Below are positions 1 through 64,000 of a stretch of 64,000 nucleotides of DNA, in pieces (within the stretch, counting starts at the first letter, position 1; every line of letters starts with the position of its first letter). The position numbers and the translations under genes are program-made. The notes below the pieces were generated by a model. That model worked only from the letters and a program-made list of their open reading frames with translations, made no database searches and had not been told where the DNA came from. The stretch lies in the IMG/VR virus record IMGVR_UViG_3300045988_131126, one strand, 5' to 3'. This stretch comes from a virus.

Positions 1-990
1 ATCAGTTAAGAATACATGCTTATTATCTGTAGGACAGTTTGTAATCGGCATATATGCTTCTCCTTCAAATGTAGCACGAAAAGCACCAAACCAATAATGC
101 TCGATATCGAAGAAGCTTGTGCACTTAGCCCACTCTTCCATTGAAGCAGGCTTATCTCTATCAATAATATGATCATAAAGCATTTTATATCTTACAGATT
201 CAGAATTCATTCTACTTCCGCCAGGATTATTGAGCTTATCAATTTCTGCACCTGTGAAACCAAGCATTCTAAATCTGTTACCTGTATTATATGCTACCCA
301 ATCTGCAGCTTTTCTATTAGGATTTTCTACTGTATCAAGTACAGCATTTAATGCTACTGGCTTCTTAGATATTGTAAATGCAGAAAGGTCATATTTTTTA
401 GCTACAACCTTAATTTTGGATTTTACTGAAGCTTTTAATTTCTCATTGATAATTTCATCATCTCTTGTTTCCTGAGTAGTGGTTGCAGTATTTTCATCTT
501 CATCCTCGTCGTCATCAGGAAATTCGATATCATCAAGATTAGTAGGAATATTATACTCTTCTTTTTTAGGAGCATTATCAAATCCAATTATTTTCTCAGG
601 ATCTGCATCTACTTTTACATCTGCCATTTCTTTAAGTTCATCGTTTGATGTAGGAGTCGCAGACGTTGTTAATACTGGCTTTTCTTCTTCATTCGTATGA
701 TCTGATTCAATTTCAAATTCTTCTTCATTTGTATATTCATCATCTTCTATGATATTAGAATAACCTGTTGTGTATTTAACGGTTTTTTCTACTTCTTCTT
801 GCTGATCTGGTTCTTTTTTAGCTACGCTTTTTGTTACTGATCTACCAGTAATAGCACTAGCTACTGTTTCTTCGTCTCTTTCCTGCGGATAAGCATAATG
901 TACTTCGTTTCCATCATTCTTAAGATCACTAAGAGATACGGAATCTTCTGGTCTTGCGTTGTCTGTAAAAACTTTGTTTTCTGTGGACAT
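1..990 (-). CDS. hypothetical protein, truncated by window edge (first 330 codons present)
   Basis: ATG at 990-988 (MSTENKVFTDNARPEDS...) with AAGGAGG about 1000-1006. I translated minus-strand stretches 1-60 and 781-990 by hand and the frame stays open to position 1. Absent from the ORF track because no stop lies in the window. Acidic low-complexity middle. Confidence 0.7.
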   Translation of the reverse strand, partial: MSTENKVFTDNARPEDSVSLSDLKNDGNEVHYAYPQERDEETVASAITGRSVTKSVAKKEPDQQEEVEKTVKYTTGYSNIIEDDEYTNEEEFEIESDHTNEEEKPVLTTSATPTSNDELKEMADVKVDADPEKIIGFDNAPKKEEYNIPTNLDDIEFPDDDEDEDENTATTTQETRDDEIINEKLKASVKSKIKVVAKKYDLSAFTISKKPVALNAVLDTVENPNRKAADWVAYNTGNRFRMLGFTGAEIDKLNNPGGSRMNSESVRYKMLYDHIIDRDKPASMEEWAKCTSFFDIEHYWFGAFRATFEGEAYMPITNCPTDNKHVFLTD

Positions 991-1010
991 ATTTTACTTC
1001 CTCCTTAAAA

Positions 1011-1436
1011 TTATAAATCGTCTTCATCATCGAAGTCATCTTCAAATCCAGTTTTAACTGAACCCAAGATATTATCTATTTCATCAGCAGACTGTTTAGT
1101 TTCTGCTGCAATTTTCTCTTTGTTTTTATTTCGAGCTTTTATAACTCTTTCCATAGGTTTAGTATTTAATGGAATAGGTTTATCACCTAATAAGACATTA
1201 GCATATCCATATCCAAGCAATTCATTCATTTCCTGTTTAGAAATATTACCATCTGTCTCTTCCATAATTTCATTAAATTTTTTAGCTTCCGCTATTTTCT
1301 TAGGAATAATAACTTTATCGAACACATCCAAAGCTCTATCAGCATCATCTTCTTTTTCTGGATGAAGCATTGGATCATCTTCCTTAGGAGCAGGTTTGAA
1401 ACCGAGTTCTTCAGGAGTCATTTCTACTAAAGCCAT
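1011..1436 (-). CDS. hypothetical acidic protein
   Basis: 141-aa ORF with GAAAGGAG RBS upstream of ATG 1436. Tightly packed with neighbouring minus-strand genes. Confidence 0.75.
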   Translation of the reverse strand: MALVEMTPEELGFKPAPKEDDPMLHPEKEDDADRALDVFDKVIIPKKIAEAKKFNEIMEETDGNISKQEMNELLGYGYANVLLGDKPIPLNTKPMERVIKARNKNKEKIAAETKQSADEIDNILGSVKTGFEDDFDDEDDL

Positions 1437-1454
1437 AAATATATCTCCTTTCTT

Positions 1455-1841
1455 TTATCCGTTATATAATTCGGTTAAAGTAACTTCATTATTTTTGGAT
1501 ATATTAGCTTTTAATGTATAAATAGAATCATCAATATCTAATTCTATTAAAAGAATTTTGTTTTCTTGTAAACTTATATTTACGTCTACTTGAGTAAAAT
1601 ACGGAAGAAATCTATTTATTTGATCCTCAATATTTTCTTCTAAGTCAACAATAGTTTCAGAATTCATATATCTATATTTACTAACCAGTCCTACTCCAGC
1701 TTCTGGGGCAATGGAAATAGTACCTGGTTCTAATAATATTAATCTACATACTAAAGTTAGTATTGCATCTTTATCTTTTATAACTAGAGGTTTATTGAAC
1801 GTACTTGTCGTAAACAAGTGATCTGTAAAAGTTTGCATCAT
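1455..1841 (-). CDS. baseplate wedge protein, gp25/GPW-like
   Basis: 128 aa. LILLEPGTISIAPEAGVGLVSKYRY..LEENIEDQINRFLP..VDVNIS..NKILLIELDI resembles the GPW/gp25 pattern (T..GeR...P.fG..l, then wEPR..v.v). GGAGG RBS. Assigned from memory of the family pattern. Confidence 0.55.
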   Translation of the reverse strand: MMQTFTDHLFTTSTFNKPLVIKDKDAILTLVCRLILLEPGTISIAPEAGVGLVSKYRYMNSETIVDLEENIEDQINRFLPYFTQVDVNISLQENKILLIELDIDDSIYTLKANISKNNEVTLTELYNG

Positions 1842-1880
1842 TTACCTCCTTTAAATCTTACTATAAAGTTATTCAAATAC

Positions 1881-1910
1881 AATTATATATTATAATAGTG
1901 AATACGAAGA
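1881..1910 (+). promoter_or_regulatory. promoter-like box (variant of the repeated AATTATATATTATTATAGTGATAA motif)
   Basis: aattatatattataatagtgaatacgaag sits about 30 nt upstream of the RBS of 1937..2656. It aligns with the boxes at 5816, 18787, 26900 and 33181. Confidence 0.35.
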
Positions 1911-1936
1911 CAAAAATATAAAAGGAGGAAGTCAAT

Positions 1937-2656
1937 ATGAAAAATATATTAGCCGTATTTAATTGTGTACTTAAAGTTATGCATACAGAAGAAGATTGGA
2001 CGGAAGATGACAGATATTTTATGATATCACGTCAGGATTTATTTGCTGCTTTAGAAGAAGCAGAACAGTATATTTCAGACGTGTTTAATGAAGTGTATGG
2101 GAAAATCAATAATACCGAATGGCCATATAAACTGGTGAATGATGAGTATGATATTTATATAAAAATACTTAATGATAAATTTGAGTCGACCGGATATGAA
2201 CCAGATTCTGTAGATATGCTGACATTTGACCATGATATTAGATCAAATGATGAGTATCTGAAATATGTAGATTATGTGGAATATAGGTATGACTTCAAAA
2301 CAAGAAAAAGCAAAAGATATGAGAATGTTTATGGATGTGAACCTATAAGGCGGGATATTGGAGATAGCAAAAAATATCCAAGCTTTAAAATAGGCGATAT
2401 AGTAAAGCTTCAATATTCTGATAAATTATATGTTGTAAGCGGTGCTCCAACTATTAACAGTTTAAATAGAACTGTATGGAATCTGACATATTGTATACTT
2501 CCGTATATATGTGGTAAAGAAACCGATTTGTTTGTTGATGGTGAAAAAGAAGGAGTACATGAAAGCGAATTAGAACTTGTGTCTAAAGGTAATAATAAAC
2601 ATTTGCATTTAGATTATAAAAAGGGTACGTATATTATAACTGATAAGGAGAATTAA
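1937..2656 (+). CDS. hypothetical protein
   Basis: 239-aa ORF with AAAGGAGG RBS. Confidence 0.8.
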   Translation: MKNILAVFNCVLKVMHTEEDWTEDDRYFMISRQDLFAALEEAEQYISDVFNEVYGKINNTEWPYKLVNDEYDIYIKILNDKFESTGYEPDSVDMLTFDHDIRSNDEYLKYVDYVEYRYDFKTRKSKRYENVYGCEPIRRDIGDSKKYPSFKIGDIVKLQYSDKLYVVSGAPTINSLNRTVWNLTYCILPYICGKETDLFVDGEKEGVHESELELVSKGNNKHLHLDYKKGTYIITDKEN

Positions 2657-2657
2657 A

Positions 2658-3098
2658 ATGCGTATGAATTACTTAGAATTAGCTGATAAATTAAAAGAAA
2701 ACACTATAACTCGTTTAAAAGAGGAAGTGATCCCATTAAATGAATTTACAGTAAGTAAAGATATAACCGGACTGGATCATAATATAATGATGGGAAATGC
2801 AAGCGAAAATCATCCAAACAGAATCAAAATATTTATTGGCAAGAAACCGGCCATTACTATAGCTTCTACTGGAGGAGAGGATGAACCTGCTGAAGTAAAA
2901 ATATTACCAAATAAACAAAGAGCCGAAGGATTAATTGGAGGTCCGAAAGAATTAAATAAATATATAAAATTTTTCAAAGAAAACTATGATCTTGTATTGC
3001 GTATAACTGATGACATGATGAATTCGGTAGATAAAGGAATTAGTAAACAATTGGAAAATGAAATTAAAGAAGAATTAAAAAGAAGGAGCAAAAAATAA
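2658..3098 (+). CDS. hypothetical protein
   Basis: 146-aa ORF with AAGGAG RBS. The start lies 2 nt after the preceding stop. A terminator follows. Confidence 0.8.
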   Translation: MRMNYLELADKLKENTITRLKEEVIPLNEFTVSKDITGLDHNIMMGNASENHPNRIKIFIGKKPAITIASTGGEDEPAEVKILPNKQRAEGLIGGPKELNKYIKFFKENYDLVLRITDDMMNSVDKGISKQLENEIKEELKRRSKK

Positions 3099-3104
3099 TT
3101 TAAG

Positions 3105-3149
3105 CAGTATGAGATGGAGTAAAACCCGTCTCATACTGTTTTATTTTTT
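3105..3149 (+). terminator. rho-independent terminator
   Basis: cagtatgaga(t)...gtctcatactg stem followed by ttttatttttt. Confidence 0.75.
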
Positions 3150-3318
3150 GTGATATTTTAATAAAATATAAATTTTAGCAAATGAGAAATATATTATGTA
3201 TTTAGGAACAAACCAAAATAGAATACAAAGAAGTACAGTATTCCTTAAATGATGTAAAAATTTACAAAAGATGATCTAAATTATATTTGCAAATGTATAG
3301 AAAATGACTAAATATATG

Positions 3319-3354
3319 GTAGTAAGACCGAATATTCGGTCTTACTACTTTTTT
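3319..3354 (+). terminator. rho-independent terminator with no ORF upstream (orphan)
   Basis: gtagtaagaccg-aatatt-cggtcttactac (12-bp perfect stem) followed by tttttt. No tracked ORF lies between 3150 and 3319. Confidence 0.7.
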
Positions 3355-3406
3355 GTATATCTGAAACATTTCAGTAATTAATCAAATAAAGGAGAGTACA
3401 GTTATT

Positions 3407-5731
3407 ATGAACGAAATAGCATTAATGGAAGCAGCCTCTTCTGTATATAAAAGAAAATATCAATGCCCTTACTGTAACGAAAAATATGATAGAATTAAAC
3501 TTGTGGATCATATAGAAAAGAAACATTCGGAATTCATTCCAAAAGACTTTACTGCATCTAGAATAGTATTTAATACCGTAAATAAAAAAGAAAAAGGCAA
3601 ATGCACTATATGTGGAAAAGAATCTCCATGGGACGAAGATAAATGTAGATACGATAGATTTTGCAGTGATAAATGTAAAAAAGCTTACGAGCAACTAGCT
3701 GCAGAAAGATTAAAAAGGGTAAGAGGAATGACTAAGCAAGAAATGCTTAAAGATCCAGAATATCAAAATAATGTAATGCTTGCCAATAGAAGTATATCAG
3801 GAAAATATAAATTTCAAGATGGAACCATAAGAACTTATGTAGGTTCTTATGAGCATAAGTTTTTGGAATTTATGGATAAATTTTTAAATGTAAAAAGCGA
3901 GGACCTAGAAACTCCTGGGCCTATAATAGAATATAAGTTTAAAGGAGAAACTCATAAGTGGATTACTGATGCTTATTATGCTCCATATAACTTAGCATTT
4001 GATATTAAAGATGGCGGAGATAATCCAAATAAAAGAGAAATGCCTGAATATAGAGCTAAACAAATAGCAAAAGAAGATGCTATTAGAAAACAAGGTAAAT
4101 ATAATTATATAAGATTAACCGATAACAAGTTTGAGCAATTGATAGAATTAATGCTTGAATTAAAAGAATTATATATAGAGAATAATGGAGAATATAATCC
4201 TATTATAAGAATCAATGAATCTACTGTATTAGAAAGCAAGAAAGCCAAAGACTTAGGACCTAAAGTATGTAGTAAATGTGGATCTAAAAACATAGGAGTA
4301 TTTTTCCAAGGAGAACCTATCTACAAATGTAAAGATTGCGGAGAATATTTAGGAGTAGTACCATTTAACGAATCTGCTTCAAACGATATAATCCAAAATG
4401 CGTTTAATTCAGTAATTCATACTATTAAATGGTGCAGAATGGATGACTCTGCTTTTTGCAGTATAAATGAATATAACAAGCCAAAGATAATTAGCGATAA
4501 TTCATTCTCTGCTGGTAAATTTGCGTATGAATCTGGAATTGATGCTGTAGTAAAAACTATTAACTATAACAATATTTTCGAAAATGGAAAATATTCTGCA
4601 AGATGTGATAATAATGAATTAATTATCACGATTGATAAATTGAATAACATGAATGAATCATATATTATAGATGAAATATATAAAGGAGATAATAATATGA
4701 TTCGTGAAAATAAATCTACACTTGATCCAAATCATAAAACTAAAAAGACTGATACAACTTTTAAGTTTATAGATCTTAAAGATCCTAGCGTAGATAAATA
4801 TTTAAAACAAGACAAATATTGTACAGAGTATTGGGATTATATTCATAAAAGTTGCATAGGTGAAATAGTTATAGATGCTGATAGCGATTGTATAGCAGGA
4901 TATGTATTCTTAGATAATAAGAAATATCCGGGATTTATAACTCCGGTTGTAGTGATTAAGAAATATAGAGGATATGGATTATCTTCTAAGCTTGTAAAAG
5001 ATGCCATAAATAAATATAAGGCCATAGATTTAACTGTAACGAAAGATAACGAAGTTGCTATTAAATTATATAAAGATAACGGGTTCGTTATAATTGGAGA
5101 CGGTAATTCCAAAAATGAGTATTGGATGAAGCTCAAAAGCAAGCTTACTGATGAAGAGAAATCTAAATCACTAAAAGAATTTTCTATAATAACTCCATCA
5201 TCTGATAAACCTTCTCAAGAAGGATTTATTGGTCATGGATCTTGGAATGCTATTAAGAAAGTTAATGGAGAACCATATAGAGAGCGTGTAGAAGTAATTA
5301 TATTTAATAAGGAATTAGATAAAGTACTTATTGGTACTAGAAAATCTGATGGTAGTGTTAAACTACCTGGAGGTGGTACTGATAAGAATTCTTCATTAGA
5401 GTCTCAAGCTGCTAAAGAATGTCAAGAAGAAGTAAAGGTAAATATAGATAATCTTAAGTATATCGGAAGTTATTCTATGTCTAATGAACAGGCTAGGTAT
5501 AAGGATGATGTATATAAAGGACAATACACGTATCTATATTTAGCAATTTATGATTCTGATTATACTGGATATATTAGACCAGAAGATCTTGATTCTTTAT
5601 ATGATACAGCTGAATGGATGAGTATTTATGATGCTAAAAAATTATTAAAGAAGAGATCTGTAGATTTATACAACTTATTTAACTATAATTATAAATTATA
5701 TATTAATGATTTATCGTATTTAAAATTATAA
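3407..5731 (+). CDS. multidomain protein: Zn-finger / PD-(D/E)xK-like nuclease fold / Zn-ribbon / GNAT acetyltransferase / Nudix-like hydrolase
   Basis: 774 aa. Motifs seen: YQCPYCNEKY..HIEKKH and CTICGK..FCSDKCKKAY Cys clusters; WITDAYY..LAFDIKDGG (3958-4018) fits D..(D/E)xK; CSKC..CKDC (4268-4339); VVVIKKYRGYGLSSKLV (4946-4996) is GNAT motif-A-like; LPGGGTDKNSSLESQAAKECQEEVKV (5363-5440) is Nudix-box-like (KECQEE for REUxEE). Confidence 0.7.
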   Translation: MNEIALMEAASSVYKRKYQCPYCNEKYDRIKLVDHIEKKHSEFIPKDFTASRIVFNTVNKKEKGKCTICGKESPWDEDKCRYDRFCSDKCKKAYEQLAAERLKRVRGMTKQEMLKDPEYQNNVMLANRSISGKYKFQDGTIRTYVGSYEHKFLEFMDKFLNVKSEDLETPGPIIEYKFKGETHKWITDAYYAPYNLAFDIKDGGDNPNKREMPEYRAKQIAKEDAIRKQGKYNYIRLTDNKFEQLIELMLELKELYIENNGEYNPIIRINESTVLESKKAKDLGPKVCSKCGSKNIGVFFQGEPIYKCKDCGEYLGVVPFNESASNDIIQNAFNSVIHTIKWCRMDDSAFCSINEYNKPKIISDNSFSAGKFAYESGIDAVVKTINYNNIFENGKYSARCDNNELIITIDKLNNMNESYIIDEIYKGDNNMIRENKSTLDPNHKTKKTDTTFKFIDLKDPSVDKYLKQDKYCTEYWDYIHKSCIGEIVIDADSDCIAGYVFLDNKKYPGFITPVVVIKKYRGYGLSSKLVKDAINKYKAIDLTVTKDNEVAIKLYKDNGFVIIGDGNSKNEYWMKLKSKLTDEEKSKSLKEFSIITPSSDKPSQEGFIGHGSWNAIKKVNGEPYRERVEVIIFNKELDKVLIGTRKSDGSVKLPGGGTDKNSSLESQAAKECQEEVKVNIDNLKYIGSYSMSNEQARYKDDVYKGQYTYLYLAIYDSDYTGYIRPEDLDSLYDTAEWMSIYDAKKLLKKRSVDLYNLFNYNYKLYINDLSYLKL

Positions 5732-5736
5732 ATTGT

Positions 5737-5770
5737 AACCCCATAATCTGTATTGGATTATGGGGTTTCT
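5737..5770 (+). terminator. rho-independent terminator
   Basis: aaccccataatc...gattatggggtt stem followed by tct. Confidence 0.65.
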
Positions 5771-5777
5771 TAATGGC

Positions 5778-5813
5778 TCTGAATATATTCAGAATATGAT
5801 AGATTCAGAATAT
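5778..5813. promoter_or_regulatory. operator-like palindrome plus repeated half-site
   Basis: Perfect 16-bp palindrome tctgaatatattcaga (5778-5793). ATTCAGAATAT occurs at 5787-5797 and again at 5803-5813, immediately upstream of the promoter box of the HTH gene. Confidence 0.5.
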
Positions 5814-5815
5814 AT

Positions 5816-5846
5816 AATTGTATATTATTACTGTGAATAAATAAAA
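5816..5846 (+). promoter_or_regulatory. promoter-like box (repeated motif variant)
   Basis: aattgtatattattactgtgaataaataaaa aligns with the repeated aattatatattattatagtgataa box. It lies about 25 nt upstream of the RBS of 5874..7034. Confidence 0.4.
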
Positions 5847-5873
5847 TTTTTCAACACTAAGGAGGAAAAACTT

Positions 5874-7034
5874 ATGAAGAGATCTAAAACAAACACATAC
5901 TATAATTTTAACGCTCCAACAGTAGAAGAACTGGATCCCGTCAGTAAAAAGATTTATGATGGGTTATGTAATGGTGAAAACAAAAAGGTACTTTCGAATA
6001 AGTATAAAGTACCAATGACTGCAATCATCGCATTGCAGAAAAGGTTTAAAACCGGTACAATTGCAAATTCGCAGTTACCTGAAATGGTGCAGAAAACGGA
6101 AACTACTGACAAATCCAAAGTAATTCAAATCGGAAACGATTCAGATTCTAGCAAAGATAGTGTAGAAACTAAATCTAGAAAGAAGAGAAAAACTGTTAAC
6201 GAGGATGATATAGATTTAGTTATCGAATTTGTCAAAGATGGATATACATCTAAACAAATCGCTGAATTGACAAATTTATCAATATCTACAATATCTAGGA
6301 TACGAACCAATAATCGGTCAGAGTGTCAGTCTTCCAAAACAAACACCGAGAATACTATCAGCACTACTGAAGATCATAAAACTCATTCAGATATAGTACC
6401 TATAGGTACTTCTATCAGAGTTGGGTTAGTAGCTGACAGGCATAATATGCCTGTAAATGATTTTATCTTCAAGACATCTTTATCTAAGTCGATCATGTTC
6501 GATTATGATAAAATTGAAGATATCTGTAGAGAATACATCGACGAGATGGTTGATTTCATCAATGGAGAAGCTCAACAGAAGTTAGTAGTGTACGTGACTG
6601 GTATTCAGTGTGTATTATCTTCTTTGATCAAAGTAGCTAATGAAAAGAAGGTAAATTTAACACTGAGACACTATGACTCAGACACTAATACTTATCACAC
6701 TCATGTGATATGGGATCAATTTGGTGGTTCCACACCTGTAGAGATAGATGAGTTATTAGTAAACTCAAAAAGTTCTTATACATATAAGTGTGATATAAAA
6801 GAACTTATTGAGAATAAATCATGCATAAAGATAGTAGAGGTTCATTATAATAATGATACCGTGGTCTATCAAGATGCATACTTGGTAAAAAATACTGATG
6901 ATATGTTTATGCTTGTGTCTGACATGATGAAGAAATCAGACAAAGATGTATCAATCTATGCCAAAGGCTATGATTTGATTAAAGGTCGATTCGTGTTAAA
7001 CGGAATTGATCTTAAGTTAAAAAATAAAAATTGA
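5874..7034 (+). CDS. putative DNA-binding (helix-turn-helix) regulator with uncharacterised C-terminal domain
   Basis: 386 aa. GYTSKQIAELTNLSISTISRIRTN is a classic HTH. A second HTH-like stretch is LSNKYKVPMTAIIALQKRF. TAAGGAGG RBS. I do not recognise the C-terminal about 200 aa. Confidence 0.6.
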   Translation: MKRSKTNTYYNFNAPTVEELDPVSKKIYDGLCNGENKKVLSNKYKVPMTAIIALQKRFKTGTIANSQLPEMVQKTETTDKSKVIQIGNDSDSSKDSVETKSRKKRKTVNEDDIDLVIEFVKDGYTSKQIAELTNLSISTISRIRTNNRSECQSSKTNTENTISTTEDHKTHSDIVPIGTSIRVGLVADRHNMPVNDFIFKTSLSKSIMFDYDKIEDICREYIDEMVDFINGEAQQKLVVYVTGIQCVLSSLIKVANEKKVNLTLRHYDSDTNTYHTHVIWDQFGGSTPVEIDELLVNSKSSYTYKCDIKELIENKSCIKIVEVHYNNDTVVYQDAYLVKNTDDMFMLVSDMMKKSDKDVSIYAKGYDLIKGRFVLNGIDLKLKNKN

Positions 7035-7063
7035 GGAATTAGGTCCTCATTTGTGTCCAAACG

Positions 7064-7105
7064 GAAACCCAGGTACTAATATTAGTACCTGGGTTTATTT
7101 TTTTT
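7064..7105 (+). terminator. rho-independent terminator
   Basis: aaacccaggtact-aatatt-agtacctgggttt (13-bp stem) followed by attttttttt. Confidence 0.8.
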
Positions 7106-7150
7106 TAGGAATACATTAAAATAAAGAGAAATCGAAGGTAGGTGATATAA

Positions 7151-10100
7151 GTGCCAATATTTGTTGACGATACAGAAGCTGTTAATGAAAAAGTTAACAG
7201 TTTCTCAGCATTCATATCTACTAAAATAATAATTGATGAAAAAGAAAATAAGATATTTATCAAAGGAATTAATTATGATAAATTTCTTATAAGAATAAAA
7301 GATATGTATGAAACTAAATCGGTAAATAAATTATTTACAAAAAACTATACTCCATTTACACAAAAATTATGGGAGAAAAAGAAAATACCTGGATATAAGA
7401 GAAAAGTTACAAATTTAGAAGTAGATTTATTTTTTGCTAGCGAATTATATAATATATTAATGCAATTAGCTGATTATTATAATCTCAGATATTATCGTAG
7501 AATGGCAGAATATATAAAGAAAAATACTTATTTGGATAATCTCGATAAAAATATTGATGTAAAAGTTGATATAAATAGACTAAATAGTATATTGAACGAA
7601 GATTACAAGCCTAAAGATTTTCAAGAAGAATTTATCAAAAAATATTTCGAATATAAAGAAATATATGATCTAGATGGGTATATATTATCGTTTGATCAAG
7701 GTTTGGGAAAGACATTTACCGCAGCTTGTATATCGGAACTTATACATCCAGATCAAACAATAATAGTATGTATGAATACGCTTAAAGAGAACTGGGCTAA
7801 TGAATTAAGATTATATTTCAAAAAATATAATGATATCGAAAGATTCAAAAGAGAAGTATATGTATATGGAGTTTCTAAACCAAAAGAATACTCCAACGAT
7901 ACAAGATATATTATCGTAAATAATGAATCAATAAATAAAATATTTCCATTAGTTAAGAATACAAATTCTACTATGATAATAGTCGATGAATGCCAAAATT
8001 TTAGAAATTTAGATTCATTGCAAACCAAAAACATGCTCAAATTAAAGCAAATAACTAAGTCCAAAGACAATCTTATGATGTCCGGTACACCTATAAAAGC
8101 TAATCCGAGCGAAATAGTACCAGCTATGATGATGATTGATAGAACCTTCACTTTAGATTTAGCCAAACTATATATAAAAGCATTTACAAGTAATACCGAT
8201 ACATTGTCTGATGTGGTTCAGACAAGGTTTAATAGAACTATATATAGAAAAACAAAAGATCAAGTTTTGGATTTACCATCTAAAACTGTAACTAATTTTA
8301 AATTAGAGTATAAAGATGAAGATCCTTATTTGATGATAAATGTAAAAAAGAAAGTAGCGGATAGATTTCAAGAAATACTTGAAAGCTATAAAGACGAGGT
8401 AGATTCTGTTAAAGATGAATTTAGAGAAACGACTTTAAAATATTCATCACAAGATAGAACTACTACGTTAGACTATATAAAATTTGTTGATAAAGGACAA
8501 GATTATGAATCTGTACATGATTCGTTATATGACTTATATGATGGATTTATCAAGAATAATGTATATCCTAATATAAAAGATAAAGATGAATTAAAAAGAT
8601 ATAAATACGTAGTAAGTGTATATGTATATATAACTCAAAAATGTTTTTTCTTAGCTATGGGAGAAGTTCTACCAAAAATAAAAGCTAAAGCATTTAATGA
8701 GTTATATGATAATAATAAAGATCTTATATATAAAATGATCAATAATAATCCAAAGAAAACAGTTATTTTTTCTACTATAGTAGAAGTTGTAGATCATATT
8801 TGTGATGATCTTAATAAAAACGATATAAAAGCTGTAAAGATAACTGGATCTGTAAAAAATCGAATGAATATTATTAATCAATTTAGAGAAGATGATACTG
8901 TAGATGTATTAGTAGCAACCTCTCAAACTATGGGAACTGGTGTTACATTAGTAGAAGCAAACCAAATGATGGTATTTTGTCCTCCGTATAGAAAAGCAGA
9001 TTTTGATCAAGCCTGTGATCGTATATATAGAATAGGACAAACTCATCCGGTAAATATTTATAATATAATAGGATCTACTTCATCTAAAGACATAACTACA
9101 AGAATGACAGATATATTAGATTGGTCAGATCAAATGGTTTCTTCTGTATTAGATAATATAGTTAATGAAGAAGCTTTAATAGAAAAATATAAAGGAGAAG
9201 ATACTAATATGATCATGTTTGAAGAAGCTATATATGATTCTAAACATACAGAACCGGTATATATAGTATTGATGCATACCGGAACTATGCTGGCTAATAC
9301 CATAAAGGCTGTAACAAAAGATGAATTTTCCCATTCATGTATATCATTTACAAGTAAACTTGATCCGATGTTTTCTTTTGGTAACAAGAAAACGTCATAT
9401 ATTGCCGGGCAACCTGGATTTGTTCAGCAAAATACCAAGGACGAGTTTTTTAAGAAGAAAAAATCTGTTTATGAAATATATGTAATGTTTGTAAGCAAAA
9501 GTCAAAAACAGAAGATGATAGATAGATTAAAATGGTTCAAAGAAAAAGATAAATATTTAGGGTATGATATTATAGGATTAATTAAATATAAATTAGGCAT
9601 ATCTAGCGATGATAATCTTAAAAAATGGTTCTGTTCAAGATTTGTAGCAGAATTATTAGGCCAAGCTGAAGATTTGGGCAGGGATGCTAGTTTATTTAGT
9701 CCTCAAGATTTTAAAAATGATTTGAATTTTATTTCTTTAGTTAATAAAGGCGATGATTTATATAATTATGATTACAAAGTGACAGAGCGAAACTTAAAAA
9801 AAATAAAGGAAGGAGATTATTCGTATAACGAATCTGATGCAAATATGGGAATAATAGAAAAAGCTTTACTAGAAATGGACAATACAGATGATATTAAAGA
9901 ATCAACTTTATTAACTGAGACACTAGAAGATTTTCTTAATAACGGTATGACTGTAAGTGAATCTTTAGCATTAAATGAAGCCACATTATCTTCTAAAGAA
10001 AGAAAATCTTTACCTGATAAAACATTTGGTTTACCAGAAAAAAGAAAATTTCCTTTAAACGATTACGATCATGTAATTTTAGCTATTAAATTCTTCAATA

Positions 10101-11737
10101 GATGCGACAAGAAAGATCAAGAGGAATTAGCTAAAAATATAATTAAAGCTATGAAAGTATATAAAGTTCCTACTGATAAGATAGGTAAAAATAATAAATT
10201 AAGAAATTATATAAATGGGTCTTTAAAGGAATTTGCTATTCATGAAGGATTGCTTAGTAAATATAAAACAGAAAAAAGAGAGATAACTCCTAAAGTTTCT
10301 AAAAAAGAAGCTGCTAATAAAATGGTGAATTATTTAAATAGCTTACTGAATGGAAAATATAAGCAATTTAAAAAGTATATAGAAATTGCAATTGATGATA
10401 AATATATAACCAATTTTATTAAAGATTCAGATTCTAGATATGTTCATATAGATTTATACTATTTCAATGTACCTGAAAAAGATCAGGATATACAGATTAT
10501 ATCATACGGAAAATGCAAAACATTTGATGATTATGAAGATAAGCTTCCTAAAAACATGATAGACGATCTATTTGGAGACCTCGAAAAATTTGCGAAAAAT
10601 TTATCCGGAGACGGTGTATATGATGTATACAGTATTCCCGATCAAGGATGGTCTTTAGAAGGAACCGTAGGATTTGATTATACAAAAAAATATGAAACTG
10701 TTAAAGTTAATAAGAAAACAGGAGAAGTAATGAAAGAATCAGTTTTGGATGAGGGATTATTCAAAAAAGATCCTTACAAAGATACAATTAAGAAATACAG
10801 AAAATATAATCCTTCAAGACCAGATTGTGATAAAACGATGAAAGACATAGAAAATACTCTGGTTAACGATATAGCTAAAAATATTAGAACGAAATTAATT
10901 AAAGTTGAAAATAATGAAGACGACACTGTATCTGTAATATTTAAAACAGATAAAGTATCTGGGTTAAATAAAAGATGTTTTGACGCTGTTATTAGATCTA
11001 AAGGAGTAACACTTCTAAATGAATCGTATAAGCTAATTACAGTTAAATATAAAGATTGTATTTTACTTGTATCGACTAGTGATGAAGATGATGACGATAT
11101 CGAATCAATTTTTAGAATAGATCTATCTGTTTTATATTGTAAAGAGTATTCTGATGCTTGCAAGATTTCTATATCATCTATAGAGGTTTTATGTAAAAAT
11201 GTAAATATAACATATACGTCTTTAGTAAATCCTGCGTTTGTGTCATTCTCCGTAGCCGGAGGAGGAAATGCTTATACAGATAAATATCCGAATATAGAAA
11301 AAAATACCGGATGTAAAATAATACCTAAAGCATTCGCGATATATGTATTTTCTAATAATGCAATACATGAATCTGTAGGAGTTCCTGTTGTAGGTCTTAC
11401 TAGCAAAACACCAGTAATAGTAGATAATATGTATAATAATGCATTTACTTCATTAGAAATGGATGAAGAAATAATACGTAATTGCATGATGTCTTCTACT
11501 AAAGCATTACTAAATAAAGAGGATAAATTCTACGTTCCTTATATTCCATATATACAGGAATCTTTAAATATAGATCCTAACATAGGATTTTATAGAGATA
11601 GAAATGGTATATTTGTAATGAACGAGAATACCAAATTAAGATCTCCTTCATATAATGACGTAGATGATATAGATGATAGAACTATATTATATGTAACATA
11701 TGGAGAATTAAACGATTCTAAATTAAACGATTTATAA
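7151..11737 (+). CDS. SNF2-family helicase fused to a papain-like (permuted NlpC/P60, YiiX/C92-like) domain and a long uncharacterised C-terminal region
   Basis: 1528 aa with a GTG start after AGGTAGGTG. Helicase motifs: motif I FDQGLGKTF (about 7701-7715), DExQ IIVDECQNF (7985-7996), helicase-C VLVATSQTMGTGVTL..DQACDRIYRIGQ (about 9010-9042). Downstream: HTGTMLANT..FSHSCISF..WFCSRFVAELL (about 9626-9658) is C92-like. LPEKRKFPLNDYDHVILAIKFFN is a short motif I recall from phage proteins. Confidence 0.8.
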   Translation: MPIFVDDTEAVNEKVNSFSAFISTKIIIDEKENKIFIKGINYDKFLIRIKDMYETKSVNKLFTKNYTPFTQKLWEKKKIPGYKRKVTNLEVDLFFASELYNILMQLADYYNLRYYRRMAEYIKKNTYLDNLDKNIDVKVDINRLNSILNEDYKPKDFQEEFIKKYFEYKEIYDLDGYILSFDQGLGKTFTAACISELIHPDQTIIVCMNTLKENWANELRLYFKKYNDIERFKREVYVYGVSKPKEYSNDTRYIIVNNESINKIFPLVKNTNSTMIIVDECQNFRNLDSLQTKNMLKLKQITKSKDNLMMSGTPIKANPSEIVPAMMMIDRTFTLDLAKLYIKAFTSNTDTLSDVVQTRFNRTIYRKTKDQVLDLPSKTVTNFKLEYKDEDPYLMINVKKKVADRFQEILESYKDEVDSVKDEFRETTLKYSSQDRTTTLDYIKFVDKGQDYESVHDSLYDLYDGFIKNNVYPNIKDKDELKRYKYVVSVYVYITQKCFFLAMGEVLPKIKAKAFNELYDNNKDLIYKMINNNPKKTVIFSTIVEVVDHICDDLNKNDIKAVKITGSVKNRMNIINQFREDDTVDVLVATSQTMGTGVTLVEANQMMVFCPPYRKADFDQACDRIYRIGQTHPVNIYNIIGSTSSKDITTRMTDILDWSDQMVSSVLDNIVNEEALIEKYKGEDTNMIMFEEAIYDSKHTEPVYIVLMHTGTMLANTIKAVTKDEFSHSCISFTSKLDPMFSFGNKKTSYIAGQPGFVQQNTKDEFFKKKKSVYEIYVMFVSKSQKQKMIDRLKWFKEKDKYLGYDIIGLIKYKLGISSDDNLKKWFCSRFVAELLGQAEDLGRDASLFSPQDFKNDLNFISLVNKGDDLYNYDYKVTERNLKKIKEGDYSYNESDANMGIIEKALLEMDNTDDIKESTLLTETLEDFLNNGMTVSESLALNEATLSSKERKSLPDKTFGLPEKRKFPLNDYDHVILAIKFFNRCDKKDQEELAKNIIKAMKVYKVPTDKIGKNNKLRNYINGSLKEFAIHEGLLSKYKTEKREITPKVSKKEAANKMVNYLNSLLNGKYKQFKKYIEIAIDDKYITNFIKDSDSRYVHIDLYYFNVPEKDQDIQIISYGKCKTFDDYEDKLPKNMIDDLFGDLEKFAKNLSGDGVYDVYSIPDQGWSLEGTVGFDYTKKYETVKVNKKTGEVMKESVLDEGLFKKDPYKDTIKKYRKYNPSRPDCDKTMKDIENTLVNDIAKNIRTKLIKVENNEDDTVSVIFKTDKVSGLNKRCFDAVIRSKGVTLLNESYKLITVKYKDCILLVSTSDEDDDDIESIFRIDLSVLYCKEYSDACKISISSIEVLCKNVNITYTSLVNPAFVSFSVAGGGNAYTDKYPNIEKNTGCKIIPKAFAIYVFSNNAIHESVGVPVVGLTSKTPVIVDNMYNNAFTSLEMDEEIIRNCMMSSTKALLNKEDKFYVPYIPYIQESLNIDPNIGFYRDRNGIFVMNENTKLRSPSYNDVDDIDDRTILYVTYGELNDSKLNDL

Positions 11738-11746
11738 AAAATAAAA

Positions 11747-11789
11747 CGGAATACTCCATATGGAGTATTCCGTAATATCTTTATTTTTT
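11747..11789 (+). terminator. rho-independent terminator
   Basis: cggaatactcca-ta-tggagtattccg stem followed by taatatctttatttttt. Confidence 0.75.
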
Positions 11790-11870
11790 GATCGTATACT
11801 ATCATATTGAAAAAATAAATAATAATATAAATCATACTTATTTAAATAAGTGTGTAGAAAGAGGTATGAT
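11772..11870 (+). promoter_or_regulatory. repeated promoter-leader module, copy A
   Basis: gtaatatctttatttttt, then TTGATC-N17-AAAAAT, then leader hairpin catactta/taagtgtg (11833-11854, one U.G pair), then tagaaagagg RBS, then ATG 11871. Confidence 0.5.
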
Positions 11871-12089
11871 ATGAGAAGAGATGAATTCATGAACGCGCAC
11901 GAAGTAAGAATGAGCGAGCTTGAAAAAGCTTGCGAGGATCTTAACGAGATTCTCGGCTCCGATCCTGTAGAAGGATTTGAAGATGATATCCTGGATCCTT
12001 CCCTAGAAAGCGAAAGAGGAATCCAGGATATCCAGACAAAGAATTCTCAAGATTTGGATGACTTATTGAAGGGTCTTGAGAATTTATAA
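11871..12089 (+). CDS. small acidic hypothetical protein (cassette cargo)
   Basis: ATG 11871 lies 7 nt after the conserved GAAAGAGG (the track's GTG at 11850 sits inside the leader). 72 aa. Visibly more G+C than its surroundings. Own promoter module and terminator. Confidence 0.6.
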   Translation: MRRDEFMNAHEVRMSELEKACEDLNEILGSDPVEGFEDDILDPSLESERGIQDIQTKNSQDLDDLLKGLENL

Positions 12090-12096
12090 AAAATAA

Positions 12097-12128
12097 ATAA
12101 CGGATAAGTAAATGCTTATCCGTTATTC
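12097..12128. terminator. bidirectional terminator hairpin between convergent genes
   Basis: aataacggataag-taaatg-cttatccgttatt. It overlaps the stop of 12123..12848. Confidence 0.6.
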
Positions 12129-12848
12129 TTTCCCAAAAGCTGATTTATTTTTTCTTGCTCCAGGTATCTGTCTTCCCTTAGATGCTTTTACTGGAGCACT
12201 CATAGCTTTTTCTGATTTTTGTTGATCTCTTTCAAAATCTGATAAATTAAATCCGTTCTCCGGTCTACCTAAATAATTTACCATATTTTGAGCATATCCA
12301 AACATATCTACTGTATCTATTAGATATTTAAATCCTAGAAATAGATCTGATATCATATCTACATATATAGATGGATCTGATATAGTTATTCTTACTCCTT
12401 GATTTTGGATATTATTCCATTCGATCACTACTGGATCGAACCATAAATATTTACCATCTGGTAATGACATTTTTAATGTATTTCTTCTTTTACAAGTTAA
12501 ATTACCATCTTTAACTTCAAAAGTATTATCTATCATCCATTTAGATGCCATACTTACTAATTCTCTTAATATAATAATATCTTGTATACGGATCATTACA
12601 CTTCGATCCCAATTGTCACCTCCTACGTCTATAGACATATAATACGAAAAACATCTTTTAATAGTTACTGCTACCTGAGTATCGTCATATTTCGATTCAT
12701 AACGATACTCACTGTGAAAAAACCTTCTACTATTATCTATACTTGAATTCTTTTTGGATAATAGTACATTAAATCGCAGATTAATATTATTCCCTAAATA
12801 CATCATATCATCTGTGATTTTATCATAATCTACGTATTCAACTTGCAT
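12123..12848 (-). CDS. hypothetical protein (basic C-terminal tail)
   Basis: 241-aa ORF with AGGGAG RBS. Confidence 0.75.
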   Translation of the reverse strand: MQVEYVDYDKITDDMMYLGNNINLRFNVLLSKKNSSIDNSRRFFHSEYRYESKYDDTQVAVTIKRCFSYYMSIDVGGDNWDRSVMIRIQDIIILRELVSMASKWMIDNTFEVKDGNLTCKRRNTLKMSLPDGKYLWFDPVVIEWNNIQNQGVRITISDPSIYVDMISDLFLGFKYLIDTVDMFGYAQNMVNYLGRPENGFNLSDFERDQQKSEKAMSAPVKASKGRQIPGARKNKSAFGKE

Positions 12849-12897
12849 ATTAACTGTTTAACTCCCTATTATTTATAAAAATATATTATTAAACAGT

Positions 12898-13641
12898 TTA
12901 TCTGGATATAAATTTCCAATTAAGATCTTTCTTCCAACTGATATCATAAGTTCCATTAGATACAGCTATAATTACATCATCTGTCATTCTTCCATAAGAA
13001 TCTAATGATGACAGCATGAAAGAATCCGGATTATTATATATTTTTAACCCAAAATATAAATCTGGGTTTCTAGAAACTTTTCTGGCTTTTTCTACTAAAG
13101 GTATATAACCAGCCAATACGTCAGTAAATGTAATAATCTCCTCTCCCCATTTATCTTCATAAAACTTTATCGGTATTTTATAATAAGGCTCAAGCCTTAT
13201 ATCTGATCCATGCTTTGGACCATTCTGCCTGAATCTAAATACAGAACTTCCAAATATATTATCCCCATCTGGAGATTCTGATAATCTAACTATTGGATAT
13301 TCTGTATCAAGCTCTAATCTTTCTGACGGATATTCTGAAGTATCTCCAGTATACGTGACATATTCCGTAACTTCCTTATCTTTGCACTTATCATTAATAT
13401 CACGTACAATGCTCGGTAATGATTCTTCTACTATAGCATCTGCTACCTTTGTTGCCGTTTTAACAGCACTATTTAATATTGTATCTGCTATACTTGGTTC
13501 TTCTTTCCTCTCCTCCTTAAGTTCTTCATTATCAGAAAAGCACTCTGATAATCTTTGTAATTTTGTTTTGTTATTTACGGAATTACCCTCATAAAAAGTT
13601 TCATAAATTTTATCCGTAAGTGCATCAATAAAAATTCCCAT
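12898..13641 (-). CDS. hypothetical protein
   Basis: 247-aa ORF with AAAGGAGAG RBS. Confidence 0.75.
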   Translation of the reverse strand: MGIFIDALTDKIYETFYEGNSVNNKTKLQRLSECFSDNEELKEERKEEPSIADTILNSAVKTATKVADAIVEESLPSIVRDINDKCKDKEVTEYVTYTGDTSEYPSERLELDTEYPIVRLSESPDGDNIFGSSVFRFRQNGPKHGSDIRLEPYYKIPIKFYEDKWGEEIITFTDVLAGYIPLVEKARKVSRNPDLYFGLKIYNNPDSFMLSSLDSYGRMTDDVIIAVSNGTYDISWKKDLNWKFISR

Positions 13642-13711
13642 TGTTTTCTCTCCTTTTCATTTTATTCATCTATATAATATATAAAGAAAAGAAATTTTGG
13701 AAGTATACTTT

Positions 13712-15256
13712 TCAGTATACTTCCGATTCATAATCATGATATAATATTTTTCCTTTTTCTTTTTTAGACTCTAATCTAGCATGTCTATTTATTAATTCCA
13801 AATCACCTATCTCTACTTCTGTACATCTAGTAGCATATTTATCGAATATAGGTTTCTTATAATTATAATATTTCTTTATCTGATGAAAACTTTTATCTAC
13901 TATTTCTATATACATAGTATTATTTGCTCTGGTTCTACCTAATGTCTGTCTAGCCAAAACCTCTGATTTAAATGGTTCTGCTAATACTACAGTCATCTTT
14001 AATCCATCTATATCTACTGCAGCTCCTGCTGATTTAGTTGTAGATAATATTAATCTTTTATTTAAAGCTTGTTGTTTTTCTTCTTCTGATACCATAGAAG
14101 TATATACACCGACGTTATTTCTAAATTCCTGATGGTTTTCTATGATCCAGTTGTATACTTCTGATATGGCATTATTTGTACCTATATATACCAGGCATTT
14201 TTCATATAATCCAACATTTTCTTCTATTATTTCGAATAATATATCAAGCATCATATAGAAATTATCATTAGTTACTATTAGATTAGTGTACTTATTTCTG
14301 TCTAATCCATATTGGTTTTTACAGCTCGATATCTGTTGCGGAGTAGGTTTACTACTATACAATATACTTAAATATTCAGTATGAGGATCAGTTTCAGGAT
14401 CAAATAAATCTATTGCTAATACATTTTTAAATGATAATTGATAAATATTGTTTTCAAATTCATTTGATCTTAATGCTGTTGCAGTAATATAATAATTCTT
14501 ATAGGTATTTGTATAGTAATCTATTTTCATCATATTATCAAAATTTTGATGAGCCTCGTCGTAGAATTTCAATCCTATTCTTAAATATTGAAATAATTCA
14601 GTTATTTTATCCCATCCATGAGTATCACCATAACTCTTTAATGTAGAATGAGTTACTGTAAAATATTTGATTTTCCTTATTTCTTCTGGTGTTTTGGTTA
14701 ATAATCTATATATACAACCAGAGCCTTTTATATTATATATCTCCTTATCTGTTACATTCGTGTACTGCTTAATTCTATCTATCCATTGAGTTAACCAAGA
14801 ACTTTGCGAGGTTATAATGATAGATTTAATACCTAAATAAGCACTAGTAGCTATAGCTATATAAGTTTTACCTTTACCTGTATATAGATTTAATTGTAAT
14901 TGAGATTTAGTAGCTGTATCTCTATATTCTTCTTTACCTATAGTAAATCTTAATGCTTCTTTTTGTACATCGTTTCTTGGTAAAGTCTTTATCATAATAT
15001 CATTATACATATCGAACTCATCACTCATATTACGTTCTACAATAGCTTTTTGCTCCATTATTTTTTCGACAAAATAAACGTCTATACCTCTCGGGAGATA
15101 TAGAGTACGATTTTCCGTGTCATAAAATAATCCCTGATAGTAATATTGGTGATTCGTTGGGTTAAACATTAAGAAATATTTCTCTAAATCTGGATGTGAT
15201 CCAAATTCATAATCAGTTATTTTTATACATGTATTTTTAACTATTATTTTACTCAT
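13712..15256 (-). CDS. SF2 DEAH-box DNA helicase
   Basis: 514 aa. Walker A LYTGKGKTY (about 14865-14882), DEAH FYDEAHQNF (about 14546-14563), motif VI QTLGRTRA. The C-terminus ends ILYHDYESEVY (13715-13747), a variant of the recurrent motif. Confidence 0.8.
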   Translation of the reverse strand: MSKIIVKNTCIKITDYEFGSHPDLEKYFLMFNPTNHQYYYQGLFYDTENRTLYLPRGIDVYFVEKIMEQKAIVERNMSDEFDMYNDIMIKTLPRNDVQKEALRFTIGKEEYRDTATKSQLQLNLYTGKGKTYIAIATSAYLGIKSIIITSQSSWLTQWIDRIKQYTNVTDKEIYNIKGSGCIYRLLTKTPEEIRKIKYFTVTHSTLKSYGDTHGWDKITELFQYLRIGLKFYDEAHQNFDNMMKIDYYTNTYKNYYITATALRSNEFENNIYQLSFKNVLAIDLFDPETDPHTEYLSILYSSKPTPQQISSCKNQYGLDRNKYTNLIVTNDNFYMMLDILFEIIEENVGLYEKCLVYIGTNNAISEVYNWIIENHQEFRNNVGVYTSMVSEEEKQQALNKRLILSTTKSAGAAVDIDGLKMTVVLAEPFKSEVLARQTLGRTRANNTMYIEIVDKSFHQIKKYYNYKKPIFDKYATRCTEVEIGDLELINRHARLESKKEKGKILYHDYESEVY

Positions 15257-15317
15257 TGCACCTAATTCCCTTCTTTGAGAGCTTTATTTACTTATTTGTA
15301 CGTACAAAAATGATTCC

Positions 15318-15400
15318 GTAATATCTTTATTTTTGTCAAAATTATAGATCTTAATAAATCCTAATACAAATATATATTATATAGGTGAAAATAAAAAGAA
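15318..15400 (+). promoter_or_regulatory. degenerate copy of the repeated promoter-leader module
   Basis: ccgtaatatctttattttt, then ..aaatcct.., then atatatattatataggtgaaaataaaaag. It shares the T-tract box and the ATTATA(G)GTGA box, but the order differs and the hairpin is weak. Confidence 0.3.
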
Positions 15401-15414
15401 AGGAGCCGATAATT

Positions 15415-15720
15415 ATGGCTAAATTTATAACAGACGATACCAAAGATTCATTGGCAAAAGATTTTTATGATTTTTGTAACGGGATAATTTCTCAAGTTGA
15501 AAGTTTACATGGTATTTTTAATGACGATGTGTATAGTAATATTATACACGAATTTATCAACGTAGTTAAAAAAGAATATGAATTATACGATAAGTTTGTA
15601 GGACCTATTAATCACGTAAGAAGATTCTATCCAAATGCTACTTATAAAAATACCATTAATAAACTAAATAAACTAGATCCCGAAGTAATACGTAAAGAAA
15701 TAGAACGATACGGAGATTAA
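15415..15720 (+). CDS. hypothetical protein
   Basis: ATG 15415 after AAAGGAG (the track's GTG at 15385 lacks an RBS). 101 aa. Confidence 0.65.
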   Translation: MAKFITDDTKDSLAKDFYDFCNGIISQVESLHGIFNDDVYSNIIHEFINVVKKEYELYDKFVGPINHVRRFYPNATYKNTINKLNKLDPEVIRKEIERYGD

Positions 15721-15760
15721 TACAAAATATATAATTACAAGAAAGGGGTATTATGTTTAT

Positions 15761-16093
15761 ATGGGACGTTATCGTAATATTAATGTGTGTGAAAATTTTG
15801 GCTGGATATCTGATTCTATTGTACTGAAAGCCGAAGAAGAATTGCTAGACTATATAAATAAAACGATAGAATATTTGGACAATCTCTGGAAAAGCGGAAA
15901 AATATCAGCTGAAGACTTTAAATCAATTATACTCAACTATGAAGTTCAATATGATTTATATACAAAAACTTTTCTTGATACTTTTGGTTATTCCATAGAA
16001 GTAGAAGAGGATAAATGTAGCTTTGTCAAATATTTTAATAAAGCTATAGATAACGATTATTATACCTATTCATATGGATATATAAAAATATAA
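15761..16093 (+). CDS. hypothetical protein
   Basis: 110-aa ORF with AAAGGGG RBS. Confidence 0.65.
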   Translation: MGRYRNINVCENFGWISDSIVLKAEEELLDYINKTIEYLDNLWKSGKISAEDFKSIILNYEVQYDLYTKTFLDTFGYSIEVEEDKCSFVKYFNKAIDNDYYTYSYGYIKI

Positions 16094-16196
16094 TTAATGA
16101 CGAAAACAAGCTACCTGAATAGCTTATTTTCAGTTTATTATTTTTATGAGTTATATATATCATATATGTGAAAATAAAAGAAAGGAGTATTATATT

Positions 16197-16853
16197 ATGG
16201 ATAATACAAAATATTTAAAAAGTGATATTGTTTCTAAACCAGTTATTAGAAGATGGGATCTTCATTATTGCTCATTAGATCAGGATATACTTCCTGATTC
16301 TGGTTCTGTTTTAATTGGGAAAGCTAATAGGCCATGCTTAATAGTTAGCTCTAATGAATATAATCAGATGTCAGATAAAGTATTAGTAATGCCTTATTGC
16401 AGTAATAACAGAGATGATTTAACAGATGAAGAGTACGTAAAGCAGGCTGCAGAAAGAGGAGAAACTTTAATACCAATGGTATTAAATAGAAATGCCAGAT
16501 CATTTCTTATCATTGATCAACCTAGATTAATTGCAAGAAAGATGCTCAGAGGATATGTAGGAACACTTGATGTAGAAGCAAACGAAAAATTAGCAATTAA
16601 AGTAACGGAAGCTGTATTTAATTATATGATTGATCCTGAAGTGTTTACGAAAACAGAAATATTCAAATCAATGGTTAACGAATACTTTGCTAATAATTTT
16701 ACTGTTGATGCTACAGACGAAAGTATTTCAACTCCTCCAAAAGATGTCGATGAAAAACCAAAGTCGGTCCCTAATACTATTCAGGAAGATTACGGAATAA
16801 TATGCATGAGAAGATCTAAAGAGGAAAATGCTAAATATGCATTAGCAATTTAG
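16197..16853 (+). CDS. MazF/PemK-like toxin-fold protein with C-terminal extension
   Basis: ATG 16197 after AAAGGAG. RRWDLHYCSL...GKANRPCLIVSSNEYNQMSDKVLVMPYCS...FLIIDQPRLIARKMLRGYVGTLD fits the PemK/MazF pattern (RPalVvS.d..N......v.PiTs ... DQiRtid..Rl...iG.l). An extra 70 aa or so follows. Confidence 0.55.
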   Translation: MDNTKYLKSDIVSKPVIRRWDLHYCSLDQDILPDSGSVLIGKANRPCLIVSSNEYNQMSDKVLVMPYCSNNRDDLTDEEYVKQAAERGETLIPMVLNRNARSFLIIDQPRLIARKMLRGYVGTLDVEANEKLAIKVTEAVFNYMIDPEVFTKTEIFKSMVNEYFANNFTVDATDESISTPPKDVDEKPKSVPNTIQEDYGIICMRRSKEENAKYALAI

Positions 16854-16883
16854 ATTAATTAAATACGAAAGAAGGAAGTATAA

Positions 16884-17447
16884 ATGTTAAAGGGAGAGGG
16901 AAAGTACGGATTGAAGGAATTTGTAAAGAAAGAAGGTGTAAATTATCATAATAGAAATTTAAAAACTGGAGCATGTTTTGAGCAATATGATAGACAGGGT
17001 AACCTTATATATTATAATTGCTCATTCTTGCTTGCATCTAATGCTGTATTAAATTATAAACAGGAATATGCTTATAATCATATAGCACATATAGTATCAT
17101 ATAGAGATTCTGATGGGGTTAAATGGGAAAAGCAGTATACTCCAGAGGGATTTGATATTGTATACAAAAATAAAATATTTAAAGTAGCTTTTAGATTTAA
17201 ATATAAAACCAATAAAATCATAGCTATAGAAAGCAATGGTCATAAAGATATTATAGATATATCCAAATGTAAATCTATATCAATAATAAACGGAATAGAT
17301 TTTTCTGATAGATTCTTATTAGAAAACAAAAGTTTATTCGATTATTTTATATCAGATTTACCAGCGACCGATTTACAAGAAAAAATAATAGCTTTTAAAG
17401 ATGATGAATTATCCGATAAAGTATTAAATTATTTGAAAGAGGTATGA
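16884..17447 (+). CDS. hypothetical protein with YD/MORN-variant-like beta-hairpin repeats
   Basis: 187 aa. YDRQGNLIYY, YRDSDGVKWEKQY. Shares GNLIYY with 17638..18354. Confidence 0.6.
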   Translation: MLKGEGKYGLKEFVKKEGVNYHNRNLKTGACFEQYDRQGNLIYYNCSFLLASNAVLNYKQEYAYNHIAHIVSYRDSDGVKWEKQYTPEGFDIVYKNKIFKVAFRFKYKTNKIIAIESNGHKDIIDISKCKSISIINGIDFSDRFLLENKSLFDYFISDLPATDLQEKIIAFKDDELSDKVLNYLKEV

Positions 17448-17450
17448 CTA

Positions 17451-17645
17451 ATGGAACATTCAAAATCTACTAAAAAAGATCTAATGAAACAAATGATCAA
17501 GAAATTAAATAAGCAGGATAAAGAAATAAACCAATTAAAATTGCTACTCTATAATAATATTCAAACTAAGAGATTAATTCAAGATGAAAAACCTTCTCGC
17601 CAAATTAGTTTTCTTAGAGGGGAGGATGAAACATTTTATGATTAA
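17451..17645 (+). CDS. small hypothetical protein (coiled-coil-like)
   Basis: 64-aa ORF with GAAAGAGG RBS. Its stop overlaps the ATG of the next gene. Confidence 0.5.
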   Translation: MEHSKSTKKDLMKQMIKKLNKQDKEINQLKLLLYNNIQTKRLIQDEKPSRQISFLRGEDETFYD

Positions 17646-18354
17646 ATCATTCTATGCTGTTTTGGATTTAAAGAATCCAGATTTAGTTATTCAGAAAATA
17701 GATCCAGTAAATTTTAAACTATATAGAAAATGGAAGAATGGAGTAGAAGAATGGATCACATTCTATTATCTTGCAGATGGAAAACGTATTCTTATTAAAG
17801 AATATAAAAACTCTACTGGATACGAATTTAAGATTGATACCGAAAATAAAGAATTCATGTATAATGATAATCTTGGTAATTGGTATAAATATAATATAAT
17901 TACCCATGATTACGAATCTGTAGACTTAACTCATAGATATGATAATAATGGAAATCTTATATATTATAAGTCTCCAGAAGGAGTAGAAGAATCTTATCAG
18001 TACGATGACAATAACCTGATACAGAAATATGAAAAGAGAGTAGATGGAGAAATAGTATTAACCCGTACATATCAAAGATACATAGCGAGAGGTTCATCAG
18101 AAGAATATTTTATGGATGAACCTTTAACTCAAATTCAAGAGAATACTAAAGATTTATACTCTGAAAGAACTTATGATATGAAAGGAAGAGAGATTCTTTA
18201 TGAAGACGAAGATAGAAACGGAGATAGAATAATGGTTGGAACTAAATATGAAGATAAAAGAGCACATGTAATGGTGTGGAAGAATGGAAAGTTTATTTAC
18301 GAATACTATGTCAAAGAAGGAGACGAAAATTATGGAAAAGGATTCAAAAAATAA
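17638..18354 (+). CDS. hypothetical protein with YD/MORN-variant-like repeats (paralogue of 16884..17447)
   Basis: ATG 17638 after GGGGAGGATG (the track start 17584 lacks an RBS). RYDNNGNLIYYKSPEGVEESYQYDDNNLIQKYEKRVDGEI, YDMKGREILYEDEDRNGD, WKNGKFIYEYY. Confidence 0.6.
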   Translation: MIKSFYAVLDLKNPDLVIQKIDPVNFKLYRKWKNGVEEWITFYYLADGKRILIKEYKNSTGYEFKIDTENKEFMYNDNLGNWYKYNIITHDYESVDLTHRYDNNGNLIYYKSPEGVEESYQYDDNNLIQKYEKRVDGEIVLTRTYQRYIARGSSEEYFMDEPLTQIQENTKDLYSERTYDMKGREILYEDEDRNGDRIMVGTKYEDKRAHVMVWKNGKFIYEYYVKEGDENYGKGFKK

Positions 18355-18718
18355 TATGGTTATAGATGATAAGCCAGGACAGGCATTTTCTATGGTTTCA
18401 CCATACGGAGTTATGCCACACGATGTTTTGTGTAAACCACGTAAAAGAATAGAATATATTTTATCTCCTAAAAACTGTCCTGATGAGGGAATTATACCGT
18501 TACCGTTTTTACTTAAAATAAAAGATGAAGACAATTATTTAATATTTAAAGGTTTACAAACTGTAAAATTATCTAGCGAAGAATCTTATGATAAAATAAC
18601 AAATAAAAACATCATAAGATATATACTAAAAGAGCACATTGCTGCAGTATTTCGAGCAAGCTATAAAAATAATATCGATTTTTTAAAAGCACAAGAATAC
18701 GGAGAATTAACAGATTAA
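18332..18718 (+). CDS. hypothetical protein
   Basis: ATG 18332 lies 8 nt after AAGGAG. ATGs at 18284, 18308 and 18356 are alternatives. Overlaps the previous gene's end. Confidence 0.5.
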   Translation: MEKDSKNNMVIDDKPGQAFSMVSPYGVMPHDVLCKPRKRIEYILSPKNCPDEGIIPLPFLLKIKDEDNYLIFKGLQTVKLSSEESYDKITNKNIIRYILKEHIAAVFRASYKNNIDFLKAQEYGELTD

Positions 18719-18724
18719 AAAACG

Positions 18725-18757
18725 AGAAAGCTATCCAATGGATAGTTTTCTTTTTTC
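18725..18757 (+). terminator. rho-independent terminator
   Basis: gaaagctatcc-aat-ggatagttttc (contains a plus-strand G.U pair) followed by tttttt. Confidence 0.65.
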
Positions 18758-18765
18758 TACGATAC
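18751..18765 (+). repeat. exact 15-mer TTTTTTCTACGATAC, copy 1 of 4
   Basis: Identical 15-mers at 18751, 26467, 26849 and 33637, all plus strand, each just downstream of a gene's 3' end. This copy lies directly on the terminator T-tract. Confidence 0.8.
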
Positions 18766-18767
18766 GC

Positions 18768-18866
18768 GTAATATCTTTATTTTTTGATCATATAATATTA
18801 TAGTGATAATAATAAAAAATAATACATAAATCCTATATAATAAATATAGGTAGAAAGAGGAACAAT
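18768..18866 (+). promoter_or_regulatory. repeated promoter-leader module, copy B
   Basis: gtaatatctttatttttt, then TTGATC (18784-18789), N17 ending TGA, TAATAA (18807-18812), then leader hairpin cctatat/atatagg (18832-18850), then tagaaagagg, then ATG 18867. Confidence 0.55.
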
Positions 18867-19130
18867 ATGAGAAGACTTGATACCATGAGAAACATTTTAA
18901 AGAAAGCTAAGACCAACGATCTAACAAAAATAAAATCGAAAGCGCTTACGCCGCTTATGTATGATAAAGATAAGCATACATTTTTACAACTCTCTCCATT
19001 GTGGGAGGGACATGGATGGAACTCAAAACTAATAGGTGTGAGAGTACCTCACACCTATTGGATTGGGGAAGTACTTGTAACAAAATATGAGGATTTTAAA
19101 TTAACACTTCCTCGGAGATACTATAGATAA
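18867..19130 (+). CDS. small hypothetical protein (cassette cargo)
   Basis: 87 aa. Conserved GAAAGAGG RBS. Own promoter module and terminator. Confidence 0.65.
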   Translation: MRRLDTMRNILKKAKTNDLTKIKSKALTPLMYDKDKHTFLQLSPLWEGHGWNSKLIGVRVPHTYWIGEVLVTKYEDFKLTLPRRYYR

Positions 19131-19133
19131 ATT

Positions 19134-19171
19134 ATAAAGAGGTGTAAGGATTATACCTTACACCTCTTTAT
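19134..19171. terminator. bidirectional terminator between convergent genes
   Basis: ataaagaggtgtaagg-attata-ccttacacctctttat (16-bp perfect stem). Confidence 0.75.
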
Positions 19172-19194
19172 ACCCAAAACTATTTTATTTTTTA

Positions 19195-21315
19195 TTAAAT
19201 ACTCATTATATTACTATATGGAATATTGTTGTTTCCGTTAGTCTGAATATTTACAGACTTAAGCGGGAAATTACCAATATTATCATTTATAATAGTTGTA
19301 TAATCAATAAACTCTACAACCCATTTAGGTACTGCTACATCTAACGGTATTGCTAATGATGTAAATTCATTACCTTTACTTGTAGCTTTTCCTTTAAAAA
19401 TACTTGTATCCTTTAATACGTTCTTTATCTTTTCGTATGTTTCTGGATAAGTATCTTTTATTTTTTCTACAGTTTCTTCATTTACAACTACTTTTACAAT
19501 ATCCATACTATTTCTAGCTGTTAAGTCAAATCCTTCAAGACCATCATCTTTAATATCATTCCATATAACCGCAGCTTTTATACCTTGTATACCCATAGGA
19601 TCATCATAATGATCCATAGATTTTACATTTACCGGTTTATAGAATTCTTTTTCTCCATTATTAAGAGATCTAAATATCTTTTTATCTAATATCGCTAATC
19701 TCTTTATAATTCTAACTTGATCTATTACATCTGTATCAAGTATCTCTTCATATAATATCTTAGATAAAGCTGACTGTATAGATTTATTTAAGGTTACCTT
19801 TCTAATTTGTAAACCTTTAATATCCATACTTTCTTCTTCTGGTACTTTATGACCTTCCTGAAGTTCCTGTTTAGATGCATAGTTCTTCATACCTTCTGTT
19901 AATAATGCTCTTTTCATAAGAAACTCATTTTTCATATAGATAAGACATTTTCTATCTTCTCCATAAGAATGATTAGCTTTAGTATATTCTACCATATAAT
20001 CATTTACCAAAGCACCTACTATATAAGCCATAATATTAACCAATGAATATCTTAAATTATCAGAACCAGTTTGCTTATTAGGATTTACCAATCTTTTTCT
20101 AATTACAATATCATCATTAATGAAATCATAATCTTCATAATCTTCTTCAATAGGTTTAGTTTCTCCTAATACTGGATTATCTATTTCATTTAAGATTTTG
20201 AATTTGTGACCTTTACATTTCTCAAGACCAAATCTGAACCAAGCTTCAAGACTAATAATAGCACTATCTGTATCAGAGATACCAGCAATATTTTTAATCA
20301 TATTATCGCATCTATCAACTTTATCCATATATTGATATTTAAAATATACAAACTCTTTTAAGATATCTACTAAAGTATCTATCTCTACTTTGATTTCTTT
20401 TGGTGGCTCGTTTGGATCCATAAATGGTTGATCTAATTTTTCCAATAAAATTAATAATGCATTCGTCATTGATGCATTATCCATGAACTCGTAAAGGTTA
20501 TTTTTGTAATACAGTCTATTTATATCTTCTTGATCAAGTCTATTAATAATATCCCATATGATCTGTAAATCCATTTCATCAGGTAACCATTTTATTAATC
20601 CTTGCTTATAATCACCTATAGTAAGTACAATTTTATTGAAACATTCTTCTTTAGAAATATTACGATCTAATATATCGCAGTCTCTATATCTTCTTTCTTT
20701 TCTTTCACTTACTACACTATCAATAAACCATACAACTTCTTCAAGAGAAGCAAATTTAACGTTATTAGATAGAAAGCTTTCGAAAAACATAGTTGCTGTA
20801 CTAATGAGTTCTCTACCTGTTGTAGTAATGGATTCTGCTACAAAGATATTATAAAACATTGCTTGACATTGACCAAGTACACCGTATATTCCATTACAGT
20901 CAATTTTATCAAGTAATTGCAATAGATTATATTTCACAAACATTTCAGATCCTTTTGGATACTTAAACATTTCTGCTTTATGAACACCTCGCATTTCCAT
21001 AAATCCTCTAATCATTTCTATTAAAGGATTAGGAACTGTTCCATGTCTCATAAACATTACTCCAGATGGAGTACATATTGGTTGCTGAGATGCTATATAA
21101 TTTGTAAACTCTGATAATAACATCTCATGTTCTTTCTTATTGTAGTTATTGACTATTTTACATTTAGTATCAACAAATCTTTTCTTTACAGAATAATCAA
21201 TAGCATCTTTTATCTCTTGATTATTTAGGCTTGGATATATTAAAGACATTACTGTATGCATTTGCTGCATATATCTCATAACGCCAGCCGAATTATCTAC
21301 TGCTGAATTAACCAT
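19195..21315 (-). CDS. family-B DNA polymerase, C-terminal fragment (fingers / palm motifs B and C / thumb)
   Basis: 706 aa. Motif B KIDCNGIYGVLGQ (Kx3NSxYG), motif C GISDTDSAII (about 20260-20280), KKRY-like GMKNYA. No exonuclease motifs and no motif A; those are in 40602..42539. Confidence 0.85.
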   Translation of the reverse strand: MVNSAVDNSAGVMRYMQQMHTVMSLIYPSLNNQEIKDAIDYSVKKRFVDTKCKIVNNYNKKEHEMLLSEFTNYIASQQPICTPSGVMFMRHGTVPNPLIEMIRGFMEMRGVHKAEMFKYPKGSEMFVKYNLLQLLDKIDCNGIYGVLGQCQAMFYNIFVAESITTTGRELISTATMFFESFLSNNVKFASLEEVVWFIDSVVSERKERRYRDCDILDRNISKEECFNKIVLTIGDYKQGLIKWLPDEMDLQIIWDIINRLDQEDINRLYYKNNLYEFMDNASMTNALLILLEKLDQPFMDPNEPPKEIKVEIDTLVDILKEFVYFKYQYMDKVDRCDNMIKNIAGISDTDSAIISLEAWFRFGLEKCKGHKFKILNEIDNPVLGETKPIEEDYEDYDFINDDIVIRKRLVNPNKQTGSDNLRYSLVNIMAYIVGALVNDYMVEYTKANHSYGEDRKCLIYMKNEFLMKRALLTEGMKNYASKQELQEGHKVPEEESMDIKGLQIRKVTLNKSIQSALSKILYEEILDTDVIDQVRIIKRLAILDKKIFRSLNNGEKEFYKPVNVKSMDHYDDPMGIQGIKAAVIWNDIKDDGLEGFDLTARNSMDIVKVVVNEETVEKIKDTYPETYEKIKNVLKDTSIFKGKATSKGNEFTSLAIPLDVAVPKWVVEFIDYTTIINDNIGNFPLKSVNIQTNGNNNIPYSNIMSI

Positions 21316-21475
21316 TTAAATATCTTCCTTTCTTTTAGAATTATTCTTATGTGTTCGCAAAGATAATATATCATTAAAACTAGTATAAGGTTAAAATAAG
21401 AACATATGTGTAAAAATGGCTTGTTAAAGTTATGATTCTAAAAATAAAGATTATGAATTTAAGGAGGACAATATC

Positions 21476-21946
21476 ATGTCATTATTTGATACAGGTTCTG
21501 AAAAGATTACTTTAGAAAATACATTTGATGAAGATCAGAAAGATTTAGTTATTGAAGCTCTTATTTATGACGAAGTTTCTCATCTTCCTCAAGAGAAAAT
21601 TGAAGAGTTCTGTAAACCGAATGGAGTTGGAGAAGAACTTGTTATGGAAGGTAAGATCTCTAAGAAAACTATTGTACGTCTTAATAGACAGGACGACCTT
21701 GCTAGACGTAAAAAGATTATGGCTCTTAATCTTGCTAAAGAAGCTAATGATCCATTATATGCTAAATCTGTTATGTTTCGCCAGAAACAGAAAGAATATG
21801 TAGCAAAGATTATGCAGAAATATGGAAATAAAGCTGAGAGACTTGCTAAGCAGGCTCAGCAGGAATTCTTACATCCTGCATCTGATAAGAAAGTTCTTCC
21901 AGCATCCTTTATGAAAGCTGGCGGAGCTGAACGTGTTGGCCAATAA
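21476..21946 (+). CDS. hypothetical protein, probably highly expressed
   Basis: 156 aa. TAAGGAGG RBS. Codon usage is noticeably G/C3-richer than neighbours (cgt, ctt, gct, ggt). Strong terminator. Confidence 0.75.
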   Translation: MSLFDTGSEKITLENTFDEDQKDLVIEALIYDEVSHLPQEKIEEFCKPNGVGEELVMEGKISKKTIVRLNRQDDLARRKKIMALNLAKEANDPLYAKSVMFRQKQKEYVAKIMQKYGNKAERLAKQAQQEFLHPASDKKVLPASFMKAGGAERVGQ

Positions 21947-22009
21947 TTAATATAAACATATAAGTAATTCTGATAAGTAAAATACCTTCAATAATAATCA
22001 ACGAAAGAT

Positions 22010-22055
22010 ATGAGAGTAAGTGGATTAATTTCCACTTACTCTCATTATTTGTTTT
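22010..22055 (+). terminator. rho-independent terminator
   Basis: atgagagtaagtgga-ttaatt-tccacttactctcat (15-bp stem) followed by tatttgtttt. Confidence 0.8.
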
Positions 22056-22149
22056 ATTGATATATTATAAAAATAATTAAGTTATAGGATTTTGAAAAAT
22101 ACATACAGTTCTACAACTTAATAAGTATAAATAGGGAGGATTAGAACTT

Positions 22150-24357
22150 ATGGACGAATTATTTAATGATCTTTTAAATCCGGAGCCATTTATATCAAAG
22201 ATTCAATCTCGATTTAATGAGATACAACCTTTGATAATTGATGATCTGACGCACTATGAAAATTATGGTGAATATGTACCGCTAGTTAATACTGGAGCGA
22301 TCAGTATTAACACTTCTAATTTGAGTAAAGAGAATATTGATTCTCATTTTACTTGGATTTATAATATCATTGCTGATGGCATTGAGCAGAAAAAAGTTCA
22401 TGATATGATAGTATATATTACATTTATGGATAATGTACAAATTAGATTATCTATATTTGATTATATGCTTAATCTTATTATGTGGAAACTACCTTTGCAA
22501 GCCGGAGATTCTTTAACAAGTAATTTCCTATTCTTTGATGATTGCATCACGCAGGATTCTATCAAAGATTATATTGATTTTAAATTCATTGATATTCACA
22601 GAAGAGATTTTAATAACTGTGATATGAATCAAATGATTGATGAGACAATATACAAATTTATGTATATTGATGACTTTGCTTATTATCTTATCAATACTAT
22701 CAATGAAAAAGATACTATTGATTTAATGAAGAAGTCCCAAGTAGCATGGGATACATTGCATTTTTCTACGGTACAATATCCGTTGGAAGACAAGAAAGAT
22801 GCTGCTATGGATATGACAAACAAATTAATTGCAGTAATAAAAGCACCTGATTCTGAGCATTGTTTAAGGGATTCGTTCAGAGCTAGAGAAGGTGTTAACC
22901 CAAAACAGTTCAGGGAAATGATTTGCAATATTGCAACTAAACCCGATGGTAATGGAAGTATCTTTAGTATCGACCTCGATACAAACTATATGCAAGAGGG
23001 TGTAGCAAAACCTGAATATTATACTATTGATAGTAGTGCAGCAAGACAAGCACAGATCTTAAATAAAGAGAATGTAGGACAATCTGGAGCATTTTCTAGA
23101 AAATTAAGATTAAATAATATGCACGCTAAAATTCATCCAAACCCAAAATACGTTTGTAATTCAAAAAGATTCTTGCCAATATTTATTAAAGATATGAAAG
23201 TATTAGTAAGATTCAAAAACAGATATTTCAGATTTAATCCAAAAGGAATGGAGTATAAAGTATCTCCACATCCAGAAAGAGATAATGTAAATCTTATAGG
23301 AAAGACTTTATATTTTAGATCTCCGGAAACATGTGCTTCACATGCTAGAGGAGAAGGGATTTGTTATAGATGCTATGGGGATTTGGCATATACGAATGCA
23401 GATATTAACCCAGGATGTATGGCATCAGAGTTATTGTCTTCTGTATTAACCCAGCGATTATTGTCTGCTAAGCACTTATTAGAGACAAATGTAAAAGCAT
23501 TAAACTGGGTTCCGGAATTCAAAGATATTTTTGCTGTAAACTGGAATATGATTATGATTATGGATGATTTCATTCCAAAGAAATGGAAACTTATTATATC
23601 ATCAGATGATATTTATCAGGAATCAGAATATGATGAGTTTGATTATAACTCATGCATAACTACTTTCAATGTAATGGATCCTGATGGAAATACCATTCTT
23701 ATCAAAACAGAGGATTTAGACAACTTATATATTTCTCCAGAGTTAAGAAAAGTAATGGATAATCAGAAACTTGTAGATGATCAGTATATAATCGATTTCT
23801 CTGATATTATGGGGATTCATTTATTTATGGTCAATATTACAAATAATGGATTATCTGCAACTCTTGAACGATGCAAAGCTACTCTTGATAAACAAGCTAT
23901 TATTAAAGAGTATAAAAATGATATCGGATTATTTACACAAGGATTTATCAATACTATTATTGAGGGTGGACTTGATACAGATGCAGTTCATTGTGAAGTA
24001 CTTATATCAAATCAGTTACGTAGAGTCACAGACGATTTAGGAGATTCTATGTTACAACCTGAGTGGGAATATCCAAATGAACCATACAAGATCGTAACTC
24101 TTGATACAGCGTTAAAAGAGAACCCAAGTATCACTACATCATTGAATTATCAGTATATACAGAAACAGTTATTCAAACCAATTACATTTAAGAAAAATAA
24201 ACCTGGTATGATGGATTTATTCTTTATGGAAAAACCACAAGAATATATGAATGTAGAATTGGATTATAACCCGAAATTCAAAGATGACGTTGATGATGCA
24301 ATTGATGGATTTATTAATCCTATTTATCACGTAGATGAAAATGGTAATAAATTATAA
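22150..24357 (+). CDS. multisubunit RNA polymerase beta-prime-like protein, C-terminal half
   Basis: 735 aa. SPETCASHARGEGICYRCYGDLAY (23331-23390) matches the beta-prime segment ..C....GvC..CYGrDLa. There is no NADFDGD segment, so this is only the C-terminal part. Ends DGFINPIYHVDENGNKL (NPIYH at 24316-24330). Confidence 0.65.
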   Translation: MDELFNDLLNPEPFISKIQSRFNEIQPLIIDDLTHYENYGEYVPLVNTGAISINTSNLSKENIDSHFTWIYNIIADGIEQKKVHDMIVYITFMDNVQIRLSIFDYMLNLIMWKLPLQAGDSLTSNFLFFDDCITQDSIKDYIDFKFIDIHRRDFNNCDMNQMIDETIYKFMYIDDFAYYLINTINEKDTIDLMKKSQVAWDTLHFSTVQYPLEDKKDAAMDMTNKLIAVIKAPDSEHCLRDSFRAREGVNPKQFREMICNIATKPDGNGSIFSIDLDTNYMQEGVAKPEYYTIDSSAARQAQILNKENVGQSGAFSRKLRLNNMHAKIHPNPKYVCNSKRFLPIFIKDMKVLVRFKNRYFRFNPKGMEYKVSPHPERDNVNLIGKTLYFRSPETCASHARGEGICYRCYGDLAYTNADINPGCMASELLSSVLTQRLLSAKHLLETNVKALNWVPEFKDIFAVNWNMIMIMDDFIPKKWKLIISSDDIYQESEYDEFDYNSCITTFNVMDPDGNTILIKTEDLDNLYISPELRKVMDNQKLVDDQYIIDFSDIMGIHLFMVNITNNGLSATLERCKATLDKQAIIKEYKNDIGLFTQGFINTIIEGGLDTDAVHCEVLISNQLRRVTDDLGDSMLQPEWEYPNEPYKIVTLDTALKENPSITTSLNYQYIQKQLFKPITFKKNKPGMMDLFFMEKPQEYMNVELDYNPKFKDDVDDAIDGFINPIYHVDENGNKL

Positions 24358-24366
24358 TTAAATATT

Positions 24367-24398
24367 GTCTCACTAGTATATCATACTAGTGAGACTTT
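24367..24398 (+). terminator. hairpin, weak terminator
   Basis: gtctcactagtat-atc-atactagtgagac (13-bp stem) followed only by ttt. Confidence 0.45.
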
Positions 24399-24422
24399 AA
24401 TCTAGAAAGGAGAATTTAATTT

Positions 24423-25442
24423 ATGAGCAACGTATCTATGTTTTTATTTAATGATGATGAGGAAATGAAACCTAAACCATCAGAAATTAAACGTTTACAG
24501 GAAGGTAGTGTGAAATGTATTGAAAAGAAGAAAGAACCATATGTAGAAGGAATGATCTTCGTATTACAAATGGATAGAGAGATTGATAAAGATAAGCATT
24601 GCATTATATCTCCAGGAGGATATGAGTTTAAATCCAGTAAAAGTGAAAAATCTTTACAGTTTGATTTCTTTGACTATGCAGGATATATAGATTCAAATGA
24701 TAAGACAAAGATATTATTTGAAACTGAAGTATTAGACAGACAGTCTTTTCCAGGAACTATAGATAAATTAAATAAATCATTTTGTGAAGATATAAACGAA
24801 ATTACAGAATTTTATGTTTATACTGGAGAAGATGAAGATCCAGAACTAAACTTATCTAAAATTATAGACATAAGTTTATTATTTACAGATGGTACTAAAA
24901 TTGATATCAAAGAAGAAGTTATAAATAAATACAACGAAAAGATTACTAAAACTAAAGAAAAGAAGAAGATGCCGATGATTAATAGATTATCGAGCATGTC
25001 TTTAACATTAAAATTTAAAAATCTTCCAGATGATATTATGTATAAATCTTTAAGTGAAAGTAAATCTATAACTATATTTGACATAATACAATTATCATCA
25101 TCAAGATTAGGAAAATCTGCAAAGTTTGCATTCTGTGGAGAGGTGGAAAATCATTTCTTCGAGCATGACAAATCCATATTAATAGAAAAGCAGAATTATT
25201 TGGATAATAGTGCATTCTATGATGACATAGATATACTTACAGAAGATTTTATCAAATCGGTTGATGTAATAAATTATATATCCTTCGATGATGTATTATT
25301 AATGCCGAATCTTCCGATACAGTCTATTCTTACAATTAAATATGAATTCGAAAATGGCGATGAATACTACGCAAATGATTATGTAATAGACGAGTTCAAT
25401 AGAAGAATTAAAGAAAATATGAACTTAATCCATATTAATTAA
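24423..25442 (+). CDS. hypothetical protein
   Basis: 339-aa ORF with GAAAGGAG RBS. Confidence 0.75.
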   Translation: MSNVSMFLFNDDEEMKPKPSEIKRLQEGSVKCIEKKKEPYVEGMIFVLQMDREIDKDKHCIISPGGYEFKSSKSEKSLQFDFFDYAGYIDSNDKTKILFETEVLDRQSFPGTIDKLNKSFCEDINEITEFYVYTGEDEDPELNLSKIIDISLLFTDGTKIDIKEEVINKYNEKITKTKEKKKMPMINRLSSMSLTLKFKNLPDDIMYKSLSESKSITIFDIIQLSSSRLGKSAKFAFCGEVENHFFEHDKSILIEKQNYLDNSAFYDDIDILTEDFIKSVDVINYISFDDVLLMPNLPIQSILTIKYEFENGDEYYANDYVIDEFNRRIKENMNLIHIN

Positions 25443-25461
25443 TAAAAGGAGAATGATTACA

Positions 25462-26106
25462 ATGAAAAGCAATGAAAATAAAGAAATTTGTAGCAAATGT
25501 AGAGGAATTTGTTGTAGAAACATGCCGGGACAATACGTCCCGGATGATCTCTTTGATCATGAAATGACGAAAGAAGAGTTGAAGAAATTTATATTAGAAG
25601 TTGGGAATATATCTATAGACTGCTGGGAGCCAGATGAAGAATCAGGTTACGAATCATATTATTATTTAAGACCAATGAGAAGAAAATTAACTCTTGAAGA
25701 AGCAAAGCAAAATGTAATAACGATAGACGAGAAGGATCCTGATAATTTATCATTAGAAGATAAAGAGAAAATAGCAGAAGTGTGGGCAAATATACTCAGT
25801 TATTCGATCAAGAATTTCAGAAATCAGGATCTTACGGTTGATTATGGATATAACGAAGTTGCACTAGTATGCTGTCATTTAACCGAAAATGGGTGTGATT
25901 TAAAGTTTGATAAAAGGCCTACCAATTGCAAAGAATTAATCCCAGCAAGAGATACGGAATGCTATATAGAAGGATTATCCGAAAATGATTCAGCGAAATT
26001 ATATTATGCTAAGAAATGGGAGAAATATAATGATATGCTGAATGATATAGCAAATGAAATTGAATTCGGAAAAGACTATAAAGAATATATTGGAGAGGAA
26101 GAATAA
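25462..26106 (+). CDS. Cys-rich protein, YkgJ-like CxxCxxCC zinc/iron-chelating domain
   Basis: ATG 25462 lies 10 nt after AAGGAG (ATG 25453 is only 1 nt after it). CSKCRGICCRN ... CCHLTENGCDLKFDKRPTNCKELIP resembles the CxxCxxCC ... C.iy..RP..Cr.yP family. Assigned from memory. Confidence 0.45.
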   Translation: MKSNENKEICSKCRGICCRNMPGQYVPDDLFDHEMTKEELKKFILEVGNISIDCWEPDEESGYESYYYLRPMRRKLTLEEAKQNVITIDEKDPDNLSLEDKEKIAEVWANILSYSIKNFRNQDLTVDYGYNEVALVCCHLTENGCDLKFDKRPTNCKELIPARDTECYIEGLSENDSAKLYYAKKWEKYNDMLNDIANEIEFGKDYKEYIGEEE

Positions 26107-26107
26107 T

Positions 26108-26455
26108 ATGATACAGGTATTTCCTAAAGATGAAAATGTAAATATGAATCTAGAAGTTCCTACATTTGTAAATACTAGGAAAAATGATTACATATTATCT
26201 AAGAAATATACTAAAGAAAAGGAGGGTCTTACAATGAAAAGACTCAATAAGAAAATCGAAACTATAAACAATATTATTCTGGCAGTTGCCATTGCCGGAA
26301 TAATATTCTGGCTCCTTGGAGATGGCCTTTTTGGTCATCTCGGAGGACTTATAGTTACTATTATAGTAACTATAAGCATTTCCTTATTGACAGTAAGGAA
26401 ACTTCAATTGAAGAATAAGAAACTTCAATTGAAGTTAATGAAAGCAAGACGATAA
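26108..26455 (+). CDS. small membrane protein (two predicted TM helices), holin-like topology
   Basis: ATG 26108 follows GGAGAGG. A stronger internal start at ATG 26234 follows AAGGAGGG. TM segments IILAVAIAGIIFWLLG and LGGLIVTIIVTISISLLTV. Charged C-terminus. Confidence 0.5.
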   Translation: MIQVFPKDENVNMNLEVPTFVNTRKNDYILSKKYTKEKEGLTMKRLNKKIETINNIILAVAIAGIIFWLLGDGLFGHLGGLIVTIIVTISISLLTVRKLQLKNKKLQLKLMKARR

Positions 26456-26472
26456 GTCTTGCTTTCTTTTTT
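26440..26472 (+). terminator. rho-independent terminator
   Basis: gaaagcaagac-gataa-gtcttgctttc followed by tttttt. The stem includes the stop codon. Confidence 0.75.
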
Positions 26473-26481
26473 CTACGATAC
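26467..26481 (+). repeat. exact 15-mer TTTTTTCTACGATAC, copy 2 of 4
   Basis: See 18751. Lies directly on the terminator T-tract. Confidence 0.8.
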
Positions 26482-26574
26482 TCGTAAAATCGTTTTTTTT
26501 TGAGTGTATATTATTATAGTGATAAATAATAATAAATCCTACTTTTAAAATAAGTAGGTAGAAAGAGGTATAAT
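26482..26574 (+). promoter_or_regulatory. repeated promoter-leader module, copy C
   Basis: TTGAGT, N17 ending TGA, TAAATA, then leader hairpin cctactt/aagtagg (26538-26558), then tagaaagagg, then ATG 26575. Confidence 0.5.
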
Positions 26575-26802
26575 ATGTGGAATTTATTTGGCATAGATGA
26601 TTTTTTAACAGACCAATTTTCTGAGGAGGCTTCTGCATTATTAGAAGACCCTCAGGAAGGGGATTTAGAAAAACTAAAAGATATTTTTAAGAAATATTCC
26701 TGCAACGCTATGTGGTGGGAGATAAAACCGGTGTATGACCGGTATTATTCTGAGATTGAATATAAGCTCAGAAAAATAAAAAATAAATTAGAAGAAAGCT
26801 AG
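26575..26802 (+). CDS. small acidic hypothetical protein (cassette cargo)
   Basis: 75 aa. Conserved RBS. Own promoter module and terminator. Confidence 0.6.
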   Translation: MWNLFGIDDFLTDQFSEEASALLEDPQEGDLEKLKDIFKKYSCNAMWWEIKPVYDRYYSEIEYKLRKIKNKLEES

Positions 26803-26819
26803 TAATGCTAGCTTTCTTC
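26791..26819 (+). terminator. terminator hairpin
   Basis: gaagaaagctag-taatg-ctagctttcttc (12-bp stem containing the stop codon). The T-tract is weak. Confidence 0.5.
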
Positions 26820-26854
26820 TAATTATACTAATTTACGTATACTCTTTATTTTTT
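26819..26854 (+). repeat. 36-bp direct repeat, copy 1 (ctaattatactaatttacgtatactctttatttttt)
   Basis: 34/36 identical to 27091-27126. The two copies bracket an ORF-free cassette. Confidence 0.8.
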
Positions 26855-26863
26855 CTACGATAC
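26849..26863 (+). repeat. exact 15-mer TTTTTTCTACGATAC, copy 3 of 4
   Basis: See 18751. About 30 nt downstream of the 26791-26819 terminator hairpin, on the T-tract that ends the 36-bp direct repeat. Confidence 0.8.
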
Positions 26864-26880
26864 TATGGCAAAATTGTATT

Positions 26881-26930
26881 TGTAATATCTTTATTTTTTA
26901 ATTATATATTATTATAGTGATAAGAATAGA
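26881..26930 (+). promoter_or_regulatory. repeated promoter box, copy D (no RBS or ORF downstream)
   Basis: tgtaatatctttatttttt, then TTAATT, N17 ending TGA, TAAGAA. Same architecture as copies B and E, but followed by hairpins instead of the tagaaagagg RBS. Confidence 0.45.
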
Positions 26931-27090
26931 AAATCTATATCTTATCCGGTAGTATGTCCGAAACATACATAAAAGGAAAGAGCACTTCATAGTGCTCATT
27001 ATATTACTTTACTTTATTAAGGCGGGCTTAGGTTGCGATCTTTTTGGTCGTAACCTAGGCTCAAAATCAAATAATAATATTTTATTTTTT
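26931..27090 (+). ncRNA. candidate small RNA expressed from promoter box D
   Basis: No ORF or RBS. Three hairpins: 26952-26968, 26980-26997, and a 14-bp stem at 27026-27060 with three G.U pairs that pair only in the plus-strand transcript. Ends in ttttatttttt (27080-27090). Confidence 0.3.
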
Positions 27091-27126
27091 CTAATTATAC
27101 CAATTTACATATACTCTTTATTTTTT
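27091..27126 (+). repeat. 36-bp direct repeat, copy 2
   Basis: ctaattataccaatttacatatactctttatttttt. See 26819. Confidence 0.8.
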
Positions 27127-27169
27127 GTCTAAAACAACACTGTAATATTGATTGAGGAGATGATGTAAA

Positions 27170-29386
27170 TTGGTAATACCTGCTGAGAAACAACAAGTAC
27201 AACCTATTACTATATATTATCAGACATCTACTACTAATCAAAGTTTCATGGATATGCATTTTCAATTAAAACAACAAGGACGTGTTAATAATAGATTTTT
27301 CCTTGCATTATACGATAGAGACTTGATAGGAGTAGATCCAAGGGATCCTAGACTTCCACAATATATGAAAGCTAAAGTGCTTAATGAATGTGCACATAAC
27401 TATTGGTATTTTATTAGAGAAGTAATACGTATTCCAGATCAAGGTGGTGCTGCTAACTCTGGTGTAAGGTACAAATTACATAGAGGAAACTTAGCATTAT
27501 CTTTTTGCTTATTAAATAACTGGAATATTTTTTTGGAATTACCTCGTCAGCATGGTAAAACCATGGCTGCGTTATGTTGGTATTTATGGGTATTTAACTT
27601 TAGAACTACCAACTCAGAAATTATGTTTATGAATAAGAAACATGATGACTCTAAAATGAACTTACAGAGATTAAAGATACTTAGAGCTGCTCTTCCTACA
27701 TATTTACAATTTGCAAATCAATATGGTAAAGATGGTACAAAATTAAGAGCATCTAATACATTAGAGACAATTACTCATATTATAAATAATAACAAGATTA
27801 CTACTAAACCTAGTGCTAGAAGTAAGACTATAGCTAATAACCTTGGTCGTGGTTGTACTATGCCTATGCATTGGTATGACGAGTATGCATTTATTGTATA
27901 CAATAAGATCATATATCAAGCTGCTACTCCTGCATACAAGACAGCATCAGAAAATGCTAAAAAGAACCATGCACCATATGGTATTCTTATAACAACAACA
28001 CCTGGCGATTTAAGTACCGATGAAGGAATGGATGCTTATGAAACAAGAAACTCTGCTACGCCATTCCTGGAAGAATTCTATGATTATACTCCACAGCAAT
28101 TAAAAGAAGTTGCTGAAGCTAATACGGATTCTTCTTTCTTTTATATAAGATTTACTTATCAACAATTAGGTTCTTCCGAACAGTACTTCAAAGAAATGGT
28201 TCGAGATCTTAAGAAAGATTGGGCTGCTATCAGACGTGAAGTTTTACTTGAGTGGTCTCTTACATCTGATAATTCTCCATTTGATCCTAATGACCTTGAG
28301 CTTATTGCTACTATGGTAAGAGAACCTATTAGAAGAATAGTATTAAGAAAAGGATTCGCTATTGATCTTTATAAACAAATAGAAGATCCTCATTATCCTC
28401 CTATTATAGGTGTCGACGTTTCTGGTGGTTATAGTAGGGACTCTTCTGCTGTAACTATTATAGATAGCAAGACTACAGATGTGGTAGGAGACTTTAACTG
28501 TAACTATATATCTACTAATGATTTGGCTCATTTACTGTATGAATTAGTAGTTAAGTTTATGCCTAATGCTATAGTAAATGTAGAGCGAAATGGTGGTTTT
28601 GGTGCTTCTGTATTATCAACACTAAAAGAAACCAAAATAAAACGTAATCTATATTATGAAATCAAAGATAGAATATTCGAGGAACGAACGTTTGGTGGAA
28701 TGAATCAAACTATAAAACATACTCAGAAATGTAAAGTATACGGATTCGATGAAACAAAGAATAGTCGAGATCTGTTAATGCAGATATTAAGAGAAAGGGT
28801 AGATAACCATAAATCTAAATTCTTATCTCCTAAGATATTAGCAGAATTACGTACATTGGAATATAAGAAGAATGGTAGAATTGAGCATACTGCTCAAGGA
28901 CACGATGACCAGATATTCTCTTATCTAATGGCTATGTATGTATGGTATGAAGGAAAAGAACTTACTGAAAGATATGGTTTACAGAAAGTAACTATACATA
29001 CGGATGAAGATGATGAAGATAGAATTGATATTGATAATAACTATACAGATATATCTGAAGCTATTAATGAAGAATCTGATATGGTTCAAGAGCAATTAGA
29101 TGTACTATCTTCTAATAAAGCTATACTATATGATGAATGGAGAGCGCAAGAAAAAGCTAAAGACCAAGAAGCTGTAAATAGGTTATTACAGACTAAAGTT
29201 GGTCAGCAAGCTTATATCGAAAAATATCATATAGATCCAGATGATCTTCCGATATTAGGGCAAGCCTATTCTATTCCACAGGATGTATTTGATGATTATT
29301 ATGATGATTTTCAAGTAGATCCATTAACTAAACAAAAGTTAGTAGAAGAAGAAAGATTAAGTAAAATATATAGTATGAAATATTAA
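27170..29386 (+). CDS. terL: terminase large subunit
   Basis: 738 aa with a TTG start 10 nt after GAGGAG. Walker A-like ELPRQHGKTMA (about 27544-27562), Walker B HWYDEYAF, coupling motif ITTTPGD. Nuclease-domain acidic motifs IIGVDVSGG and GHDDQIFSYLMA. The layout is T4 gp17-like. Confidence 0.85.
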   Translation: MVIPAEKQQVQPITIYYQTSTTNQSFMDMHFQLKQQGRVNNRFFLALYDRDLIGVDPRDPRLPQYMKAKVLNECAHNYWYFIREVIRIPDQGGAANSGVRYKLHRGNLALSFCLLNNWNIFLELPRQHGKTMAALCWYLWVFNFRTTNSEIMFMNKKHDDSKMNLQRLKILRAALPTYLQFANQYGKDGTKLRASNTLETITHIINNNKITTKPSARSKTIANNLGRGCTMPMHWYDEYAFIVYNKIIYQAATPAYKTASENAKKNHAPYGILITTTPGDLSTDEGMDAYETRNSATPFLEEFYDYTPQQLKEVAEANTDSSFFYIRFTYQQLGSSEQYFKEMVRDLKKDWAAIRREVLLEWSLTSDNSPFDPNDLELIATMVREPIRRIVLRKGFAIDLYKQIEDPHYPPIIGVDVSGGYSRDSSAVTIIDSKTTDVVGDFNCNYISTNDLAHLLYELVVKFMPNAIVNVERNGGFGASVLSTLKETKIKRNLYYEIKDRIFEERTFGGMNQTIKHTQKCKVYGFDETKNSRDLLMQILRERVDNHKSKFLSPKILAELRTLEYKKNGRIEHTAQGHDDQIFSYLMAMYVWYEGKELTERYGLQKVTIHTDEDDEDRIDIDNNYTDISEAINEESDMVQEQLDVLSSNKAILYDEWRAQEKAKDQEAVNRLLQTKVGQQAYIEKYHIDPDDLPILGQAYSIPQDVFDDYYDDFQVDPLTKQKLVEEERLSKIYSMKY

Positions 29387-29390
29387 AATA

Positions 29391-29427
29391 TACCCCATAG
29401 ATATTAATATCTATGGGGTAATTATTT
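29391..29427 (+). terminator. rho-independent terminator
   Basis: accccatagata-ttaa-tatctatggggt followed by aattattt. Confidence 0.65.
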
Positions 29428-29478
29428 ATGGATAATTAAACCATATTATAATTTAAAATAGATAAGGAGAGAAAATCT

Positions 29479-30243
29479 ATGGGAAGTAAAATAGGGTTAT
29501 GCACCATTTATAAAAGCGATAGCGGTTATAATAGAGAAACCGCAACTTGGTATACAAGTTCCGAACCGAAATTTGTATTATTCGAGCTATTACTAAATAA
29601 TTATTGTGCAATAATGGTAGAAGATAAAAAAACATTAGAAAAACCGATCAACTATACTTATCGATTATTAACAGTAGAACACGCCGAATTATATAAACTT
29701 GCAATCTCAGCAGCCTCTGATATACATGGTATATTGAAATATAATGGGTATTTTAAAAAAGAAGCTGAAGATGCAAAAATGAATGGAATATCTAATGGAG
29801 ATAAAAGAAAAATGATGAATGAAATATGGAAAGAACTTGATATTGTAAATGTCAATTCTTCTATATATGATTTAGCAGTCGATCAAAAAGTATCTATACT
29901 TGCAAAAGGTGAATCTGGTATGCATTTATATTTGTACAATAGCGCTATTAAAGATATTTTAAATTCTGATTTCTGCGCAAAAATAGCCGGAATATATAGT
30001 GAAACATATGACTTGGGATATATTTCTGATATTGATGATTTGAAAAAAGAATTGGGCCAGTATGCCAAAGAAGTATTATGTCCCATAGACGATTATATAA
30101 GAGTAATATCATCTTCAATAGATCAAATCAAAGACGCTTTAAATGAAGATAATAAAAAAGAATTTTTAGAGAAAGTAAAATTAATTATGAATTTACCTGA
30201 AAACTTTTTGGAGGAATATAAAGATGGCGTTCAAGAGCAATAG
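29479..30243 (+). CDS. hypothetical protein
   Basis: 254-aa ORF with AAGGAGAG RBS. Confidence 0.75.
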   Translation: MGSKIGLCTIYKSDSGYNRETATWYTSSEPKFVLFELLLNNYCAIMVEDKKTLEKPINYTYRLLTVEHAELYKLAISAASDIHGILKYNGYFKKEAEDAKMNGISNGDKRKMMNEIWKELDIVNVNSSIYDLAVDQKVSILAKGESGMHLYLYNSAIKDILNSDFCAKIAGIYSETYDLGYISDIDDLKKELGQYAKEVLCPIDDYIRVISSSIDQIKDALNEDNKKEFLEKVKLIMNLPENFLEEYKDGVQEQ

Positions 30244-30997
30244 TAACGATTACACAATTATTACAGAAGGAGAATTAGGTGCTGTATTACAGAACTTTGA
30301 TCCTGATATGGTATTCTCTGTATTAGAGAATAATCTTGAAAATAAATACAGAGAATATGAATTAAATTTAACTAATTTGGTTACTTCATACGAATATCAG
30401 TTTAAAGAATTAGCTGATCAGTATGGACAAGATAATCAGATATTTGTAACTAGAGATCAGACATATGGAATTATCATAGAAAGAATATGTAGATTCCATG
30501 ATTTAGATATGCCTATCACTACAGATAATGTAGATATTTATACGTTAGCTTCTATAATGTATGAATTCTTTGTATCAAGTTTCACTAAATATATATCAAG
30601 ATTTTTTATCTCTTATATTTATAGGGAGAAAGATTCTATATATAAAATGATTCTTAGTTTTGATGAGGATAAAAAAGTTAAAAATAACAGTATAACTTAT
30701 GCTAAAAAGATATACGACAACGATCCTCAATTAGCAGCTATTCATGCATATATACCTAAGGTTGTAGAAAGTATATGCCAATTTCCTATTACATTACACG
30801 AATACATATCTGGTGTATATAAAACAGAGCCTCAGAAAGCTGATTTTTTAAGATCGGTATTACCCGACAATGAATATTTTTATTCTAATTTTGTAGTACC
30901 GTTTATTAATAACCACAGTAGTAGAATCATTATGGATATTAGATTTGCATTACAATCTGATGTATGTCCTACTTTAAGTTTTCCACAAAATCAATAG
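30224..30997 (+). CDS. hypothetical protein
   Basis: 257-aa ORF with GGAGGAA RBS. Overlaps the previous gene by 20 nt. Confidence 0.75.
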   Translation: MAFKSNSNDYTIITEGELGAVLQNFDPDMVFSVLENNLENKYREYELNLTNLVTSYEYQFKELADQYGQDNQIFVTRDQTYGIIIERICRFHDLDMPITTDNVDIYTLASIMYEFFVSSFTKYISRFFISYIYREKDSIYKMILSFDEDKKVKNNSITYAKKIYDNDPQLAAIHAYIPKVVESICQFPITLHEYISGVYKTEPQKADFLRSVLPDNEYFYSNFVVPFINNHSSRIIMDIRFALQSDVCPTLSFPQNQ

Positions 30998-31009
30998 AGG
31001 TGATATTTT

Positions 31010-31219
31010 ATGAAGAAAAATGAGTTGGTCGTATACAGACCACCCGAATATTATTTGAATTACTCTAAAACTACTAATATTAGTCTTATTTGTAATTCAA
31101 ATCGAATGGAAAATGTAGTATTACCAATATTAACTCTTTATAATTTACTACAAAGACTACGAGGTGGAACAAATGAACAAACGACAGAAAAAGAAACTGA
31201 AGAAAAGACATACACCTAA
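31010..31219 (+). CDS. small hypothetical protein
   Basis: 69-aa ORF with AGAGGTG RBS. Its 3' end overlaps the next ORF by 47 nt, so its true extent is uncertain. Confidence 0.4.
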   Translation: MKKNELVVYRPPEYYLNYSKTTNISLICNSNRMENVVLPILTLYNLLQRLRGGTNEQTTEKETEEKTYT

Positions 31220-31436
31220 TATAATCACAGAATTTAGAGATACAACTCGAATAGAAGGGGCTTCTTTACCAGATGAAATATTACAAGAAATATCAGATAG
31301 TATTAAAAAGATTATGGGTACATTCAAACCAATTTCATTTAAAGATATACCATATATAGTACCTGTTATTCTAGATGAGGATACCAAAATTGAAGTATAC
31401 GATATAATTATTCAGGAGGATAATAAAAATGAATAA
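31173..31436 (+). CDS. small hypothetical protein
   Basis: ATG 31173 lies 5 nt after GAGGTGG (the track's GTG at 31164 is inside the RBS). 87 aa. Confidence 0.5.
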   Translation: MNKRQKKKLKKRHTPNIITEFRDTTRIEGASLPDEILQEISDSIKKIMGTFKPISFKDIPYIVPVILDEDTKIEVYDIIIQEDNKNE

Positions 31437-32622
31437 CGAGAATTTAAAAACAGTATTAACAGATGAGCAAGTAGATCAAATTGCAGAGAAATTAGAAGAA
31501 AGTAGATCAGAAGATAATAGAAAGATTGAAAATCTTCCTTCTAATAAAGATACTAATGAAAGAGTACCAGAAGATCCAAATGCTTATGAATCAGAAACAG
31601 TAACAGCCTATGTAGATCCTATGACAGGAGAAAAGAAACCGGTTCCTACAGAGATCGAACCATTGACTAATATTGATTTAGATACTTCTGGATTTGATAA
31701 TTTATTAAATATGAGTGACGATGAAATCAGAAACTTAGAGATATCCGATGAGGAACTTAAAGAATCTTTACCAGTAAAAGCATCTAAAGAAGATTTCGTT
31801 ACTTTCAGAAAAGTATTCGATAGATATAGAAAAGGAGAAGACTTCTCTGTATATAATGCATTACCACCATCATTTAAGAGATTCGTAGATGAAAGCATTG
31901 CATCTATTTCTATGGAGAGTCTATCCAAAGCACAGATTAAAGATGTAAGATCAGTTATTACTAAATCCATCTTTGATGAGATTATCCAAGATACTTATCA
32001 AAATAAAGTATATTTCGATTTAAATACATCAGTAGATAATGCATTTAAAGATTTATCTAAATCTATTACATCTGAAACTAATATGGATGTAAGACATAAG
32101 ATTCTACAATTCCCGAAAATTGCGGAAAAGATCAAAGATAAAAATCCAGAAAAGGCTAAAGCTTTATTAGAATTTATCGATTCTTATGAAGAAGCAAGAA
32201 ACTATAACAAATTAATCGAAGCCGTTAAAACTGGGAAACTTAGAGCTAAAAAGATTGAATTAGATAAGTTCGATAATAGAGTTTGTATTCCATATGAAGA
32301 TAAATATGCAAAAAGTAATAGAATCGTAGATTCTTTGAGAAAATTACCATTTATCATTTCTAGACATATTGGATGTGATGCTGAAGACTCTAAGAGAATT
32401 ATTATTGCTTATGTAAAATATATCGCATTTGCTAAATTAAATATCGAAAAGCTTCCTGATTATTGCTTTATGTATTACTTCGTAAAAAATATTCTTGGAA
32501 TGGATAATTACGATCAATCAGTATTTGAAGAGAAATCTTTCTATACTAATATTGAAAAGAATCTTCAGAAATTACTGGATGCTATCCTTTCCATTGAAGA
32601 CAATATTATAAATAAGAAATAA
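31429..32622 (+). CDS. hypothetical protein (acidic N-terminal region)
   Basis: 397-aa ORF with CAGGAGG RBS. Confidence 0.75.
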   Translation: MNNENLKTVLTDEQVDQIAEKLEESRSEDNRKIENLPSNKDTNERVPEDPNAYESETVTAYVDPMTGEKKPVPTEIEPLTNIDLDTSGFDNLLNMSDDEIRNLEISDEELKESLPVKASKEDFVTFRKVFDRYRKGEDFSVYNALPPSFKRFVDESIASISMESLSKAQIKDVRSVITKSIFDEIIQDTYQNKVYFDLNTSVDNAFKDLSKSITSETNMDVRHKILQFPKIAEKIKDKNPEKAKALLEFIDSYEEARNYNKLIEAVKTGKLRAKKIELDKFDNRVCIPYEDKYAKSNRIVDSLRKLPFIISRHIGCDAEDSKRIIIAYVKYIAFAKLNIEKLPDYCFMYYFVKNILGMDNYDQSVFEEKSFYTNIEKNLQKLLDAILSIEDNIINKK

Positions 32623-32645
32623 TTTAAGGAGGCAATTTAATAAAC

Positions 32646-33122
32646 ATGATTTACAATCACGGAGAGGTAGTTCGCTATGAGGTAAGAGAATTAGCTCAAT
32701 TAAGATTACATCTTGGCAATTTCACTGATGACGATCTTAAGACAGAAACTACTTGTATTACTGAAGGGGATAAGGTGTCTTTATTAACAAGGGAGTTTGA
32801 TAAAGAACACAAAGAAGTATTCACAATAGTTAGGGGTTTAGTAAAAGAAATTTCAACAAACATGGTTAGATATGGTATGTCTAAACAAGACCAAATGAAA
32901 TGTATTTTCATACGTATGGATTGTTCCAAAGACGGAAAATCAGATATACAAGCAATCAAACTATGCGATGTTGTAGAGGTTCATGATATAAATTATGCAT
33001 ATGAAGAAATTAAAACAAAAGAAATAGAAGTTGTTGAATCTAATCCAGAGTGGAATATTGAATCAGGGTCAGATAAAAATATCGCTACTGTAGATTTAAA
33101 AACAAATGTAAAACTTCAATAA
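32646..33122 (+). CDS. hypothetical protein
   Basis: 158-aa ORF with TAAGGAGG RBS. Confidence 0.7.
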   Translation: MIYNHGEVVRYEVRELAQLRLHLGNFTDDDLKTETTCITEGDKVSLLTREFDKEHKEVFTIVRGLVKEISTNMVRYGMSKQDQMKCIFIRMDCSKDGKSDIQAIKLCDVVEVHDINYAYEEIKTKEIEVVESNPEWNIESGSDKNIATVDLKTNVKLQ

Positions 33123-33134
33123 TATTTATTTATT

Positions 33135-33179
33135 CCATATACTCTATATATAAGAGTATATGGAATATCTTTATTTTTT
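33135..33179 (+). terminator. rho-independent terminator
   Basis: ccatatactct-atatata-agagtatatgg followed by aatatctttatttttt. Confidence 0.7.
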
Positions 33180-33257
33180 AATTATATAATATTATAGTGA
33201 TAATAATAAAAAATAAATAAATCCTACGTTAAACTCGTAGGTAGAAAGAAGGAAATT
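33164..33257 (+). promoter_or_regulatory. repeated promoter-leader module, copy E
   Basis: aatatctttatttttt, then TTAATT, N17 ending TGA, TAATAA, then leader hairpin cctacg/cgtagg (33223-33241), then tagaaagaagg, then ATG 33258. Confidence 0.55.
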
Positions 33258-33578
33258 ATGACGAACACAGCGCAGACAACTACAATTATCACAGACCTTG
33301 ACACAATCAAATCACTTATGCAACTTGAAGACCTGATCGATCACGATTTCGAGATCTTCGATGAATACAAAAAATACCTTGCAGATGCAGAAATTCGTCA
33401 GAAATTAGACGAATTACTCAATATACAAATCGAGCATCTTGCATTTCATCAGGTATTAATGGATCGATTGACGATAGCAAGCGTAAACACAAAGAAAGCT
33501 TGTATTGAGTATCATCGGGCTGTCATTAATACGATGACATCATGTAAAATGCTTATTGCATTTTACGAAAGAAACTAA
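33258..33578 (+). CDS. small hypothetical protein (cassette cargo)
   Basis: 106 aa. Conserved RBS. G+C-richer codons than flanking genes. Own promoter module and terminator, inserted inside the structural block. Confidence 0.65.
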   Translation: MTNTAQTTTIITDLDTIKSLMQLEDLIDHDFEIFDEYKKYLADAEIRQKLDELLNIQIEHLAFHQVLMDRLTIASVNTKKACIEYHRAVINTMTSCKMLIAFYERN

Positions 33579-33588
33579 GCAATACATA

Positions 33589-33617
33589 AGTGCAGAGTAG
33601 AATTTCTACTCTGCACT
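33589..33617 (+). terminator. terminator hairpin
   Basis: agtgcagagtag-aattt-ctactctgcact. The T-tract (ctctttatttttt) lies about 15 nt downstream. Confidence 0.55.
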
Positions 33618-33636
33618 AAATTTCATATTCTCTTTA

Positions 33637-33651
33637 TTTTTTCTACGATAC
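33637..33651 (+). repeat. exact 15-mer TTTTTTCTACGATAC, copy 4 of 4
   Basis: See 18751. About 20 nt downstream of the 33589-33617 terminator hairpin. Here it lies about 55 nt upstream of ATG 33707 with no motif-2 promoter box in between. Confidence 0.8.
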
Positions 33652-33706
33652 CTGAAAATGTACATCTGGAACATATCATTAAATTGATATGGAGGTGTAT
33701 TCATAT

Positions 33707-34504
33707 ATGAGCAGACCTAATTTTATTAAAGTTGTAGATGAATCTGTATACTTTAAAGGTCCAAATAAGAAGTTTATTTTTTTCGTTCCAGAAAAGTATT
33801 TTGAACGAAATTGTGCTATTGAAGATGGTGAGTATATAGAATTAATTGGTATATTAAATTATACTATAGTAGATAGAGATTCTACTAATTATGCTAAAAA
33901 GATAGGAACTTTTAATTATCCGAGTATGTTTGTAACTAAACCTGGATATGTTGAAAGAGCAAGAAAATTTCAATTGACTAAAGATACAGATCCTCAAGAC
34001 TATAGATTATTAATATATGAAGATAATGATATAGATCAAATAATATCTTCTACAGAAGTACCTCAAGATATTGCTAATGTAGAACAGTTTATCAGATTAT
34101 TCGTATTAACTGGTAATATTCCTAAAACTATCCCTTATGATAAATTACATGAATATTTCTTGGATTCTATTAAATATAATGGAGGTAACTATAAAGTTAC
34201 TGCTCAATTATTTGGTATATTATTATCTGAAACATGTAGATCTAAAGATGATCCTGCTATACCATTTAGATTATCTAAAGAAAAAATAAAAGACCATAAT
34301 ATGCACGCTTATGAGACTATGAGAATTAGTCAAATTCCTAAATTTAATGGTCCATTTAACTCACTTACATCTGAGAACTGGGATGAATCTCTTATTGGTG
34401 CTATGATGAATCCTGATAGTAAAGGTTCTCCTCTTGAGCCTATTATGATGGGTGGTTGGGATAGAATAAATAGACCAACAGACAAAGACGACCAGATATC
34501 ATAA
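33707..34504 (+). CDS. hypothetical protein (structural block, immediately upstream of sheath)
   Basis: ATG 33707 after GGAGGTG (the track's ATG 33689 overlaps the RBS). 265 aa. Confidence 0.7.
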   Translation: MSRPNFIKVVDESVYFKGPNKKFIFFVPEKYFERNCAIEDGEYIELIGILNYTIVDRDSTNYAKKIGTFNYPSMFVTKPGYVERARKFQLTKDTDPQDYRLLIYEDNDIDQIISSTEVPQDIANVEQFIRLFVLTGNIPKTIPYDKLHEYFLDSIKYNGGNYKVTAQLFGILLSETCRSKDDPAIPFRLSKEKIKDHNMHAYETMRISQIPKFNGPFNSLTSENWDESLIGAMMNPDSKGSPLEPIMMGGWDRINRPTDKDDQIS

Positions 34505-34578
34505 GTATAAACATATCAGTAAATTACATTTAATAAAACTATAAATGTGGTATATAATATGTTAAGGAGGATTCATTA

Positions 34579-36435
34579 ATGAGGCCCGATACAATATTTG
34601 AGTATATAGATCAGTCAAATATAACAAAGACTACCGAAACTCTTGTTACTGCTCCTTACTATCTTTGCTGCTCTTCTGCTGAAAGAGGTCCAGAAGATAT
34701 TAGAGAAGTTGTAGGAACAGATTTTTACAATTTATACGGTAATCATATCTCATTTGTTAAACATGGTCAGCCGCTTGTTCAGGCTGCGCATATTATTGAT
34801 AATGGTGGTAGATTAATTTTCAAGAGACTTGTTGCTGAAGATGCGGCTCTTGCCAATCTTACTGTCATTGCTACAGTTACTAAAAAAGAGGTCGAGAAAA
34901 CTAATGCTGCTGGAAAACCTCTTTATATTGATCCATCTACAAATCAGGAGAGCGAAACTGATGGTGGTGGATGGGCTAAAGCTACAAAGAACGTAGCTAG
35001 TATTAAATACGGAGTTGTTACTGTACCTTCTATGAAAACTATTACTGATGTAGTAGCTCATGTTCAGTTACAGTATAAAGAAGAAACTGACGTATTCCCT
35101 CTGTTCACAGTAACAGATAATGGTAGAGGAAAATCTACTAAGAGATTTAATATTCAGCCAGATTATCAGTTAAGTAAACAGAATTCTTTCGAATTCTATA
35201 CATTTAATGTAATTGCTGATGCTGAAACAAATGCTGAGTATACAAGATTTTCTATTGATCCTAATATTATTTATCTTAAGACAAGTATGTCTCTGACAGA
35301 AAGTTCTAAAGATCTTACACAGCTTGACGCTTATCAGTATGAAGAAGGATCTAATAAATTCATCAAAGCTGTTAGTGAAGCTACTGGAGTAGATGAAGAT
35401 ACACTTAAATCTATTGACATACTGTTTGGATGTGATAGAGCAGGTAAAGCTCTTGACTATATTTCAGTAGATCTTACTAAGTCAGAAGATGAAGCTGAAA
35501 ACGGATATGATCTTGCCGACGCTACAGGTATGATGATCATGTCTGGTGATAATGGTGAGTTTGGAGATAAACCATTCGGAACAGGTGCTTGGACTAAAGA
35601 AGCAGTAAAATTCTTCTCTGGAGAATTTGATGATTCTGTATTTAACCCTAACCAGGTTAATATCGATGCAGTATTCGATGCTAACTATCCATCTGAAGTA
35701 AAGAAAGCTATTCTTGATCTTGCAGAGTTCAGACAGGACTTCTTCTACTTTAGAGATTTTGGTCTTGATAAATATACATATGATCAGTTTAAGATGGCTG
35801 CTAAAGAATTTGACCATTCTAAATTTGCAGCTTCTTACATTACAACATATGATGTTCTGGATCCATATTCCAGAAAGCAGATCAATGTAACTCTGATGTA
35901 TTCTTTAGCAGTTAAAATGATTAATCATTTTAACCTTAGAAGAAATGCACCGTGCGCTGGTATTCAGTACGGATTTACTTTTGATGAAGCTATTAAAGGT
36001 ACAGTTAACTTCTGTCCTAAATTTACACCAAAGGTTGACCAGAAAACAGAGCTTATGGACTTAGGATTAAACTATTGTGGATATATCAATAATCAGTTGG
36101 TACTTGAAACAACTAATACATCTCAGGATCCATATAGCCAGCTCTCTTATATTAATAATATCCTTGCTGTACAGCAGATTATTCATAGAGTTAGAGAGGT
36201 TTGCCCGATTAATAGATATACATTTATTACATCTGATGACCTTGAAACTTATAAGAAAGCTGTTAATAATGCAATTATGCAGTATAAAGAAAACTTCGAT
36301 ACTCTCGAATTTGTTTATGTTGCAGACCCAATTATGAAAGCCAATAAGATCTTTAATGCATCTATTAAAGTTTCATTCAAAGACTTCGTTCAGACTGAAA
36401 TCTTTAAGATTTATGCATTACCGACCCAATCTTGA
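34579..36435 (+). CDS. putative contractile tail sheath protein
   Basis: 618 aa. The N-terminus ..SSAERGPEDIREVVGTDFYNLYGN..HGQPLVQAAHIIDNGGRLIFKRLV parallels the T4 gp18-type N-terminal pattern (..GP...v.s..dF...fG.....a..fl..Gg.l.v.Rv). The C-terminal LNYCGYINNQLVLETTNT is like iN.i....g.vvwG.rT. High-expression codon usage. Pattern-based only. Confidence 0.5.
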   Translation: MRPDTIFEYIDQSNITKTTETLVTAPYYLCCSSAERGPEDIREVVGTDFYNLYGNHISFVKHGQPLVQAAHIIDNGGRLIFKRLVAEDAALANLTVIATVTKKEVEKTNAAGKPLYIDPSTNQESETDGGGWAKATKNVASIKYGVVTVPSMKTITDVVAHVQLQYKEETDVFPLFTVTDNGRGKSTKRFNIQPDYQLSKQNSFEFYTFNVIADAETNAEYTRFSIDPNIIYLKTSMSLTESSKDLTQLDAYQYEEGSNKFIKAVSEATGVDEDTLKSIDILFGCDRAGKALDYISVDLTKSEDEAENGYDLADATGMMIMSGDNGEFGDKPFGTGAWTKEAVKFFSGEFDDSVFNPNQVNIDAVFDANYPSEVKKAILDLAEFRQDFFYFRDFGLDKYTYDQFKMAAKEFDHSKFAASYITTYDVLDPYSRKQINVTLMYSLAVKMINHFNLRRNAPCAGIQYGFTFDEAIKGTVNFCPKFTPKVDQKTELMDLGLNYCGYINNQLVLETTNTSQDPYSQLSYINNILAVQQIIHRVREVCPINRYTFITSDDLETYKKAVNNAIMQYKENFDTLEFVYVADPIMKANKIFNASIKVSFKDFVQTEIFKIYALPTQS

Positions 36436-36452
36436 TATAGGAGGTAAGTATA

Positions 36453-37394
36453 ATGGCTAACTTACAAAGTACATTTAATACTTATAGCAAACGTCCTAGA
36501 TCAGTAGCAGAATATACAATGATGAGAGGTGTAACTGACTTTACAAATGCTGCACAGTTCAATGCATATTTGAAGGGTTATCAGCATCTTGTAGTCATTT
36601 CTGTTCCTGAATATCTTAAAGTATTAGGATCTAATGGAAACGCAGATGCTCAGAAACTTCTGGATCTGTTCTGTTATATTCTTGAATACGAGTTTAAAGG
36701 ACTTGATGGTATTGAAGATATTACTGTTGATAATATCGAATTTACTGATGGTATTTCTACAATGAACTCCATGGGTAAAGTTACTCAGCAGTCTGCATCT
36801 GAAATATCTATGAGCTTTACTGAAAAATCTGGTTCAGTTATCACAAAATTCATTGATATGTATATTAGAGGTGTAAGAGATCCTCGTACACAGGCTAAGA
36901 CATATCATGGATTAATCAAAAATGGTATCCTTGCAGCTGGATTTGAAAATGAAGTATTCAACCTTATGTATATCGTAACTGATGAAACTATGCTTGGTCT
37001 TGAAAAAGCATATCTGTTATGTAATGCATGGCCAAATAAAGTTCCATCCAGTATCTACAATGGTACTAAGGGTGAAATTGAAAAAGTTGATATCGAAGTT
37101 ACTATGCAGTGCTTCGTTATCGACGGTGAAGAAGTAGATGCTAGAGCGCTTAAGATGCTTGCATATCTTAATGAAGCTGATGCTGTTAAGAATATGATGG
37201 CAGTTAATGACGGATTTAGTCAGAATGCTAGGGATAGCGTTAACGGATTTAACAATCATTCTGAAAATCAGATCGAACTTGATTCTGGTAAATTCAAATA
37301 TTCTGTATTTGATACAGTTAATTCAAACTTCGGTATTGATGTCGCAAGTACTACATCTTCCGGATCAAATAACAACAACGCTAATGGTGGCTGA
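36453..37394 (+). CDS. putative tail tube protein
   Basis: 313 aa. Immediately follows the putative sheath (the usual sheath-tube order; jumbo myoviruses have large tube proteins). High-expression codon usage. No specific motif recognised. Confidence 0.35.
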   Translation: MANLQSTFNTYSKRPRSVAEYTMMRGVTDFTNAAQFNAYLKGYQHLVVISVPEYLKVLGSNGNADAQKLLDLFCYILEYEFKGLDGIEDITVDNIEFTDGISTMNSMGKVTQQSASEISMSFTEKSGSVITKFIDMYIRGVRDPRTQAKTYHGLIKNGILAAGFENEVFNLMYIVTDETMLGLEKAYLLCNAWPNKVPSSIYNGTKGEIEKVDIEVTMQCFVIDGEEVDARALKMLAYLNEADAVKNMMAVNDGFSQNARDSVNGFNNHSENQIELDSGKFKYSVFDTVNSNFGIDVASTTSSGSNNNNANGG

Positions 37395-37407
37395 TAAAAA
37401 AATAAAT

Positions 37408-37441
37408 ATATGGATGTATACCAAATGGTATACATCCATAT
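37408..37441. terminator. bidirectional terminator between convergent genes
   Basis: atatggatgtatacc-aaat-ggtatacatccatat (15-bp perfect stem), flanked by A-run and T-run. Confidence 0.75.
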
Positions 37442-37446
37442 TTCTT

Positions 37447-39783
37447 TTAATATCCTCCGTATGAATCTCCGACTGCATTTCCGTTAGCAGAAGCTGCAGT
37501 TTTACGTTTATTATATTCAAACTCTGTTTGTCTCTTAAGATTATCTATCTCATCAGCTTTTACATAAGTACTCAATCTTTGTTTCATCATTAACTTCATA
37601 AAGATTGCTTTCTTTTCATTATTAGCTTGATCATTTTCATTATCATATTCGTAATTAGCTATGGTTTCTGTATTAGCACGTACAGTTTCAAGGATATTAT
37701 TAAGATTTGTAATAGATAAGAATAATGGTTGAGGTAATACACATTTAATGTATACTCTTTCTCCATATTCTGCAGCATATAAAGCTGTTATTATTCTACT
37801 GAAGTAATATTCAAGCTTCTCTTGTCTTAGTATACAGTGCCTTAAGAATTTGATATTAGACATTGTAATTTGCGTAGCAAAGTCTGTACTATATCTTGCA
37901 TTTACTAATTCAAGAGGAATACCAGTAGAATTTACACACTGTTCTTCAAATCTATCTAATAATTCTGTATGAGGTTGAATATCTTGACCATTCATTACTT
38001 CCATTTGTACAGGAGCATCTCCAGATTGTCCAACAGGAATAACAAAGTCATTATATCTACCTATAATATTCAATATAGAATTCATATTCTCTACTTGACG
38101 TATATTAAAATTAGATATTTTAATCTGATTAATAACGTTCATAAGAGTCTGAGCTATATTGGTTTCGGTATTCTGTTTTACATAGTATACCCTTCTATCT
38201 TGAGATCTTGTTAAAGATGCTATAGTATCATTAATAGAAATACAACAATACATTTTAGCCGCTATTAAGCAAGATAATATGTCAGATATACCTCTATGTG
38301 TATCAGGATCTTCTTCAAATTTAATATGAGTTACATCTTCTTCTGGTAAGAATGTAACTTTGATATTAGAAGTTGAAGCTCCATTGAAAAGATCATTATA
38401 TTTTAATACTGCATATATTTCACCCGCTAAATCTGGATTAGTATTGATAAATTGCGTATCAATCTGACTAGCTATATTAGATGCTACATATTTTAATAAT
38501 TGGTTTTTATCTTGTTCTGCTTTAAAATCTTGAGAATTTTTAACAGCGTTTCTATCATACATTGTAGAACCATAACCAGAAGAATCATACTGGTTACTAT
38601 ATAAAATAGAATTATCTGTATTTGGATCAAATTCAAAGTAATAATATCCTAAACATATTTCGTCAATATATAATAATACAACGTTTTCAGGCTTTAATGT
38701 TTTTAATACACAACCCGGTGTTTTTACATTATATGAATCGACACTATTATTTATACCAGATTTAATCAAACCGTCTCTAGCACTTTGATCAAAGTCTTTA
38801 GTTGGTAATTCTAATTCATCTGATATAGTTTTATTCAATTTAGTTTTCTTATCGCTAGTATTATTTTTTAATGAATTTGGTAAAGCATCTTCCATTAATG
38901 CCATTTCGTCTATATTATCGCATACAGAGCCAACTTCATTAACTATACTCATAGATTCTCTTAATCTAGTCTGATCATTAACAGCAGACTCAAGAACTCC
39001 AGTATAATTATATGATACATTGATATTATATGTATTTGTAGTAATCTGATTATTTAATTTTAAGTCTTTTGTAGTAATTCCATCTATTCTGATTACTGAT
39101 TCATGTAATCCTCCTGGATTACTAACTGACATGGTTTTAGATTTATCTCTTAAAAGTTTAGCCAAAGCTTTCTTATATGGTGGATGATAAATAAATTCTT
39201 CACCATATTTCATTGTACTATAAGTGGCTTTATCGAATTTTTCTGCTAATTTATATTTCTTTTTAATATTTTCAATACGAGTATTAAATACAACTCTATC
39301 CTCATCATATGTAGATGATACAGTAGCATTAACAAAGTCTTTAGAGAAATTATCTGATGATAATATGGCGTCTCTTTTAGCTTTTAATGCTTCATCAAGC
39401 TTAGGCATATATTTACATACTGTATCTATTTCATTATACAGATCTTTTATATTCTTATTCTGTAAATATATGCCTAATATATTATTTGTAACACCCTCAT
39501 CTCCAAAAGTGTCTTCTATTTTCTTCTGAACTTGTCTATCATTAAGATTCTTAGACAATAATGCTCTTGAATAAAGTTTAGTAAGATTTGGAGCATCTAT
39601 ATCATTATTTCTATTCATGATAGCATCAATATTATCTTCAACTCTGCCAGATACATCGTCCAATTCTTTTTTGGAGGTTCTGGATGAGTTATATGTCTGC
39701 CTGTAGTGGTCGTTCATTCGGTTATTCAATATTTTAGACAGATCGACAATTTTAGAAAAATTAAATCTGTTTCTATTTGCCAT
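37447..39783 (-). CDS. large hypothetical virion-associated protein (possibly portal)
   Basis: 778-aa ORF next to the structural block. The size fits a jumbo-phage portal, but I recognise no diagnostic motif. The start is preceded by an SD-sequestering hairpin. Confidence 0.3.
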   Translation of the reverse strand: MANRNRFNFSKIVDLSKILNNRMNDHYRQTYNSSRTSKKELDDVSGRVEDNIDAIMNRNNDIDAPNLTKLYSRALLSKNLNDRQVQKKIEDTFGDEGVTNNILGIYLQNKNIKDLYNEIDTVCKYMPKLDEALKAKRDAILSSDNFSKDFVNATVSSTYDEDRVVFNTRIENIKKKYKLAEKFDKATYSTMKYGEEFIYHPPYKKALAKLLRDKSKTMSVSNPGGLHESVIRIDGITTKDLKLNNQITTNTYNINVSYNYTGVLESAVNDQTRLRESMSIVNEVGSVCDNIDEMALMEDALPNSLKNNTSDKKTKLNKTISDELELPTKDFDQSARDGLIKSGINNSVDSYNVKTPGCVLKTLKPENVVLLYIDEICLGYYYFEFDPNTDNSILYSNQYDSSGYGSTMYDRNAVKNSQDFKAEQDKNQLLKYVASNIASQIDTQFINTNPDLAGEIYAVLKYNDLFNGASTSNIKVTFLPEEDVTHIKFEEDPDTHRGISDILSCLIAAKMYCCISINDTIASLTRSQDRRVYYVKQNTETNIAQTLMNVINQIKISNFNIRQVENMNSILNIIGRYNDFVIPVGQSGDAPVQMEVMNGQDIQPHTELLDRFEEQCVNSTGIPLELVNARYSTDFATQITMSNIKFLRHCILRQEKLEYYFSRIITALYAAEYGERVYIKCVLPQPLFLSITNLNNILETVRANTETIANYEYDNENDQANNEKKAIFMKLMMKQRLSTYVKADEIDNLKRQTEFEYNKRKTAASANGNAVGDSYGGY

Positions 39784-39784
39784 T

Positions 39785-39859
39785 GGATGGAAACCTCCCT
39801 TACCACGAATTATCTTATTGTTCCAGCGATAATTCTATATGGTAAGGGAGACTCCATCC
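39785..39859 (-). promoter_or_regulatory. 17-bp hairpin sequestering the Shine-Dalgarno sequence of 37447..39783
   Basis: Plus-strand arms ggatgga-aac-ctcccttacc (39785-39804) and ggtaagggag-ac-tccatcc (39841-39859) give 7+10 bp with a small internal loop and a 36-nt apical loop. In the minus-strand mRNA the 3' arm contains AAGGGAGG, and the ATG starts 1 nt after the stem. Confidence 0.55.
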
Positions 39860-39860
39860 T

Positions 39861-40589
39861 TTATTCTGACAAACTTCTATATCTTAATAAGCATTTAATC
39901 ATTAAATCTTTTGGTTTACTTTTTATAATTTCTACTATAGAAACGTTGCTTCCATCATGTAAATCATATAAAGTTATTGATACTTTATCTTTAGCTGTGA
40001 TTGGATACATGCCGCCATATAATGTAATGATATTATTATCTAAATTAACCATTTCCATTCCATCTCCAGCTTTCATAGATAAACTGTTCGTAATATCCGC
40101 ATTCTGCCTTAAATCATCCAAATGATAGATTAATGTTGGATCATCAAGACTATATGGATTTGAGCCATGTCCTAATAAACGAGCGTTACGAGCTAATTTA
40201 TATAATTTATCACCCACAAACGATTTACCTACCCATAACTTGGAATAACCCATTTGGTCGTACACATTACAATTGCTTATATATCCAAATTCATTTTCTT
40301 TCATCAAAGCTATGATTTCATTTTTATTAAAATATAACGTGTAATCTGAAACTGCATTTCCTTTTTCATCAGACCACGTCCAATGATTAATATCCCCATC
40401 ATTTAATGCGAAATCTATATATTCTATATACGTTACAGATGAAAAATCATCATCTGTTCCGTATACGTTTACTCGTACTATATCTAAAAATTTTTCTACT
40501 GACACAGCAAACCATTTTTTCTTTGTATACTTTACATATTCAAAAATCTTTAAAAAGTTTTCAAGTGATAATCCTACATATTTTCCCAT
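39861..40589 (-). CDS. hypothetical protein immediately downstream of the polymerase N-fragment
   Basis: 242 aa with AAGGAG RBS. The start lies 12 nt after the PolB-N stop. Contains GSNPYSLDDPTLIYHLDD (LIYH at 40112-40123). Confidence 0.75.
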   Translation of the reverse strand: MGKYVGLSLENFLKIFEYVKYTKKKWFAVSVEKFLDIVRVNVYGTDDDFSSVTYIEYIDFALNDGDINHWTWSDEKGNAVSDYTLYFNKNEIIALMKENEFGYISNCNVYDQMGYSKLWVGKSFVGDKLYKLARNARLLGHGSNPYSLDDPTLIYHLDDLRQNADITNSLSMKAGDGMEMVNLDNNIITLYGGMYPITAKDKVSITLYDLHDGSNVSIVEIIKSKPKDLMIKCLLRYRSLSE

Positions 40590-40601
40590 GGTTTAATCTC
40601 C

Positions 40602-42539
40602 TTATTTTATTTTCTTTAAATATGGTTTAAAATCTTTAGACTTATCAGAATCTCTTATAATAGGTCTAAATGTATTTTCTGGATCATGATAAATTGGATT
40701 ATAAAATCCACTTTCTATATCAGGATAATGATAAATTGGATTATAAAATCCATCACTATTTATATCAAGCATTGGATTTATTGGGAACCTTACTTTAGTA
40801 AAGAATTCATCAAAATCTTCCATCATCTCTCTTATAGATGCTAAATGGAACCAACGTTTACCAACTTCAAGGTAGTTTCCGTTATTAAAGTCCATAAGGA
40901 ATCTACCACCTCTATAATAAAATTCATATCTAAATGGATTTTCATTTTCATATACTTGTGTAGGTATTTCTAATCTACCAACTTGAGTATTTGGAGCCAT
41001 ATTATTTTCTCTTGCAATACTTGGATACAGAGACTTATAATCAAAATCTACTAGATTATCCATAATATTTAAAATCTCTCCATTTTGCTTTAATTTAGAA
41101 TAATCGCTATTATGCTTAGGATTACCTACTAAAGCTCCAGGGAACTTAACGTTACTATTATTTCTATTAACGTTATTACCAATAATAAATCCCTGATTAT
41201 AGAATTCTTTTGCTCCTCTATTTGTAAGATAAACAGTCTGTCTGTGACCTTTATCATATCTTGTATTATTCATTACACACTTACCAAAGATATAATCTAT
41301 ATCACCGGTTTTAACTTCAATACATTTCTGAACAATTGTATCGACGATATTATAGAATACAAATGTCTTATAATCTAAATATGGTAATTTAGAGATATCA
41401 TGTGTAATATGAGAATAATCTAATTTATTTACACCTGCTATAACTTCACCGATATCATCCAATTTAAATGATTTAAATGCTGACTGACCTTTACGTCTTG
41501 AAGCAAATTGAATCATTTGGTCCAATAATACTGTATACATAGAAAACGTATATCTATCGCATCTCTCTGCATATTCATTTCTATGTCTTTCATCTATATA
41601 ATACTTAGCAACTTTCTTTTCAAAAGCTGGATGAGACATGATCTCTGCTGGATCATATCCTAAGTTAATTATTCTCTCATATATATACGGAATATCGAAT
41701 GCCATGTTCCATGCCAATAAGAAGTCTGGTTCATATTTATTAATAAATTGAAATAATGAATATATTAATTGGATCTCTTCATCAAAGAATGCAAGACGTA
41801 CATCCAAATTATCTACTCCATATTTTTTTGCTTTTTCTGGTCCACCTACAGTTGTTATTAAAAACTCTCTTAATTCTTTAAATAAATTTGGATCGGTTTT
41901 TGCTTCATGTTCAAATTTTTCTATTAACGGATTATTTGGGTTTCTTAATAAAAATACTTTTACAAGATTTTCTTGTTCTATTATACATGATACTGCATTT
42001 ATAGGACACTCTCCCATCTCTGGAAAGTCTCCTTTCATATCTATAGTATCAGCCTCAATATCGAAGAATGCCTTCGTTACAGGACAAATATCATTTTTAT
42101 AATATAAATCAAACATGAATTTATATCTGTCTTCTATATTAGAATCACTAAATAATATATTAGGTAATTCGTGTAATAATTGATTATTTCTAAATTGACC
42201 AGTTCTTAAATTCTCATAAAAGAATTCTTCGTTACCTGTATTCTCAGCAATAGATTTTAATAAATCTCTATATTTACAAGTAATCTTATCTACTTTCTCT
42301 TTCTCTACAATAAACAAATTATGATCTGTTGTATATTCAGGTTTTAATTTATAATAATCGAAATCTGGCTTCATAATATACCTATGACCTTTTTTACCAG
42401 TTTCTAAATCTTTATATATCATAAGCATATAATCTGGATCATATTTTCCATCCTCTCTCTTTTGAGGATAATGATATCTATTATCTAATAAAGTAATATT
42501 ACTATTAAAAGGATATCCTTTAATTAATTCATCGCTCAT
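40602..42539 (-). CDS. family-B DNA polymerase, N-terminal fragment (3'-5' exonuclease + palm motif A)
   Basis: 645 aa. ExoI FFDIEAD, ExoII LLAWNMAFDIPYI, ExoIII YNIVDTIV, motif A VDFDYKSLYPSI (about 41021-41048). Ends in a tail with two GFYNPIYH copies (40686-40700 and 40728-40742). Confidence 0.85.
   Translation of the reverse strand: MSDELIKGYPFNSNITLLDNRYHYPQKREDGKYDPDYMLMIYKDLETGKKGHRYIMKPDFDYYKLKPEYTTDHNLFIVEKEKVDKITCKYRDLLKSIAENTGNEEFFYENLRTGQFRNNQLLHELPNILFSDSNIEDRYKFMFDLYYKNDICPVTKAFFDIEADTIDMKGDFPEMGECPINAVSCIIEQENLVKVFLLRNPNNPLIEKFEHEAKTDPNLFKELREFLITTVGGPEKAKKYGVDNLDVRLAFFDEEIQLIYSLFQFINKYEPDFLLAWNMAFDIPYIYERIINLGYDPAEIMSHPAFEKKVAKYYIDERHRNEYAERCDRYTFSMYTVLLDQMIQFASRRKGQSAFKSFKLDDIGEVIAGVNKLDYSHITHDISKLPYLDYKTFVFYNIVDTIVQKCIEVKTGDIDYIFGKCVMNNTRYDKGHRQTVYLTNRGAKEFYNQGFIIGNNVNRNNSNVKFPGALVGNPKHNSDYSKLKQNGEILNIMDNLVDFDYKSLYPSIARENNMAPNTQVGRLEIPTQVYENENPFRYEFYYRGGRFLMDFNNGNYLEVGKRWFHLASIREMMEDFDEFFTKVRFPINPMLDINSDGFYNPIYHYPDIESGFYNPIYHDPENTFRPIIRDSDKSKDFKPYLKKIK
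40686..40752 (-). repeat. in-frame tandem duplication (25-nt exact repeat, 42-nt period) encoding GFYNPIYH twice
   Basis: atgataaattggattataaaatcca at 40686-40710 and 40728-40752, identical. Confidence 0.9.
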
Positions 42540-42674
42540 TTTTTATTATCAACCTTTCTAATCGTATGTAATTTGATACAATTATGTATTACTATATAGT
42601 TTTCAGACTAGTATAATTTCAATATATTCACATTATGGTAAGAATGCATAATTTGCTTAGTGAAAGGAGATACT

Positions 42675-43649
42675 ATGGATTTAATATATCACGATTACTC
42701 ATCCGATTCATATAACCCATCTGAAAACCAACCTGTAGTAGCAGGAGTTAAAGATGAAGATATAGGAATAGATTTTTCTAAAATAGGTCAGGATGATTCT
42801 CTTGTTATTTCTTCTCCTGTTGGAATTTCAGAAGAAAAGCCGAAAAGAAAACGAAGAACTGGCGACCCTAATAAAGTAGTAAAAGTTTCTGAGAGTAAAT
42901 CTTCTTCTAATAACAATGGTTTAGAACCATTTGAGAAGAAATATGAAGAAACTAATAGTATGCTTAAAGAAGTAATTGCACAAACCAATATGAGTATGGC
43001 TGATATCAACGAAGATATCAGATTACTTCGTAATTCTAAAACCGTTAGAAATAAATATACTTATTTAAGTAATTTAACAGATGCTTCTGCATCAATGCTT
43101 AGCAATAAACTTAATGCTATTAAGGAAATGAATAACTCTATTACAAAGGCACAAGACTTTGAAATGAAACGAGCTAAAGAGCTTCATCTAAACGATAATG
43201 TAGATGATGATAAAGCTATTCAAGATATGTATAAAGCTTTCGTAACTGCATCAGTTCCTAATCCTTATGCAGCACTTGGACCAACATCCAGAGATATGAC
43301 TGTACGTAATGATGCTATTATAGCAGGTACAATACCTAATAATACTATGGATGATGTTGCTGCTTATAATAATTATGTTCAAAATATGACTCCTCAGCAA
43401 CATATGATTGCATTGGAGAATGATCCTAATGTACAGCAAGTTGTAGTTTGGAACAAATCTACAGGAGCTAAATCATTCGAAATTATGAATATGGCTACTG
43501 GAGAGATTCTTCAGAATGTAGATAAACATGATATTATGTTTATGGAAGATACTACTATAGATGAAAGAAATCATACAGCTAGAAATATCAAACTGAATGA
43601 ATCATATCCTCTTGTAGTAATCGGAGAATCTGCTATCGATGAATATTAA
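42675..43649 (+). CDS. hypothetical protein
   Basis: ATG 42675 after AAAGGAG (the track's GTG 42660 overlaps the RBS). 324 aa. The N-terminus MDLIYHDYSSDSYNP resembles FPIYHDYTSYNPIYH of the RNAP beta fragment. Confidence 0.7.
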   Translation: MDLIYHDYSSDSYNPSENQPVVAGVKDEDIGIDFSKIGQDDSLVISSPVGISEEKPKRKRRTGDPNKVVKVSESKSSSNNNGLEPFEKKYEETNSMLKEVIAQTNMSMADINEDIRLLRNSKTVRNKYTYLSNLTDASASMLSNKLNAIKEMNNSITKAQDFEMKRAKELHLNDNVDDDKAIQDMYKAFVTASVPNPYAALGPTSRDMTVRNDAIIAGTIPNNTMDDVAAYNNYVQNMTPQQHMIALENDPNVQQVVVWNKSTGAKSFEIMNMATGEILQNVDKHDIMFMEDTTIDERNHTARNIKLNESYPLVVIGESAIDEY

Positions 43650-43660
43650 CTATATATTAA

Positions 43661-43715
43661 ATACAAGATTGTCTCATTGGTCCTGCTGCTGAAATGAAAC
43701 CATCTTGTATTTTTC
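43661..43715 (+). terminator. rho-independent terminator (long bulged hairpin)
   Basis: atacaagat...atcttgtat outer stem, tcatt/aatga inner stem, then tttt. Confidence 0.6.
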
Positions 43716-43940
43716 ACTCGAAGCTGTTTTACTGGCTTGAATTCTGGTGTGGATGAACACCTCCTCCGAAAAATTGTAACGATGGTACTTGGTAGCCTCA
43801 TGCAACTCTGTCTTGCATGGGGTTGCTAAGTTGTTTTAAATAGTTATAACAATTTCATAATTAGACAGGGATGCCTAATTATGTATTTTGTATTTTTCAT
43901 AAAGTTTTTTCCTTTTTTTGTTTTTTTGAGTAGTTACGGA

Positions 43941-43986
43941 GAAATAATAGATAGTGAATATTCGCTATCTATTATTTTCTGTTTTT
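43941..43986 (+). terminator. terminator-like hairpin with no ORF upstream
   Basis: gaaataatagatag...ctatctattattttc (14 bp, one bulge) followed by tgttttt. Confidence 0.5.
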
Positions 43987-44403
43987 AAATAACAAGTATA
44001 ACATTAAATTAAATATAGAAGTTGCCACTCTATATTTACGTAAAGCCTTTCCATGTGTGGTTTATGAATGGTATTTATGTGTGCGTAATAGTTTTGTTTT
44101 TCCACCTAGACATACTTAATAGTATGTCTAGGCCCTCGCATCTATAAAAATAAAATATATTTTTGAATAAATATCCTGTATGATCGAATTGATCATACAG
44201 GATATATTTTGTCAATAGTAAGGGGCTATTGACATAGATCAAGACCGGATAGGATAACTCCTATCCTGCGTTACAATAAAAATAAATAAGAAGGAGTTAT
44301 ACTTCGTAAAGAGAAAAACTAGCAGAATGTTACACGAAGGGATGTTTTAAAACTTTTTACTACTAGTCTTCTCTTTACTCAGATGTATAATATACTATCA
44401 TTT

Positions 44404-47088
44404 TTAATATTGGAAGATTACGTGTCCTGGACCTTCATAATTAGAATTTAATGATACTATATCTACATTAGACAACTCTGATTCTGATGAATGAGATATC
44501 ATTAAACATTGGGATATATTCATAGCCATCATCATTCTATTTATAGTAGGAATAAATGATGCTCTATTACCTTCATCTAATGGCGAATCTACTTCATCTA
44601 ATCTTATAATATTGCATTTTCCTGATCCTTGCATTGATAAAGCTAACGATATAATCATACTTATCATAGATCTTTGAGCCGATGAGCAACTCTTAATATC
44701 ATCATTGATAATGCTAGACGACAATGATTTTACTGGTATTCTGAATTCATTTTCATTGATAATATAATCCATTAATACTAAATCACCATCAAAGAGCATA
44801 GATAATAATTCATTTGCTATCTTTAATGTCTTACCCATATATAGCTCCATATACAATGTCTGTATACCTTTAGATGGAGAACTATATTTTCTAACCATTT
44901 CAACCTTCTCATATTTTAAATTTAATAATTCTAATTCTTTTTGATACTGATCGAGCATTTTGAGAGAGAACTTGATTTCTTCTTGTTCTTTCTGTGCCGG
45001 TTCAAGCTCAGAATTAAAATTATTTATAGATGATTGAATTTTATTTATATTATCCAAACAGATTCTAATAGATTCTATATCTTTAGATAGCACACTACCA
45101 TTATTACTAAGAGTATTAATCTTATCACAGACCATACCATATTCGTCATATCTCCTATTTAATTCTTCTAAGTTATTTAATTGAGTACTCTTAGATACAA
45201 ATTCTTTTGATAAATAATCTATATCTTTATTATTTTCATCTATCTTGATATTATAATCATTTAATTTCTCAGAAAGGCTCTTTATATCAGAATTTAATTC
45301 GTTTATAAGATCTATCTTATCTTTAAGAGCATCCAATTTAGTTAACAATATATCGATTTCTGTCTGATTATTCTTATATAATTCCATCTGATTTACTATT
45401 TCGAGATTATTCATGACAGATTCTGTAGCTTTATTTAAATCGAATTCACTTATAAGATACTTCATTACGTTATTATTATCAAGAATAAATGAAGCACCTA
45501 TCTGCGTAAATATTTCTTTATTAGATTCTATTGATCTTAATATTACATTTAATCTATTAATAATATCAAGATCGTCTTCAAGTTCTACTATAGTATCAGA
45601 ATATATGGTAAGATCCATCTGAGAATCAAATAATTCTTTCCCTAAAGATTCTTTTTTCTTTAGAGGATCTCTTTTCTGAGCTTCTACTGCTGATTTAATA
45701 AACGGGCAACTATCATCGTTACATCCAGACGGACGTTTATCCAGAGATTTCATTAGCTCTATATCATTATCGCATAAAGATATATTATATTTCAACTCTC
45801 TGATTTTATCCTCAGATGCTAATTTGTTTAATCTGGTTTCTTTTAATATATCAATGATATTTTTACCATTAGATACTATATCATATATATATTTAAGATT
45901 TTCCATAAAAGCTTGCTCTTTTATTCTATTGATATCTTCTATAATAAGATTCAATGTGTTCATACCGGCAGCAAACTCTGTTACAGATATATTTATATTA
46001 AAATTATCCGGAATGAATTTCTTTATTTCCTCATTCTTCTTTATTAAAGAATCTAATTTATTCTGTAATATAGATAAATTACCATCAGCAGTTAAAGTAC
46101 TTAATTTTATCTTCTTAGCTTTTAACTGCTCGTCATCTTTACTTAAATAAGAAAGCATTATCTCATTCTCTTTACGTAAATCATTAATATCCATTTCTAT
46201 ATTAGTAATATTACTTTTTAAAGAATTGATATTCTTTAATAATTCCTCCCTATCTTTATAATCGTATCTATTAATAATAAGCTCAAGATTTTTCTTTTCC
46301 GCAGATAAAGATTGAATCTGAATAACTATATTATTATATTTCTCTTGTATAGAACCATCAGGATCCAATACTTTAACAGATGCTTCATTATCTGAAAGAG
46401 ATTTTGAGTATTTTTCTTTCTCTATAGTAAGATACTTAATTCTTTCTTCCAATGCAACCAATCTGTTTTTCAATTCTTCTTCATTACCAATAGCACTTAT
46501 CTTAGAGGCCGCACTATTTATCAATGATTTAAATGCAGAAGCTCTTTTACTCAAAGTTTTATAGATATTATTATAAACTTCTACAGATTCAAGGATAGCA
46601 GTTACAAATCTTTTTCTTTCATTTGGACTTTTAGATACAATACCTCTATCATCCATAGATAATTTTGTTAAAGACACATAATTAGGATCTAATCCGAACA
46701 GATTGTATATAGTGTCTTTGTATGAAGTAATATTACCATTACTATTTAATTCTTCTGTATCCCCTCCTGGATTTATTTTAGTAATAAACCCTTTTATTAC
46801 AGATCTAGTACCGTCGTATTTTACAGGATGCACTATTCTTAAATTATATATTACATCATTATCAATATATGATATTTCTTTAACCCCTTCTTTTCCATCT
46901 ACCATACTACTATTACTATCCGGTAATGGACTCGAAGCGTCCAATATAGTAGTTTTTCCTGATCCATTAGGACCAATAATCAACACAATACTAGAAATGC
47001 ATTTACTGAAATCTATACAGATTTCATCTAATCCACTGGCTCTTTTTATACCAGCATAATTTTTCATATATAAGCGTAATAGTTTCAT
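44404..47088 (-). CDS. SbcC/Rad50-like recombination ATPase (T4 gp46-like)
   Basis: 894 aa. Walker A IIGPNGSGKTTILDA (about 46950-46976). Long coiled-coil middle with a central Cys pair PSGCNDDSCPF (45701-45732), a possible zinc hook. Signature-like SSAQRSMIS. Walker B NIIRLDEVDSPLD. Confidence 0.8.
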   Translation of the reverse strand: MKLLRLYMKNYAGIKRASGLDEICIDFSKCISSIVLIIGPNGSGKTTILDASSPLPDSNSSMVDGKEGVKEISYIDNDVIYNLRIVHPVKYDGTRSVIKGFITKINPGGDTEELNSNGNITSYKDTIYNLFGLDPNYVSLTKLSMDDRGIVSKSPNERKRFVTAILESVEVYNNIYKTLSKRASAFKSLINSAASKISAIGNEEELKNRLVALEERIKYLTIEKEKYSKSLSDNEASVKVLDPDGSIQEKYNNIVIQIQSLSAEKKNLELIINRYDYKDREELLKNINSLKSNITNIEMDINDLRKENEIMLSYLSKDDEQLKAKKIKLSTLTADGNLSILQNKLDSLIKKNEEIKKFIPDNFNINISVTEFAAGMNTLNLIIEDINRIKEQAFMENLKYIYDIVSNGKNIIDILKETRLNKLASEDKIRELKYNISLCDNDIELMKSLDKRPSGCNDDSCPFIKSAVEAQKRDPLKKKESLGKELFDSQMDLTIYSDTIVELEDDLDIINRLNVILRSIESNKEIFTQIGASFILDNNNVMKYLISEFDLNKATESVMNNLEIVNQMELYKNNQTEIDILLTKLDALKDKIDLINELNSDIKSLSEKLNDYNIKIDENNKDIDYLSKEFVSKSTQLNNLEELNRRYDEYGMVCDKINTLSNNGSVLSKDIESIRICLDNINKIQSSINNFNSELEPAQKEQEEIKFSLKMLDQYQKELELLNLKYEKVEMVRKYSSPSKGIQTLYMELYMGKTLKIANELLSMLFDGDLVLMDYIINENEFRIPVKSLSSSIINDDIKSCSSAQRSMISMIISLALSMQGSGKCNIIRLDEVDSPLDEGNRASFIPTINRMMMAMNISQCLMISHSSESELSNVDIVSLNSNYEGPGHVIFQY

Positions 47089-47132
47089 TTAAAGTACCTT
47101 CTTTCTTAGATTATAATTAGGTTTCGAATCAA

Positions 47133-47173
47133 TTAAAAAAATAAGAGGAGTAGGTATTCCCTACTCCTCTTAT
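47133..47173 (-). terminator. rho-independent terminator (minus strand)
   Basis: ataagaggagtagg-tattc-cctactcctcttat. The minus strand is followed by ttttttt. Confidence 0.75.
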
Positions 47174-47175
47174 AA

Positions 47176-48480
47176 TTATGCATTTATATTTAATGCTTTA
47201 AATGCACTTTCACGAAACTTTAAATAACCTTCCACATTCGATTTAATAAATCCATCTGGGATAAGTTCAAATGTATCTGGAATCATTTTGAAATTTAGCA
47301 GATTAGCTATAGAAAAGATACCTCCCATTCTATCTATTTCGAATTCTTCGTCATCAGAGAGATCATTTATGATAAATTTTAATATATCGTATGCAATCTT
47401 TATAATCTCTTTCTCTGATCCATTAATATTTCCAGGAATAGTAATTAAACGTCCAGCAGGAAAATCATTACTAATTTTAGACATAGAAAAGGATTCTGAC
47501 ACAGCCATTATATATTTATCACCATTATATTCACAGATGCATGAATATAATGGTGTATTTAACCATTCATCAATTTCTACATCTTTTATATACTTTTCTT
47601 TCTTCGGATTCATGTAATCAAAACGCTTAATTGCACGTTTATCTTCGCTTGTGGCTTTAGGCTTTTTATCTAAAAACTTGGTAATGCATGGTATCACGTT
47701 TCTAGTAAACCCTGCTAATTCTTTAATGTCAGCTTCATCTAATAGATTAGATAAAGGATCATCTTCTTCGACCATGCTCTTTAAATTATTGAGAGCCGAC
47801 TTTTTATATTCTCTCGTGTTAAGTATACTATCATAGAACCATCCGCACTCTTCATCTACAAATAAATTATTTTCAAATTCTGTAGGATAAAATGATGCTA
47901 CTGTAAGGAATAATGAAGACAGTGCTGATGGTATAGCATATTGCTGATTTATATCATGGTATATAAGATTTACAAATTCTTTCATTACATGAATAAATGC
48001 TTTTATAATTTCGGTATTATTGCTTCCTAATTTATCGAGAAAATCTTTATATTTTTCTCCAATAGCAAGTATAATAATTTTCTTATTATCTTCTAAATTT
48101 ACTGCCTGTGTAATATATTCATCTTTAAATGAATCGTCTATGGCAAATACAGTTATAGTATCTTTATCAGCGTTGGGGCATACACCAACAAATACTCCTC
48201 TACTATCTTTATTGCAATCATGAAGAAATCTATTTTCTTTAAATAAGCTCCCTTTTATCATAGCTGCTTCAATATTTGCCATAACGAAAGCTTTATCATC
48301 AGTTGATATAGTATCTCCGTAGTTCGGAGCTAATATATTAACTCCATCATCAAAATTAATAGATCCTTTCATTAAAAGTGCTACCTGTTTTACATCTTTG
48401 CAAAAATTCTGATTCTCTGCGCAAAATTTATTCATTTCTTTAGCGAATTCTATTTTTTCTTCCATTGTTAAATTTCTCAT
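47176..48480 (-). CDS. hypothetical protein
   Basis: ATG 48480 after AAAAGGAGAAAA. ATGA overlap with the upstream stop (the track's longer 48573 start lacks an RBS). 434 aa. Contains NLIYHDI (47953-47970). No Mre11/SbcD phosphoesterase motifs. Confidence 0.7.
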   Translation of the reverse strand: MRNLTMEEKIEFAKEMNKFCAENQNFCKDVKQVALLMKGSINFDDGVNILAPNYGDTISTDDKAFVMANIEAAMIKGSLFKENRFLHDCNKDSRGVFVGVCPNADKDTITVFAIDDSFKDEYITQAVNLEDNKKIIILAIGEKYKDFLDKLGSNNTEIIKAFIHVMKEFVNLIYHDINQQYAIPSALSSLFLTVASFYPTEFENNLFVDEECGWFYDSILNTREYKKSALNNLKSMVEEDDPLSNLLDEADIKELAGFTRNVIPCITKFLDKKPKATSEDKRAIKRFDYMNPKKEKYIKDVEIDEWLNTPLYSCICEYNGDKYIMAVSESFSMSKISNDFPAGRLITIPGNINGSEKEIIKIAYDILKFIINDLSDDEEFEIDRMGGIFSIANLLNFKMIPDTFELIPDGFIKSNVEGYLKFRESAFKALNINA

Positions 48481-48782
48481 AGTGTTTTCTCCTTTTCTTT
48501 TAGTGCTTTGCATACTTCTATGAAATCTTCCATTTTTGAAATTTTCATTGGTACCGGAACACATCCAGTCCAATCTATTTTAAATATTTCTTTGCATTTA
48601 TTGCATTTGAAATATCTAAAACTTCTGTTTTTAAGTTTACTTGTGTCATGAGTACTTAAAAGCATTTGATAATTAAAAGGTCTATTGTAATTATCAAACA
48701 ATTCAAGACTGTCCAAAGCATTACACTTTGGACAGCTCTCGTGATGATCATGATATATCAAGGGTCGTAATGTCTTCGTCAT
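48477..48782 (-). CDS. small zinc-ribbon protein
   Basis: 101 aa. CPKC..(45 aa)..CNKC. The N-terminus MTKTLRPLIYHDHHES carries the motif (48747-48764). Confidence 0.6.
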   Translation of the reverse strand: MTKTLRPLIYHDHHESCPKCNALDSLELFDNYNRPFNYQMLLSTHDTSKLKNRSFRYFKCNKCKEIFKIDWTGCVPVPMKISKMEDFIEVCKALKEKEKTL

Positions 48783-49491
48783 TTTCTATATCCTCTTCAT
48801 CAAATAAGATTTGTTCATATCCTAAACAGTCTCCTATAGTTGTAATTTCATTGTAATCGAATAATGATGTATACCAAACATTATTTTTACAATGTTCTTT
48901 TATATATCTGACAAACTGTTTTAAAGGCTCATACTCACGAATATGTTCTGGTAATTTAGAAATAGGTGTCAGCATTGCTGGAATGTAGAAACAACTAAGA
49001 TTATATGCTCTTTCTGCATAATTATCTATTTCACTCATTCCATCAATTAAACCTAATGCTGATAAACTATACATATATTCATTGGTAAGTACCTCGTATA
49101 CTTTAGTAATCAATGCAAATTCTCCACTGTATAATTCACCAGTAAATAAAATTGTGTAACAATCATCTCCGTATTTAACAGTGCATACTGACAGGAATAA
49201 AGATCCTGCAACGGCTTTCTGGTCATCTGTTAAATCGCTACTTTTAGAAGCTACTTCAACAAATTTATCGACAGATTCTTCATTAAGTTCGCATATAATG
49301 CAATGTACATGCTTATCTTCTACTTTTGTAATTCTACCGATATTAGATACTTTAATACCTCCTGCTGATAAGCACGCTACAGATACAGCTTTTGATAACT
49401 GATCATCTGCAAGTACTTCAATTGTTTCCTTCGGGTTTGGTTCATGCTGAATTAATTGGTTTAATGTTTCTGCTACTTTTGTGTAAATCAT
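48748..49491 (-). CDS. hypothetical protein (acidic C-terminus)
   Basis: ATG 49491 after CAGGAGG. ATGA overlap with the upstream stop. 247 aa. Confidence 0.65.
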   Translation of the reverse strand: MIYTKVAETLNQLIQHEPNPKETIEVLADDQLSKAVSVACLSAGGIKVSNIGRITKVEDKHVHCIICELNEESVDKFVEVASKSSDLTDDQKAVAGSLFLSVCTVKYGDDCYTILFTGELYSGEFALITKVYEVLTNEYMYSLSALGLIDGMSEIDNYAERAYNLSCFYIPAMLTPISKLPEHIREYEPLKQFVRYIKEHCKNNVWYTSLFDYNEITTIGDCLGYEQILFDEEDIENDEDITTLDIS

Positions 49492-50390
49492 AATTCTGTC
49501 CTCCTGTATACATAAATGATATATGTGATCTTGCCATCTCCCACTTTTTTCATGCAGGAAATACAAGCGTTCACCGAGTCATGTAACTTCTTAAGAAGAT
49601 TATCTTTATTACGTTTATCAGTTATTGCAACTGATACATCACAACTTGGATTATTGCAATCGAATATATAATTTGTCTTTGCAGAATGAGGTATCTTATT
49701 TTTATCCTCATCTTCTACAGACCCTACTAAATACGTATGAACGTATTCAATATTAGCCAAATTCTTTCTTTTTTCTATAAATAAGTTAACTGGTATATCC
49801 ATTTTAAGATAATCGTTATGTATATTAAAAGTTATTTGTATTTTATCATAAACTTTTATCAATTTAAGTAATGAATTAGGTAGTTCTTTAGGCAATACGC
49901 TAACGTTGAAAACTTTCTTATTTTTTGCAAAATCATCTATTTCTGATTCAATTTTTATAGATGGATTTATAATTTCTTCATCTTTAGAAGATAATATATT
50001 CTTGAAAGGTTTTTTAAATTTTATATCAGAGTTTATAATTTTCTCTGTATCAGAAATATAATTCTTAACGGATAATACTATTTTATCAGTAATTTCATTT
50101 TCTATTTTATCAGCTTCGTTATCCGGAATATGATCTTCATGCTTGTCTAAAATATATCCATATGGTAGCACTATTACATCAAAAATTTTATCAGTTTCAT
50201 ATATAAAGTTATTCCCAGATAGATATATTATTATGGATTCTGATCTTGATTCTAAACGTATTCTAATAAATACTTTATAATCTTCTGATGATATATTCAT
50301 TATATTATCGGTATCTGGATAATCTACATCATAATTATCTAGAAAGTCTTTAATACAGATAACTAAATCATTAGGTAGTGTTTTGATCAT
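49488..50390 (-). CDS. hypothetical protein
   Basis: 300-aa ORF with GAAGGAGAA RBS. Confidence 0.7.
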   Translation of the reverse strand: MIKTLPNDLVICIKDFLDNYDVDYPDTDNIMNISSEDYKVFIRIRLESRSESIIIYLSGNNFIYETDKIFDVIVLPYGYILDKHEDHIPDNEADKIENEITDKIVLSVKNYISDTEKIINSDIKFKKPFKNILSSKDEEIINPSIKIESEIDDFAKNKKVFNVSVLPKELPNSLLKLIKVYDKIQITFNIHNDYLKMDIPVNLFIEKRKNLANIEYVHTYLVGSVEDEDKNKIPHSAKTNYIFDCNNPSCDVSVAITDKRNKDNLLKKLHDSVNACISCMKKVGDGKITYIIYVYRRTEL

Positions 50391-50404
50391 TTTTATTTCT
50401 CCTT

Positions 50405-50442
50405 CAAAAGACCATTAAGGATATAAAAAATCCTTAATGGTC
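50405..50442 (-). terminator. terminator hairpin (minus strand)
   Basis: gaccattaagga-tataaaaaa-tccttaatggtc. The minus strand is followed by tttt. Confidence 0.55.
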
Positions 50443-50448
50443 AAACTT

Positions 50449-50745
50449 TCATGAGTAGAATGGATTAAAGTCTTTCATTCTTTTGCTTTTCTTTTCCTTT
50501 ATCAGTTTCTTACTGGATCTCTTAATAAGATAGTGCATACCTTCTTTATCTGCATCATAAACTGATTTACATTCAGTACAAATCAGTTTGATTTCTACCT
50601 CATCGTCTAAATTATTAGATTTAGGTATACCTCTTTTATCTAAATCCATCATACTAATACTTTTTTCTACCAGTACCAAAATACCTTCGCATTTTGGACA
50701 CTGATTTAAACCTAATCTGTGAATTGGATGTATTGGAATATTCAT
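50449..50745 (-). CDS. small zinc-ribbon protein (same architecture as 48477..48782)
   Basis: 98 aa. CPKCEG..(40 aa)..CTECKS. The N-terminus is MNIPIHPIHRL. The extreme C-terminus is KDFNPFYS (50452-50472). Confidence 0.65.
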   Translation of the reverse strand: MNIPIHPIHRLGLNQCPKCEGILVLVEKSISMMDLDKRGIPKSNNLDDEVEIKLICTECKSVYDADKEGMHYLIKRSSKKLIKEKKSKRMKDFNPFYS

Positions 50746-50755
50746 TACTCTCTCC

Positions 50756-50983
50756 TTAGCTTATTTTCATAAGACTATAATACCCTTCAGCTACAATTAC
50801 AGCATCTGAATATCTACTTTCTCCTGTTGTATTCATTTCAGTAAACTCTTTCCATTTACCATTTACTAAAACTTTTTTAGGTTTATAACCCGCAGGATTT
50901 ACCGTTGATTCTATATCTTTTCTCTGTTTTCTCTGAGTTGTAGAGTACAGAAAATAAACATAACGTCCATTTGATTCTGGCAA
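50756..50983 (-). CDS. small hypothetical protein
   Basis: 75 aa with a TTG start 7 nt after GAGGAGGG. Confidence 0.5.
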   Translation of the reverse strand: MPESNGRYVYFLYSTTQRKQRKDIESTVNPAGYKPKKVLVNGKWKEFTEMNTTGESRYSDAVIVAEGYYSLMKIS

Positions 50984-51049
50984 TTCAAATCCCTCCTCAT
51001 ATCTTTTATAATAATGTGCTGCTTAATACTATCCATATCACAAAATCTT

Positions 51050-52813
51050 TTATTCTGCTACAGCTATACTATTAGGGATACTCTCAATATTATCAATTTC
51101 CTTGTTAATACGAGCTATAGGCGTAATCAATTTCTCAATAGAACTAAGAGTATCTTGAATAACTGCTAAACGTTGTTCTTCAACATTAACTCCGTTTATA
51201 GTTCCTTGATATTCCAATGCATTTTTAAGACCTTCTAACTGAGCATATTGAGCTAATACTTGATCAACTTCTGCTCTCCAGTTATTTGGCTCTTTATAAT
51301 CACTAAAGAAGTTATTATGAATTGAAGCCATCGGGCAAAGCATTCCAGATAATCCTGGATCATTTGCTGTAGAGCTATCCAAATCCAATCTTCCCAAGTG
51401 AGTAGGATGTACTTGTCTATAATTTACTGGAATAGATGCAGTATTACCATCTCCAACTCCACTTACTCCTTTATAAGTGAATTTAAGAGCTGTAATAGCA
51501 TCCATATCATTTACGCTATTATTATAGTTTACCAGACTGTCTTTCGAGATCTGTTTCAATAGAAAATCTGGGAATGTATAAATAGCTTTCTCTAATCTAT
51601 CTATCTGCAATTTGGAAGCTTCATCAGATATTCTATAAAGGCCTGTAGCTAATTTAATAGCATAAATAGCTCCAAAATATTCTTCATATCTGATACGCTT
51701 TGTAGATATATCTAGATTGTCTTTCTTTCTTAATTCATTAAATTCCCTAAGAATCCATATAATTATATCATAGATATTCTTTTTACATTCTTCTGGAAGT
51801 TTTAAGTTTTCTTGAGTTGGAATATCCAATATAGATTCAAGAGAATCTAATACATTTAATCCTTTCTCTACAGTCTTATTGTTGTAAGAATCTCCAAGTA
51901 CTGCTATCCAATACTCTAATGTATAGACATTATTCAATGAGGTTTCCCTTGACACTGAATTATATACAGTATACATTAAACTCTGAGCTACAGGATCATT
52001 ATCATATATATACTTAGGTAATGAAATATACATATTATTTTTCTTTACCGTGTAATAATCATCCTTTTCGATATCATGATCTGAAATGTACAGATCATTT
52101 ACTTTTAATAATTGACAAGTTTGATAGAATCCAAATCTAGCCAATAAGTATCTCATAAGAGGACAATTCTTCTTAAAGATATTACTCATATACCAGATGC
52201 ATTCTTTAGTTTCTCCATTTGTCATTTTAAGCTTCTCTATATATCTATAGATTCTAGATGCCATAAATAAAGTTTTGAAAGCTATATTTTGTGACTTTGG
52301 ATTTGCAGAATTGGAATTATTATAAGTAGATCCATCCACTACCTGATATAGAGATGAATATATATTTCCAAATATTCTGAAATAATATTTGTCAACGATT
52401 TTAGGTACTTCTATAAGCACCCTGAGATTTTTAGATCTAGGAGATCCCTCTTTAGGATTAGGGACCTCCAGATAATAATCAACGATTAATAATCTTATAT
52501 CGGAATCTTTTAACGGGATATAATTATATTTATCGTCGATTTTCTGTTTATTTTTATTCTTAGATTTGAATTTCTCTTGCTCACGCAATAATATACGTAT
52601 TTGCTGATAATCATCCACCACAGAAAAATTCATTACTTTAATGACAAAGTAACGATCTCTCTCGATAGATAATATAACCTTTTTCAAAACTTCTATTATT
52701 GCATCATCAGATCTATTAAATAATTCTGGGTTAAATTGTGGCCTATTCTTATCATTATATTCTCTTATAAAAGAATATTGATTAGGTTCGATCACTTCTC
52801 TATTCACATTCAT
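51050..52813 (-). CDS. multisubunit RNA polymerase beta-like protein, N-terminal half
   Basis: ATG 52813 after CAGGAGG (the track's 52834 start contains the RBS). YRQVHPTHLGRLDLDSSTANDPGLSGMLCP (51377-51409 core) matches beta vRDVHPTHYGRvCPIETPEGPNIGLI. It ends shortly after this segment. Confidence 0.7.
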   Translation of the reverse strand: MNVNREVIEPNQYSFIREYNDKNRPQFNPELFNRSDDAIIEVLKKVILSIERDRYFVIKVMNFSVVDDYQQIRILLREQEKFKSKNKNKQKIDDKYNYIPLKDSDIRLLIVDYYLEVPNPKEGSPRSKNLRVLIEVPKIVDKYYFRIFGNIYSSLYQVVDGSTYNNSNSANPKSQNIAFKTLFMASRIYRYIEKLKMTNGETKECIWYMSNIFKKNCPLMRYLLARFGFYQTCQLLKVNDLYISDHDIEKDDYYTVKKNNMYISLPKYIYDNDPVAQSLMYTVYNSVSRETSLNNVYTLEYWIAVLGDSYNNKTVEKGLNVLDSLESILDIPTQENLKLPEECKKNIYDIIIWILREFNELRKKDNLDISTKRIRYEEYFGAIYAIKLATGLYRISDEASKLQIDRLEKAIYTFPDFLLKQISKDSLVNYNNSVNDMDAITALKFTYKGVSGVGDGNTASIPVNYRQVHPTHLGRLDLDSSTANDPGLSGMLCPMASIHNNFFSDYKEPNNWRAEVDQVLAQYAQLEGLKNALEYQGTINGVNVEEQRLAVIQDTLSSIEKLITPIARINKEIDNIESIPNSIAVAE

Positions 52814-53441
52814 AACTGCCTCCTGTAACGTCAATACTCATTGCTGTACCAATCGGGTTAGGAACGTCCGGCTTGGAATCCTGTAACGTAAGAGTTAACT
52901 TCATATCTAAAGCATCAGCCATTCGTTCCATCATAGTTAATGATACCGTATTTTTATTGAAAATACGTTTGTCATTATTATAATTAGATCCGAATCTATG
53001 CTCATAGTTATCTAGGTTAATATGTTTCTTATTCACCGCTTCTTTTAAAAGTCTCATAGCAGGTGAATCTTTTTCGTCAATAGGATATACTGACGTATTG
53101 TCCGGATTGGTCAATACGTCTTTTTCCATATTGATAACCGTTTGCTGTAAATTAGCCAACTCATCATAGCTTTTAGCTTTACTGAAATCTACTAATTTAT
53201 CTTTACTATATGCTTTTTTATCTTCTGCTGAGGTTGGTAAATATACTCTAGAAATCGTCGGACCGACATCTATACCAACCTTGTTTGCATTATTTAAAGT
53301 ATTACCCGTTAATATAGGTAACACATAATCCTCATCTTCAATTGCTACATGTCCAGATACATAAGCATCTGGATTCTTAGTGTAAGTCTCTAATGAAACT
53401 ACATCATAAAACTTTTTATTTAATTCTGCAACGCCAGCCAT
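52800..53441 (-). CDS. hypothetical protein
   Basis: 213-aa ORF with AAAGGAG RBS. Overlaps the RNAP-beta-N start by 14 nt. Confidence 0.7.
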   Translation of the reverse strand: MAGVAELNKKFYDVVSLETYTKNPDAYVSGHVAIEDEDYVLPILTGNTLNNANKVGIDVGPTISRVYLPTSAEDKKAYSKDKLVDFSKAKSYDELANLQQTVINMEKDVLTNPDNTSVYPIDEKDSPAMRLLKEAVNKKHINLDNYEHRFGSNYNNDKRIFNKNTVSLTMMERMADALDMKLTLTLQDSKPDVPNPIGTAMSIDVTGGSYECE

Positions 53442-53461
53442 AATAAAAAATCTCCTTTCGT

Positions 53462-53502
53462 GGTAAAATAGAGGTACGAACTAAACAACTTAGTTCGTAC
53501 CT
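53462..53502 (-). terminator. terminator hairpin (minus strand)
   Basis: aggtacgaactaa-acaac-ttagttcgtacct (13 bp). The minus strand is followed by ctatttta. Confidence 0.6.
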
Positions 53503-53520
53503 TACTATTTTTATAATATA

Positions 53521-54120
53521 TTATTCTGTGGCATTTTCAGATGAACTATCATCATCTTTAATCAGTCTCTTAACTGCTCCATCTGGAATGAATGACATAA
53601 CTTTCTCACCATCGATCACATCAACTGTTGCTACGAAATATGGATCGTGCTTAAGTTCGAATGTACTTCCTTCAACAGCATTCTGATCGAGGAAATCTTT
53701 CAGTAATGAGAAGAATAATGTTGATAACTGAGATAATACATCTGGTGCACTAAATCTTACTTTGAAGTCATCGAAACCACGTTTTGCAATAACTTCCTTT
53801 GGACCGGATTCATAGATACTGTATGTTTTACAATCCTTAATATCTTCTGGATCGAATGTAAACTCTACAGACCAGTTGCCCGGATTACCATCTTCGCCCT
53901 CGATATACTCTACAGTAGCAGCTGCTACCATATTTCCTTTGATATCTTCGAATACTAAAGCGGTTTTTTCTTTCTTGGATTTTACCTGTTTTAAGAAATC
54001 GACAGTTCCAGTAATACTGAACTGAATTACCTCAACTACATCTCCAAAGTTTACTGTCCATGACAGTCCTTTGCACTCCTGGATCATGTTTGCGATTAAG
54101 CTGCTGTCTGTTAATTTCAT
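53521..54120 (-). CDS. hypothetical protein, probably highly expressed; acidic C-terminal tail
   Basis: 199 aa with TAAGGAGG RBS. G/C3-richer codon usage. Own terminator. Ends KDDDSSSENATE. Confidence 0.75.
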   Translation of the reverse strand: MKLTDSSLIANMIQECKGLSWTVNFGDVVEVIQFSITGTVDFLKQVKSKKEKTALVFEDIKGNMVAAATVEYIEGEDGNPGNWSVEFTFDPEDIKDCKTYSIYESGPKEVIAKRGFDDFKVRFSAPDVLSQLSTLFFSLLKDFLDQNAVEGSTFELKHDPYFVATVDVIDGEKVMSFIPDGAVKRLIKDDDSSSENATE

Positions 54121-54255
54121 TTTAAAATCCTCCTTATTTTTCGATATGCAACTTTATGGCATATCTTTTCTTTTTTATTGATTTTATATTGAGGTTTGCA
54201 TATTTGTAAAAATTTACAATATGCAAATTCCCTCAGATATCATAATTAGGTACTA

Positions 54256-56628
54256 TCAGAATGATTTAGTTTCTAACCCTATATAATTTTTAAAGTCATT
54301 AACTGTCATCATTTTAATGTTATATTTTAATGCTTTTTCACATTTGCTACCTTGATTATATCCATCGTACGGAACCAATAAGATAGCTGTGTCTTTTGTT
54401 ACTCCTGCATTTCCATCTGCATCGTAACCCATTTCGTCTAAGATAGATTCAAGAAATTTATCTCTAAATCCTGTAAATCTAATCTTCTTACGAATTTTAA
54501 AACTACCATAAGAATTCTTATAGTTGAATTCATTTACTATGAAATGAATATCATCCTTAAATGAATTCCACTCTTCTATGATAGTTTCTGTTGTATTTGG
54601 ACCTATACCTTTAATGGTACAGAACATATCTTTTACGTCATCGATATACCCTCCATCTAAATATTGAATTATATCAACTAATGCAATCTTTTCGAATATA
54701 ATTCTCCAAGTTTTAGCTGATAAGTTACTAAATCCCAAAGCTCCGATTAATATATAATCTGGAGTTTCGTTATTTTTGATAGAATCTAATTGATCTTTGA
54801 ATTTAGCTGCATTTGTAGGACCTATAATTTCAACCATTTTATCATATGGATAATCATACAGTTCTTTTAAAGATCCAATCCCTAACGCTGCCATTCTTTC
54901 TTCGGCAATATCCTTGATTCCTAATTTAGCTATCATATTAGAAATCCTCTTTGCTTCTTTACCGACACAATGAAGATTCATACAATAAGCTGCTTTACCA
55001 GACTTAGATATCGTAATCTTACCACCACAGAATGGGCATTTATCTGGAAATACTTCATCTGCTTCTGGTGGTCTATTATGATTATCTCTATTAAATTGAA
55101 TATCTGGTTTTGATACATACGGCATCACATCATGATTATAATCAATATCAATTACATCTCCTTTATAGAGATTTAACTTATTGAAATGCTCATAAGAATA
55201 CCCTGTTGTATGATCATGTATAGCTCCTAAGAACTCTACAGGATCAAAATAAAACATTGGAACTATCATTCCAGATTGACCAATACTATATTTGTAACCT
55301 CTAAATACCGAATGACGTCTCATTGGATTAAATTTTACTGCCATCTTATATTGATCAATGGAATTCTTTCTACCAAGTTTCTTTCTAATCTCAGGATCGT
55401 ACATCTCTGCAACTATTCCATCATACATGAACGGAAGAAACGAGCGCGCAAATTCAGCTTCTTCTGCATATCTTTTAATTTGGAATAATATACTTTGATA
55501 ATTTCCTGAAATAGTCTGATGCTTAAACATGATCTCTCTAGTATAATACCGATTCATGAACTCGATTTCTACTAAACGATCTAATGGTTCTCCATTCTCA
55601 TCTTTTAAAGATGTCTGTAATGGAACCAATGTTATAAAATCTCTATATCGGTATGAATCAGATCTACCTAATATACCAATAATTGCAGTTCTTCCATTTA
55701 TATAATGATTTCCTGTTAATCTATTGATATTATCGAGGTTATTATAGCTTACAATAGCTTCAAACTTCATACCGATAGTTTCCCCTAAATCTACAGCATT
55801 GGGAAACTTATACCCTTTAAATATAGGTGTCAAATCACTTGCTTTCTCAAGATCTGTATCACCTCTTGTCCTTGCAGATATCACCTCTGTATTTACATCA
55901 GCCTCTATAGATATTCCATCATACTTTAAGCTGAGTATTACATCTAACTGATCTGTAGGCTTTATTATATTACTCAATATCATCGGAGCAATCCAATCTC
56001 GCTCCAATACTACCACATTGCTTTGATTGAAAACTCCTCTTTCAATCGCATCAGCACTTAATACAAATTTAGACTTGTGTAATGTACCAACAAGTTCTGG
56101 ATGCTCGTGCTGAGTATTTCTTAATCTCTTCGTGACATCATTGCTCTCTGGTAATAAATCCTTTGCAAAAATGTCATTACTATTAAACTCTCTTCTGATG
56201 TTTATGATGCTTGGAAACATCATATTATTCATCTTTTCAATTTCATCATCCGGTACATGCATTATCGGATTTGACATTTTAGTTTCTTCAGTCTCCATAA
56301 ATTGGGAAGCTGAACCTGCTAAATTTTGCGGAGTCGCTCCAGATTGAATATCTGGTACATACTCCCTCACTTTTTCTAATAATAAATCGTATACTCCATC
56401 ATCTAATAATAATATATCTAAATCACTATTATTATATAAATTATTAGATATTTGGATTATTAGTACACCTTTTTCTACGTCCTCCTTATTCCATACCGGC
56501 TTACTCATTAGGCTCATTGTTTCGTTATTGATCATTTCTTTTGAATCGAATATGATATCTGTTAATGAACCTGAATTAGTAACCAGATTGTTTTTTAAAG
56601 ACTTAAGTATAGTAATATTGTTATCCAT
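54256..56628 (-). CDS. ligA: NAD-dependent DNA ligase
   Basis: 790 aa. Adenylation motif LKYDGISIE (about 55910-55930), Ia-like DDGVYDLLLEKVREY, Zn finger CPFCGG..CMNLHC, HhH region, and a BRCT-like C-terminus. An extra insertion carries SNPIMHVPDDE (56251-56271). Confidence 0.9.
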   Translation of the reverse strand: MDNNITILKSLKNNLVTNSGSLTDIIFDSKEMINNETMSLMSKPVWNKEDVEKGVLIIQISNNLYNNSDLDILLLDDGVYDLLLEKVREYVPDIQSGATPQNLAGSASQFMETEETKMSNPIMHVPDDEIEKMNNMMFPSIINIRREFNSNDIFAKDLLPESNDVTKRLRNTQHEHPELVGTLHKSKFVLSADAIERGVFNQSNVVVLERDWIAPMILSNIIKPTDQLDVILSLKYDGISIEADVNTEVISARTRGDTDLEKASDLTPIFKGYKFPNAVDLGETIGMKFEAIVSYNNLDNINRLTGNHYINGRTAIIGILGRSDSYRYRDFITLVPLQTSLKDENGEPLDRLVEIEFMNRYYTREIMFKHQTISGNYQSILFQIKRYAEEAEFARSFLPFMYDGIVAEMYDPEIRKKLGRKNSIDQYKMAVKFNPMRRHSVFRGYKYSIGQSGMIVPMFYFDPVEFLGAIHDHTTGYSYEHFNKLNLYKGDVIDIDYNHDVMPYVSKPDIQFNRDNHNRPPEADEVFPDKCPFCGGKITISKSGKAAYCMNLHCVGKEAKRISNMIAKLGIKDIAEERMAALGIGSLKELYDYPYDKMVEIIGPTNAAKFKDQLDSIKNNETPDYILIGALGFSNLSAKTWRIIFEKIALVDIIQYLDGGYIDDVKDMFCTIKGIGPNTTETIIEEWNSFKDDIHFIVNEFNYKNSYGSFKIRKKIRFTGFRDKFLESILDEMGYDADGNAGVTKDTAILLVPYDGYNQGSKCEKALKYNIKMMTVNDFKNYIGLETKSF

Positions 56629-56720
56629 GGATAAACCTCCTTTTCTAAATTTTATATTCTTAAGTCACCTATATAATATATCACCATTACAAAAAATAAA
56701 AGGGGGTAAAACCCCCTTTT

Positions 56721-57125
56721 TTAAACAGCAACAGTGCTAACCTTTCTAAGCTTATATTCATCCATATTAACCACTTTATCACTATGGTGTTTTAATTGCA
56801 TTTCTATTGCTCTTGATATTAATTCCTGTTTTGATATATTACCTTTGAATAGAATTACTTTGGTATATCTCATACTACCTAAATCATAGTGATACATTTT
56901 AGTCTCTTTTACAATTCCTATATTGCTACCAAATTTATCAATGTATCTCTTTAAGTCTGAATATAATATATTTGAATCGACTTCAGCGACTTCAACTTCT
57001 AATTTATTATTCTTATTTGAAGATAAAAACTTAATTATCTTTTTAATTTCTCCCTCATCATTTCCAATCTTTCTAGAATGGTATCTCATAAAATAAGTTT
57101 TGATTAAATTTAATAAATAAAGCAT
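56721..57125 (-). CDS. hypothetical protein
   Basis: ATG 57125 lies 9 nt after CAGGAGG (the track's 57149 start overlaps the upstream gene). 134 aa. Confidence 0.65.
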   Translation of the reverse strand: MLYLLNLIKTYFMRYHSRKIGNDEGEIKKIIKFLSSNKNNKLEVEVAEVDSNILYSDLKRYIDKFGSNIGIVKETKMYHYDLGSMRYTKVILFKGNISKQELISRAIEMQLKHHSDKVVNMDEYKLRKVSTVAV

Positions 57126-57129
57126 AGTT

Positions 57130-57777
57130 TTAAACCTCCTGTTTTCCAAAATTTAAAAATATTAAAAACTCTTCAGCATACTTCAAAATTGTATCTCTCT
57201 CTTGTTTAAATGTTTCTTTAGAAAAAGTTCTTGAAATAATTGATCTGCATATCTCTGAATCATTAGATTCGAAATATATTTCATTCATACAAGATATATC
57301 TCCCATTAATTTTAAAACTATGGGGTTAGTTTTAAGTTTATTATTATCTCCAAAGAATGCACTATTATTTACACCGAATCTTTTATTTCTATTCTTCTTT
57401 CCTATCTTCTTAATTTCACTAATAAATCCTTTCTCTATATCTATAGTAGTTTCTAATGCATTCGATTGAGCTGTAACAATCTTCCCACTTTTACTATATC
57501 TGGCAGATTGAAACTTGTTTGCTGACATGATATGCGTTTCGTTACCTTCAATCTTTTTAATAATATTATCATGATGATATAGTTTTAATATAATCTTCTC
57601 ATCTTCGATAATATTCACATGATTAGCGTCTTGCCTTTCTCTTTTGATCTCCTTTACAGTTTTTCTCGATAATTCGATTTCGTTTTCTACATCGACCTCT
57701 ACCTCTTCGAATAAAATTCCCATCAAATTTCCATACTCTCCAAATCCAAATGTTACTGAATAATACATATCGTTCAT
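57130..57777 (-). CDS. hypothetical protein
   Basis: 215-aa ORF with AAAGGAGGAAA RBS. Confidence 0.7.
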   Translation of the reverse strand: MNDMYYSVTFGFGEYGNLMGILFEEVEVDVENEIELSRKTVKEIKRERQDANHVNIIEDEKIILKLYHHDNIIKKIEGNETHIMSANKFQSARYSKSGKIVTAQSNALETTIDIEKGFISEIKKIGKKNRNKRFGVNNSAFFGDNNKLKTNPIVLKLMGDISCMNEIYFESNDSEICRSIISRTFSKETFKQERDTILKYAEEFLIFLNFGKQEV

Positions 57778-57834
57778 ATGTATTTCCTCCTTTTTATAGT
57801 GTATATTTTTTGTGTCATCTATATTAAAAGAATC

Positions 57835-57871
57835 GGAGTCTATTATTATATAGACTCCGATAACTTATTAT
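57835..57871 (-). terminator. terminator hairpin (minus strand)
   Basis: atcggagtcta-ttattata-tagactccgat overlapping the stop of the RNAP gene. The minus strand is followed by tctttt. Confidence 0.55.
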
Positions 57872-60156
57872 TTTTTAAGAAGCTCTTTCATCGCTTTATT
57901 TGCTCTATCATTAACCTCTGTTGAATACGTTTCTATATCTTTACTCTGTGTACTTGCATCCATTTTCCAAAGCGGTACATGATAAATTGGATTAGCTTTA
58001 AATTTCTTATCTACTTCTAGATCACGTTTAATAGATTTATTAAAATCGTATTTTTCTTCATTAGAAATATGATATATCGGATTATATGATGTATAATCAT
58101 GATAAATCGGGAATTTCTGAACTGGATCTTTCCAAGTTCTTCTTACTTTCTTGAATTTCAGTCTAAGGCCAATGGTCTTAAATCTTACATTGAAAATCTC
58201 GGCAGATCTATCTACAGATTTTTCATCAAGTTTAATATCTACATTATATGGATCATCCGTATATATACTCTGCATTAATAATCTACCATGTGGTGATGAT
58301 GAATAAAGCATCATCATTTCTTTTACAATAGCGACAGGCATATGTGTCATATCACCATTTTCCATTTCACCCATTCTAATAGGTGTACTCTGATGAACAG
58401 ATTTAAAGTTTTTAGAAGCTTTATTTCTACTGTTCTGATTTCTAATATTTGTAGAAGACAATGATGTTACTGAGAACTTATCTTCAGCGTACTGTTTCAA
58501 CCTATAAAAGTATAATCTTCCACATACAATAGGTCTTCTACTTGGTACCATTCGTACATTACCGGTACTTCCTTTAATTGGTACATATAAATATCTAGGC
58601 GTTACATACGAAAATCTATCATAAATCTCCCCTAATCTATCTGTAGTTATAGATTCTGATATTGGTTCCATACTTAGAACAATATGATCTGATTCGATCA
58701 TTCCTAATAAATATTCTTTCTTATATGAAATATCCCAACTATTAAGCAGATATCTTAACTGTGCAGCTTGTAACGGAGAACACATTTCAATGAAATCGGT
58801 CACTTCTTTTAATGCTTCATCCACAGTAAACGGAGTTGTGGATATATATCTTAAAATTTCTGATCCAATAAAGTTCAATTCAAGTTCTTTTAACTGTCCA
58901 TCGTTCAGTCTATTTGTACATGTAGATGAATTTAATATTACTTCAACTCTTGTATTGGATCCTTCTAATACTGGCATTAATTCATCAGGAATTATTCTAC
59001 TGATAACTCCTTTACCGCCATATCTATTTGTAATTTTATCCCCAACCATTGGGACAGATTCTTCCATTACAGTAAAATGAATTACTGTACCTGAATACAC
59101 TTTACCTTTCTCTATATATTGAGCATTTGATATCTCGGATTTTGCTCTATTATAGATAGCATCAAGTCTACCTTTAATCTTTGTGTAACCAAGATCCTTT
59201 AATTGATCTACAGTTTCTACAATTTCTCTCAAGTATCGTTGTTTATTATTATAATAATAAAGCAACTGAGCATTAGTTCTTTTCTCCTGTAATTTCTCTG
59301 GAGAGTTGCAGTTAATGTCAATATCAATAACTTTGCCTGATTTAACCATCCATTTAGTATCAGACATAACAGTTTCTCTTAATTTCTTTTTAGATTGCAT
59401 AAATAATGCATCTTCATTTTTCTCTCTACGAGTAGCAAATAAAATACCATTCCCAACTTCTTCTCCAATATCAGGAAATGATTTGATAAATTCATCATCA
59501 CCTCTAAGATTAAGAGGGATATCATTATCATTGGCAATAGCTTTAACTTTTTTAAACAACGGTGCCGCCAATTTCTTAGCTGCAGATTCAGAGATATTGA
59601 TAGCATCTTCCATCGTACTAGCAGCTGCTATGTATGCTGTTACGAGGTTAACACCAACACCCTGATTATTATAATGATCATAGCTTGTGGACTTAGCTAT
59701 GATTTCTCCCTCTGGAATAGTATCTTCTACTCTATAGGAGTCTATTTGCGAATTATTCATAGCATATCCATAAGATTCTGAATTATGCTTATAGCATTTC
59801 CTTTCAATAATTTGAATAGAATCGTCCTTATCATCAGTACAAATAAGAAAATAATGATGACCAGGAACCTTTTCAAACTTCTCAATTTTACGTCTAATAC
59901 GTAAATCCCCATCTGTTTTCTTAATAGATGCAGATAAATCACCAAATCTGATTTCATAACCAGTTTGAATAATTGGTGGTTCTGAATTTAATATATCTAA
60001 TGCGTGTTCTGTCTGAATACCTGCTAATATTTTTCGAGGTCCAGAGTTGTTGTTATTGAATGGCATTAAGTTTCCTTTACCTAATGCATATTCCATTTTA
60101 GTAATTCTTTTTGCTTCATTTTCAAGAAGCGCTTTGTCGTTGTCCGTCCTTGCCAT
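57868..60156 (-). CDS. multisubunit RNA polymerase beta-like protein, C-terminal half
   Basis: ATG 60156 lies 9 nt after AAGGAGG (the track's 60180 start has no RBS). NRYGGKGVISRI (about 59003-59029) corresponds to beta RHGNKGVvSki. RMGEMENGDM corresponds to GEMEVWAL. The C-terminal tail has FPIYH (58099-58113), NPIYH (58069-58083) and NPIYH (57979-57993). Confidence 0.8.
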   Translation of the reverse strand: MARTDNDKALLENEAKRITKMEYALGKGNLMPFNNNNSGPRKILAGIQTEHALDILNSEPPIIQTGYEIRFGDLSASIKKTDGDLRIRRKIEKFEKVPGHHYFLICTDDKDDSIQIIERKCYKHNSESYGYAMNNSQIDSYRVEDTIPEGEIIAKSTSYDHYNNQGVGVNLVTAYIAAASTMEDAINISESAAKKLAAPLFKKVKAIANDNDIPLNLRGDDEFIKSFPDIGEEVGNGILFATRREKNEDALFMQSKKKLRETVMSDTKWMVKSGKVIDIDINCNSPEKLQEKRTNAQLLYYYNNKQRYLREIVETVDQLKDLGYTKIKGRLDAIYNRAKSEISNAQYIEKGKVYSGTVIHFTVMEESVPMVGDKITNRYGGKGVISRIIPDELMPVLEGSNTRVEVILNSSTCTNRLNDGQLKELELNFIGSEILRYISTTPFTVDEALKEVTDFIEMCSPLQAAQLRYLLNSWDISYKKEYLLGMIESDHIVLSMEPISESITTDRLGEIYDRFSYVTPRYLYVPIKGSTGNVRMVPSRRPIVCGRLYFYRLKQYAEDKFSVTSLSSTNIRNQNSRNKASKNFKSVHQSTPIRMGEMENGDMTHMPVAIVKEMMMLYSSSPHGRLLMQSIYTDDPYNVDIKLDEKSVDRSAEIFNVRFKTIGLRLKFKKVRRTWKDPVQKFPIYHDYTSYNPIYHISNEEKYDFNKSIKRDLEVDKKFKANPIYHVPLWKMDASTQSKDIETYSTEVNDRANKAMKELLKK

Positions 60157-60201
60157 CTCGCACAACCTCCTTAAATTCATTTTTATTGAAATAGCTATAT
60201 T

Positions 60202-60238
60202 AAATCATAGGTATAATATATGATTATACCTATGATTT
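60202..60238. terminator. 16-bp perfect hairpin between the recA-like and RNAP genes
   Basis: aaatcataggtataat-atatg-attatacctatgattt. The T-run is on the plus side only (accctttttatttt), so its role as a minus-strand terminator is uncertain. Confidence 0.35.
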
Positions 60239-60250
60239 ACCCTTTTTATT

Positions 60251-61501
60251 TTAAGCTACACCAATCTGATTAAATTCTTTCATCTTATTGATAAGAGCTG
60301 TAGTTACATTGAACTTAGCCTTATAGTTTTCTGGTTCTCCAGAATCATTAATAAGAGTCATAAGTGCTTTATAACCCTCAGTAATAAATACTTCCTGAAG
60401 TTCAGGATTTTCTTGAAGTTTCTGTTTAAAGTTCTTCTGAGCAAATTTCATATCAGATCTATCTCCGAAGTATAGATATGCACCTGCTCCATTTACATAT
60501 CCTAATTCTTTCATAGTATAGAATAGAGATAGATCTTTATCAAATCCTTTCTCGTAATCAAATACCAATGTGATACTATTACCGGCTGCAGAAGTTCTTG
60601 ATTTCATAATAGTAAGAGTTACTAAAGAACCTCTAATACAGAATCCTTCTGTAGGTTTCATCTTAGAATGGTCATCCATTCTAATAATAAGATTTGATAC
60701 ATATAATGCTACCTTACCACCACCAACTCTTTCGCCTGGCTTAAGATAAGCTAACTGCTGTTGTTTCTTAGCAAATGGATTAATATCTACATCGTCTAAG
60801 ATATGGTTAATACAAAGAAGAATAATATTTGCAGATTTAAGCAATGCGATAATTCTTCTAAAGATAGCTGAATTAGTTTTAGCAGATGCCGTTGTAGACA
60901 TCTGGCCAGATAATTCGTCTTCGTTTGCATATTGATCTGGCATAAGCATTCCCAATGAGTCTAAGACATATATAGTAGGTTCAAATTTATATATCTTTTC
61001 TCCATTAGTATCAAGTAAGCCAGTGTCATACATATACTCATCTTTTGATTCAATTTTTAAATCATGAACCATTTTAATACGTTCAAAGAAGTTCTCTGCT
61101 GTAACACCAGAATTTCTGATAATCATTCTATCTTTAAACTCTTTCCCATAGAAACCCGTAAGGTTTTCGATACGTGTTTCTACAATACCACCCTCGATAC
61201 TATCATAATATATACATGAAGTTTCAAAAGGTCTAATAATTTCACCTGCGGCTTGCACACAGAAAGTAGTTTTACCGCAACCGGATCTTCCGATTACAGT
61301 AGCCATAGAACCATCCACGATTCCGATACTATTATATGTAAATTTCATGTCATCTTTTTGTACATGAACTACTACGCCGTTTAAGAAATCAAAAGCCAAA
61401 AATCCAGTAGGATAAGATACATCTGAATCAGACTCTCTAGACATTCTAATATCTTTTGATTTACTAACAGTATTTCTAAATTTTTCTGCTAAAAGTCCCA
61501 T
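60251..61501 (-). CDS. RecA/UvsX-like recombinase
   Basis: 416 aa. Walker A VIGRSGCGKTTF (about 61265-61292), Walker B IYVLDSLGML. Then SAKTNSAIFRRIIALLKSANIILLCINH, parallel to the RecA QARLMSQALRKL..NQiR layout. Confidence 0.7.
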   Translation of the reverse strand: MGLLAEKFRNTVSKSKDIRMSRESDSDVSYPTGFLAFDFLNGVVVHVQKDDMKFTYNSIGIVDGSMATVIGRSGCGKTTFCVQAAGEIIRPFETSCIYYDSIEGGIVETRIENLTGFYGKEFKDRMIIRNSGVTAENFFERIKMVHDLKIESKDEYMYDTGLLDTNGEKIYKFEPTIYVLDSLGMLMPDQYANEDELSGQMSTTASAKTNSAIFRRIIALLKSANIILLCINHILDDVDINPFAKKQQQLAYLKPGERVGGGKVALYVSNLIIRMDDHSKMKPTEGFCIRGSLVTLTIMKSRTSAAGNSITLVFDYEKGFDKDLSLFYTMKELGYVNGAGAYLYFGDRSDMKFAQKNFKQKLQENPELQEVFITEGYKALMTLINDSGEPENYKAKFNVTTALINKMKEFNQIGVA

Positions 61502-61544
61502 TTATTTTTCCTCCAAATAAATTTATTTTTATTTAGAAGTTATA

Positions 61545-61593
61545 AATTTTATAAAAAATAAAATAGGAAGTGGAGCTTAATTACCCCACTTCC
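61545..61593 (-). terminator. terminator hairpin (minus strand)
   Basis: ggaagtgg...ccacttcc (8 bp). The minus strand is followed by tattttatttttt. Confidence 0.5.
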
Positions 61594-61609
61594 CGTATAG
61601 TTAGACTTT

Positions 61610-62680
61610 TTATAAAAACAATGGACTGCCATTTTTGATATCAAGATTTCTGATAATCATATCTAATCTTGGAAAATCAGATGGAGCAAAACTTCTTAAA
61701 TTAAATCTCACTGGTCTGTCGATATATAATAATTGCCTATTCTGCGAGTAATTTAATAAAGTTGTATTTAATCCAGCATCGTTCATTTCATTCAGCATAC
61801 TAAATAATGCCAAAGTAATTAAACCATAAATCTCTCTTTTACTTTCTGTCATCGTACTTACATCTTTTACATCATACATGATTCCCTCAAGTAAATCAAT
61901 TGCTTTGATTCTTGAACCACACACCGTATAATAGATAGCAGTAATGAGTCTTTCATATAGTATATTTAATGGTAAGGTCATAATTACATCATTAAGATTT
62001 CTCACACATACCTGAGCATTCAGGCTGGATCTACTAGCTCTTGCTAATCTATTTGCTGTTTTATCGTCAAACGCTCCAAATCCTACCATCTGCTGAATAA
62101 TATCTCTATTTACAACAGATGCAAATGTTGTTAATGCTGAGATCGTAGGTTTTGTATCTCCTTTCTCAACACTTGCAAACTTGATATAATCAGTTACAAG
62201 TTTATTGCAATATACCTTTTCGATATCAGATAACGGCTGAGCATATGCTATCTCAATCATAATCTGAATAACTCTCTGATCTACAAATACATGCACTATA
62301 GATCTATATTTATTATTCGGATCTGGATCCATTACTCTCTCTAAAATATATTTGAAATTTCCACAGATTAAATTTCTTAAATCTGTATCAGATAATCCTC
62401 TATAATTAGCTAACTGAGAGAATAATACATCGTCACTTGTTTGAGTATTAATCATGTTTACCTCCTGATATTCTACTTTCTGTTTTGGCTGAGATTGTAC
62501 CTTTTCAGCGAAATCTGAAAATACATTAATATCTTTAAGTTTTGGATCTTTTGCTTTTACATATTTTCTTGCATCAAAATCTTCCCCTTTTACAGGTTCT
62601 GGATTCTGAATATTCTGTATTACTTGATTGGAAATAAAATCATTTGGTACAAATGTTTCGTTGTTGCTAATTTGATTCAT
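61610..62680 (-). CDS. hypothetical protein
   Basis: 356-aa ORF with TAGGAGGAG RBS. Confidence 0.75.
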   Translation of the reverse strand: MNQISNNETFVPNDFISNQVIQNIQNPEPVKGEDFDARKYVKAKDPKLKDINVFSDFAEKVQSQPKQKVEYQEVNMINTQTSDDVLFSQLANYRGLSDTDLRNLICGNFKYILERVMDPDPNNKYRSIVHVFVDQRVIQIMIEIAYAQPLSDIEKVYCNKLVTDYIKFASVEKGDTKPTISALTTFASVVNRDIIQQMVGFGAFDDKTANRLARASRSSLNAQVCVRNLNDVIMTLPLNILYERLITAIYYTVCGSRIKAIDLLEGIMYDVKDVSTMTESKREIYGLITLALFSMLNEMNDAGLNTTLLNYSQNRQLLYIDRPVRFNLRSFAPSDFPRLDMIIRNLDIKNGSPLFL

Positions 62681-62834
62681 AGCTCTTCTCCTCCTATTAC
62701 TGTACTGTATATTGAATAAATTCGGTATTTGGGTTTAGTCATAAGTATCTCTCCTTTGTTTTTTAAAATTTTAGTGGTAAAGACCATTCCAGCCTTTACC
62801 ACTTTTGTGTCACTCTTATAATATATAATCGTGA

Positions 62835-63998
62835 TTAAAATTCATCATCAATCTCTTTAGCTTTTTTATCCTCTGAAAGTTTATTAAAGAAATTAGCTTT
62901 ATCAATAACAGCTTTGTTCTTTTTCTGCGTTCCAATATCAAAGTTGCTATCATCATTGGCAAATGTCTTTTTCTGCATATTACCAAAGAATGTATCTTTA
63001 TCTTTATTTACCATTGCAGTCATTTTCTGATATTTATTATATACAGATTCTACTTCATCCATAGGCATTTTAGAGCCTGCAGAAATAAATGCAATGAATT
63101 GATCCATATCAGATTCATCCTGAATATGCTCAAATTTATCATAGCACTGACCAAATCTTTCAGTAAGAATATCATCATAATCAATATAATCTGTAGAGTC
63201 TTTCTTAATATTGATAATTACTGCCATTCTAGTCTGACTAGGTTCATCAACATCAAGAGTTTTAGAATTATCGATCATATCAATTACGATCTTTCTAAAC
63301 TGCTCTCTATTTTTAATCTTATCTTCAATTACAGCAGATTCAATAACCATATATCCATCTGTAGTAGAGATTTTAAGTAAATCTGTAGGGTCAATATTAT
63401 GATCAGAATCTCTTAACTGTAATCCGATAAGTACAGAAAGCTTTTTGCAGAAATCGATATCTGCTTTTTCTTCTGCTTTAATTCTATTATTATTGCATTC
63501 TGGAAGATATTTTTTAAGTTTAACTGCTTCTGTAGCGAAGTTATTCTGTAATTCTTGGAATATTTCTACAGTGTTCTTTGTTCCTCTTACATCTTCCTGG
63601 AATCCAATAAAGAGAAATACATGTACACTAATACCTAATACTTCTCTAATATATTTTGCAAGTAAAGGAGTAGAACCTGAACCGGTTCCACCTTCAGTAG
63701 AACTTACAAGAACTACTAATTCTGCTTGATCTTCTTTTCCAACACTCAAGAACTCTTCTAATGGAATTGTACCGTCCTGGATTGAATTAGCACATAAGTC
63801 GTAACTCATCTTTCTTTCCTTACCGCATCCGCCATAGCTATTGCTAAATTCGATAGCTGAGCCAGTGTAGTCTTTTGGAATATCTTTAAGAGTACTATTA
63901 ATCAGCATGGTATTTTCTACACTGATAATATCATTTCTAACTGCACAGATAGCAGCTTTGTTTCCTCCAGCACCAATTCCAATTAATTTTGTAATCAT
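62835..63998 (-). CDS. tubulin/FtsZ-superfamily GTPase (PhuZ/TubZ-like)
   Basis: 387 aa. IGIGAGGNKAA (FtsZ/tubulin T1 loop). SSTEGGTGSGSTPLLAKY (tubulin signature GGGTGSG, about 63669-63698). Acidic extreme C-terminus KEIDDEF. ATG at 63998, 2 nt from the window edge. Confidence 0.8.
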   Translation of the reverse strand: MITKLIGIGAGGNKAAICAVRNDIISVENTMLINSTLKDIPKDYTGSAIEFSNSYGGCGKERKMSYDLCANSIQDGTIPLEEFLSVGKEDQAELVVLVSSTEGGTGSGSTPLLAKYIREVLGISVHVFLFIGFQEDVRGTKNTVEIFQELQNNFATEAVKLKKYLPECNNNRIKAEEKADIDFCKKLSVLIGLQLRDSDHNIDPTDLLKISTTDGYMVIESAVIEDKIKNREQFRKIVIDMIDNSKTLDVDEPSQTRMAVIINIKKDSTDYIDYDDILTERFGQCYDKFEHIQDESDMDQFIAFISAGSKMPMDEVESVYNKYQKMTAMVNKDKDTFFGNMQKKTFANDDSNFDIGTQKKNKAVIDKANFFNKLSEDKKAKEIDDEF

Positions 63999-64000
63999 TT

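Follow-up and report, generated by a model that had tools for sequence, protein, structure and literature searches.

A repeated, probable early-gene cassette in a human-gut jumbo phage, with an AR9-like promoter motif and a hairpin adjoining the ribosome-binding site

The window analysed here is the whole 64,000-nucleotide stretch of IMG/VR record IMGVR_UViG_3300045988_131126 and, judging from its sequence, is an uncultured AR9/PBS1-like jumbo phage of the human gut. Its terminase is 35–39% identical to the terminases of AR9, PBS1, Goe21, BpSp and Staphylococcus jumbo phages, and three of its genes are homologs of AR9 gp154, gp089 and gp105, subunits of the non-virion RNA polymerase (RNAP; names from PMC9209446). 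No virion RNAP gene was found within the window. Four full copies of a repeated module lie at 11772-11870, 18768-18866, 26482-26574 and 33164-33257, with intrinsic-terminator-like hairpins directly upstream. Their features are as follows:

11746..11773, plus strand: terminator-like hairpin of module 1, its 3' arm extending into the -38 box
11771..11809, plus strand: predicted early promoter of module 1, CGTAATATC box from -38, T-tract, core GTATACTAT-CATATT-G; predicted +1 at 11809
11833..11854, plus strand: leader hairpin of module 1, CAUACUUA/UAAGUGUG, 8 bp including one U.G pair
11855..11864, plus strand: Shine-Dalgarno (SD) box of module 1, UAGAAAGAGG, 0 nt past the hairpin
11871..12089, plus strand: ORF of module 1, 72 aa, no family match; replaced in L025 and L016
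18724..18752, plus strand: terminator-like hairpin of module 2, then TTTTTCTACGATAC
18767..18805, plus strand: predicted early promoter of module 2, CGTAATATC box at -38, T-tract, core ATATAATAT-TATAGT-G; predicted +1 at 18805
18832..18850, plus strand: leader hairpin of module 2, CCUAUAU/AUAUAGG
18851..18860, plus strand: SD box of module 2, UAGAAAGAGG
18867..19130, plus strand: ORF of module 2, 87 aa, no family match
26440..26466, plus strand: terminator-like hairpin directly ahead of module 3
26483..26521, plus strand: predicted early promoter of module 3, CGTAAAATCG box at -38, T-tract, core GTATATTAT-TATAGT-G; predicted +1 at 26521
26538..26558, plus strand: leader hairpin of module 3, CCUACUU/AAGUAGG
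26559..26568, plus strand: SD box of module 3, UAGAAAGAGG
26575..26802, plus strand: ORF of module 3, 75 aa; then terminator 26786-26824
33133..33165, plus strand: terminator-like hairpin of module 4, read by eye, its 3' arm overlapping the -38 box
33161..33199, plus strand: predicted early promoter of module 4, TGGAATATC box at -38, T-tract, core ATATAATAT-TATAGT-G; predicted +1 at 33199
33223..33241, plus strand: leader hairpin of module 4, CCUACG/CGUAGG
33242..33251, plus strand: SD box of module 4, UAGAAAGAAG
33258..33578, plus strand: ORF of module 4, 106 aa; then terminator hairpin 33590-33616

The coordinates and overall layout of the four copies agree with the original prediction, which had read them as a promoter-leader module, a reading that is supported here; in detail, copy 1 reads AAATCAT where AAATCCT had been given, copy 3 carries the box variant GTAAAATCGTTTTTTTTT and copy 4 reads TAGAAAGAAG. 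A repeat search grouped the four and also yielded a promoter-only copy at 26876-26939. The partial copies described earlier (26881-26930, 15318-15400, 5816-5846 and 1881-1910) exist as well, and were resolved into the following features:

1879..1900, plus strand: core-only early promoter, AATTATATATTAT-AATAGT-G; predicted +1 at 1900; gene from 1937; AR9 matrix score 20.1
5814..5835, plus strand: core-only early promoter, AATTGTATATTAT-TACTGT-G; predicted +1 at 5835; gene from 5874; AR9 matrix score 12.3
15318..15387, plus strand: decayed module, box CGTAATATCTTTATTTTTG and remnant AAATCCTA, then a perfect AR9-consensus promoter
Promoter after the decayed module, plus strand: AAATATATATTAT-ATAGGT-G; predicted +1 at 15387; gene from 15415; AR9 matrix score 21.6
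26881..26919, plus strand: fifth promoter copy, TGTAATATC box at -38, core ATATATTAT-TATAGT-G; predicted +1 at 26919; AR9 matrix score 19.7
26919..27095, plus strand: candidate non-coding RNA, strongly structured and predicted to be driven by the fifth promoter copy; folding z = -8.4

The copies at 1881-1910 and 5816-5846 are core promoters alone, while that at 26881-26930 is a full promoter with no hairpin and SD box downstream. Rfam and tRNA searches gave no match for the RNA candidate; in L015, L018 and L028 its slot is filled by a hairpin-SD-ORF cassette. The upstream box AATATCTTTATTTTTT occurs without mismatch at 11774, 18770, 26884 and 33164, with a single mismatch at 15320 and as a three-mismatch variant at 26486; at no more than one mismatch, GTAGAAAGAGG gave 7 matches (0.92 expected; equalled in 0 of 100 shuffles). 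The claim that all copies lie on the plus strand holds for the extended module, each copy of which shares the orientation of its own small plus-strand ORF, but the core promoter motif is also present on the minus strand, ahead of minus-strand genes.

Each of the four hairpins is the sole stable element in its predicted leader, with weak stem energies (-4.4 to -6.9 kcal/mol). A covariance model (R1: flank, 6-bp stem and UAGAAAGAGG; filters off), a scan proposed in the original prediction, recovered exactly the four full copies in the window (E = 3e-11 to 6e-5; next match, E = 0.24). Across the window and related human-gut phage contigs, 66 model matches reduced to 40 distinct sequences, in which every cell (100%) is paired, and complementarity is kept in 36 further distinct copies. 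The upper two stem pairs, left free by the search pattern, include CG, GC, UA, AU, UG and GU; none of 500 shuffles equalled the observed values, and slid controls were 26–44% paired. The covariation first read from four copies is thus borne out by evidence far beyond what four could give. The pattern that retrieved most of the extra copies fixes the four basal pairs, so the conservation of these pairs is partly made by the search; sequence conservation of the CCUA/UAGG base pairs and of the AAAU flank nevertheless extends to copies that the pattern did not force (L010 10552, L054 4360 and L018 5843). G.U pairs number 6 and A.C mismatches 2, and since interior G.U pairs would become C.A mismatches on the other strand, the structure most likely acts as RNA, from the sense strand.

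The box UAGAAAGAGG is an extended SD sequence and, as originally noted, the hairpin adjoins it: the distance between them is 0 nt in every copy, whereas that from the predicted start to the hairpin varies from 17 to 28 nt. Cofolds used a Firmicutes-type 16S rRNA tail; both this tail and the host are assumed, on the strength of how the phage itself uses SD sequences and of what is generally known about Firmicutes. In these cofolds the hairpin is retained, and pairing of the box extends as far as the rRNA's terminal A, directly against the stem (duplex energies from -9.6 to -11.8 kcal/mol). UAGAAAGAGG is kept though UAGAAAGGAGG would pair more strongly (-9.6 versus -16.7 kcal/mol). The hairpin is also found between cistrons, at sites whose vicinity shows no match to the early-promoter core.

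A purely structural role in cis leaves the CCUA/UAGG and AAAU conservation and the sub-optimal UAGAAAGAGG unexplained, and both favour recognition by a specific factor. It is possible, if doubtful, that the hairpin and UAGAAAGAGG together form an operator bound by an RNA-binding factor acting in trans; the promoter and cassette parts of the model would be unchanged. The factor might come from the host, or it might be a phage protein comparable to T4 RegA or RegB, a translational repressor or endoribonuclease, and it would control the whole class of small early genes post-transcriptionally, for example in late shut-off. Consistent with this, the stem base and the AAAU and UAGAAAGAGG flanks are conserved while upper stem and loop vary freely, in the unforced copies too; the box is held weaker than the best possible SD; and the element sits on the ribosome-binding site (RBS) of at least 27 unrelated genes as well as between cistrons. 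However, no candidate binding protein was found, loops of 3–18 nt and stems of 5–12 bp would be unusual for a protein operator unless the base and flanks alone are read, and recent cassette spread with recombination could likewise keep the flanks alike. We favour a hairpin tied to the RBS in cis, as the fixed SD geometry suggests.

The promoter resembles those recognised by the virion-packaged multisubunit polymerase of the phage itself, not those of the host enzyme. The AR9 early consensus is AAATATATATTAT-N6-G+1, also written TATATTAT-N6-G+1 (PMC5312081). Scored with a matrix derived from 38 mapped AR9 early promoters, sites 15387, 1900 and 26919 reach 19.7–21.6, against a shuffle maximum of 16.1; modules 3 and 4 score 14.0 and 13.5, and site 12896 scores 18.1, yet drives no gene. 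In three of the four full modules the core varies by one base (TATAATAT or TATACTAT), and two one-base-variant modules score below 8. For the AR9 enzyme, at least one single promoter change is reported not to be tolerated; given the variant cores, the enzyme of this phage must have a tolerance of its own. All five window copies have a CGTA-type box starting at exactly -38; among the 38 AR9 promoters analysed, CGTAT stands at -38 in eight and at -36 in a ninth.

The motifs are partitioned by gene class. The early core lies upstream of the RNAP subunit beta'C and betaC genes and the betaN-containing operon, as it likewise precedes phage RNAP subunit genes in AR9, and also upstream of DNA polymerase, ligase and small ORFs of unassigned function; the AR9 late motif AACA-N6-TA is found upstream of terminase, sheath and virion protein genes in the window. 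From the AR9 rule we infer both the polymerase and the transcription start, the G of GTGATAA. This predicted start lies upstream rather than downstream of the hairpin, which would consequently fall in the 5' UTR. Of nine mapped early leaders in the first 50 kb of AR9, six begin GAUA, like the predicted window leaders, and eight are short and essentially unstructured.

The original prediction had seen here a host sigma-A/sigma-70 promoter (TTGATC or TTAATT, 17 nt, TGnTAATAA), a T-rich UP element and a hairpin stabilising the 5' end of the mRNA, a combination that is now improbable. TTGAT-type hexamers and a TG do occur at plausible spacing, and Firmicutes use a 5' stem-loop with ribosome binding as an mRNA stabiliser, for example in the aprE leader and STAB-SD, both cited in PMC3997798. 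However, the -10 candidates (TAATAA, AAAAAT, TAAATA and TAAGAA) lack the key T at -7 in four of five copies and show no conservation as a hexamer. Conservation instead peaks within the supposed spacer, a stretch that fits the early promoter of the AR9 virion RNAP and whose core also precedes the phage RNAP subunit genes, and the supposed UP element contains the CGTA box. Sigma-70-like matches are not enriched (131 versus 143 expected), and the module is absent from the listing of the best 60 of these 131. The stabiliser idea is weakened because the hairpin keeps its place at the SD box, not at the predicted 5' end, and occurs between cistrons; the other suggestion of the original prediction, that the hairpin binds a regulator, may apply.

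Close relatives have exchanged or lost the genes behind the leader, and the changes fall exactly at module borders; breaks lie at 33270-33632, 18870-19180 and 11875-12086 in relatives that are 92–98% identical. The module 2 ORF is replaced in L005 and L046, and only its C-terminal part in L006 and L025; at module 4, highly divergent alleles are swapped in (L018 and L047), with breaks at the ATG and TTTATTTTTTCTACGATAC. L002 is without the stretch 26539-26843, a deletion between two promoter copies, and L016 has a module-3-type leader at the module-1 locus. The leader stands ahead of at least 27 unrelated small protein families; one hairpin precedes different genes, and one gene family follows different hairpins. 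Behind the repeated unit, small genes are swapped, deleted or inserted much as in the T4 PeSL cassettes. The module thus also serves as a recombination border, in addition to its RNA structure and not instead of it. That the element matters as DNA alone, as a site of recombination or site-specific exchange with the hairpin a cruciform or by-product, would suit these border-exact exchanges and interchangeable combinations but is very improbable, as the interior G.U pairs are confined to the sense strand, compensatory changes keep pairing yet lose the stem sequence identity that recombination needs, the spacing to SD (0 nt) and ATG is fixed, and the element is invariably co-oriented with the downstream ORF.

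The module is probably an early-gene cassette of an AR9/PBS1-like jumbo phage, combining a virion-RNAP promoter with a hairpin that acts as an RBS-linked cis element. An intrinsic terminator would close the upstream unit, followed by an extended early promoter (CGTAAT box at -38, T-tract, core TATA(T/A)TAT-N6, G at +1) read by the virion-packaged multisubunit RNAP rather than with host sigma-70/sigma-A. The transcript is predicted to begin GAUAA and to continue through 17–28 nt of A-rich unstructured leader into a stem-loop of 5–12 bp with conserved CCUA/UAGG pairs and free upper stem and loop. UAGAAAGAGG would follow without a spacer, complementary to the extreme 3' terminus of 16S rRNA of the Firmicutes type (host assumed), and then six nucleotides, the ATG, a small gene of no known family and a terminator. 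Within the RBS, the hairpin would set its helix end flush against the SD/anti-SD duplex and keep the SD exposed, which would favour 30S binding, and ribosome occupancy would protect the mRNA. Because the cassette unit is repeated, it is also a site of recombination between relatives, and any gene inserted there would receive the same strong early expression.

The four full copies of the repeated promoter-leader module, with the layout given in the original prediction, were borne out when the sequence was read at their positions. A repeat search grouped these four with a fifth copy (26876-26939) that holds the promoter only.

11772-11870 (+), module 1
18768-18866 (+), module 2
26482-26574 (+), module 3
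33164-33257 (+), module 4
26881-26919, promoter-only fifth copy, predicted +1 at 26919

Exact copies of the upstream box AATATCTTTATTTTTT lie at 11774, 18770, 26884 and 33164, with a 1-mismatch copy at 15320, and GTAGAAAGAGG with at most one mismatch gave 7 matches (0.92 expected). A covariance model of the leader hairpin (R1) was built from eight equal-length copies comprising the flank, a 6-bp stem and the box UAGAAAGAGG. Searched against both strands of the window with filters off, R1 returned exactly the four full copies (E = 3e-11 to 6e-5), the next-best match having E = 0.24.

The window has a G+C content of 29%. Megablast of 9 kb against deposited phage genomes gave no nucleotide match, sensitive blastn of the module against deposited phages gave no meaningful match, and a literature search on this gut clade returned nothing specific; the clade is known only from metagenomes. 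Judged from its proteins, the phage is an AR9/PBS1-like jumbo phage. Its terminase (27170-29386) shares 35-39% identity with the terminases of Bacillus phages Goe21, BpSp, PBS1 and AR9 and of Staphylococcus jumbo phages, and three ORFs match AR9 proteins that are subunits of its non-virion RNA polymerase (RNAP) (PMC9209446):

22150-24357, match to AR9 gp154, beta'C of the non-virion RNAP
57868-60156, match to AR9 gp089, betaC of the non-virion RNAP
51050-52813, match to AR9 gp105, betaN of the non-virion RNAP

Protein identity to AR9 is only 28-39%. The RNAP genes within the 64-kb window are homologs of non-virion subunits only, and a virion RNAP would be expected by analogy with all characterised relatives, which use two polymerases (PMC7598289). 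Two separate ORFs, 19195-21315 (-) and 40602-42539 (-), both match DNA polymerase families, one covering the C-terminal and the other the N-terminal profile regions; lying 19 kb apart, they look like a split DNA polymerase. A 1528-aa ORF at 7151-11737 (+) joins a SNF2-type helicase region to further domains, and its C-terminal part (~10322-11368) fails to align in L025, a close relative.

According to the AR9 transcription study, the 41 mapped early starts of that phage have in common AAATATATATTAT-(6N)-G+1 (PMC5312081), and early promoters of the AR9/phiKZ type are read by the virion multisubunit RNAP (Lavysh et al. 2017, PMC5312081; review PMC7598289). The best-conserved part of the module, which the original prediction took for the 17-nt spacer of a sigma-70 promoter, matches this early motif. 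The following sites were found in the window:

predicted +1 at 15387, AAATATATATTAT-ATAGGT-G, perfect match
predicted +1 at 26919, AATTATATATTAT-TATAGT-G
predicted +1 at 1900, AATTATATATTAT-AATAGT-G
predicted +1 at 33199, AATTATATAATAT-TATAGT-G
predicted +1 at 18805, GATCATATAATAT-TATAGT-G
predicted +1 at 26521, GAGTGTATATTAT-TATAGT-G
predicted +1 at 11809, GATCGTATACTAT-CATATT-G

A weight matrix made from 38 mapped AR9 early promoters (shuffle maximum 16.1) scored 21.6 at 15387, 20.1 at 1900 and 19.7 at 26919, compared with 14.0 for module 3, 13.5 for module 4 and less than 8 for modules 1 and 2, the last because they carry one-base variants of the core. A further site at 12896 (+), scoring 18.1 and thus above the shuffle maximum, is flanked on both sides by minus-strand genes and has no gene to drive.

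The resemblance to AR9 extends beyond the AT-rich core TATATTAT near -10, although the full modules of the window carry the core variants TATAATAT or TATACTAT. A G, the predicted +1, stands six nt downstream of the core in all five module copies and at most other sites, as in AR9. In Table S2 of the AR9 study, (C)CGTAT(T/C)AAA occurs in 9 of 38 early promoters, with CGTAT exactly at -38 in 8 of the 9 (PMC5312081); in the window, a CGTAA, TGTAA or TGGAA box starts exactly at -38 from the predicted start in 5/5 copies, followed by a T-tract where AR9 has an A-tract. The region originally described as an UP element thus has an AR9 counterpart, a CGTA(T/A) box shared by a subset of the promoters. 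No mention of this upstream CGTAT element was found in the text available of PMC5312081. Examples in AR9 include g047 and g048, adjacent tiny genes with a promoter each. Of nine AR9 early transcripts examined, six begin with GAUA followed by an A-rich leader, and the predicted transcripts of the window begin with GAUAA.

The core [TG]ATA[ATC]TAT-N6-[GA] was found upstream of 17 of the 58 tabulated genes, and 13 of these matches, placed 26-90 nt before the downstream gene, read as promoters that drive it. Genes so preceded include those for beta'C and betaC, the betaN operon, a DNA polymerase part, ligase and small ORFs of unknown function. The order UvsX, early promoter, betaC known from AR9 recurs in the window (UvsX at 60251-61501, motif at 60206, then betaC). 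At 60202-60236 (-), the early core before betaC sits within an inverted repeat, AATCATAGGTATAAT / ATTATACCTATGATT, so that promoter and start would fall inside a potential stem-loop, as in some subclasses of the T4-type phage promoter/early stem-loop cassette (PeSL).

These features argue against the sigma-70 promoter originally proposed. The supposed -10 hexamers (TAATAA, AAAAAT, TAAATA and TAAGAA) are without the T at position 6 (-7) in 4/5 copies, conservation is highest in the supposed spacer and not in the hexamers, and a sigma-70 consensus scan showed no enrichment (131 sites found, 143 expected), with the module not among the best 60 of the 131. By strong analogy with AR9, from which both start site and polymerase are taken, the module promoter is most probably of the phage-polymerase type.

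As in AR9, the early motif before non-virion RNAP subunit and replication genes is accompanied by a separate motif before structural genes. The terminase, sheath and virion structural protein genes and the gene at 33707 have the AR9 late consensus AACA-(6N)-TA at 37-69 nt upstream, and it also occurs ahead of two non-structural genes (3407 and 21476); genome-wide it is depleted (44 sites, 142 expected).

27134-27145, late motif upstream of the terminase
33663-33674, late motif upstream of the gene at 33707
~34510-34521, late motif upstream of the tail sheath (position from offsets)
~39811-39822 (-), late motif upstream of the virion structural protein (position from offsets)
~3365-3376, late motif upstream of the gene at 3407 (position from offsets)

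The late promoter of AR9 requires uracil in DNA, so by analogy the gut phage of the window may also have dU-containing DNA.

Predicted terminators lie directly upstream of modules 1-3 (11746-11773, 18724-18752 and 26440-26466), and a terminator-like hairpin at 33133-33165, read by eye outside the scanned range, precedes module 4; overall, terminator-like sites number 31 where 5.1 are expected. The four downstream ORFs (72-106 aa) gave no PHROG or Pfam match. In all, 55 loci (numbers with the prefix L) were gathered from public collections by pattern scans, the source-labelled contigs being human-gut metagenome assemblies. Among the contigs are ODJP01000004.1, OEAP01000013.1 and IMGVR_UViG_3300045988_135219, at 118-235 kb, and several relatives that share 92-98% identity with the window. 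Among these relatives, breakpoints fall at the module ends and at the next terminator in L002, L005, L016, L018, L025, L046 and L047. The segment 33270-33632 is replaced in L018 and L047, with flanks identical up to the Shine-Dalgarno (SD) sequence and again from TTTATTTTTTCTACGATAC; 18870-19180 is replaced in L005 and L046, and 11875-12086 in L025 and L016, the module-1 locus of L016 having a module-3-type leader. L002 lacks 26539-26843, a deletion between two neighbouring promoter copies. Taken over all loci, the leader stands before no fewer than 27 unrelated protein families; a single hairpin type can be followed by four different families, and one family can have different hairpins ahead of it. 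On the pattern of these exchanges, the module is a cassette border with PeSL-type behaviour. A 64-aa ORF at 17451-17645 (+) has the module form of the SD (GAAAGAGG) with no promoter or hairpin; it is among the few segments that do not align in the close relatives L005, L006 and L025, and may be a cassette that has decayed or lacks a promoter.

The fifth promoter copy drives no ORF and is instead predicted to drive a structured RNA of ~175 nt at 26919-27095 (+), with a minimum free energy of -60.1 kcal/mol (z = -8.4) and a 17-bp stem. No Rfam or tRNA match was found for it. The RNA is conserved in L002, and a hairpin-SD-ORF cassette takes its place in L015, L018 and L028. As an antisense RNA to the module leaders it was rejected, with duplex energies no better than those of shuffles (z -0.1 to +0.9).

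A second repeat, AATTTAC(G/A)TAT(A/T)CTCTTTATTTTTT, was noted at 26827-26863, 27099-27135 and 33615-33651, and also at 18752-18765 and 26468-26481. The copies at 26827 and 33615 are preceded by a terminator hairpin and followed by CTACGATAC, and that at 27099 is followed by GTCTAAAAC; TTTTTCTACGATAC has four exact copies, all on the + strand. The CGTATAC-T-tract part of the repeat resembles the -38 box of the early modules, with no core promoter behind it, and the repeat may be a termination-associated or orphan upstream element.

The covariation originally noted in the leader hairpin holds in the larger sample, in which R1 finds 66 copies, 40 of them distinct, with all cells paired. Since the search pattern fixed four basal pairs, the informative positions are the two upper pairs left free: one is CG in 13, GC in 12, UA in 8, AU in 2 and UG in 2, and the other GC in 13, AU in 8, UA in 8, CG in 2, GU in 1 and UG in 1. 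None of 500 shuffles matched the observed pairing or covariation, and slid controls were 26-44% paired. Chance matches in two G+C-rich contigs (L022 and L052) serve as an internal negative control, gaining no more than a single G.U pair on top of the four fixed ones; the 7-bp stem of L050, also in a G+C-rich contig, we take to be chance. Interior G.U pairs (6) exceed A.C mismatches (2, both in one doubtful extension), which favours folding of the sense RNA. Judged by this covariation, the leader hairpin is a selected RNA structure.

Full stems are 5-12 bp, and loops are 3-18 nt without conservation. The hairpin is the sole stable element of each predicted leader, and the stems are modest (-4.4 to -6.9 kcal/mol). 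Rfam gave no match at the gathering threshold in the window, module 2 searched at E up to 10 reached at best 8.9 bits against a gathering score of 43 bits, and the tRNA scan gave no match. The hairpin was found in none of nine AR9 early leaders examined, eight of which are short (30-109 nt), essentially unstructured and without a hairpin before the SD, the ninth being long; it is also absent from the g154 and g087 leaders. The AR9 study mentions an uncharacterised early 5'-UTR motif (PMC5312081).

The hairpin was originally said to abut a box carrying the ribosome-binding site (RBS), and this box is indeed an extended SD sequence. We take the 3' end of Firmicutes-type 16S rRNA to be CCUCCUUUCUA and assume this tail for the host. 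The box is then the complement of CCUCCUUUCUA minus one G: UAGAAAGAGG pairs with CCUCCUUUCUA-3' of the assumed tail over 10 bp with one bulged C, an extended complementarity like that of STAB-SD, with duplex energies of -9.6 to -11.8 kcal/mol compared with -16.7 for a perfect UAGAAAGGAGG. Other genes of the phage have AGAAAGGAG or GGAGG as SD, and the gene at 24423 has a perfect TAGAAAGGAG, a usage that supports a Firmicutes-type host. When cofolded with the assumed tail, the hairpin is kept and the box is paired up to the terminal A of the rRNA, so the intermolecular helix would start flush with the stem.

In every copy, those not constrained by the pattern among them, the hairpin-to-UAGAAAGAGG distance is 0 nt. 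Most copies have a predicted distance of 17-28 nt from transcription start to hairpin, and two have 46 and 59 nt. The hairpin-SD unit is also met immediately behind upstream stop codons, where the early-promoter core has no match close by (twice in L054, and in L019 and L020/L032). The fixed spacing to the box, the variable 5' distance and the intercistronic copies together suggest that the function belongs to the RBS and not to the 5' end. The intercistronic hairpin-SD stems (L054 4060-4400, with two in succession, L020 3420-3462, L032 5100-5142 and L019 836-870) are 8-13 bp. PHROG matches of L019-L021 and L053-L055 were uninformative on phage family; the MAG bins that hold L054 and L053, Oscillospiraceae and Bacillota respectively, may hint at the host group.

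We therefore prefer, by inference from this geometry, a cis-acting role linked to the RBS. The stem would form a fixed helix end beside the SD/anti-SD duplex and keep the SD exposed; an exposed SD would give uniform strong initiation, and ribosome occupancy would in turn protect the mRNA. Ribosome binding at a strong SD protects Bacillus mRNAs (aprE, STAB-SD and hbs), according to titles cited in PMC3997798 and to PMC5737220.

A rather unlikely alternative is that the conserved AAAU-CCUA[stem]UAGG-UAGAAAGAGG serves a dedicated trans-acting factor as its recognition site. A purely structural role is opposed by the sequence conservation of CCUA/UAGG and AAAU and by the keeping of a box weaker than an optimal SD; both fit a specific binding factor, but no homolog or binding protein for RegA/RegB-like control was identified. 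Such a factor would exert class-wide post-transcriptional control over small accessory mRNAs made by the virion polymerase, which could work by timed shut-off, by selective translation or by the sorting of early mRNAs. A 5' mRNA stabiliser, one of the two roles originally proposed for the hairpin, is disfavoured in its 5'-terminal aprE/ermC form by a hairpin lying 17-28 and up to 59 nt after the predicted start. A terminator or attenuator was rejected, as the hairpin is followed by UAGAAAGAGG with no U-run and the terminator scan made no + strand call there.

The leader hairpin and its promoter can be set beside several known systems. The promoter class is already known from AR9. The cassette behaviour is also known, but from another phage family and promoter type: the PeSLs of T4-type phages combine a strong early promoter with a terminator stem-loop and an SD/ATG, precede genes of unknown function and mediate modular shuffling (Arbiol et al. 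2010, PMC2839356; Comeau et al. 2014, PMC4122927). Shared with these are the terminator stem-loop and strong early promoter with SD and start codon at the 3' end, the many repeats mostly before small genes of unknown function, and the indels and replacements between close relatives bounded by the motif. However, the PeSL promoter is of the host sigma-70 type in T4-like phages, whereas that of the window is of the AR9 early type in an AR9/PBS1-like phage; and the PeSL stem-loop is a terminator/attenuator around the promoter, while the window adds a covarying 5'-UTR hairpin flush with the SD. Stabilisers combining stem-loop and SD are known in Firmicutes with different geometry. In aprE (5' stem-loop with binding of the ribosome), STAB-SD, the SP82 polypurine and hbs (titles cited in PMC3997798; PMC5737220), the likeness lies in a 5'-UTR stem-loop combined with a strong polypurine SD that is complementary to the 3' end of 16S rRNA, but the hairpin of the window is off the predicted 5' end, fixed to the SD, also intercistronic, and weak in its stems. 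The hairpin-SD leader has no Rfam family and was not found in the literature consulted here on AR9, PeSLs and Firmicutes stabilisers.

In T4, RegA and RegB control early mRNAs at their ribosome-binding sites. The leader is similar to their targets as a common sequence at the initiation region of many unrelated early genes, but it consists of a hairpin and purine box and not of RegA or RegB target sequences. If the trans-acting factor were real, the jumbo phages would have a RegA-like regulon whose operator travels with each newly acquired gene, and a hairpin serving as operator would raise the question of how early genes are turned off in jumbo phages.

Sequence alone thus yields what is likely the full early and late promoter grammar of an uncultured gut relative of AR9, and PeSL-like shuffling of cassettes extends beyond T4-like phages and host-type promoters. 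Small, fast-evolving early genes are the usual class of host-takeover and anti-defence functions. Such genes are marked by the hairpin-SD leader, a compact RNA motif with good covariation, which could serve to harvest them from metagenomes.

Follow-up and report, generated by a model that had tools for sequence, protein, structure and literature searches.

A short peptide motif, which in this phage reads [P/L]-[I/L]-[Y/M]-H, recurs on flexible, exposed termini and loops of replication and transcription enzymes encoded by an uncultivated jumbo phage, a distant relative of AR9/PBS1, and is recoded in step across unlinked genes in related lineages. The peptide is probably a short linear docking motif for one common, co-evolving partner, which is most likely encoded by the phage itself. 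The window analysed (64,000 nucleotides; IMG/VR record IMGVR_UViG_3300045988_131126; G+C ~30%) covers about a quarter of a genome of roughly 274 kb and encodes a split non-virion RNA polymerase (RNAP), a split family B DNA polymerase (PolB) and a PhuZ-like tubulin (PHROG 4733 match; the Pfam Tubulin match was weak). The nearest cultured relatives, PBS1/AR9, PALS_2 and phiR1-37, possess a multisubunit RNA polymerase and lack chimallin (PMC10299810).

Motif enrichment at the peptide level

Motif counts in 60 proteins from the window (19,538 residues) were compared to 2000 within-protein shuffles. PIYH was seen six times against 0.04 expected, in line with the original prediction that it should occur well under once by chance. 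Counts were also raised for [NF]P[IF][YM][HS] (8 seen, 0.06 expected), [LI][IL]YHD (4 seen, 0.03 expected) and IYH (13 seen, spread over 10 proteins; 1.26 expected), and none of the 2000 shuffles was as high as the real count for PIYH, IYH or either regular expression. Likewise, an unbiased ranking of all k-mers in the window proteome placed IYH first among 3-mers (P = 6e-10; runner-up 2e-4) and PIYH first among 4-mers (P = 4e-12). All copies listed originally were recovered at their coordinates and in frame. Codons varied among copies (Pro CCT/CCA/CCG/CCC, Ile ATT/ATA/ATC, His CAT/CAC, Tyr TAT/TAC) and DNA words matching the motif were frequent out of frame too, without pattern, which places the signal at the peptide level and confirms the earlier view that selection acts on the peptide and not on a DNA word. 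Chance, composition bias or a DNA-level word (promoter or repeat) might be considered in an AT-rich genome whose proteins are rich in I, Y and N, but this explanation is refuted by the shuffles, by the synonymous codon variation and by the orthologous positions and cross-gene co-variation that hold in dozens of genomes (see below), leaving it practically no probability.

Within the window alone the bias towards protein ends was moderate: 7 of 12 strict hits lay no more than 45 residues from a protein end, a zone that holds 27% of all residues (P = 0.02). Acidic residues made up 25% of the positions just downstream of the copies (background 14%), and copies inside one genome were degenerate around two to three anchor residues, as is typical for pocket-binding motifs.

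Copies on polymerases and other DNA and RNA enzymes

The RNAP beta C-terminal fragment (57868..60180, minus strand; PHROG 3295, E = 4e-96) is homologous to AR9 gp089 (32% identity to AR9/PBS1 by tblastn; the AR9 annotation of g089 is non-virion RNAP subunit) and carries a tail of roughly 100 residues that is not present in its AR9 counterpart, which stops before it. Three copies were found in this tail, all on the minus strand: FPIYH (58099..58113; predicted coil, pLDDT about 46-55), NPIYH (58069..58083), which adjoins a conserved acidic SNEEKYDF downstream, and a further NPIYH (57979..57993) followed by the degenerate half-copy VPLWK. The beta-prime C-terminal fragment (22150..24357, plus strand; PHROG 3015), a tblastn match to AR9 g154, also annotated as a non-virion RNAP subunit, has NPIYH 12 residues before its C-terminus (24316..24330, plus strand), and orthologue C-termini have their own lineage motif. 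In the N-terminal fragment of PolB (40602..42539, minus strand; Pfam DNA_pol_B_exo1, PHROG 3011) the tail contains two in-frame NPIYH copies (40728..40742 and 40686..40700, minus strand). AlphaFold2 (AF2) models built on deep alignments put the beta C-terminal and PolB copies in coil outside the folded cores (pLDDT 40-65; PolB tail residues 585-637, pLDDT 40-56), consistent with the unstructured tails assumed originally.

Further copies were located on a superfamily 2 helicase (ResIII; 13712..15256, minus strand; Pfam PF04851, PHROG 16), with ILYHD 10 residues before the C-terminus (13733..13747, minus strand) and the lineage motif in orthologue tails, and on an NAD-dependent DNA ligase (54256..56628, minus strand; PHROG 3869, E = 2e-74), in which an insertion in the N-terminal region carries an in-frame NPIMH at about residue 121 (56257..56271, minus strand). 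Orthologous ligases contain one to two lineage-motif copies at residues about 113-172. A 101-aa zinc-ribbon protein conserved at 16 loci (48477..48782, minus strand; CPKC and CNKC knuckles) has an N-terminal LIYHD adjoining the first zinc knuckle (48747..48761, minus strand), replaced in orthologues by KPFNYD, KPFVYE, SPFIHT, SMFIQV or NPIIFN. Similarly, in a 98-aa zinc-ribbon protein conserved at 11 loci (50449..50745, minus strand), a tandem, half-degenerate IPIHPIH precedes the zinc knuckle at the N-terminus (50719..50739, minus strand), with RGMIYLD, KPFYYL, EPMIFHG, KPFIHYS or MKAFSKL at this position in orthologues. This N-terminal pair is the real copy in the 98-aa protein; the C-terminal NPFYS named in the original prediction (50452..50466, minus strand) was rejected as a copy of the co-varying motif, being a separate conserved (D)(F)NPF motif whose NPF is kept in 12 of 14 lineages whatever their own motif. 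A 324-aa protein conserved at 24 loci (42675..43649, plus strand), with no confident family in Pfam or PHROG profiles, begins with an in-frame LIYHD (MDLIYHDY; 42681..42695, plus strand), where orthologues have MKPFTRE or YQKAFSYD.

The copy on the non-virion RNAP beta N-terminal fragment (51050..52834, minus strand; AR9 gp105 homologue, tblastn to AR9 83578-84819, g105) is weak in this phage: a degenerate TPIARI near the C-terminus (51107..51124, minus strand) corresponds to clear copies in relatives (RPFIHTDE, TRGMLYF, KPVLFADQGE, KAFSYID). Internal copies were weak as well. LIYH in 39861-40589 (40122..40133, minus strand; a single weak orthologue has RPF internally) and LIYHD in 47176-48480 (47953..47967, minus strand; no orthologues among the fetched loci) are of uncertain status, and these two and an internal copy in 37447-39783 may be due to chance; orthologues give no support, and chance alone would yield about 1.2 IYH. 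A MazF/PemK-like protein (16146-16853) has a possible copy at its N-terminus (YIYH, 16152..16163, plus strand), with no orthologues among the fetched loci, and another possible copy lies near the N-terminus of 48748-49566 (HIYH, 49516..49527, minus strand), where the start codon is uncertain and orthologues lend no support.

Recoding of the motif by lineage

In orthologues a short motif was always found at the same positions, and its sequence differed by lineage (PIYH, PMYH, [RK]G[VM]xY, [KR]PF, [KR]AF, PLM, PFIH, PMxF, MFI), each genome using one version in all its unlinked motif genes. Homologous tails kept their architecture while the motif was switched by lineage and all copies of a tail changed together; tails of relatives thus keep the position of the motif, as anticipated, and not its exact sequence, which is lineage-specific. 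Relatives with a 75% identical RNAP had I replaced by M in all copies, and at least a dozen versions occur among phages with otherwise the same degree of relatedness. Genes were paired only by equal 'longest contig' lengths for metagenome proteins but by contig name for the IMG/VR pairs, and by genome-label shuffle the motif matched between RNAP beta-C and PolB-N (n = 11, p = 2.5e-4), PolB-N and beta-prime-C (n = 8, p = 5.5e-4) and RNAP beta-C and helicase (n = 7, p = 0.002); a match was also found between RNAP beta-C and beta-prime-C (n = 4, p = 0.04). In eight lineages, counts of the lineage's own pattern were about 4 to 100 times those expected from shuffling, and the hits fell at matching ends of the same orthologous families. 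Sheath, terminase, virion proteins, UvsX and PhuZ had none or no more than chance would give. The motif was not found either in 10 kb of structural-looking genes past the window edge, in keeping with its restriction to DNA and RNA enzymes. Lineage-specific recoding at the same positions points to a shared, co-evolving binding partner.

An alternative explanation is that the copies act as homotypic stickers whose strands pair mutually (beta-zipper or strand addition), so that multivalent tails form a mesh or condensate with no receptor and selection merely keeps the copies alike. Self-recognition predicts exactly the observed co-variation of all copies, the largest enzymes have high valency, and tandem pairs spaced five residues apart with turn-like linkers are common (GVYYDGVTY, KPFTRKPFT, PMEIYPMEF). 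However, AF2 predicted no strand pairing among the three copies of one tail, only low-confidence coil; cores of three to four residues that start with Pro and are degenerate around anchors fit a pocket better than a zipper; and single-copy proteins cannot cross-link, which makes such stickers unlikely.

Docking to a common partner

We favour docking. The motif core would be a small residue and, behind it, two to three hydrophobic or aromatic ones, frequently with acidic residues downstream. Between one and five copies would be exposed on flexible ends or loops of nucleic-acid enzymes encoded by the phage itself (three non-virion RNAP subunits, split PolB, helicase, NAD ligase, two zinc-ribbon proteins and a few uncharacterised proteins). 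Every copy would bind the same site on a single partner, multi-copy tails would add avidity, and binding would anchor the machinery of transcription and replication at a single location, for example a hub on or around replicating phage DNA. Motif and pocket would drift together, giving each lineage its own code. Both the distinct, phage-encoded receptor and the co-localisation of its clients are inferred here. Candidate receptors among nearby clade-specific conserved families (A5-A9) had no Pfam or PDB match and showed no obvious correlation with motif class. Overall, in-step recoding and flexible segments strongly support the core of the original proposal of a shared docking motif, but not its clamp and nucleus precedents; that the motif was previously undescribed agrees with our literature search, which found no published description, and it corresponds to none of the known clamp-binding, PIP or import signals.

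Similar to clamp-binding motifs (CBM Q-phi-x-[LM]-[FL], PIP box), one short motif is common to polymerases, ligase and other DNA enzymes, and its placement matches that of beta-clamp-binding motifs, which sit in C-terminal tails, disordered N-termini and internal loops and whose partners all share one hub pocket (PMC11139829). In T4, the C-terminal tails of gp43, gp33 and gp55 bind gp45, and sharing extends to transcription factors. The sequence is nevertheless unrelated, with no Gln and no FF pair; up to five copies occur per protein, also on core RNA polymerase subunits; and clamp motifs are conserved across phyla, whereas this one is recoded between close lineages. No clamp gene was detected within the window, and a classical clamp is reportedly missing from phiKZ-like jumbo phages (PMC7824862); gp45 serves as an analogy only. 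Docking onto a host hub (beta clamp, SSB, chaperone or protease adaptor), with lineage differences reflecting hosts, would account for the terminus and loop placement and for ligase, polymerases and helicases being classical clamp or SSB clients. It is improbable, more so than the stickers, because neither Q-phi-x-[LM]-[FL] nor PIP accommodates the motif and because host pockets show strong conservation, whereas the motif differs between the relatives with 75% identical RNAP and among the equally related phages.

A special case of docking, less probable than the general proposal but the strongest of the alternatives, is a sorting or import signal read by the gate or shell of a phage-built compartment (nucleus-like and non-chimallin, or a condensate), the partner then being a compartment component. 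The tagged cargo is exactly the enzymes expected in a replication compartment, structural proteins are untagged, the phage encodes a PhuZ-like tubulin, and lineage codes would keep foreign proteins out, differently coded phages co-occurring in the same metagenome samples (by contig names). Chimallivirus nucleus import (chimallin, PicA/Imp1, Imp3-6) likewise selects DNA and RNA enzymes over other proteins, and these phages share the jumbo size, split multisubunit RNA polymerase and PhuZ-like tubulin. However, the compartment itself is an assumption, no chimallin, PicA or other shell or importer homologue was seen within the window, the nearest cultured relatives lack chimallin, and chimallivirus import reportedly recognises folded surface patches, not terminal peptides (PMC13282480). 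The link to nucleus-forming phages drawn originally is therefore doubtful.

Timed proteolysis, cleavage or head loading, with the motif as degron, processing site or capsid-packaging signal, is very unlikely. Short terminal signal peptides do such jobs elsewhere, as in T4 capsid targeting sequences and encapsulin cargo-loading peptides, but three to five copies per tail plus copies in internal loops would be unusual for degrons, the RNAP subunits are homologous to the AR9 non-virion enzyme, virion proteins in the window are without the motif, and the lineages have no conserved residue open to modification or cleavage. Encapsulin and microcompartment peptides are also short and terminal, direct several cargo enzymes to one shell site and differ between systems. 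Their cargo, however, is metabolic enzymes, usually with one peptide copy and an adjacent shell gene, and no shell gene was evident in the window.

SUMO- and LC3-interacting motifs resemble the peptide by pattern only: a hydrophobic core of three to four residues is followed by acidic residues, binding is by strand addition, and several copies can drive condensates. These motifs are eukaryotic and bind ubiquitin-like folds, and such a domain was not identified here. NPIY literally matches eukaryotic NPxY (PTB-binding), and the separate C-terminal NPF of the 98-aa zinc-ribbon protein corresponds to eukaryotic NPF (EH-binding). No PTB or EH domain was detected here, and Asn and Tyr of the co-varying motif are not conserved across lineages; the match is most likely coincidental.

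Enrichment and structural setting of the motif

All copies of the PIYH-type peptide ([P/L]-[I/L]-[Y/M]-H) reported in the original prediction were present at their coordinates and reading frames. For the enrichment test, residues were shuffled 2000 times within each of 60 non-overlapping proteins (19,538 residues), whose ORF starts were called mechanically, so that some N-terminal positions are approximate. PIYH was observed 6 times compared to 0.04 expected, the predicted pattern [NF]P[IF][YM][HS] 8 times compared to 0.06, [LI][IL]YHD 4 times compared to 0.03 and IYH 13 times (in 10 proteins) compared to 1.26. The predicted excess over shuffled controls was borne out, as the observed value was reached in none of the 2000 shuffles for any of the four patterns. 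A ranking of all k-mers, made without use of the predicted motif, returned IYH as the top tripeptide (P = 6e-10; next 2e-4) and PIYH as the top tetrapeptide. Among the copies, Pro, Ile, Tyr and His were encoded by varying synonymous codons, and AT-rich DNA words matching the motif occurred many times out of frame, which argues for selection on the peptide rather than on a DNA word, as had been claimed, and rules out a DNA-level origin. Acidic residues were more frequent in the five positions after the motif core (25% versus 14%). A possible further copy, MSYIYH, starts a 235-aa protein (16146-16853) with a MazF/PemK-like toxin domain (Pfam E = 6e-8).

AlphaFold2 models were built for the RNA polymerase (RNAP) beta C-fragment (beta-C; 57868-60180, minus strand) and the N-fragment of the family B DNA polymerase (PolB-N; 40602-42539, minus strand) from alignments of 78 and 63 homologues, respectively. 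Both protein bodies were modelled confidently, while the motif stretches were coil in beta-C (residues 670-712 and 730-744; pLDDT about 46-65) and in PolB-N (residues 585-637; pLDDT 40-56), in agreement with the "apparently unstructured tails" described before. The coil indicates that, in the models, the motifs are not buried and pack neither on their own protein nor on each other; direct recognition of one motif copy by another is, in our estimate, improbable. The motif has the properties of a SLiM, being short, degenerate around few anchors, located in disordered regions and recurrent in functionally related proteins.

Lineage-specific versions and their co-variation

The window (G+C about 30%) has no close match among sequenced phages. 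Its genes include a split family B DNA polymerase, split RNA polymerase subunits, an NAD ligase, an SF2 helicase, UvsX, SbcC, a PhuZ-like tubulin, and terminase, tail sheath and virion proteins. The RNAP fragments are about 28-32% identical to AR9 g089, g105 and g154 (respectively beta-C, beta-N and beta-prime-C of the non-virion RNA polymerase). The phage, which is uncultivated, is distantly related to AR9/PBS1 and the Staphylococcus S6 group. AR9 gp089 ends without a tail, so the tagged tail is absent from AR9. Hundreds of relatives were found in metagenomes on 200-290 kb contigs; related loci were gathered with alignment queries, as single-protein queries returned the same phage only. A 774-aa protein of the window (3407-5731) with endonuclease, acetyltransferase and Nudix hydrolase matches was not conserved in the related loci fetched.

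The C-terminal 100 residues of beta-C were compared in 120 homologues. The layout of the tail was constant (motif pair, single motif, acidic segment, helix, second motif pair), and the acidic segment, conserved as S-E/D-E-E-K-G-F-D, followed immediately on the single motif. The motif itself differed by lineage: PIYH in the window phage, PMYH or PMMH in relatives that are 75% identical, and elsewhere PV(M/Y)Y, [RK]G[VIM]xY, [KR]PF, [KR]AF[ST], [PKQ]LM, RLF, PFIH, PIxF, PMxF, MFI or KIWK. Of the expectation that homologous tails keep the motif, the positions therefore stood and the PIYH sequence did not, being replaced by lineage versions. Repeated tripeptides were about three times as frequent in the tails as in shuffled tails or an internal segment. 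The tail is a mixture of conserved and recoded elements, in that the acidic segment and two helices (58030-58068 and homologues) are conserved between variable motif copies.

Proteins of the same contig were paired indirectly, via an identical 'longest contig' length, or via the IMG/VR contig name, and the IMG/VR pairs agreed with the indirectly linked metagenome pairs. Unlinked genes of one contig carried the same lineage version of the motif. In the [RK]G[VIM]xY lineage, the contig of metagenome protein entry P0015 had RGVLVKGVSYH, RGVMY and RGVYYDGVTY in beta-C, RGVTY, KGVQY and RGVQY in PolB-N and NGVIYEDEE in beta-prime-C, and the helicase of the GMxY contig of related loci L002/L175 had PGMVY, PGMIY and RGMVYDE. 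The PLM lineage had PLMVKV and KLMTKV (beta-C), RLMVKV and PLMIKV (PolB-N) and VPLMRPV (beta-prime-C), its helicase not being linked. The [KR]AF lineage had RAFTTKAFS and KAFLH (beta-C), RAFSS, KAFSF and KAFIY (PolB-N), KAFTI and KAFSF (beta-prime-C) and a [KR]AF match 15 residues from the helicase C-terminus. In the KPF lineage, we found KPFTRKPFT (beta-C), KPFIFM, RPFIVL and RPFVRH (PolB-N), IKPFTIKKERIRPFTFEH (helicase) and a [KR]PF match 15 residues from the C-terminus of beta-prime-C.

Co-variation was assessed from the number of tripeptides shared between tails, with permuted genome labels as the control. It was significant for beta-C and PolB-N (p = 2.5e-4, n = 11), PolB-N and beta-prime-C (p = 5.5e-4, n = 8), beta-C and helicase (p = 0.002, n = 7) and beta-C and beta-prime-C (p = 0.04, the minimum possible with n = 4). 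As some motifs are common to several lineages, the tests err on the conservative side. An earlier locus-by-locus ranking of exact 3-mers and an own-versus-other 3-mer count seeded from the RNAP tail (Wilcoxon p = 0.002) were noisy because common 3-mers contaminate the seed, and were replaced by contig-linked tails and lineage-specific patterns. Samples 3300045988, 3300029305 and 3300031555 each held several phages of the clade with different motif versions on IMG/VR contigs (KPF, KAF and MFI together in 3300045988), which indicates that different codes coexist in one community.

In eight lineages, the lineage-specific pattern occurred about 4 to 100 times as often as expected from shuffling, with matches in the same orthologous families and at the same ends. 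Copies were located in the beta-C tail (3-5), the helicase C-terminus (13712-15256, minus strand; 1-3), a ligase insertion near residues 113-172 (54256-56628, minus strand; 1-2), the PolB-N C-terminus (up to 3) and the C-termini of beta-prime-C (22150-24357, plus strand) and beta-N (51050-52834, minus strand; degenerate in the window, TPIARI). N-terminal copies were found in a 324-aa protein (42675-43649, plus strand) and, directly before the first zinc knuckle, in both zinc-ribbon proteins (101 aa, 48477-48782, and 98 aa, 50449-50745, both minus strand; IPIHPIH in the 98-aa protein of the window). In some lineages, the tag was also present in an internal loop of PolB-C and at the N-terminus of a 241-aa protein encoded next to the helicase. 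For PolB-C, orthologues in related loci L211, L175, L171 and L168 carried lineage-motif copies in an internal insertion; the corresponding stretch of the window protein (19195-21315; residues about 380-400) is merely degenerate, NPVLGETKPIEED. The sheath, terminase and virion proteins, UvsX, PhuZ and three conserved unknown families had no copies or isolated chance-level matches. We rejected the idea that the tails are zippers joining fragments of split genes, as the unsplit helicase, ligase and zinc ribbons share the tag, and RNAP and PolB share it with each other.

Probable docking on a common hub and comparison with known systems

A peptide that is exposed, degenerate, repeated, restricted to these enzymes and altered in step across ten or more unlinked genes favours docking. 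Judging from sequence, we consider it fairly probable that the transcription and replication enzymes of the phage dock onto one common hub, itself probably phage-encoded. The tag would act as a short, exposed peptide that varies around two or three anchor residues and is repeated for avidity, and the reading site of the hub would co-evolve with it. The docking motif originally proposed is supported by the restriction of the tag to related enzymes and by its change in step across genes; a clamp-type consensus was not found. Were the hub a host protein, its pocket would be conserved, whereas the motif recodes fast, with all copies switching from I to M between relatives with 75%-identical RNAP; docking on the host is thus very unlikely.

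Clamp-binding motifs are the closest in working, with the same kinds of clients and the same tails, N-termini and loops (PMC11139829). The tag is placed likewise, in C-terminal tails, N-termini and the ligase insertion (AlphaFold2 coil, pLDDT 40-65). The bacterial beta-clamp-binding motif (CBM) has the consensus Q-phi-x-[L/M]-[F/L] or Q-phi-x-[L/M]-x-[F/L] (PMC11139829), which the copies ([NF]PI[YM]H, [LI][IL]YHD) do not fit, as they lack the initial Gln. Moreover, a conserved clamp pocket keeps the CBM alike in distant organisms, whereas the tag is recoded between lineages with 45-75% identical RNAP cores. Pfam and PHROGs revealed no clamp family among the window proteins scanned, which represent part of the ORFs of about a quarter of the genome, and a classical clamp is reported absent from phiKZ-like phages (PMC7824862). 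The tag thus lies outside the clamp-binding family. The T4 gp45-client tails invoked as a precedent are an analogy only: no copy matches the PIP consensus Qxx[ILM]xx[FY][FY] or forms a hydrophobic tail at the extreme C-terminus, and several lie at N-termini or 30-80 residues before the C-terminus.

The second precedent, nucleus-forming phages, is doubtful. Chimallivirus import is reported to rely on folded surface patches rather than terminal signals (PMC13282480), whereas the tag is a linear peptide located in flexible ends, and PBS1, PALS_2 and phiR1-37, the closest relatives in culture, are without chimallin (PMC10299810); the tag is therefore not the chimallivirus import system as described. 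Neither chimallin (ChmA) nor PicA/Imp1 was detected in the window, about a quarter of the genome, and no encapsulin-type shell gene was evident beyond the phage's own structural genes; an encapsulin system would have an HK97-fold shell gene adjoining the cargo and a terminal peptide bound in the shell lumen. That the tag is a sorting signal, with a component of a replication compartment as the hub, appears rather unlikely. The PhuZ-like tubulin (62835-63998; PHROG 4733; weak match to Pfam Tubulin) is encoded by a phage with no chimallin shell in its nearest cultured relatives, and it is kept in 52 related loci.

Should the tag dock on a single hub, the tagged proteins would make up the whole set of clients of a new organising centre for replication and transcription in jumbo phages, and the tail peptides would offer a direct route to it. 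One motif changing in step across ten or more unlinked genes would be an unusually clean natural case of motif-receptor co-evolution, and the lineage motifs form a set of presumably orthogonal peptide tags, potentially reusable in engineering. Docking also bears on the question of how chimallin-less phages keep their own enzymes together and apart from those of the host. A broader proposal, possible if doubtful, is that this large uncultivated jumbo-phage clade uses a programmable peptide address code, in which each lineage would have a private tag of 4-5 residues and, encoded by the phage, a reader to match it. Tag and reader together would gather or import the enzymes of transcription and replication into a replication compartment or factory of the lineage's own, and the code would diversify to bar co-infecting relatives, parasites and host proteins. 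Such a tag would be without precedent as a linear signal directing proteins to the replication compartment of a phage, and would keep phage lineages apart at the subcellular level. We know of no linear signal in the nucleus-forming phages studied, and the literature searched contained no account of such a motif or signal, consistent with the earlier statement that no described motif of this sequence was known.

Candidate partner and adaptor proteins

Five clade-specific conserved families near the tagged genes were aligned: A5 (213 aa), A6 (199 aa), A7 (241 aa), A8 (356 aa) and A9 (75 aa). No significant PDB profile matches were obtained for A5 and A6, and no significant Pfam matches for A6, A7 and A9, scanned member by member. 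The 10 kb beyond the right window edge, with structural-looking genes, contained neither the motif nor an obvious hub.

The NPFYS copy listed for the C-terminus of the 98-aa zinc-ribbon protein turned out to be a different motif. This second terminal motif, (D)(F)NPF (50452-50466), was unchanged across lineages, being kept in 12 of 14 whatever their own motif (orthologues in L002, L004, L005, L007, L009, L012, L014-L016, L019 and L031), and is reminiscent of the DDDIPF tip of bacterial SSB. With one variable and one conserved tag at opposite ends, the protein has the layout expected of an adaptor. The A7 protein (12123-12848), next to the helicase, also resembles SSB in layout, in that a variable linker joins the folded N-terminal part to a C-terminal tail conserved as KSFFDxxD but degenerate in the window phage (KSAFGKE). 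The A9 protein (50756-50983), which adjoins RNAP beta-N, is conserved and apparently strand-rich, and is a candidate peptide-binding module. Two of its members had a faint SH3_KIN17 match (Pfam, E = 0.12), and by eye the A9 alignment showed no correspondence with motif class. Iyer et al. 2021 described a small SH3-fold protein adjoining PolB of phiKZ-like phages. In the A6 protein (53521-54120), encoded between the ligase and RNAP beta-N, both ends are conserved, as E-[ST]-x-I-P-x-x-Y in the N-terminal part and as an acidic tail, IKDDAAxE, at the C-terminus.

Follow-up and report, generated by a model that had tools for sequence, protein, structure and literature searches.

Family-B DNA polymerases (PolBs) encoded by two genes have been described in several lineages. 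In the T4-like Aeromonas phages 25, 44RR, 31 and 65 and in Acinetobacter phage 133, the enzyme is distributed over two genes, as it is in the phage reported here; in those phages the cistrons are 43A and 43B, and the phage 25 products gp43A and gp43B have been shown to co-purify and to be active (PMC2988022). In this class the chain is interrupted at the fingertip, with one finger helix on either side of the break, and the genes, separated by 2 bp to 3 kb, are associated with insertions or a seg endonuclease (PMC3061061). The PolB halves of Methanothermobacter thermautotrophicus are encoded 85 kb apart, and an engineered split version of Pfu polymerase recovers full activity when reconstituted; these two cases and that of phage RM378 show that a PolB is likewise workable as two chains (PMC3061061). 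The T4-like and phiKZ-like PolBs represent sister clades (PMC4889955).

The closest described systems belong to jumbo phages. AR9/PBS1 (Takahashivirus) encodes gp131 and gp151, the same two-gene architecture as the one studied here; in GenBank, polymerases of this kind are annotated as an exonuclease subunit and a catalytic subunit, and PMC5105663 and PMC5312081 mention the split. The polymerase of the phiKZ group has also been called split (PMC5105663). In Staphylococcus phages S6 and PALS_2, Bacillus phage BpSp, Listeria phage LPJP1 and Fusobacterium phage JD-Fnp, the two halves are matched at separate, distant places. The distance between them is ~15 kb in AR9/PBS1, 19-21 kb in Staphylococcus phages S6, PALS_2 and MarsHill, and ~26 kb in Fusobacterium phage JD-Fnp1, where the genes are on opposite strands, while in phiR1-37 they are divergent and 1.7 kb apart. 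Distant halves are thus the rule in this phage group, contrary to the initial annotation, which implied that the arrangement is rare and that the halves of split PolBs are usually close together.

The window analysed here comprises 64 kb of an uncultivated jumbo myophage, whose source contig measures 273,686 bp. Two of its ORFs very probably encode the two subunits of one replicative PolB in a phage related to AR9/PBS1, S6 and phiR1-37. The ORF list and the translations, which contain no internal stops, agree with the initial annotation in placing both genes on the minus strand, at 40602..42539 (N-half, 645 aa) and 19195..21315 (C-half, 706 aa); each has a ribosome-binding-like site and begins and ends with its own ATG and stop codon. 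Since this arrangement is already known from jumbo phages related to AR9/PBS1, S6, phiR1-37 and phiKZ, the locus is a new example and not a new phenomenon, and it adds an uncultivated phage to the known split-PolB group. The locus shares with AR9/phiKZ-type polymerases the two genes, the split position, an AR9-like fold with the PF20286 domain, and the genome context, and its sequence identity to the AR9-group phages is 28-33%.

The N-half consists of an N-terminal domain and a 3'-5' exonuclease, followed by the first part of the palm, which bears motif A, and then by a helical module and a variable tail. All three exonuclease motifs of PolBs are located in this half: Exo I (DxE) as FFDIEAD (D160/E162), Exo II (Nx2-3F/YD) as AWNMAFDIPY (N278/D282) and Exo III (Yx3D) as YNIVD (Y396/D400). 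Motif A, DFDYKSLYPS (41019..41048, minus strand, aa 498-507), carries one of the two catalytic aspartates. The exonuclease residues, as well as D498, D500, Y505 and P506 of motif A, are invariant in an alignment of 71 N-half homologues, which bears out the motif content initially assigned to this ORF. The protein matches the Pfam family DNA_pol_B_exo1 (3.6e-11), its profile aligns to residues 98-444 of RB69 gp43 and to residues 396-423 of an archaeal PolB, through motif A, and it is 29-33% identical to AR9 gp131 and to its homologues in Staphylococcus and Yersinia phages. When it was modelled alone with AF2 (pLDDT 83), the best Foldseek match was again RB69 gp43 (E 2e-15). The motif A segment has a pLDDT below 50 in this model, as would be expected of a strand that probably depends on the rest of the palm sheet for its folding.

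Motif A is followed by a family-specific helical module (40791..40913, minus strand, aa 543-583) with an invariant R562-W563 pair and helices at 543-551, 556-564 and 569-583 (pLDDT 80-87), which ends at the conserved split site. This module is kept in AR9, MarsHill, phiR1-37 and the fused homologues described below, where it immediately precedes the linker. Beyond it, the N-half ends in a variable tail (40605..40784, minus strand, aa 586-645) with two to three short internal repeats, GFYNPIYHYP, GFYNPIYHDP and FRPIIRD. Internal repeats with a period of 12-14 aa are significant in 33 of 71 tails (3/71 and 0/71 in the controls). The tail has a low pLDDT, evolves with an omega of 0.15 (60 codons), and was not found in alignments with the N-halves of AR9, MarsHill and phiR1-37 or with the fused forms. 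What had been described as a motif-bearing tail lies outside the PolB fold and is a clade-specific variable extension of 60 aa. Two features distinguish the clade of the window from the AR9 group, namely this tail and, in the C-half, an insertion of ~40 aa that follows motif C.

The C-half opens with a family-specific N-terminal domain and continues with the fingers, the part of the palm that bears motif C and KxY, and the thumb. The first domain (21085..21315, minus strand, aa 1-77) starts at the split site and is predicted to be structured, with helices and strands (pLDDT ~77-89). It gave no alignment to canonical PolBs in profile and fold searches, but AR9, phiR1-37 and the fused homologues all retain it. 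[quoted passage not shown] Motif C, SDTDS (20263..20277, minus strand, aa 347-351), provides the second catalytic aspartate pair, and the KxY region reads GMKNYAS (19873..19893, minus strand, K477 and Y479). Across 67 C-half homologues, K137, N141, Y144 and G145 of motif B, the whole of S347-S351, K477 and Y479 are invariant. The motifs initially attributed to this ORF have all been located.

This half matches DNA_pol_B (9.8e-12) and PF20286, "Divergent Family B DNA polymerase" (1.1e-33), the latter being shared with the phiKZ group. From the first finger helix on, its profile aligns to Thermococcus-type PolB (residues 452-546), poxvirus polymerase (623-696) and Pol alpha. The AF2 model, with pLDDT mostly between 75 and 97, matches the AR9 catalytic subunit A0A172JI59 with a TM score of 0.81 (Foldseek, E 2e-39), and the top 50 PDB matches listed are all PolBs (T4 polymerase, 9e5y, E 9e-5). 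The structure prediction proposed earlier for both fragments thus returned PolBs for each half modelled separately.

Taken together, the two polypeptides contain motif A (DxxSLYPS) in the N-half and motifs B, C (DTDS) and KxY in the C-half, none duplicated and none missing. Natural fusions point in the same direction. Two proteins, P0321 (1224 aa) and P0388 (1276 aa), consist of an N-half homologue (33% and 30% identity, respectively) followed colinearly by a C-half homologue, and the joint is a linker of 15-25 aa located exactly at the break found in the window, AR9 and phiR1-37. Such fused relatives are rare. More than 1,400 metagenomic homologues were detected per half (1631 for the N-half and 1415 for the C-half), and the best 120 in each set are all half-sized. 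Bacillus, Staphylococcus and Yersinia phages share a homologous split site, which falls after a conserved helix ~75 aa past motif A and before the N-terminal domain of the C-half. AR9 and MarsHill are broken at this same place by alignment, as is phiR1-37 (g170 plus g167/g164), in which a second break divides the C-half into g167 and g164. The original proposal of one PolB encoded as two genes and broken between motifs A and B, with no mobile element at the break, agrees with the evidence from profiles, structure, conservation, selection, synteny and natural fusions.

The break corresponds to about residues 424-451 of a Thermococcus-type PolB, which makes it a fourth position, distinct from those of the M. 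thermautotrophicus, RM378 and Pfu splits. Unlike in the T4-like 43A/43B class, it lies before the fingers and leaves both of their helices to the C-half, 19 kb separate the genes, and no mobile element was found; the window does not fit that class by either the break position or the separation of 19,286 bp.

The possibility that the ORFs are what is left of a disrupted and decaying polymerase gene, with replication carried out by another polymerase encoded elsewhere or by that of the host, could draw on the fact that only a quarter of the ~274-kb genome is in the window. Scans of 32 window ORFs with Pfam and/or PHROGs revealed no further DNA polymerase; apart from 12898-13641 (247 aa), 49488-50390 (300 aa) and 62835-63998 (387 aa), all ORFs of at least 242 aa in the gene list are among these 32. 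Both halves are under strong purifying selection (omega 0.068 for the N-half and 0.098 for the C-half), all catalytic residues are invariant, the best 120 homologues listed per half have the same half-sized architecture, and AR9, PBS1 and the other listed cultured relatives each have one place per half. Intact genes, purifying selection and catalytic residues kept in more than 60 homologues indicate that these are not pseudogenes, so decay, which had been named in a possible refutation, is excluded by dN/dS values of 0.07 and 0.10, and this reading retains next to no probability. It is also improbable, if less so, that the halves are two separate enzymes, a self-sufficient polymerase (C-half) and a stand-alone exonuclease resembling bacterial epsilon (N-half), at most loosely recruited, with motif A of the N-half as a relic. 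Iyer et al. (PMC7824862) described the group-1 jumbo-phage polymerase as having no 3'-5' exonuclease fused to it, the exonuclease being "encoded elsewhere", a wording that fits a looser association too. In addition, the matches of phiKZ-like Pseudomonas phages to the C-half are confined to aa 341-698, at ~24% identity, which indicates a distant relationship and architectures that vary across the wider group. Against this, the supposed relic keeps D498, D500, Y505 and P506 invariant in 71 N-halves, in a core with an omega of 0.056, and the fused homologues hold the exact colinear order. Nor was a motif A found in the C-half, where profile alignments to solved PolBs begin at the fingers and an SLIYPS-like string is predicted to be helical and lacks an aspartate.

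The most likely reading of these sequences is that the two proteins come together as a single polymerase whose active site is composite; the remaining alternative concerns how they would be joined. The PolB of Nanoarchaeum is assembled by a split intein, and in relatives of the window phage polymerase and RNAP genes contain introns and homing endonucleases; MarsHill, PALS_2 and PB50 have an intron or a homing endonuclease in the halves themselves. Protein trans-splicing by a split intein, or RNA trans-splicing of intron halves, could in principle join the products after expression. In the window, however, no intein, HNH, GIY-YIG or LAGLIDADG domain was found in either half or in the flanking ORFs, no Hint/intein match to Pfam appeared at E values up to 1, where both halves give polymerase domains only, and no Rfam intron family was found, in keeping with the earlier remark that neither half has a mobile-element signature beside it. 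What the N-half has beyond the shared helix is the 60-aa variable repeat tail, which contains no cysteine and, by inspection, no intein block, and which is absent in AR9, MarsHill and phiR1-37. The N-terminus of the C-half matches the fused homologues residue for residue and hence leaves no room for an extra intein-sized segment. A split-intein PolB of the Nanoarchaeum type was considered and rejected, as the termini align to the plain linker of the fused homologues with neither an N- nor a C-intein. Given also that each ORF has its own start, ribosome-binding-like site and stop, joining of either kind is very unlikely. The split is old and inherited, with no recent mobile-element origin.

The halves are separated by 19,286 bp (21316..40601), close to the ~19.3 kb first estimated. 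PHROGs and Pfam searches, together with tblastn against AR9, confirmed that this block is mostly on the plus strand. On that strand are an RNAP beta'-like gene (22150-24357), the gene for the terminase large subunit (27170-29386), those for tail sheath (34579-36435) and tail tube (36453-37394), and virion protein and structural genes. A homologue of AR9 gp127 (37447-39783) and an ORF of 242 aa are encoded on the minus strand. The name "portal vertex protein" for the former comes from the MarsHill annotation of its AR9 gp127 homologue. An RNAP beta gene (Rpb2_6) is located at 57868-60180, so split multisubunit RNAP genes, sheath, tube and terminase are all in the window, and the split RNAP genes co-occur in the AR9 group as well.

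Two microsynteny blocks are shared by AR9 and the window in a different order, one with structural genes, sheath, tube, the gp127 homologue, the N-half and SbcC, and another with the C-half, a virion protein and RNAP beta'. The suggested synteny comparison thus placed each half in its own conserved AR9 neighbourhood. In AR9 and MarsHill the C-half gene is upstream of the N-half, whereas in the window the N-half is upstream; a relative ~55% identical in the N-half has the window arrangement, with ~16 kb between the halves.

In the mechanism proposed here, each gene would be transcribed and translated on its own, and the subunits would associate non-covalently, probably as a heterodimer. The N-subunit would contribute the proofreading exonuclease together with the N-terminal domain and, within the palm, the strand that bears motif A and its catalytic D498. 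From the C-subunit would come the fingers and their motif B, the palm hairpin in which D348/D350 of motif C lie, KxY and the thumb. Such an association implies a composite active site, in which neither subunit would be expected to polymerise alone. The break is located in a linker on the protein surface that connects the helix following motif A to the strand into the fingers, and the family-specific structured modules that flank it on both sides are the likely interface. In an AF2 model of the fused chain (numbered as C-half residue + 206), the motif A segment has a pLDDT below 35, being without homologue rows in its alignment.

The two genes may also be co-regulated. In AR9, transcriptomics showed both polymerase genes to be "continuously expressed" with other replication genes (PMC5312081), and an early promoter is annotated before each of them. 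In the window, the promoter-like 10-mer TTATACTAGT is found on the minus strand at 42607..42616, 67 nt upstream of the N-half ATG and followed by the ribosome-binding-like site AGAAAGG, and at 21379..21388, 63 nt upstream of the C-half ATG and followed by AGAAAGGAAG. These are the only two exact copies in 64 kb, against an estimated ~0.7 expected by chance, while 11 are found when one mismatch is allowed, against 14 expected, which means no overall enrichment. The 10-mer may act as a promoter. In one relative, the upstream regions of both halves have in common a different, unique 12-mer.

The two genes that the initial annotation had read as a family-B DNA polymerase (PolB) split between motifs A and B were recovered in full by translation and Pfam searches, and the split-polymerase reading is right. 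The N-half gene (40602-42539, minus strand, 645 aa) is an open reading frame throughout, matches DNA_pol_B_exo1 and encodes Exo I (FFDIEAD), Exo II (AWNMAFDIPY), Exo III (YNIVD) and motif A (DFDYKSLYPS, aa 498-507). The C-half gene (19195-21315, minus strand, 706 aa), also open throughout, matches DNA_pol_B and PF20286 ('Divergent Family B DNA polymerase') and holds motif B (KIDCNGIYG, aa 137-145), motif C (SDTDS, aa 347-351) and KxY (MKNYA, K477/Y479); the coordinates of all these motifs were checked by translation. An SLIYPS string near the start of the C-half (aa 23-28) was considered as a second motif A and rejected, as it lacks the aspartate, conserves only YP and is predicted to be helical. 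Each half has its own ATG and stop codon, with an AGAAAGG-type ribosome-binding-like site preceding each ATG. The gap, noted as about 19 kb, measures 19,286 bp, and both genes indeed lie on the same strand in N-to-C order, separated by mostly plus-strand genes (a virion protein, an RNA polymerase (RNAP) β'-like subunit, the terminase large subunit, structural genes, sheath and tube). The minus strand of this interval encodes a 242-aa ORF and a homologue of gp127 from Bacillus phage AR9, the counterpart of which in Staphylococcus phage MarsHill is annotated as a portal vertex protein.

The halves are neither pseudogenes nor spliced. Decay into pseudogenes, which had been put forward as an alternative, conflicts with the low dN/dS values measured against close relatives, 0.068 for the N-half (0.056 in its core and 0.146 in its tail) and 0.098 for the C-half, and with the residues of the exonuclease and polymerase motifs, all of which are invariant in 71 N-half and 67 C-half homologues. 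An origin of the split by an intein, an intron or a homing endonuclease was rejected because searches of the halves, of the scanned neighbouring ORFs and of the window found nothing: Pfam (E up to 1) assigned neither half an intein or endonuclease domain, the scanned flanking and intervening ORFs showed none either, and Rfam identified no intron and no other RNA family in the whole window. This agrees with the absence of intein, HNH, GIY-YIG and LAGLIDADG signatures beside either half reported from the initial reading.

A tblastn search against 50,697 phage records showed that the closest cultured relatives, at 28-33% identity, are the Bacillus phages AR9, PBS1, Goe21 and BpSp, the Staphylococcus phages S6, MarsHill, PALS_2 and others, Yersinia phage phiR1-37, Listeria phage LPJP1 and the Fusobacterium JD-Fnp phages. 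In every one of them, the two halves match at separate, distant places, and in GenBank one half is named 'DNA polymerase exonuclease subunit' or 'DNA polymerase' and the other 'DNA polymerase catalytic subunit'. The distance between the halves is 1.7 kb in phiR1-37, where the genes are divergent, in contrast to the same-strand arrangement of the window, ~15 kb in AR9 and PBS1, 19-21 kb in S6, PALS_2 and MarsHill, and ~26-38 kb in JD-Fnp1 and LPJP1. Consequently, the premise that the halves of a split PolB usually lie close together does not hold for this phage group, nor does it hold for the PolB of M. thermautotrophicus, whose halves are 85 kb apart (PMC3061061).

A split PolB is already known for AR9/phiKZ-type jumbo phages, and the window represents a new, distant and uncultivated member. 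Thomas et al. (2016) used the term 'split subunit DNA polymerase' for phiKZ, and a citing sentence in the same paper dates the description of this split to 2012 (PMC5105663). Lavysh et al. (2017) placed both AR9 proteins among the continuously expressed replication genes (PMC5312081). Iyer et al. (2021) defined the divergent PolB found in group-1 jumbo phages, in which the exonuclease has its gene elsewhere (PMC7824862). Some of these genes are further interrupted: the phiR1-37 C-half (locus L004, 5850-8173, g164-g167) consists of two ORFs with two tiny ORFs in between, the annotation of the MarsHill C-half (locus L005, 5062-7182, gene 108) includes an intron, and HNH homing endonucleases interrupt the N-halves of PALS_2 and PB50. 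In contrast to these four phages, the halves of the window carry no interruptions.

The complementarity of the halves has been examined with profiles and structure models. The N-half profile (71 sequences) aligns with residues 98-444 of RB69 gp43 and with residues 396-423 of archaeal PolBs, spanning motif A and the following helix. From its position 94-97 on, the C-half profile (67 sequences) aligns with poxvirus polymerases (623-696), Pol alpha and Thermococcus-type PolB (452-546), a stretch that covers the two finger helices, motif B and the sequence beyond. From these alignments, the break maps to about residues 424-451 in Thermococcus-type numbering, between the helix after motif A and the strand running into the fingers. 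For the N-half, AF2 gave a model (pLDDT 83) that is confident at residues 10-460 and in a three-helix module (543-583); pLDDT drops under 50 around motif A (493-520), the tail scores low as well, and the best PDB match is RB69 gp43 (E 2e-15). The C-half, modelled inside a fused construct, is confident (pLDDT mostly 75-97); its 50 best PDB matches are all family-B polymerases, and in BFVD it matches the AR9 catalytic subunit (E 2e-39, TM 0.81). The input for this fused chain consisted of the fused window row and 66 C-half homologues, none covering the motif A segment; with that segment devoid of homologue rows, the C-half was modelled well, and the motif A segment (pLDDT <35) was not placed. 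MAFFT alignment of the fused window row with unmodified homologues of the halves overlaid the two homologue groups on each other. Neither a change of algorithm (FFT-NS-i, L-INS-i, E-INS-i) nor duplication of the fused rows nor other group sizes cured this, except for a group of five or fewer close sequences.

Natural fusions of the two halves were also found. An exhaustive search of 1.84 billion representatives with a profile of the C-half alignment yielded 2393 matches, and two among the best 150 were about double length: the metagenomic proteins P0321 (1224 aa; locus L007, 18-3692) and P0388 (1276 aa; locus L006, 10001-13831). Over their first 570-610 residues, both proteins are homologous to the N-half (33% and 30% identity with that of the window, respectively, E ~1e-70), and a C-half homologue follows in frame. 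Alignment of the junctions shows that the breaks of the window, AR9 and phiR1-37 all fall inside a short variable linker which is continuous in P0321 and P0388. This constitutes classic gene-fusion evidence that the two products function as a single enzyme and that the linker holding the break is permissive. Each fused C-part is closest to an ordinary protein of split length (45% and 37% identity), and by similarity ranks P0321 and P0388 are not each other's nearest relatives, which suggests, from these ranks rather than from a rooted tree, that they are independent secondary fusions. The two proteins come from two metagenomic contigs, one of which (68 kb) also encodes a Cpn60 chaperonin.

The break point is identical in the alignments of the window phage, AR9, MarsHill and phiR1-37. 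All aligned N-halves continue for ~75 aa beyond motif A, up to a conserved helix (R/K)W..L..., and all aligned C-halves begin with a domain of 80-95 aa, followed by the PI.T..G strand and the fingers. In the relatives compared, the split is ancient and fixed at one site. This position is unlike all three natural PolB split sites collected in PMC3061061, which are the fingertip in T4-like phages, the palm after motif C in M. thermautotrophicus and the boundary between the N-terminal region and the palm in RM378. A synteny comparison with related phages had been proposed; done with AR9, it shows that each half retains its own neighbourhood: the N-half block common to both phages comprises a structural protein, sheath, tube, the gp127 homologue, the N-half and SbcC, and the C-half block comprises the C-half, a virion protein and the C-part of RNAP β'. 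The mutual arrangement of the two blocks differs between the window and AR9.

At 90% identity, the metagenomic families of the N-half and the C-half include 1631 and 1415 clusters, respectively, and every one of the 120 best in either family is half-sized (629-679 and 701-734 aa). Many of these homologues are encoded on contigs of 240-330 kb, and the N-half of the window has an exact match on a contig of 273,686 bp (ena:ERZ27262376:k119_88226). The arrangement of the window is also found, with ~16 kb between the halves, in JAQUZN010000001.1 (GCA_028691315.1; 246,077 bp), where both halves, tail tube, sheath, and terminase-sized and RNAP-sized genes are ordered as in the window. GenBank labels this record 'MAG: Candidatus Izemoplasmatales bacterium'; most likely, the genome of a jumbo phage was binned there as bacterial, and its label may be a clue to the host.

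The best-supported model is a putative heterodimeric polymerase with a composite active site, in which motif A (D498) would be supplied by one chain and motif C (D348/D350) by the other; the chain with motif A also carries the exonuclease, and its partner the fingers and thumb. Helices 543-583 of the N-half and residues 1-77 of the C-half, one on each side of the break, are structured, without counterpart in the profile alignments to solved PolBs, and they are the evident candidate interface. Precedents for such an assembly are 43A/43B of Aeromonas phage 25, which co-purify and are active (PMC2988022), and an engineered split Pfu, which is fully active (PMC3061061).

Two features are specific to the clade of the window. 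The N-half ends in a variable tail of 60 aa (aa 586-645; 40605-40784, minus strand), which is absent from the N-halves of AR9, MarsHill and phiR1-37 and from the fused forms. It contains the repeats GFYNPIYHYP, GFYNPIYHDP and FRPIIRD; two to three short repeats occur per protein, alike within a protein and differing between phages, in a pattern like that of concerted evolution. In 33 of 71 tails the best pair of internal 7-mers is significant, versus 3/71 and 0/71 for control segments from the core; the preferred period is 12-14 residues, and no tandem repeat was found at the DNA level beneath the protein repeats. The tail is poorly structured when the N-half is modelled alone, and its omega of ~0.15, over 60 codons only, points to constraint. 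One speculative reading, to which we give a low probability, is that the tail is a dedicated tether, either providing short strands that dock onto the C-subunit or acting as a multivalent handle for an oligomeric replisome partner. Docking strands would hold the composite active site together, and the tether would stand in for the covalent linker kept in the rare fused relatives; if true, this would amount to a new device by which a split replicative polymerase is assembled. The second feature is an insertion of ~40 residues right after motif C of the C-half (aa ~352-405; 20100-20260, minus strand), missing from AR9 and phiR1-37 and partly of pLDDT <50 (residues 584-592 and 618-621 of the fused model).

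The significance of these data is modest. They extend the two-gene PolB of AR9/phiKZ-type jumbo phages to an uncultivated clade that is low in GC and very large (more than 1,400 clusters per half), and they show a single fixed, ancient break site, distinct from the three other natural PolB split sites on record; the window contributes, besides a new member, clade-specific details and the fused relatives. The rare fused and many split proteins form a natural matched set for studying assembly when the catalytic aspartate motifs reside on different chains, and for asking whether splitting alters fidelity or nucleotide choice, a question made relevant by the uracil-containing DNA that several cultured relatives replicate. 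The genes should be annotated as the exonuclease/motif-A subunit and the catalytic subunit of one enzyme, and not as 'partial' or 'pseudo' polymerases.

Regarding expression, the 10-mer TTATACTAGT has exactly two copies in the 64 kb, located 63 nt before the C-half ATG (21379-21388, minus strand) and 67 nt before the N-half ATG (42607-42616, minus strand), versus an estimated chance expectation of ~0.7 exact copies. Copies with one mismatch are not enriched in the window (11 vs 14 expected), so that a window-wide promoter motif was rejected, and the element is kept as a lead only, as just the two exact copies before the halves stand out. In the relative JAQUZN010000001.1, ~55% identical in the N-half, a different 12-mer, TTATCTATATGT, is common to the upstream regions of both halves (locus L002, 9895-9906; locus L003, 9910-9921) and unique there within 44 kb. 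In AR9, an annotated early promoter lies ahead of each half, and both halves belong to one temporal class (PMC5312081); the upstream elements of the window do not resemble these AAATATATATTAT-like promoters. These observations would fit co-regulation of the halves from separate promoters of one class, with weak statistical support in the window by itself.

Several other genes of the window deserve mention. The 64 kb yielded no tRNA genes. An ORF situated a few genes away from the C-half (16146-16853, plus strand) matches MazF/PemK-like toxins (PHROG 1936, E 8e-6), and a weak PemK_toxin match appears in the corresponding neighbourhood of a relative (locus L009, 13630-14400). A 774-aa protein (3407-5731, plus strand) joins an N-terminal zinc-finger-like match to GNAT acetyltransferase and NUDIX hydrolase domains, an unusual fusion for a phage gene, and known domains explain only the first ~630 residues of a 1528-aa SNF2-family helicase (7151-11737, plus strand). 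The terminase large subunit (27170-29386, plus strand) has TTG as its listed start, is preceded by 367 bp with no called ORF (26803-27169), and contains ~220 residues (226-446) between its N- and C-terminal family matches that neither explains. Finally, an NAD-dependent DNA ligase-like gene (54256-56628, minus strand) and a second piece of multisubunit RNAP (57868-60180, minus strand; Rpb2 domain 6, β-like), both located downstream, are consistent with the gene set of AR9-type phages.
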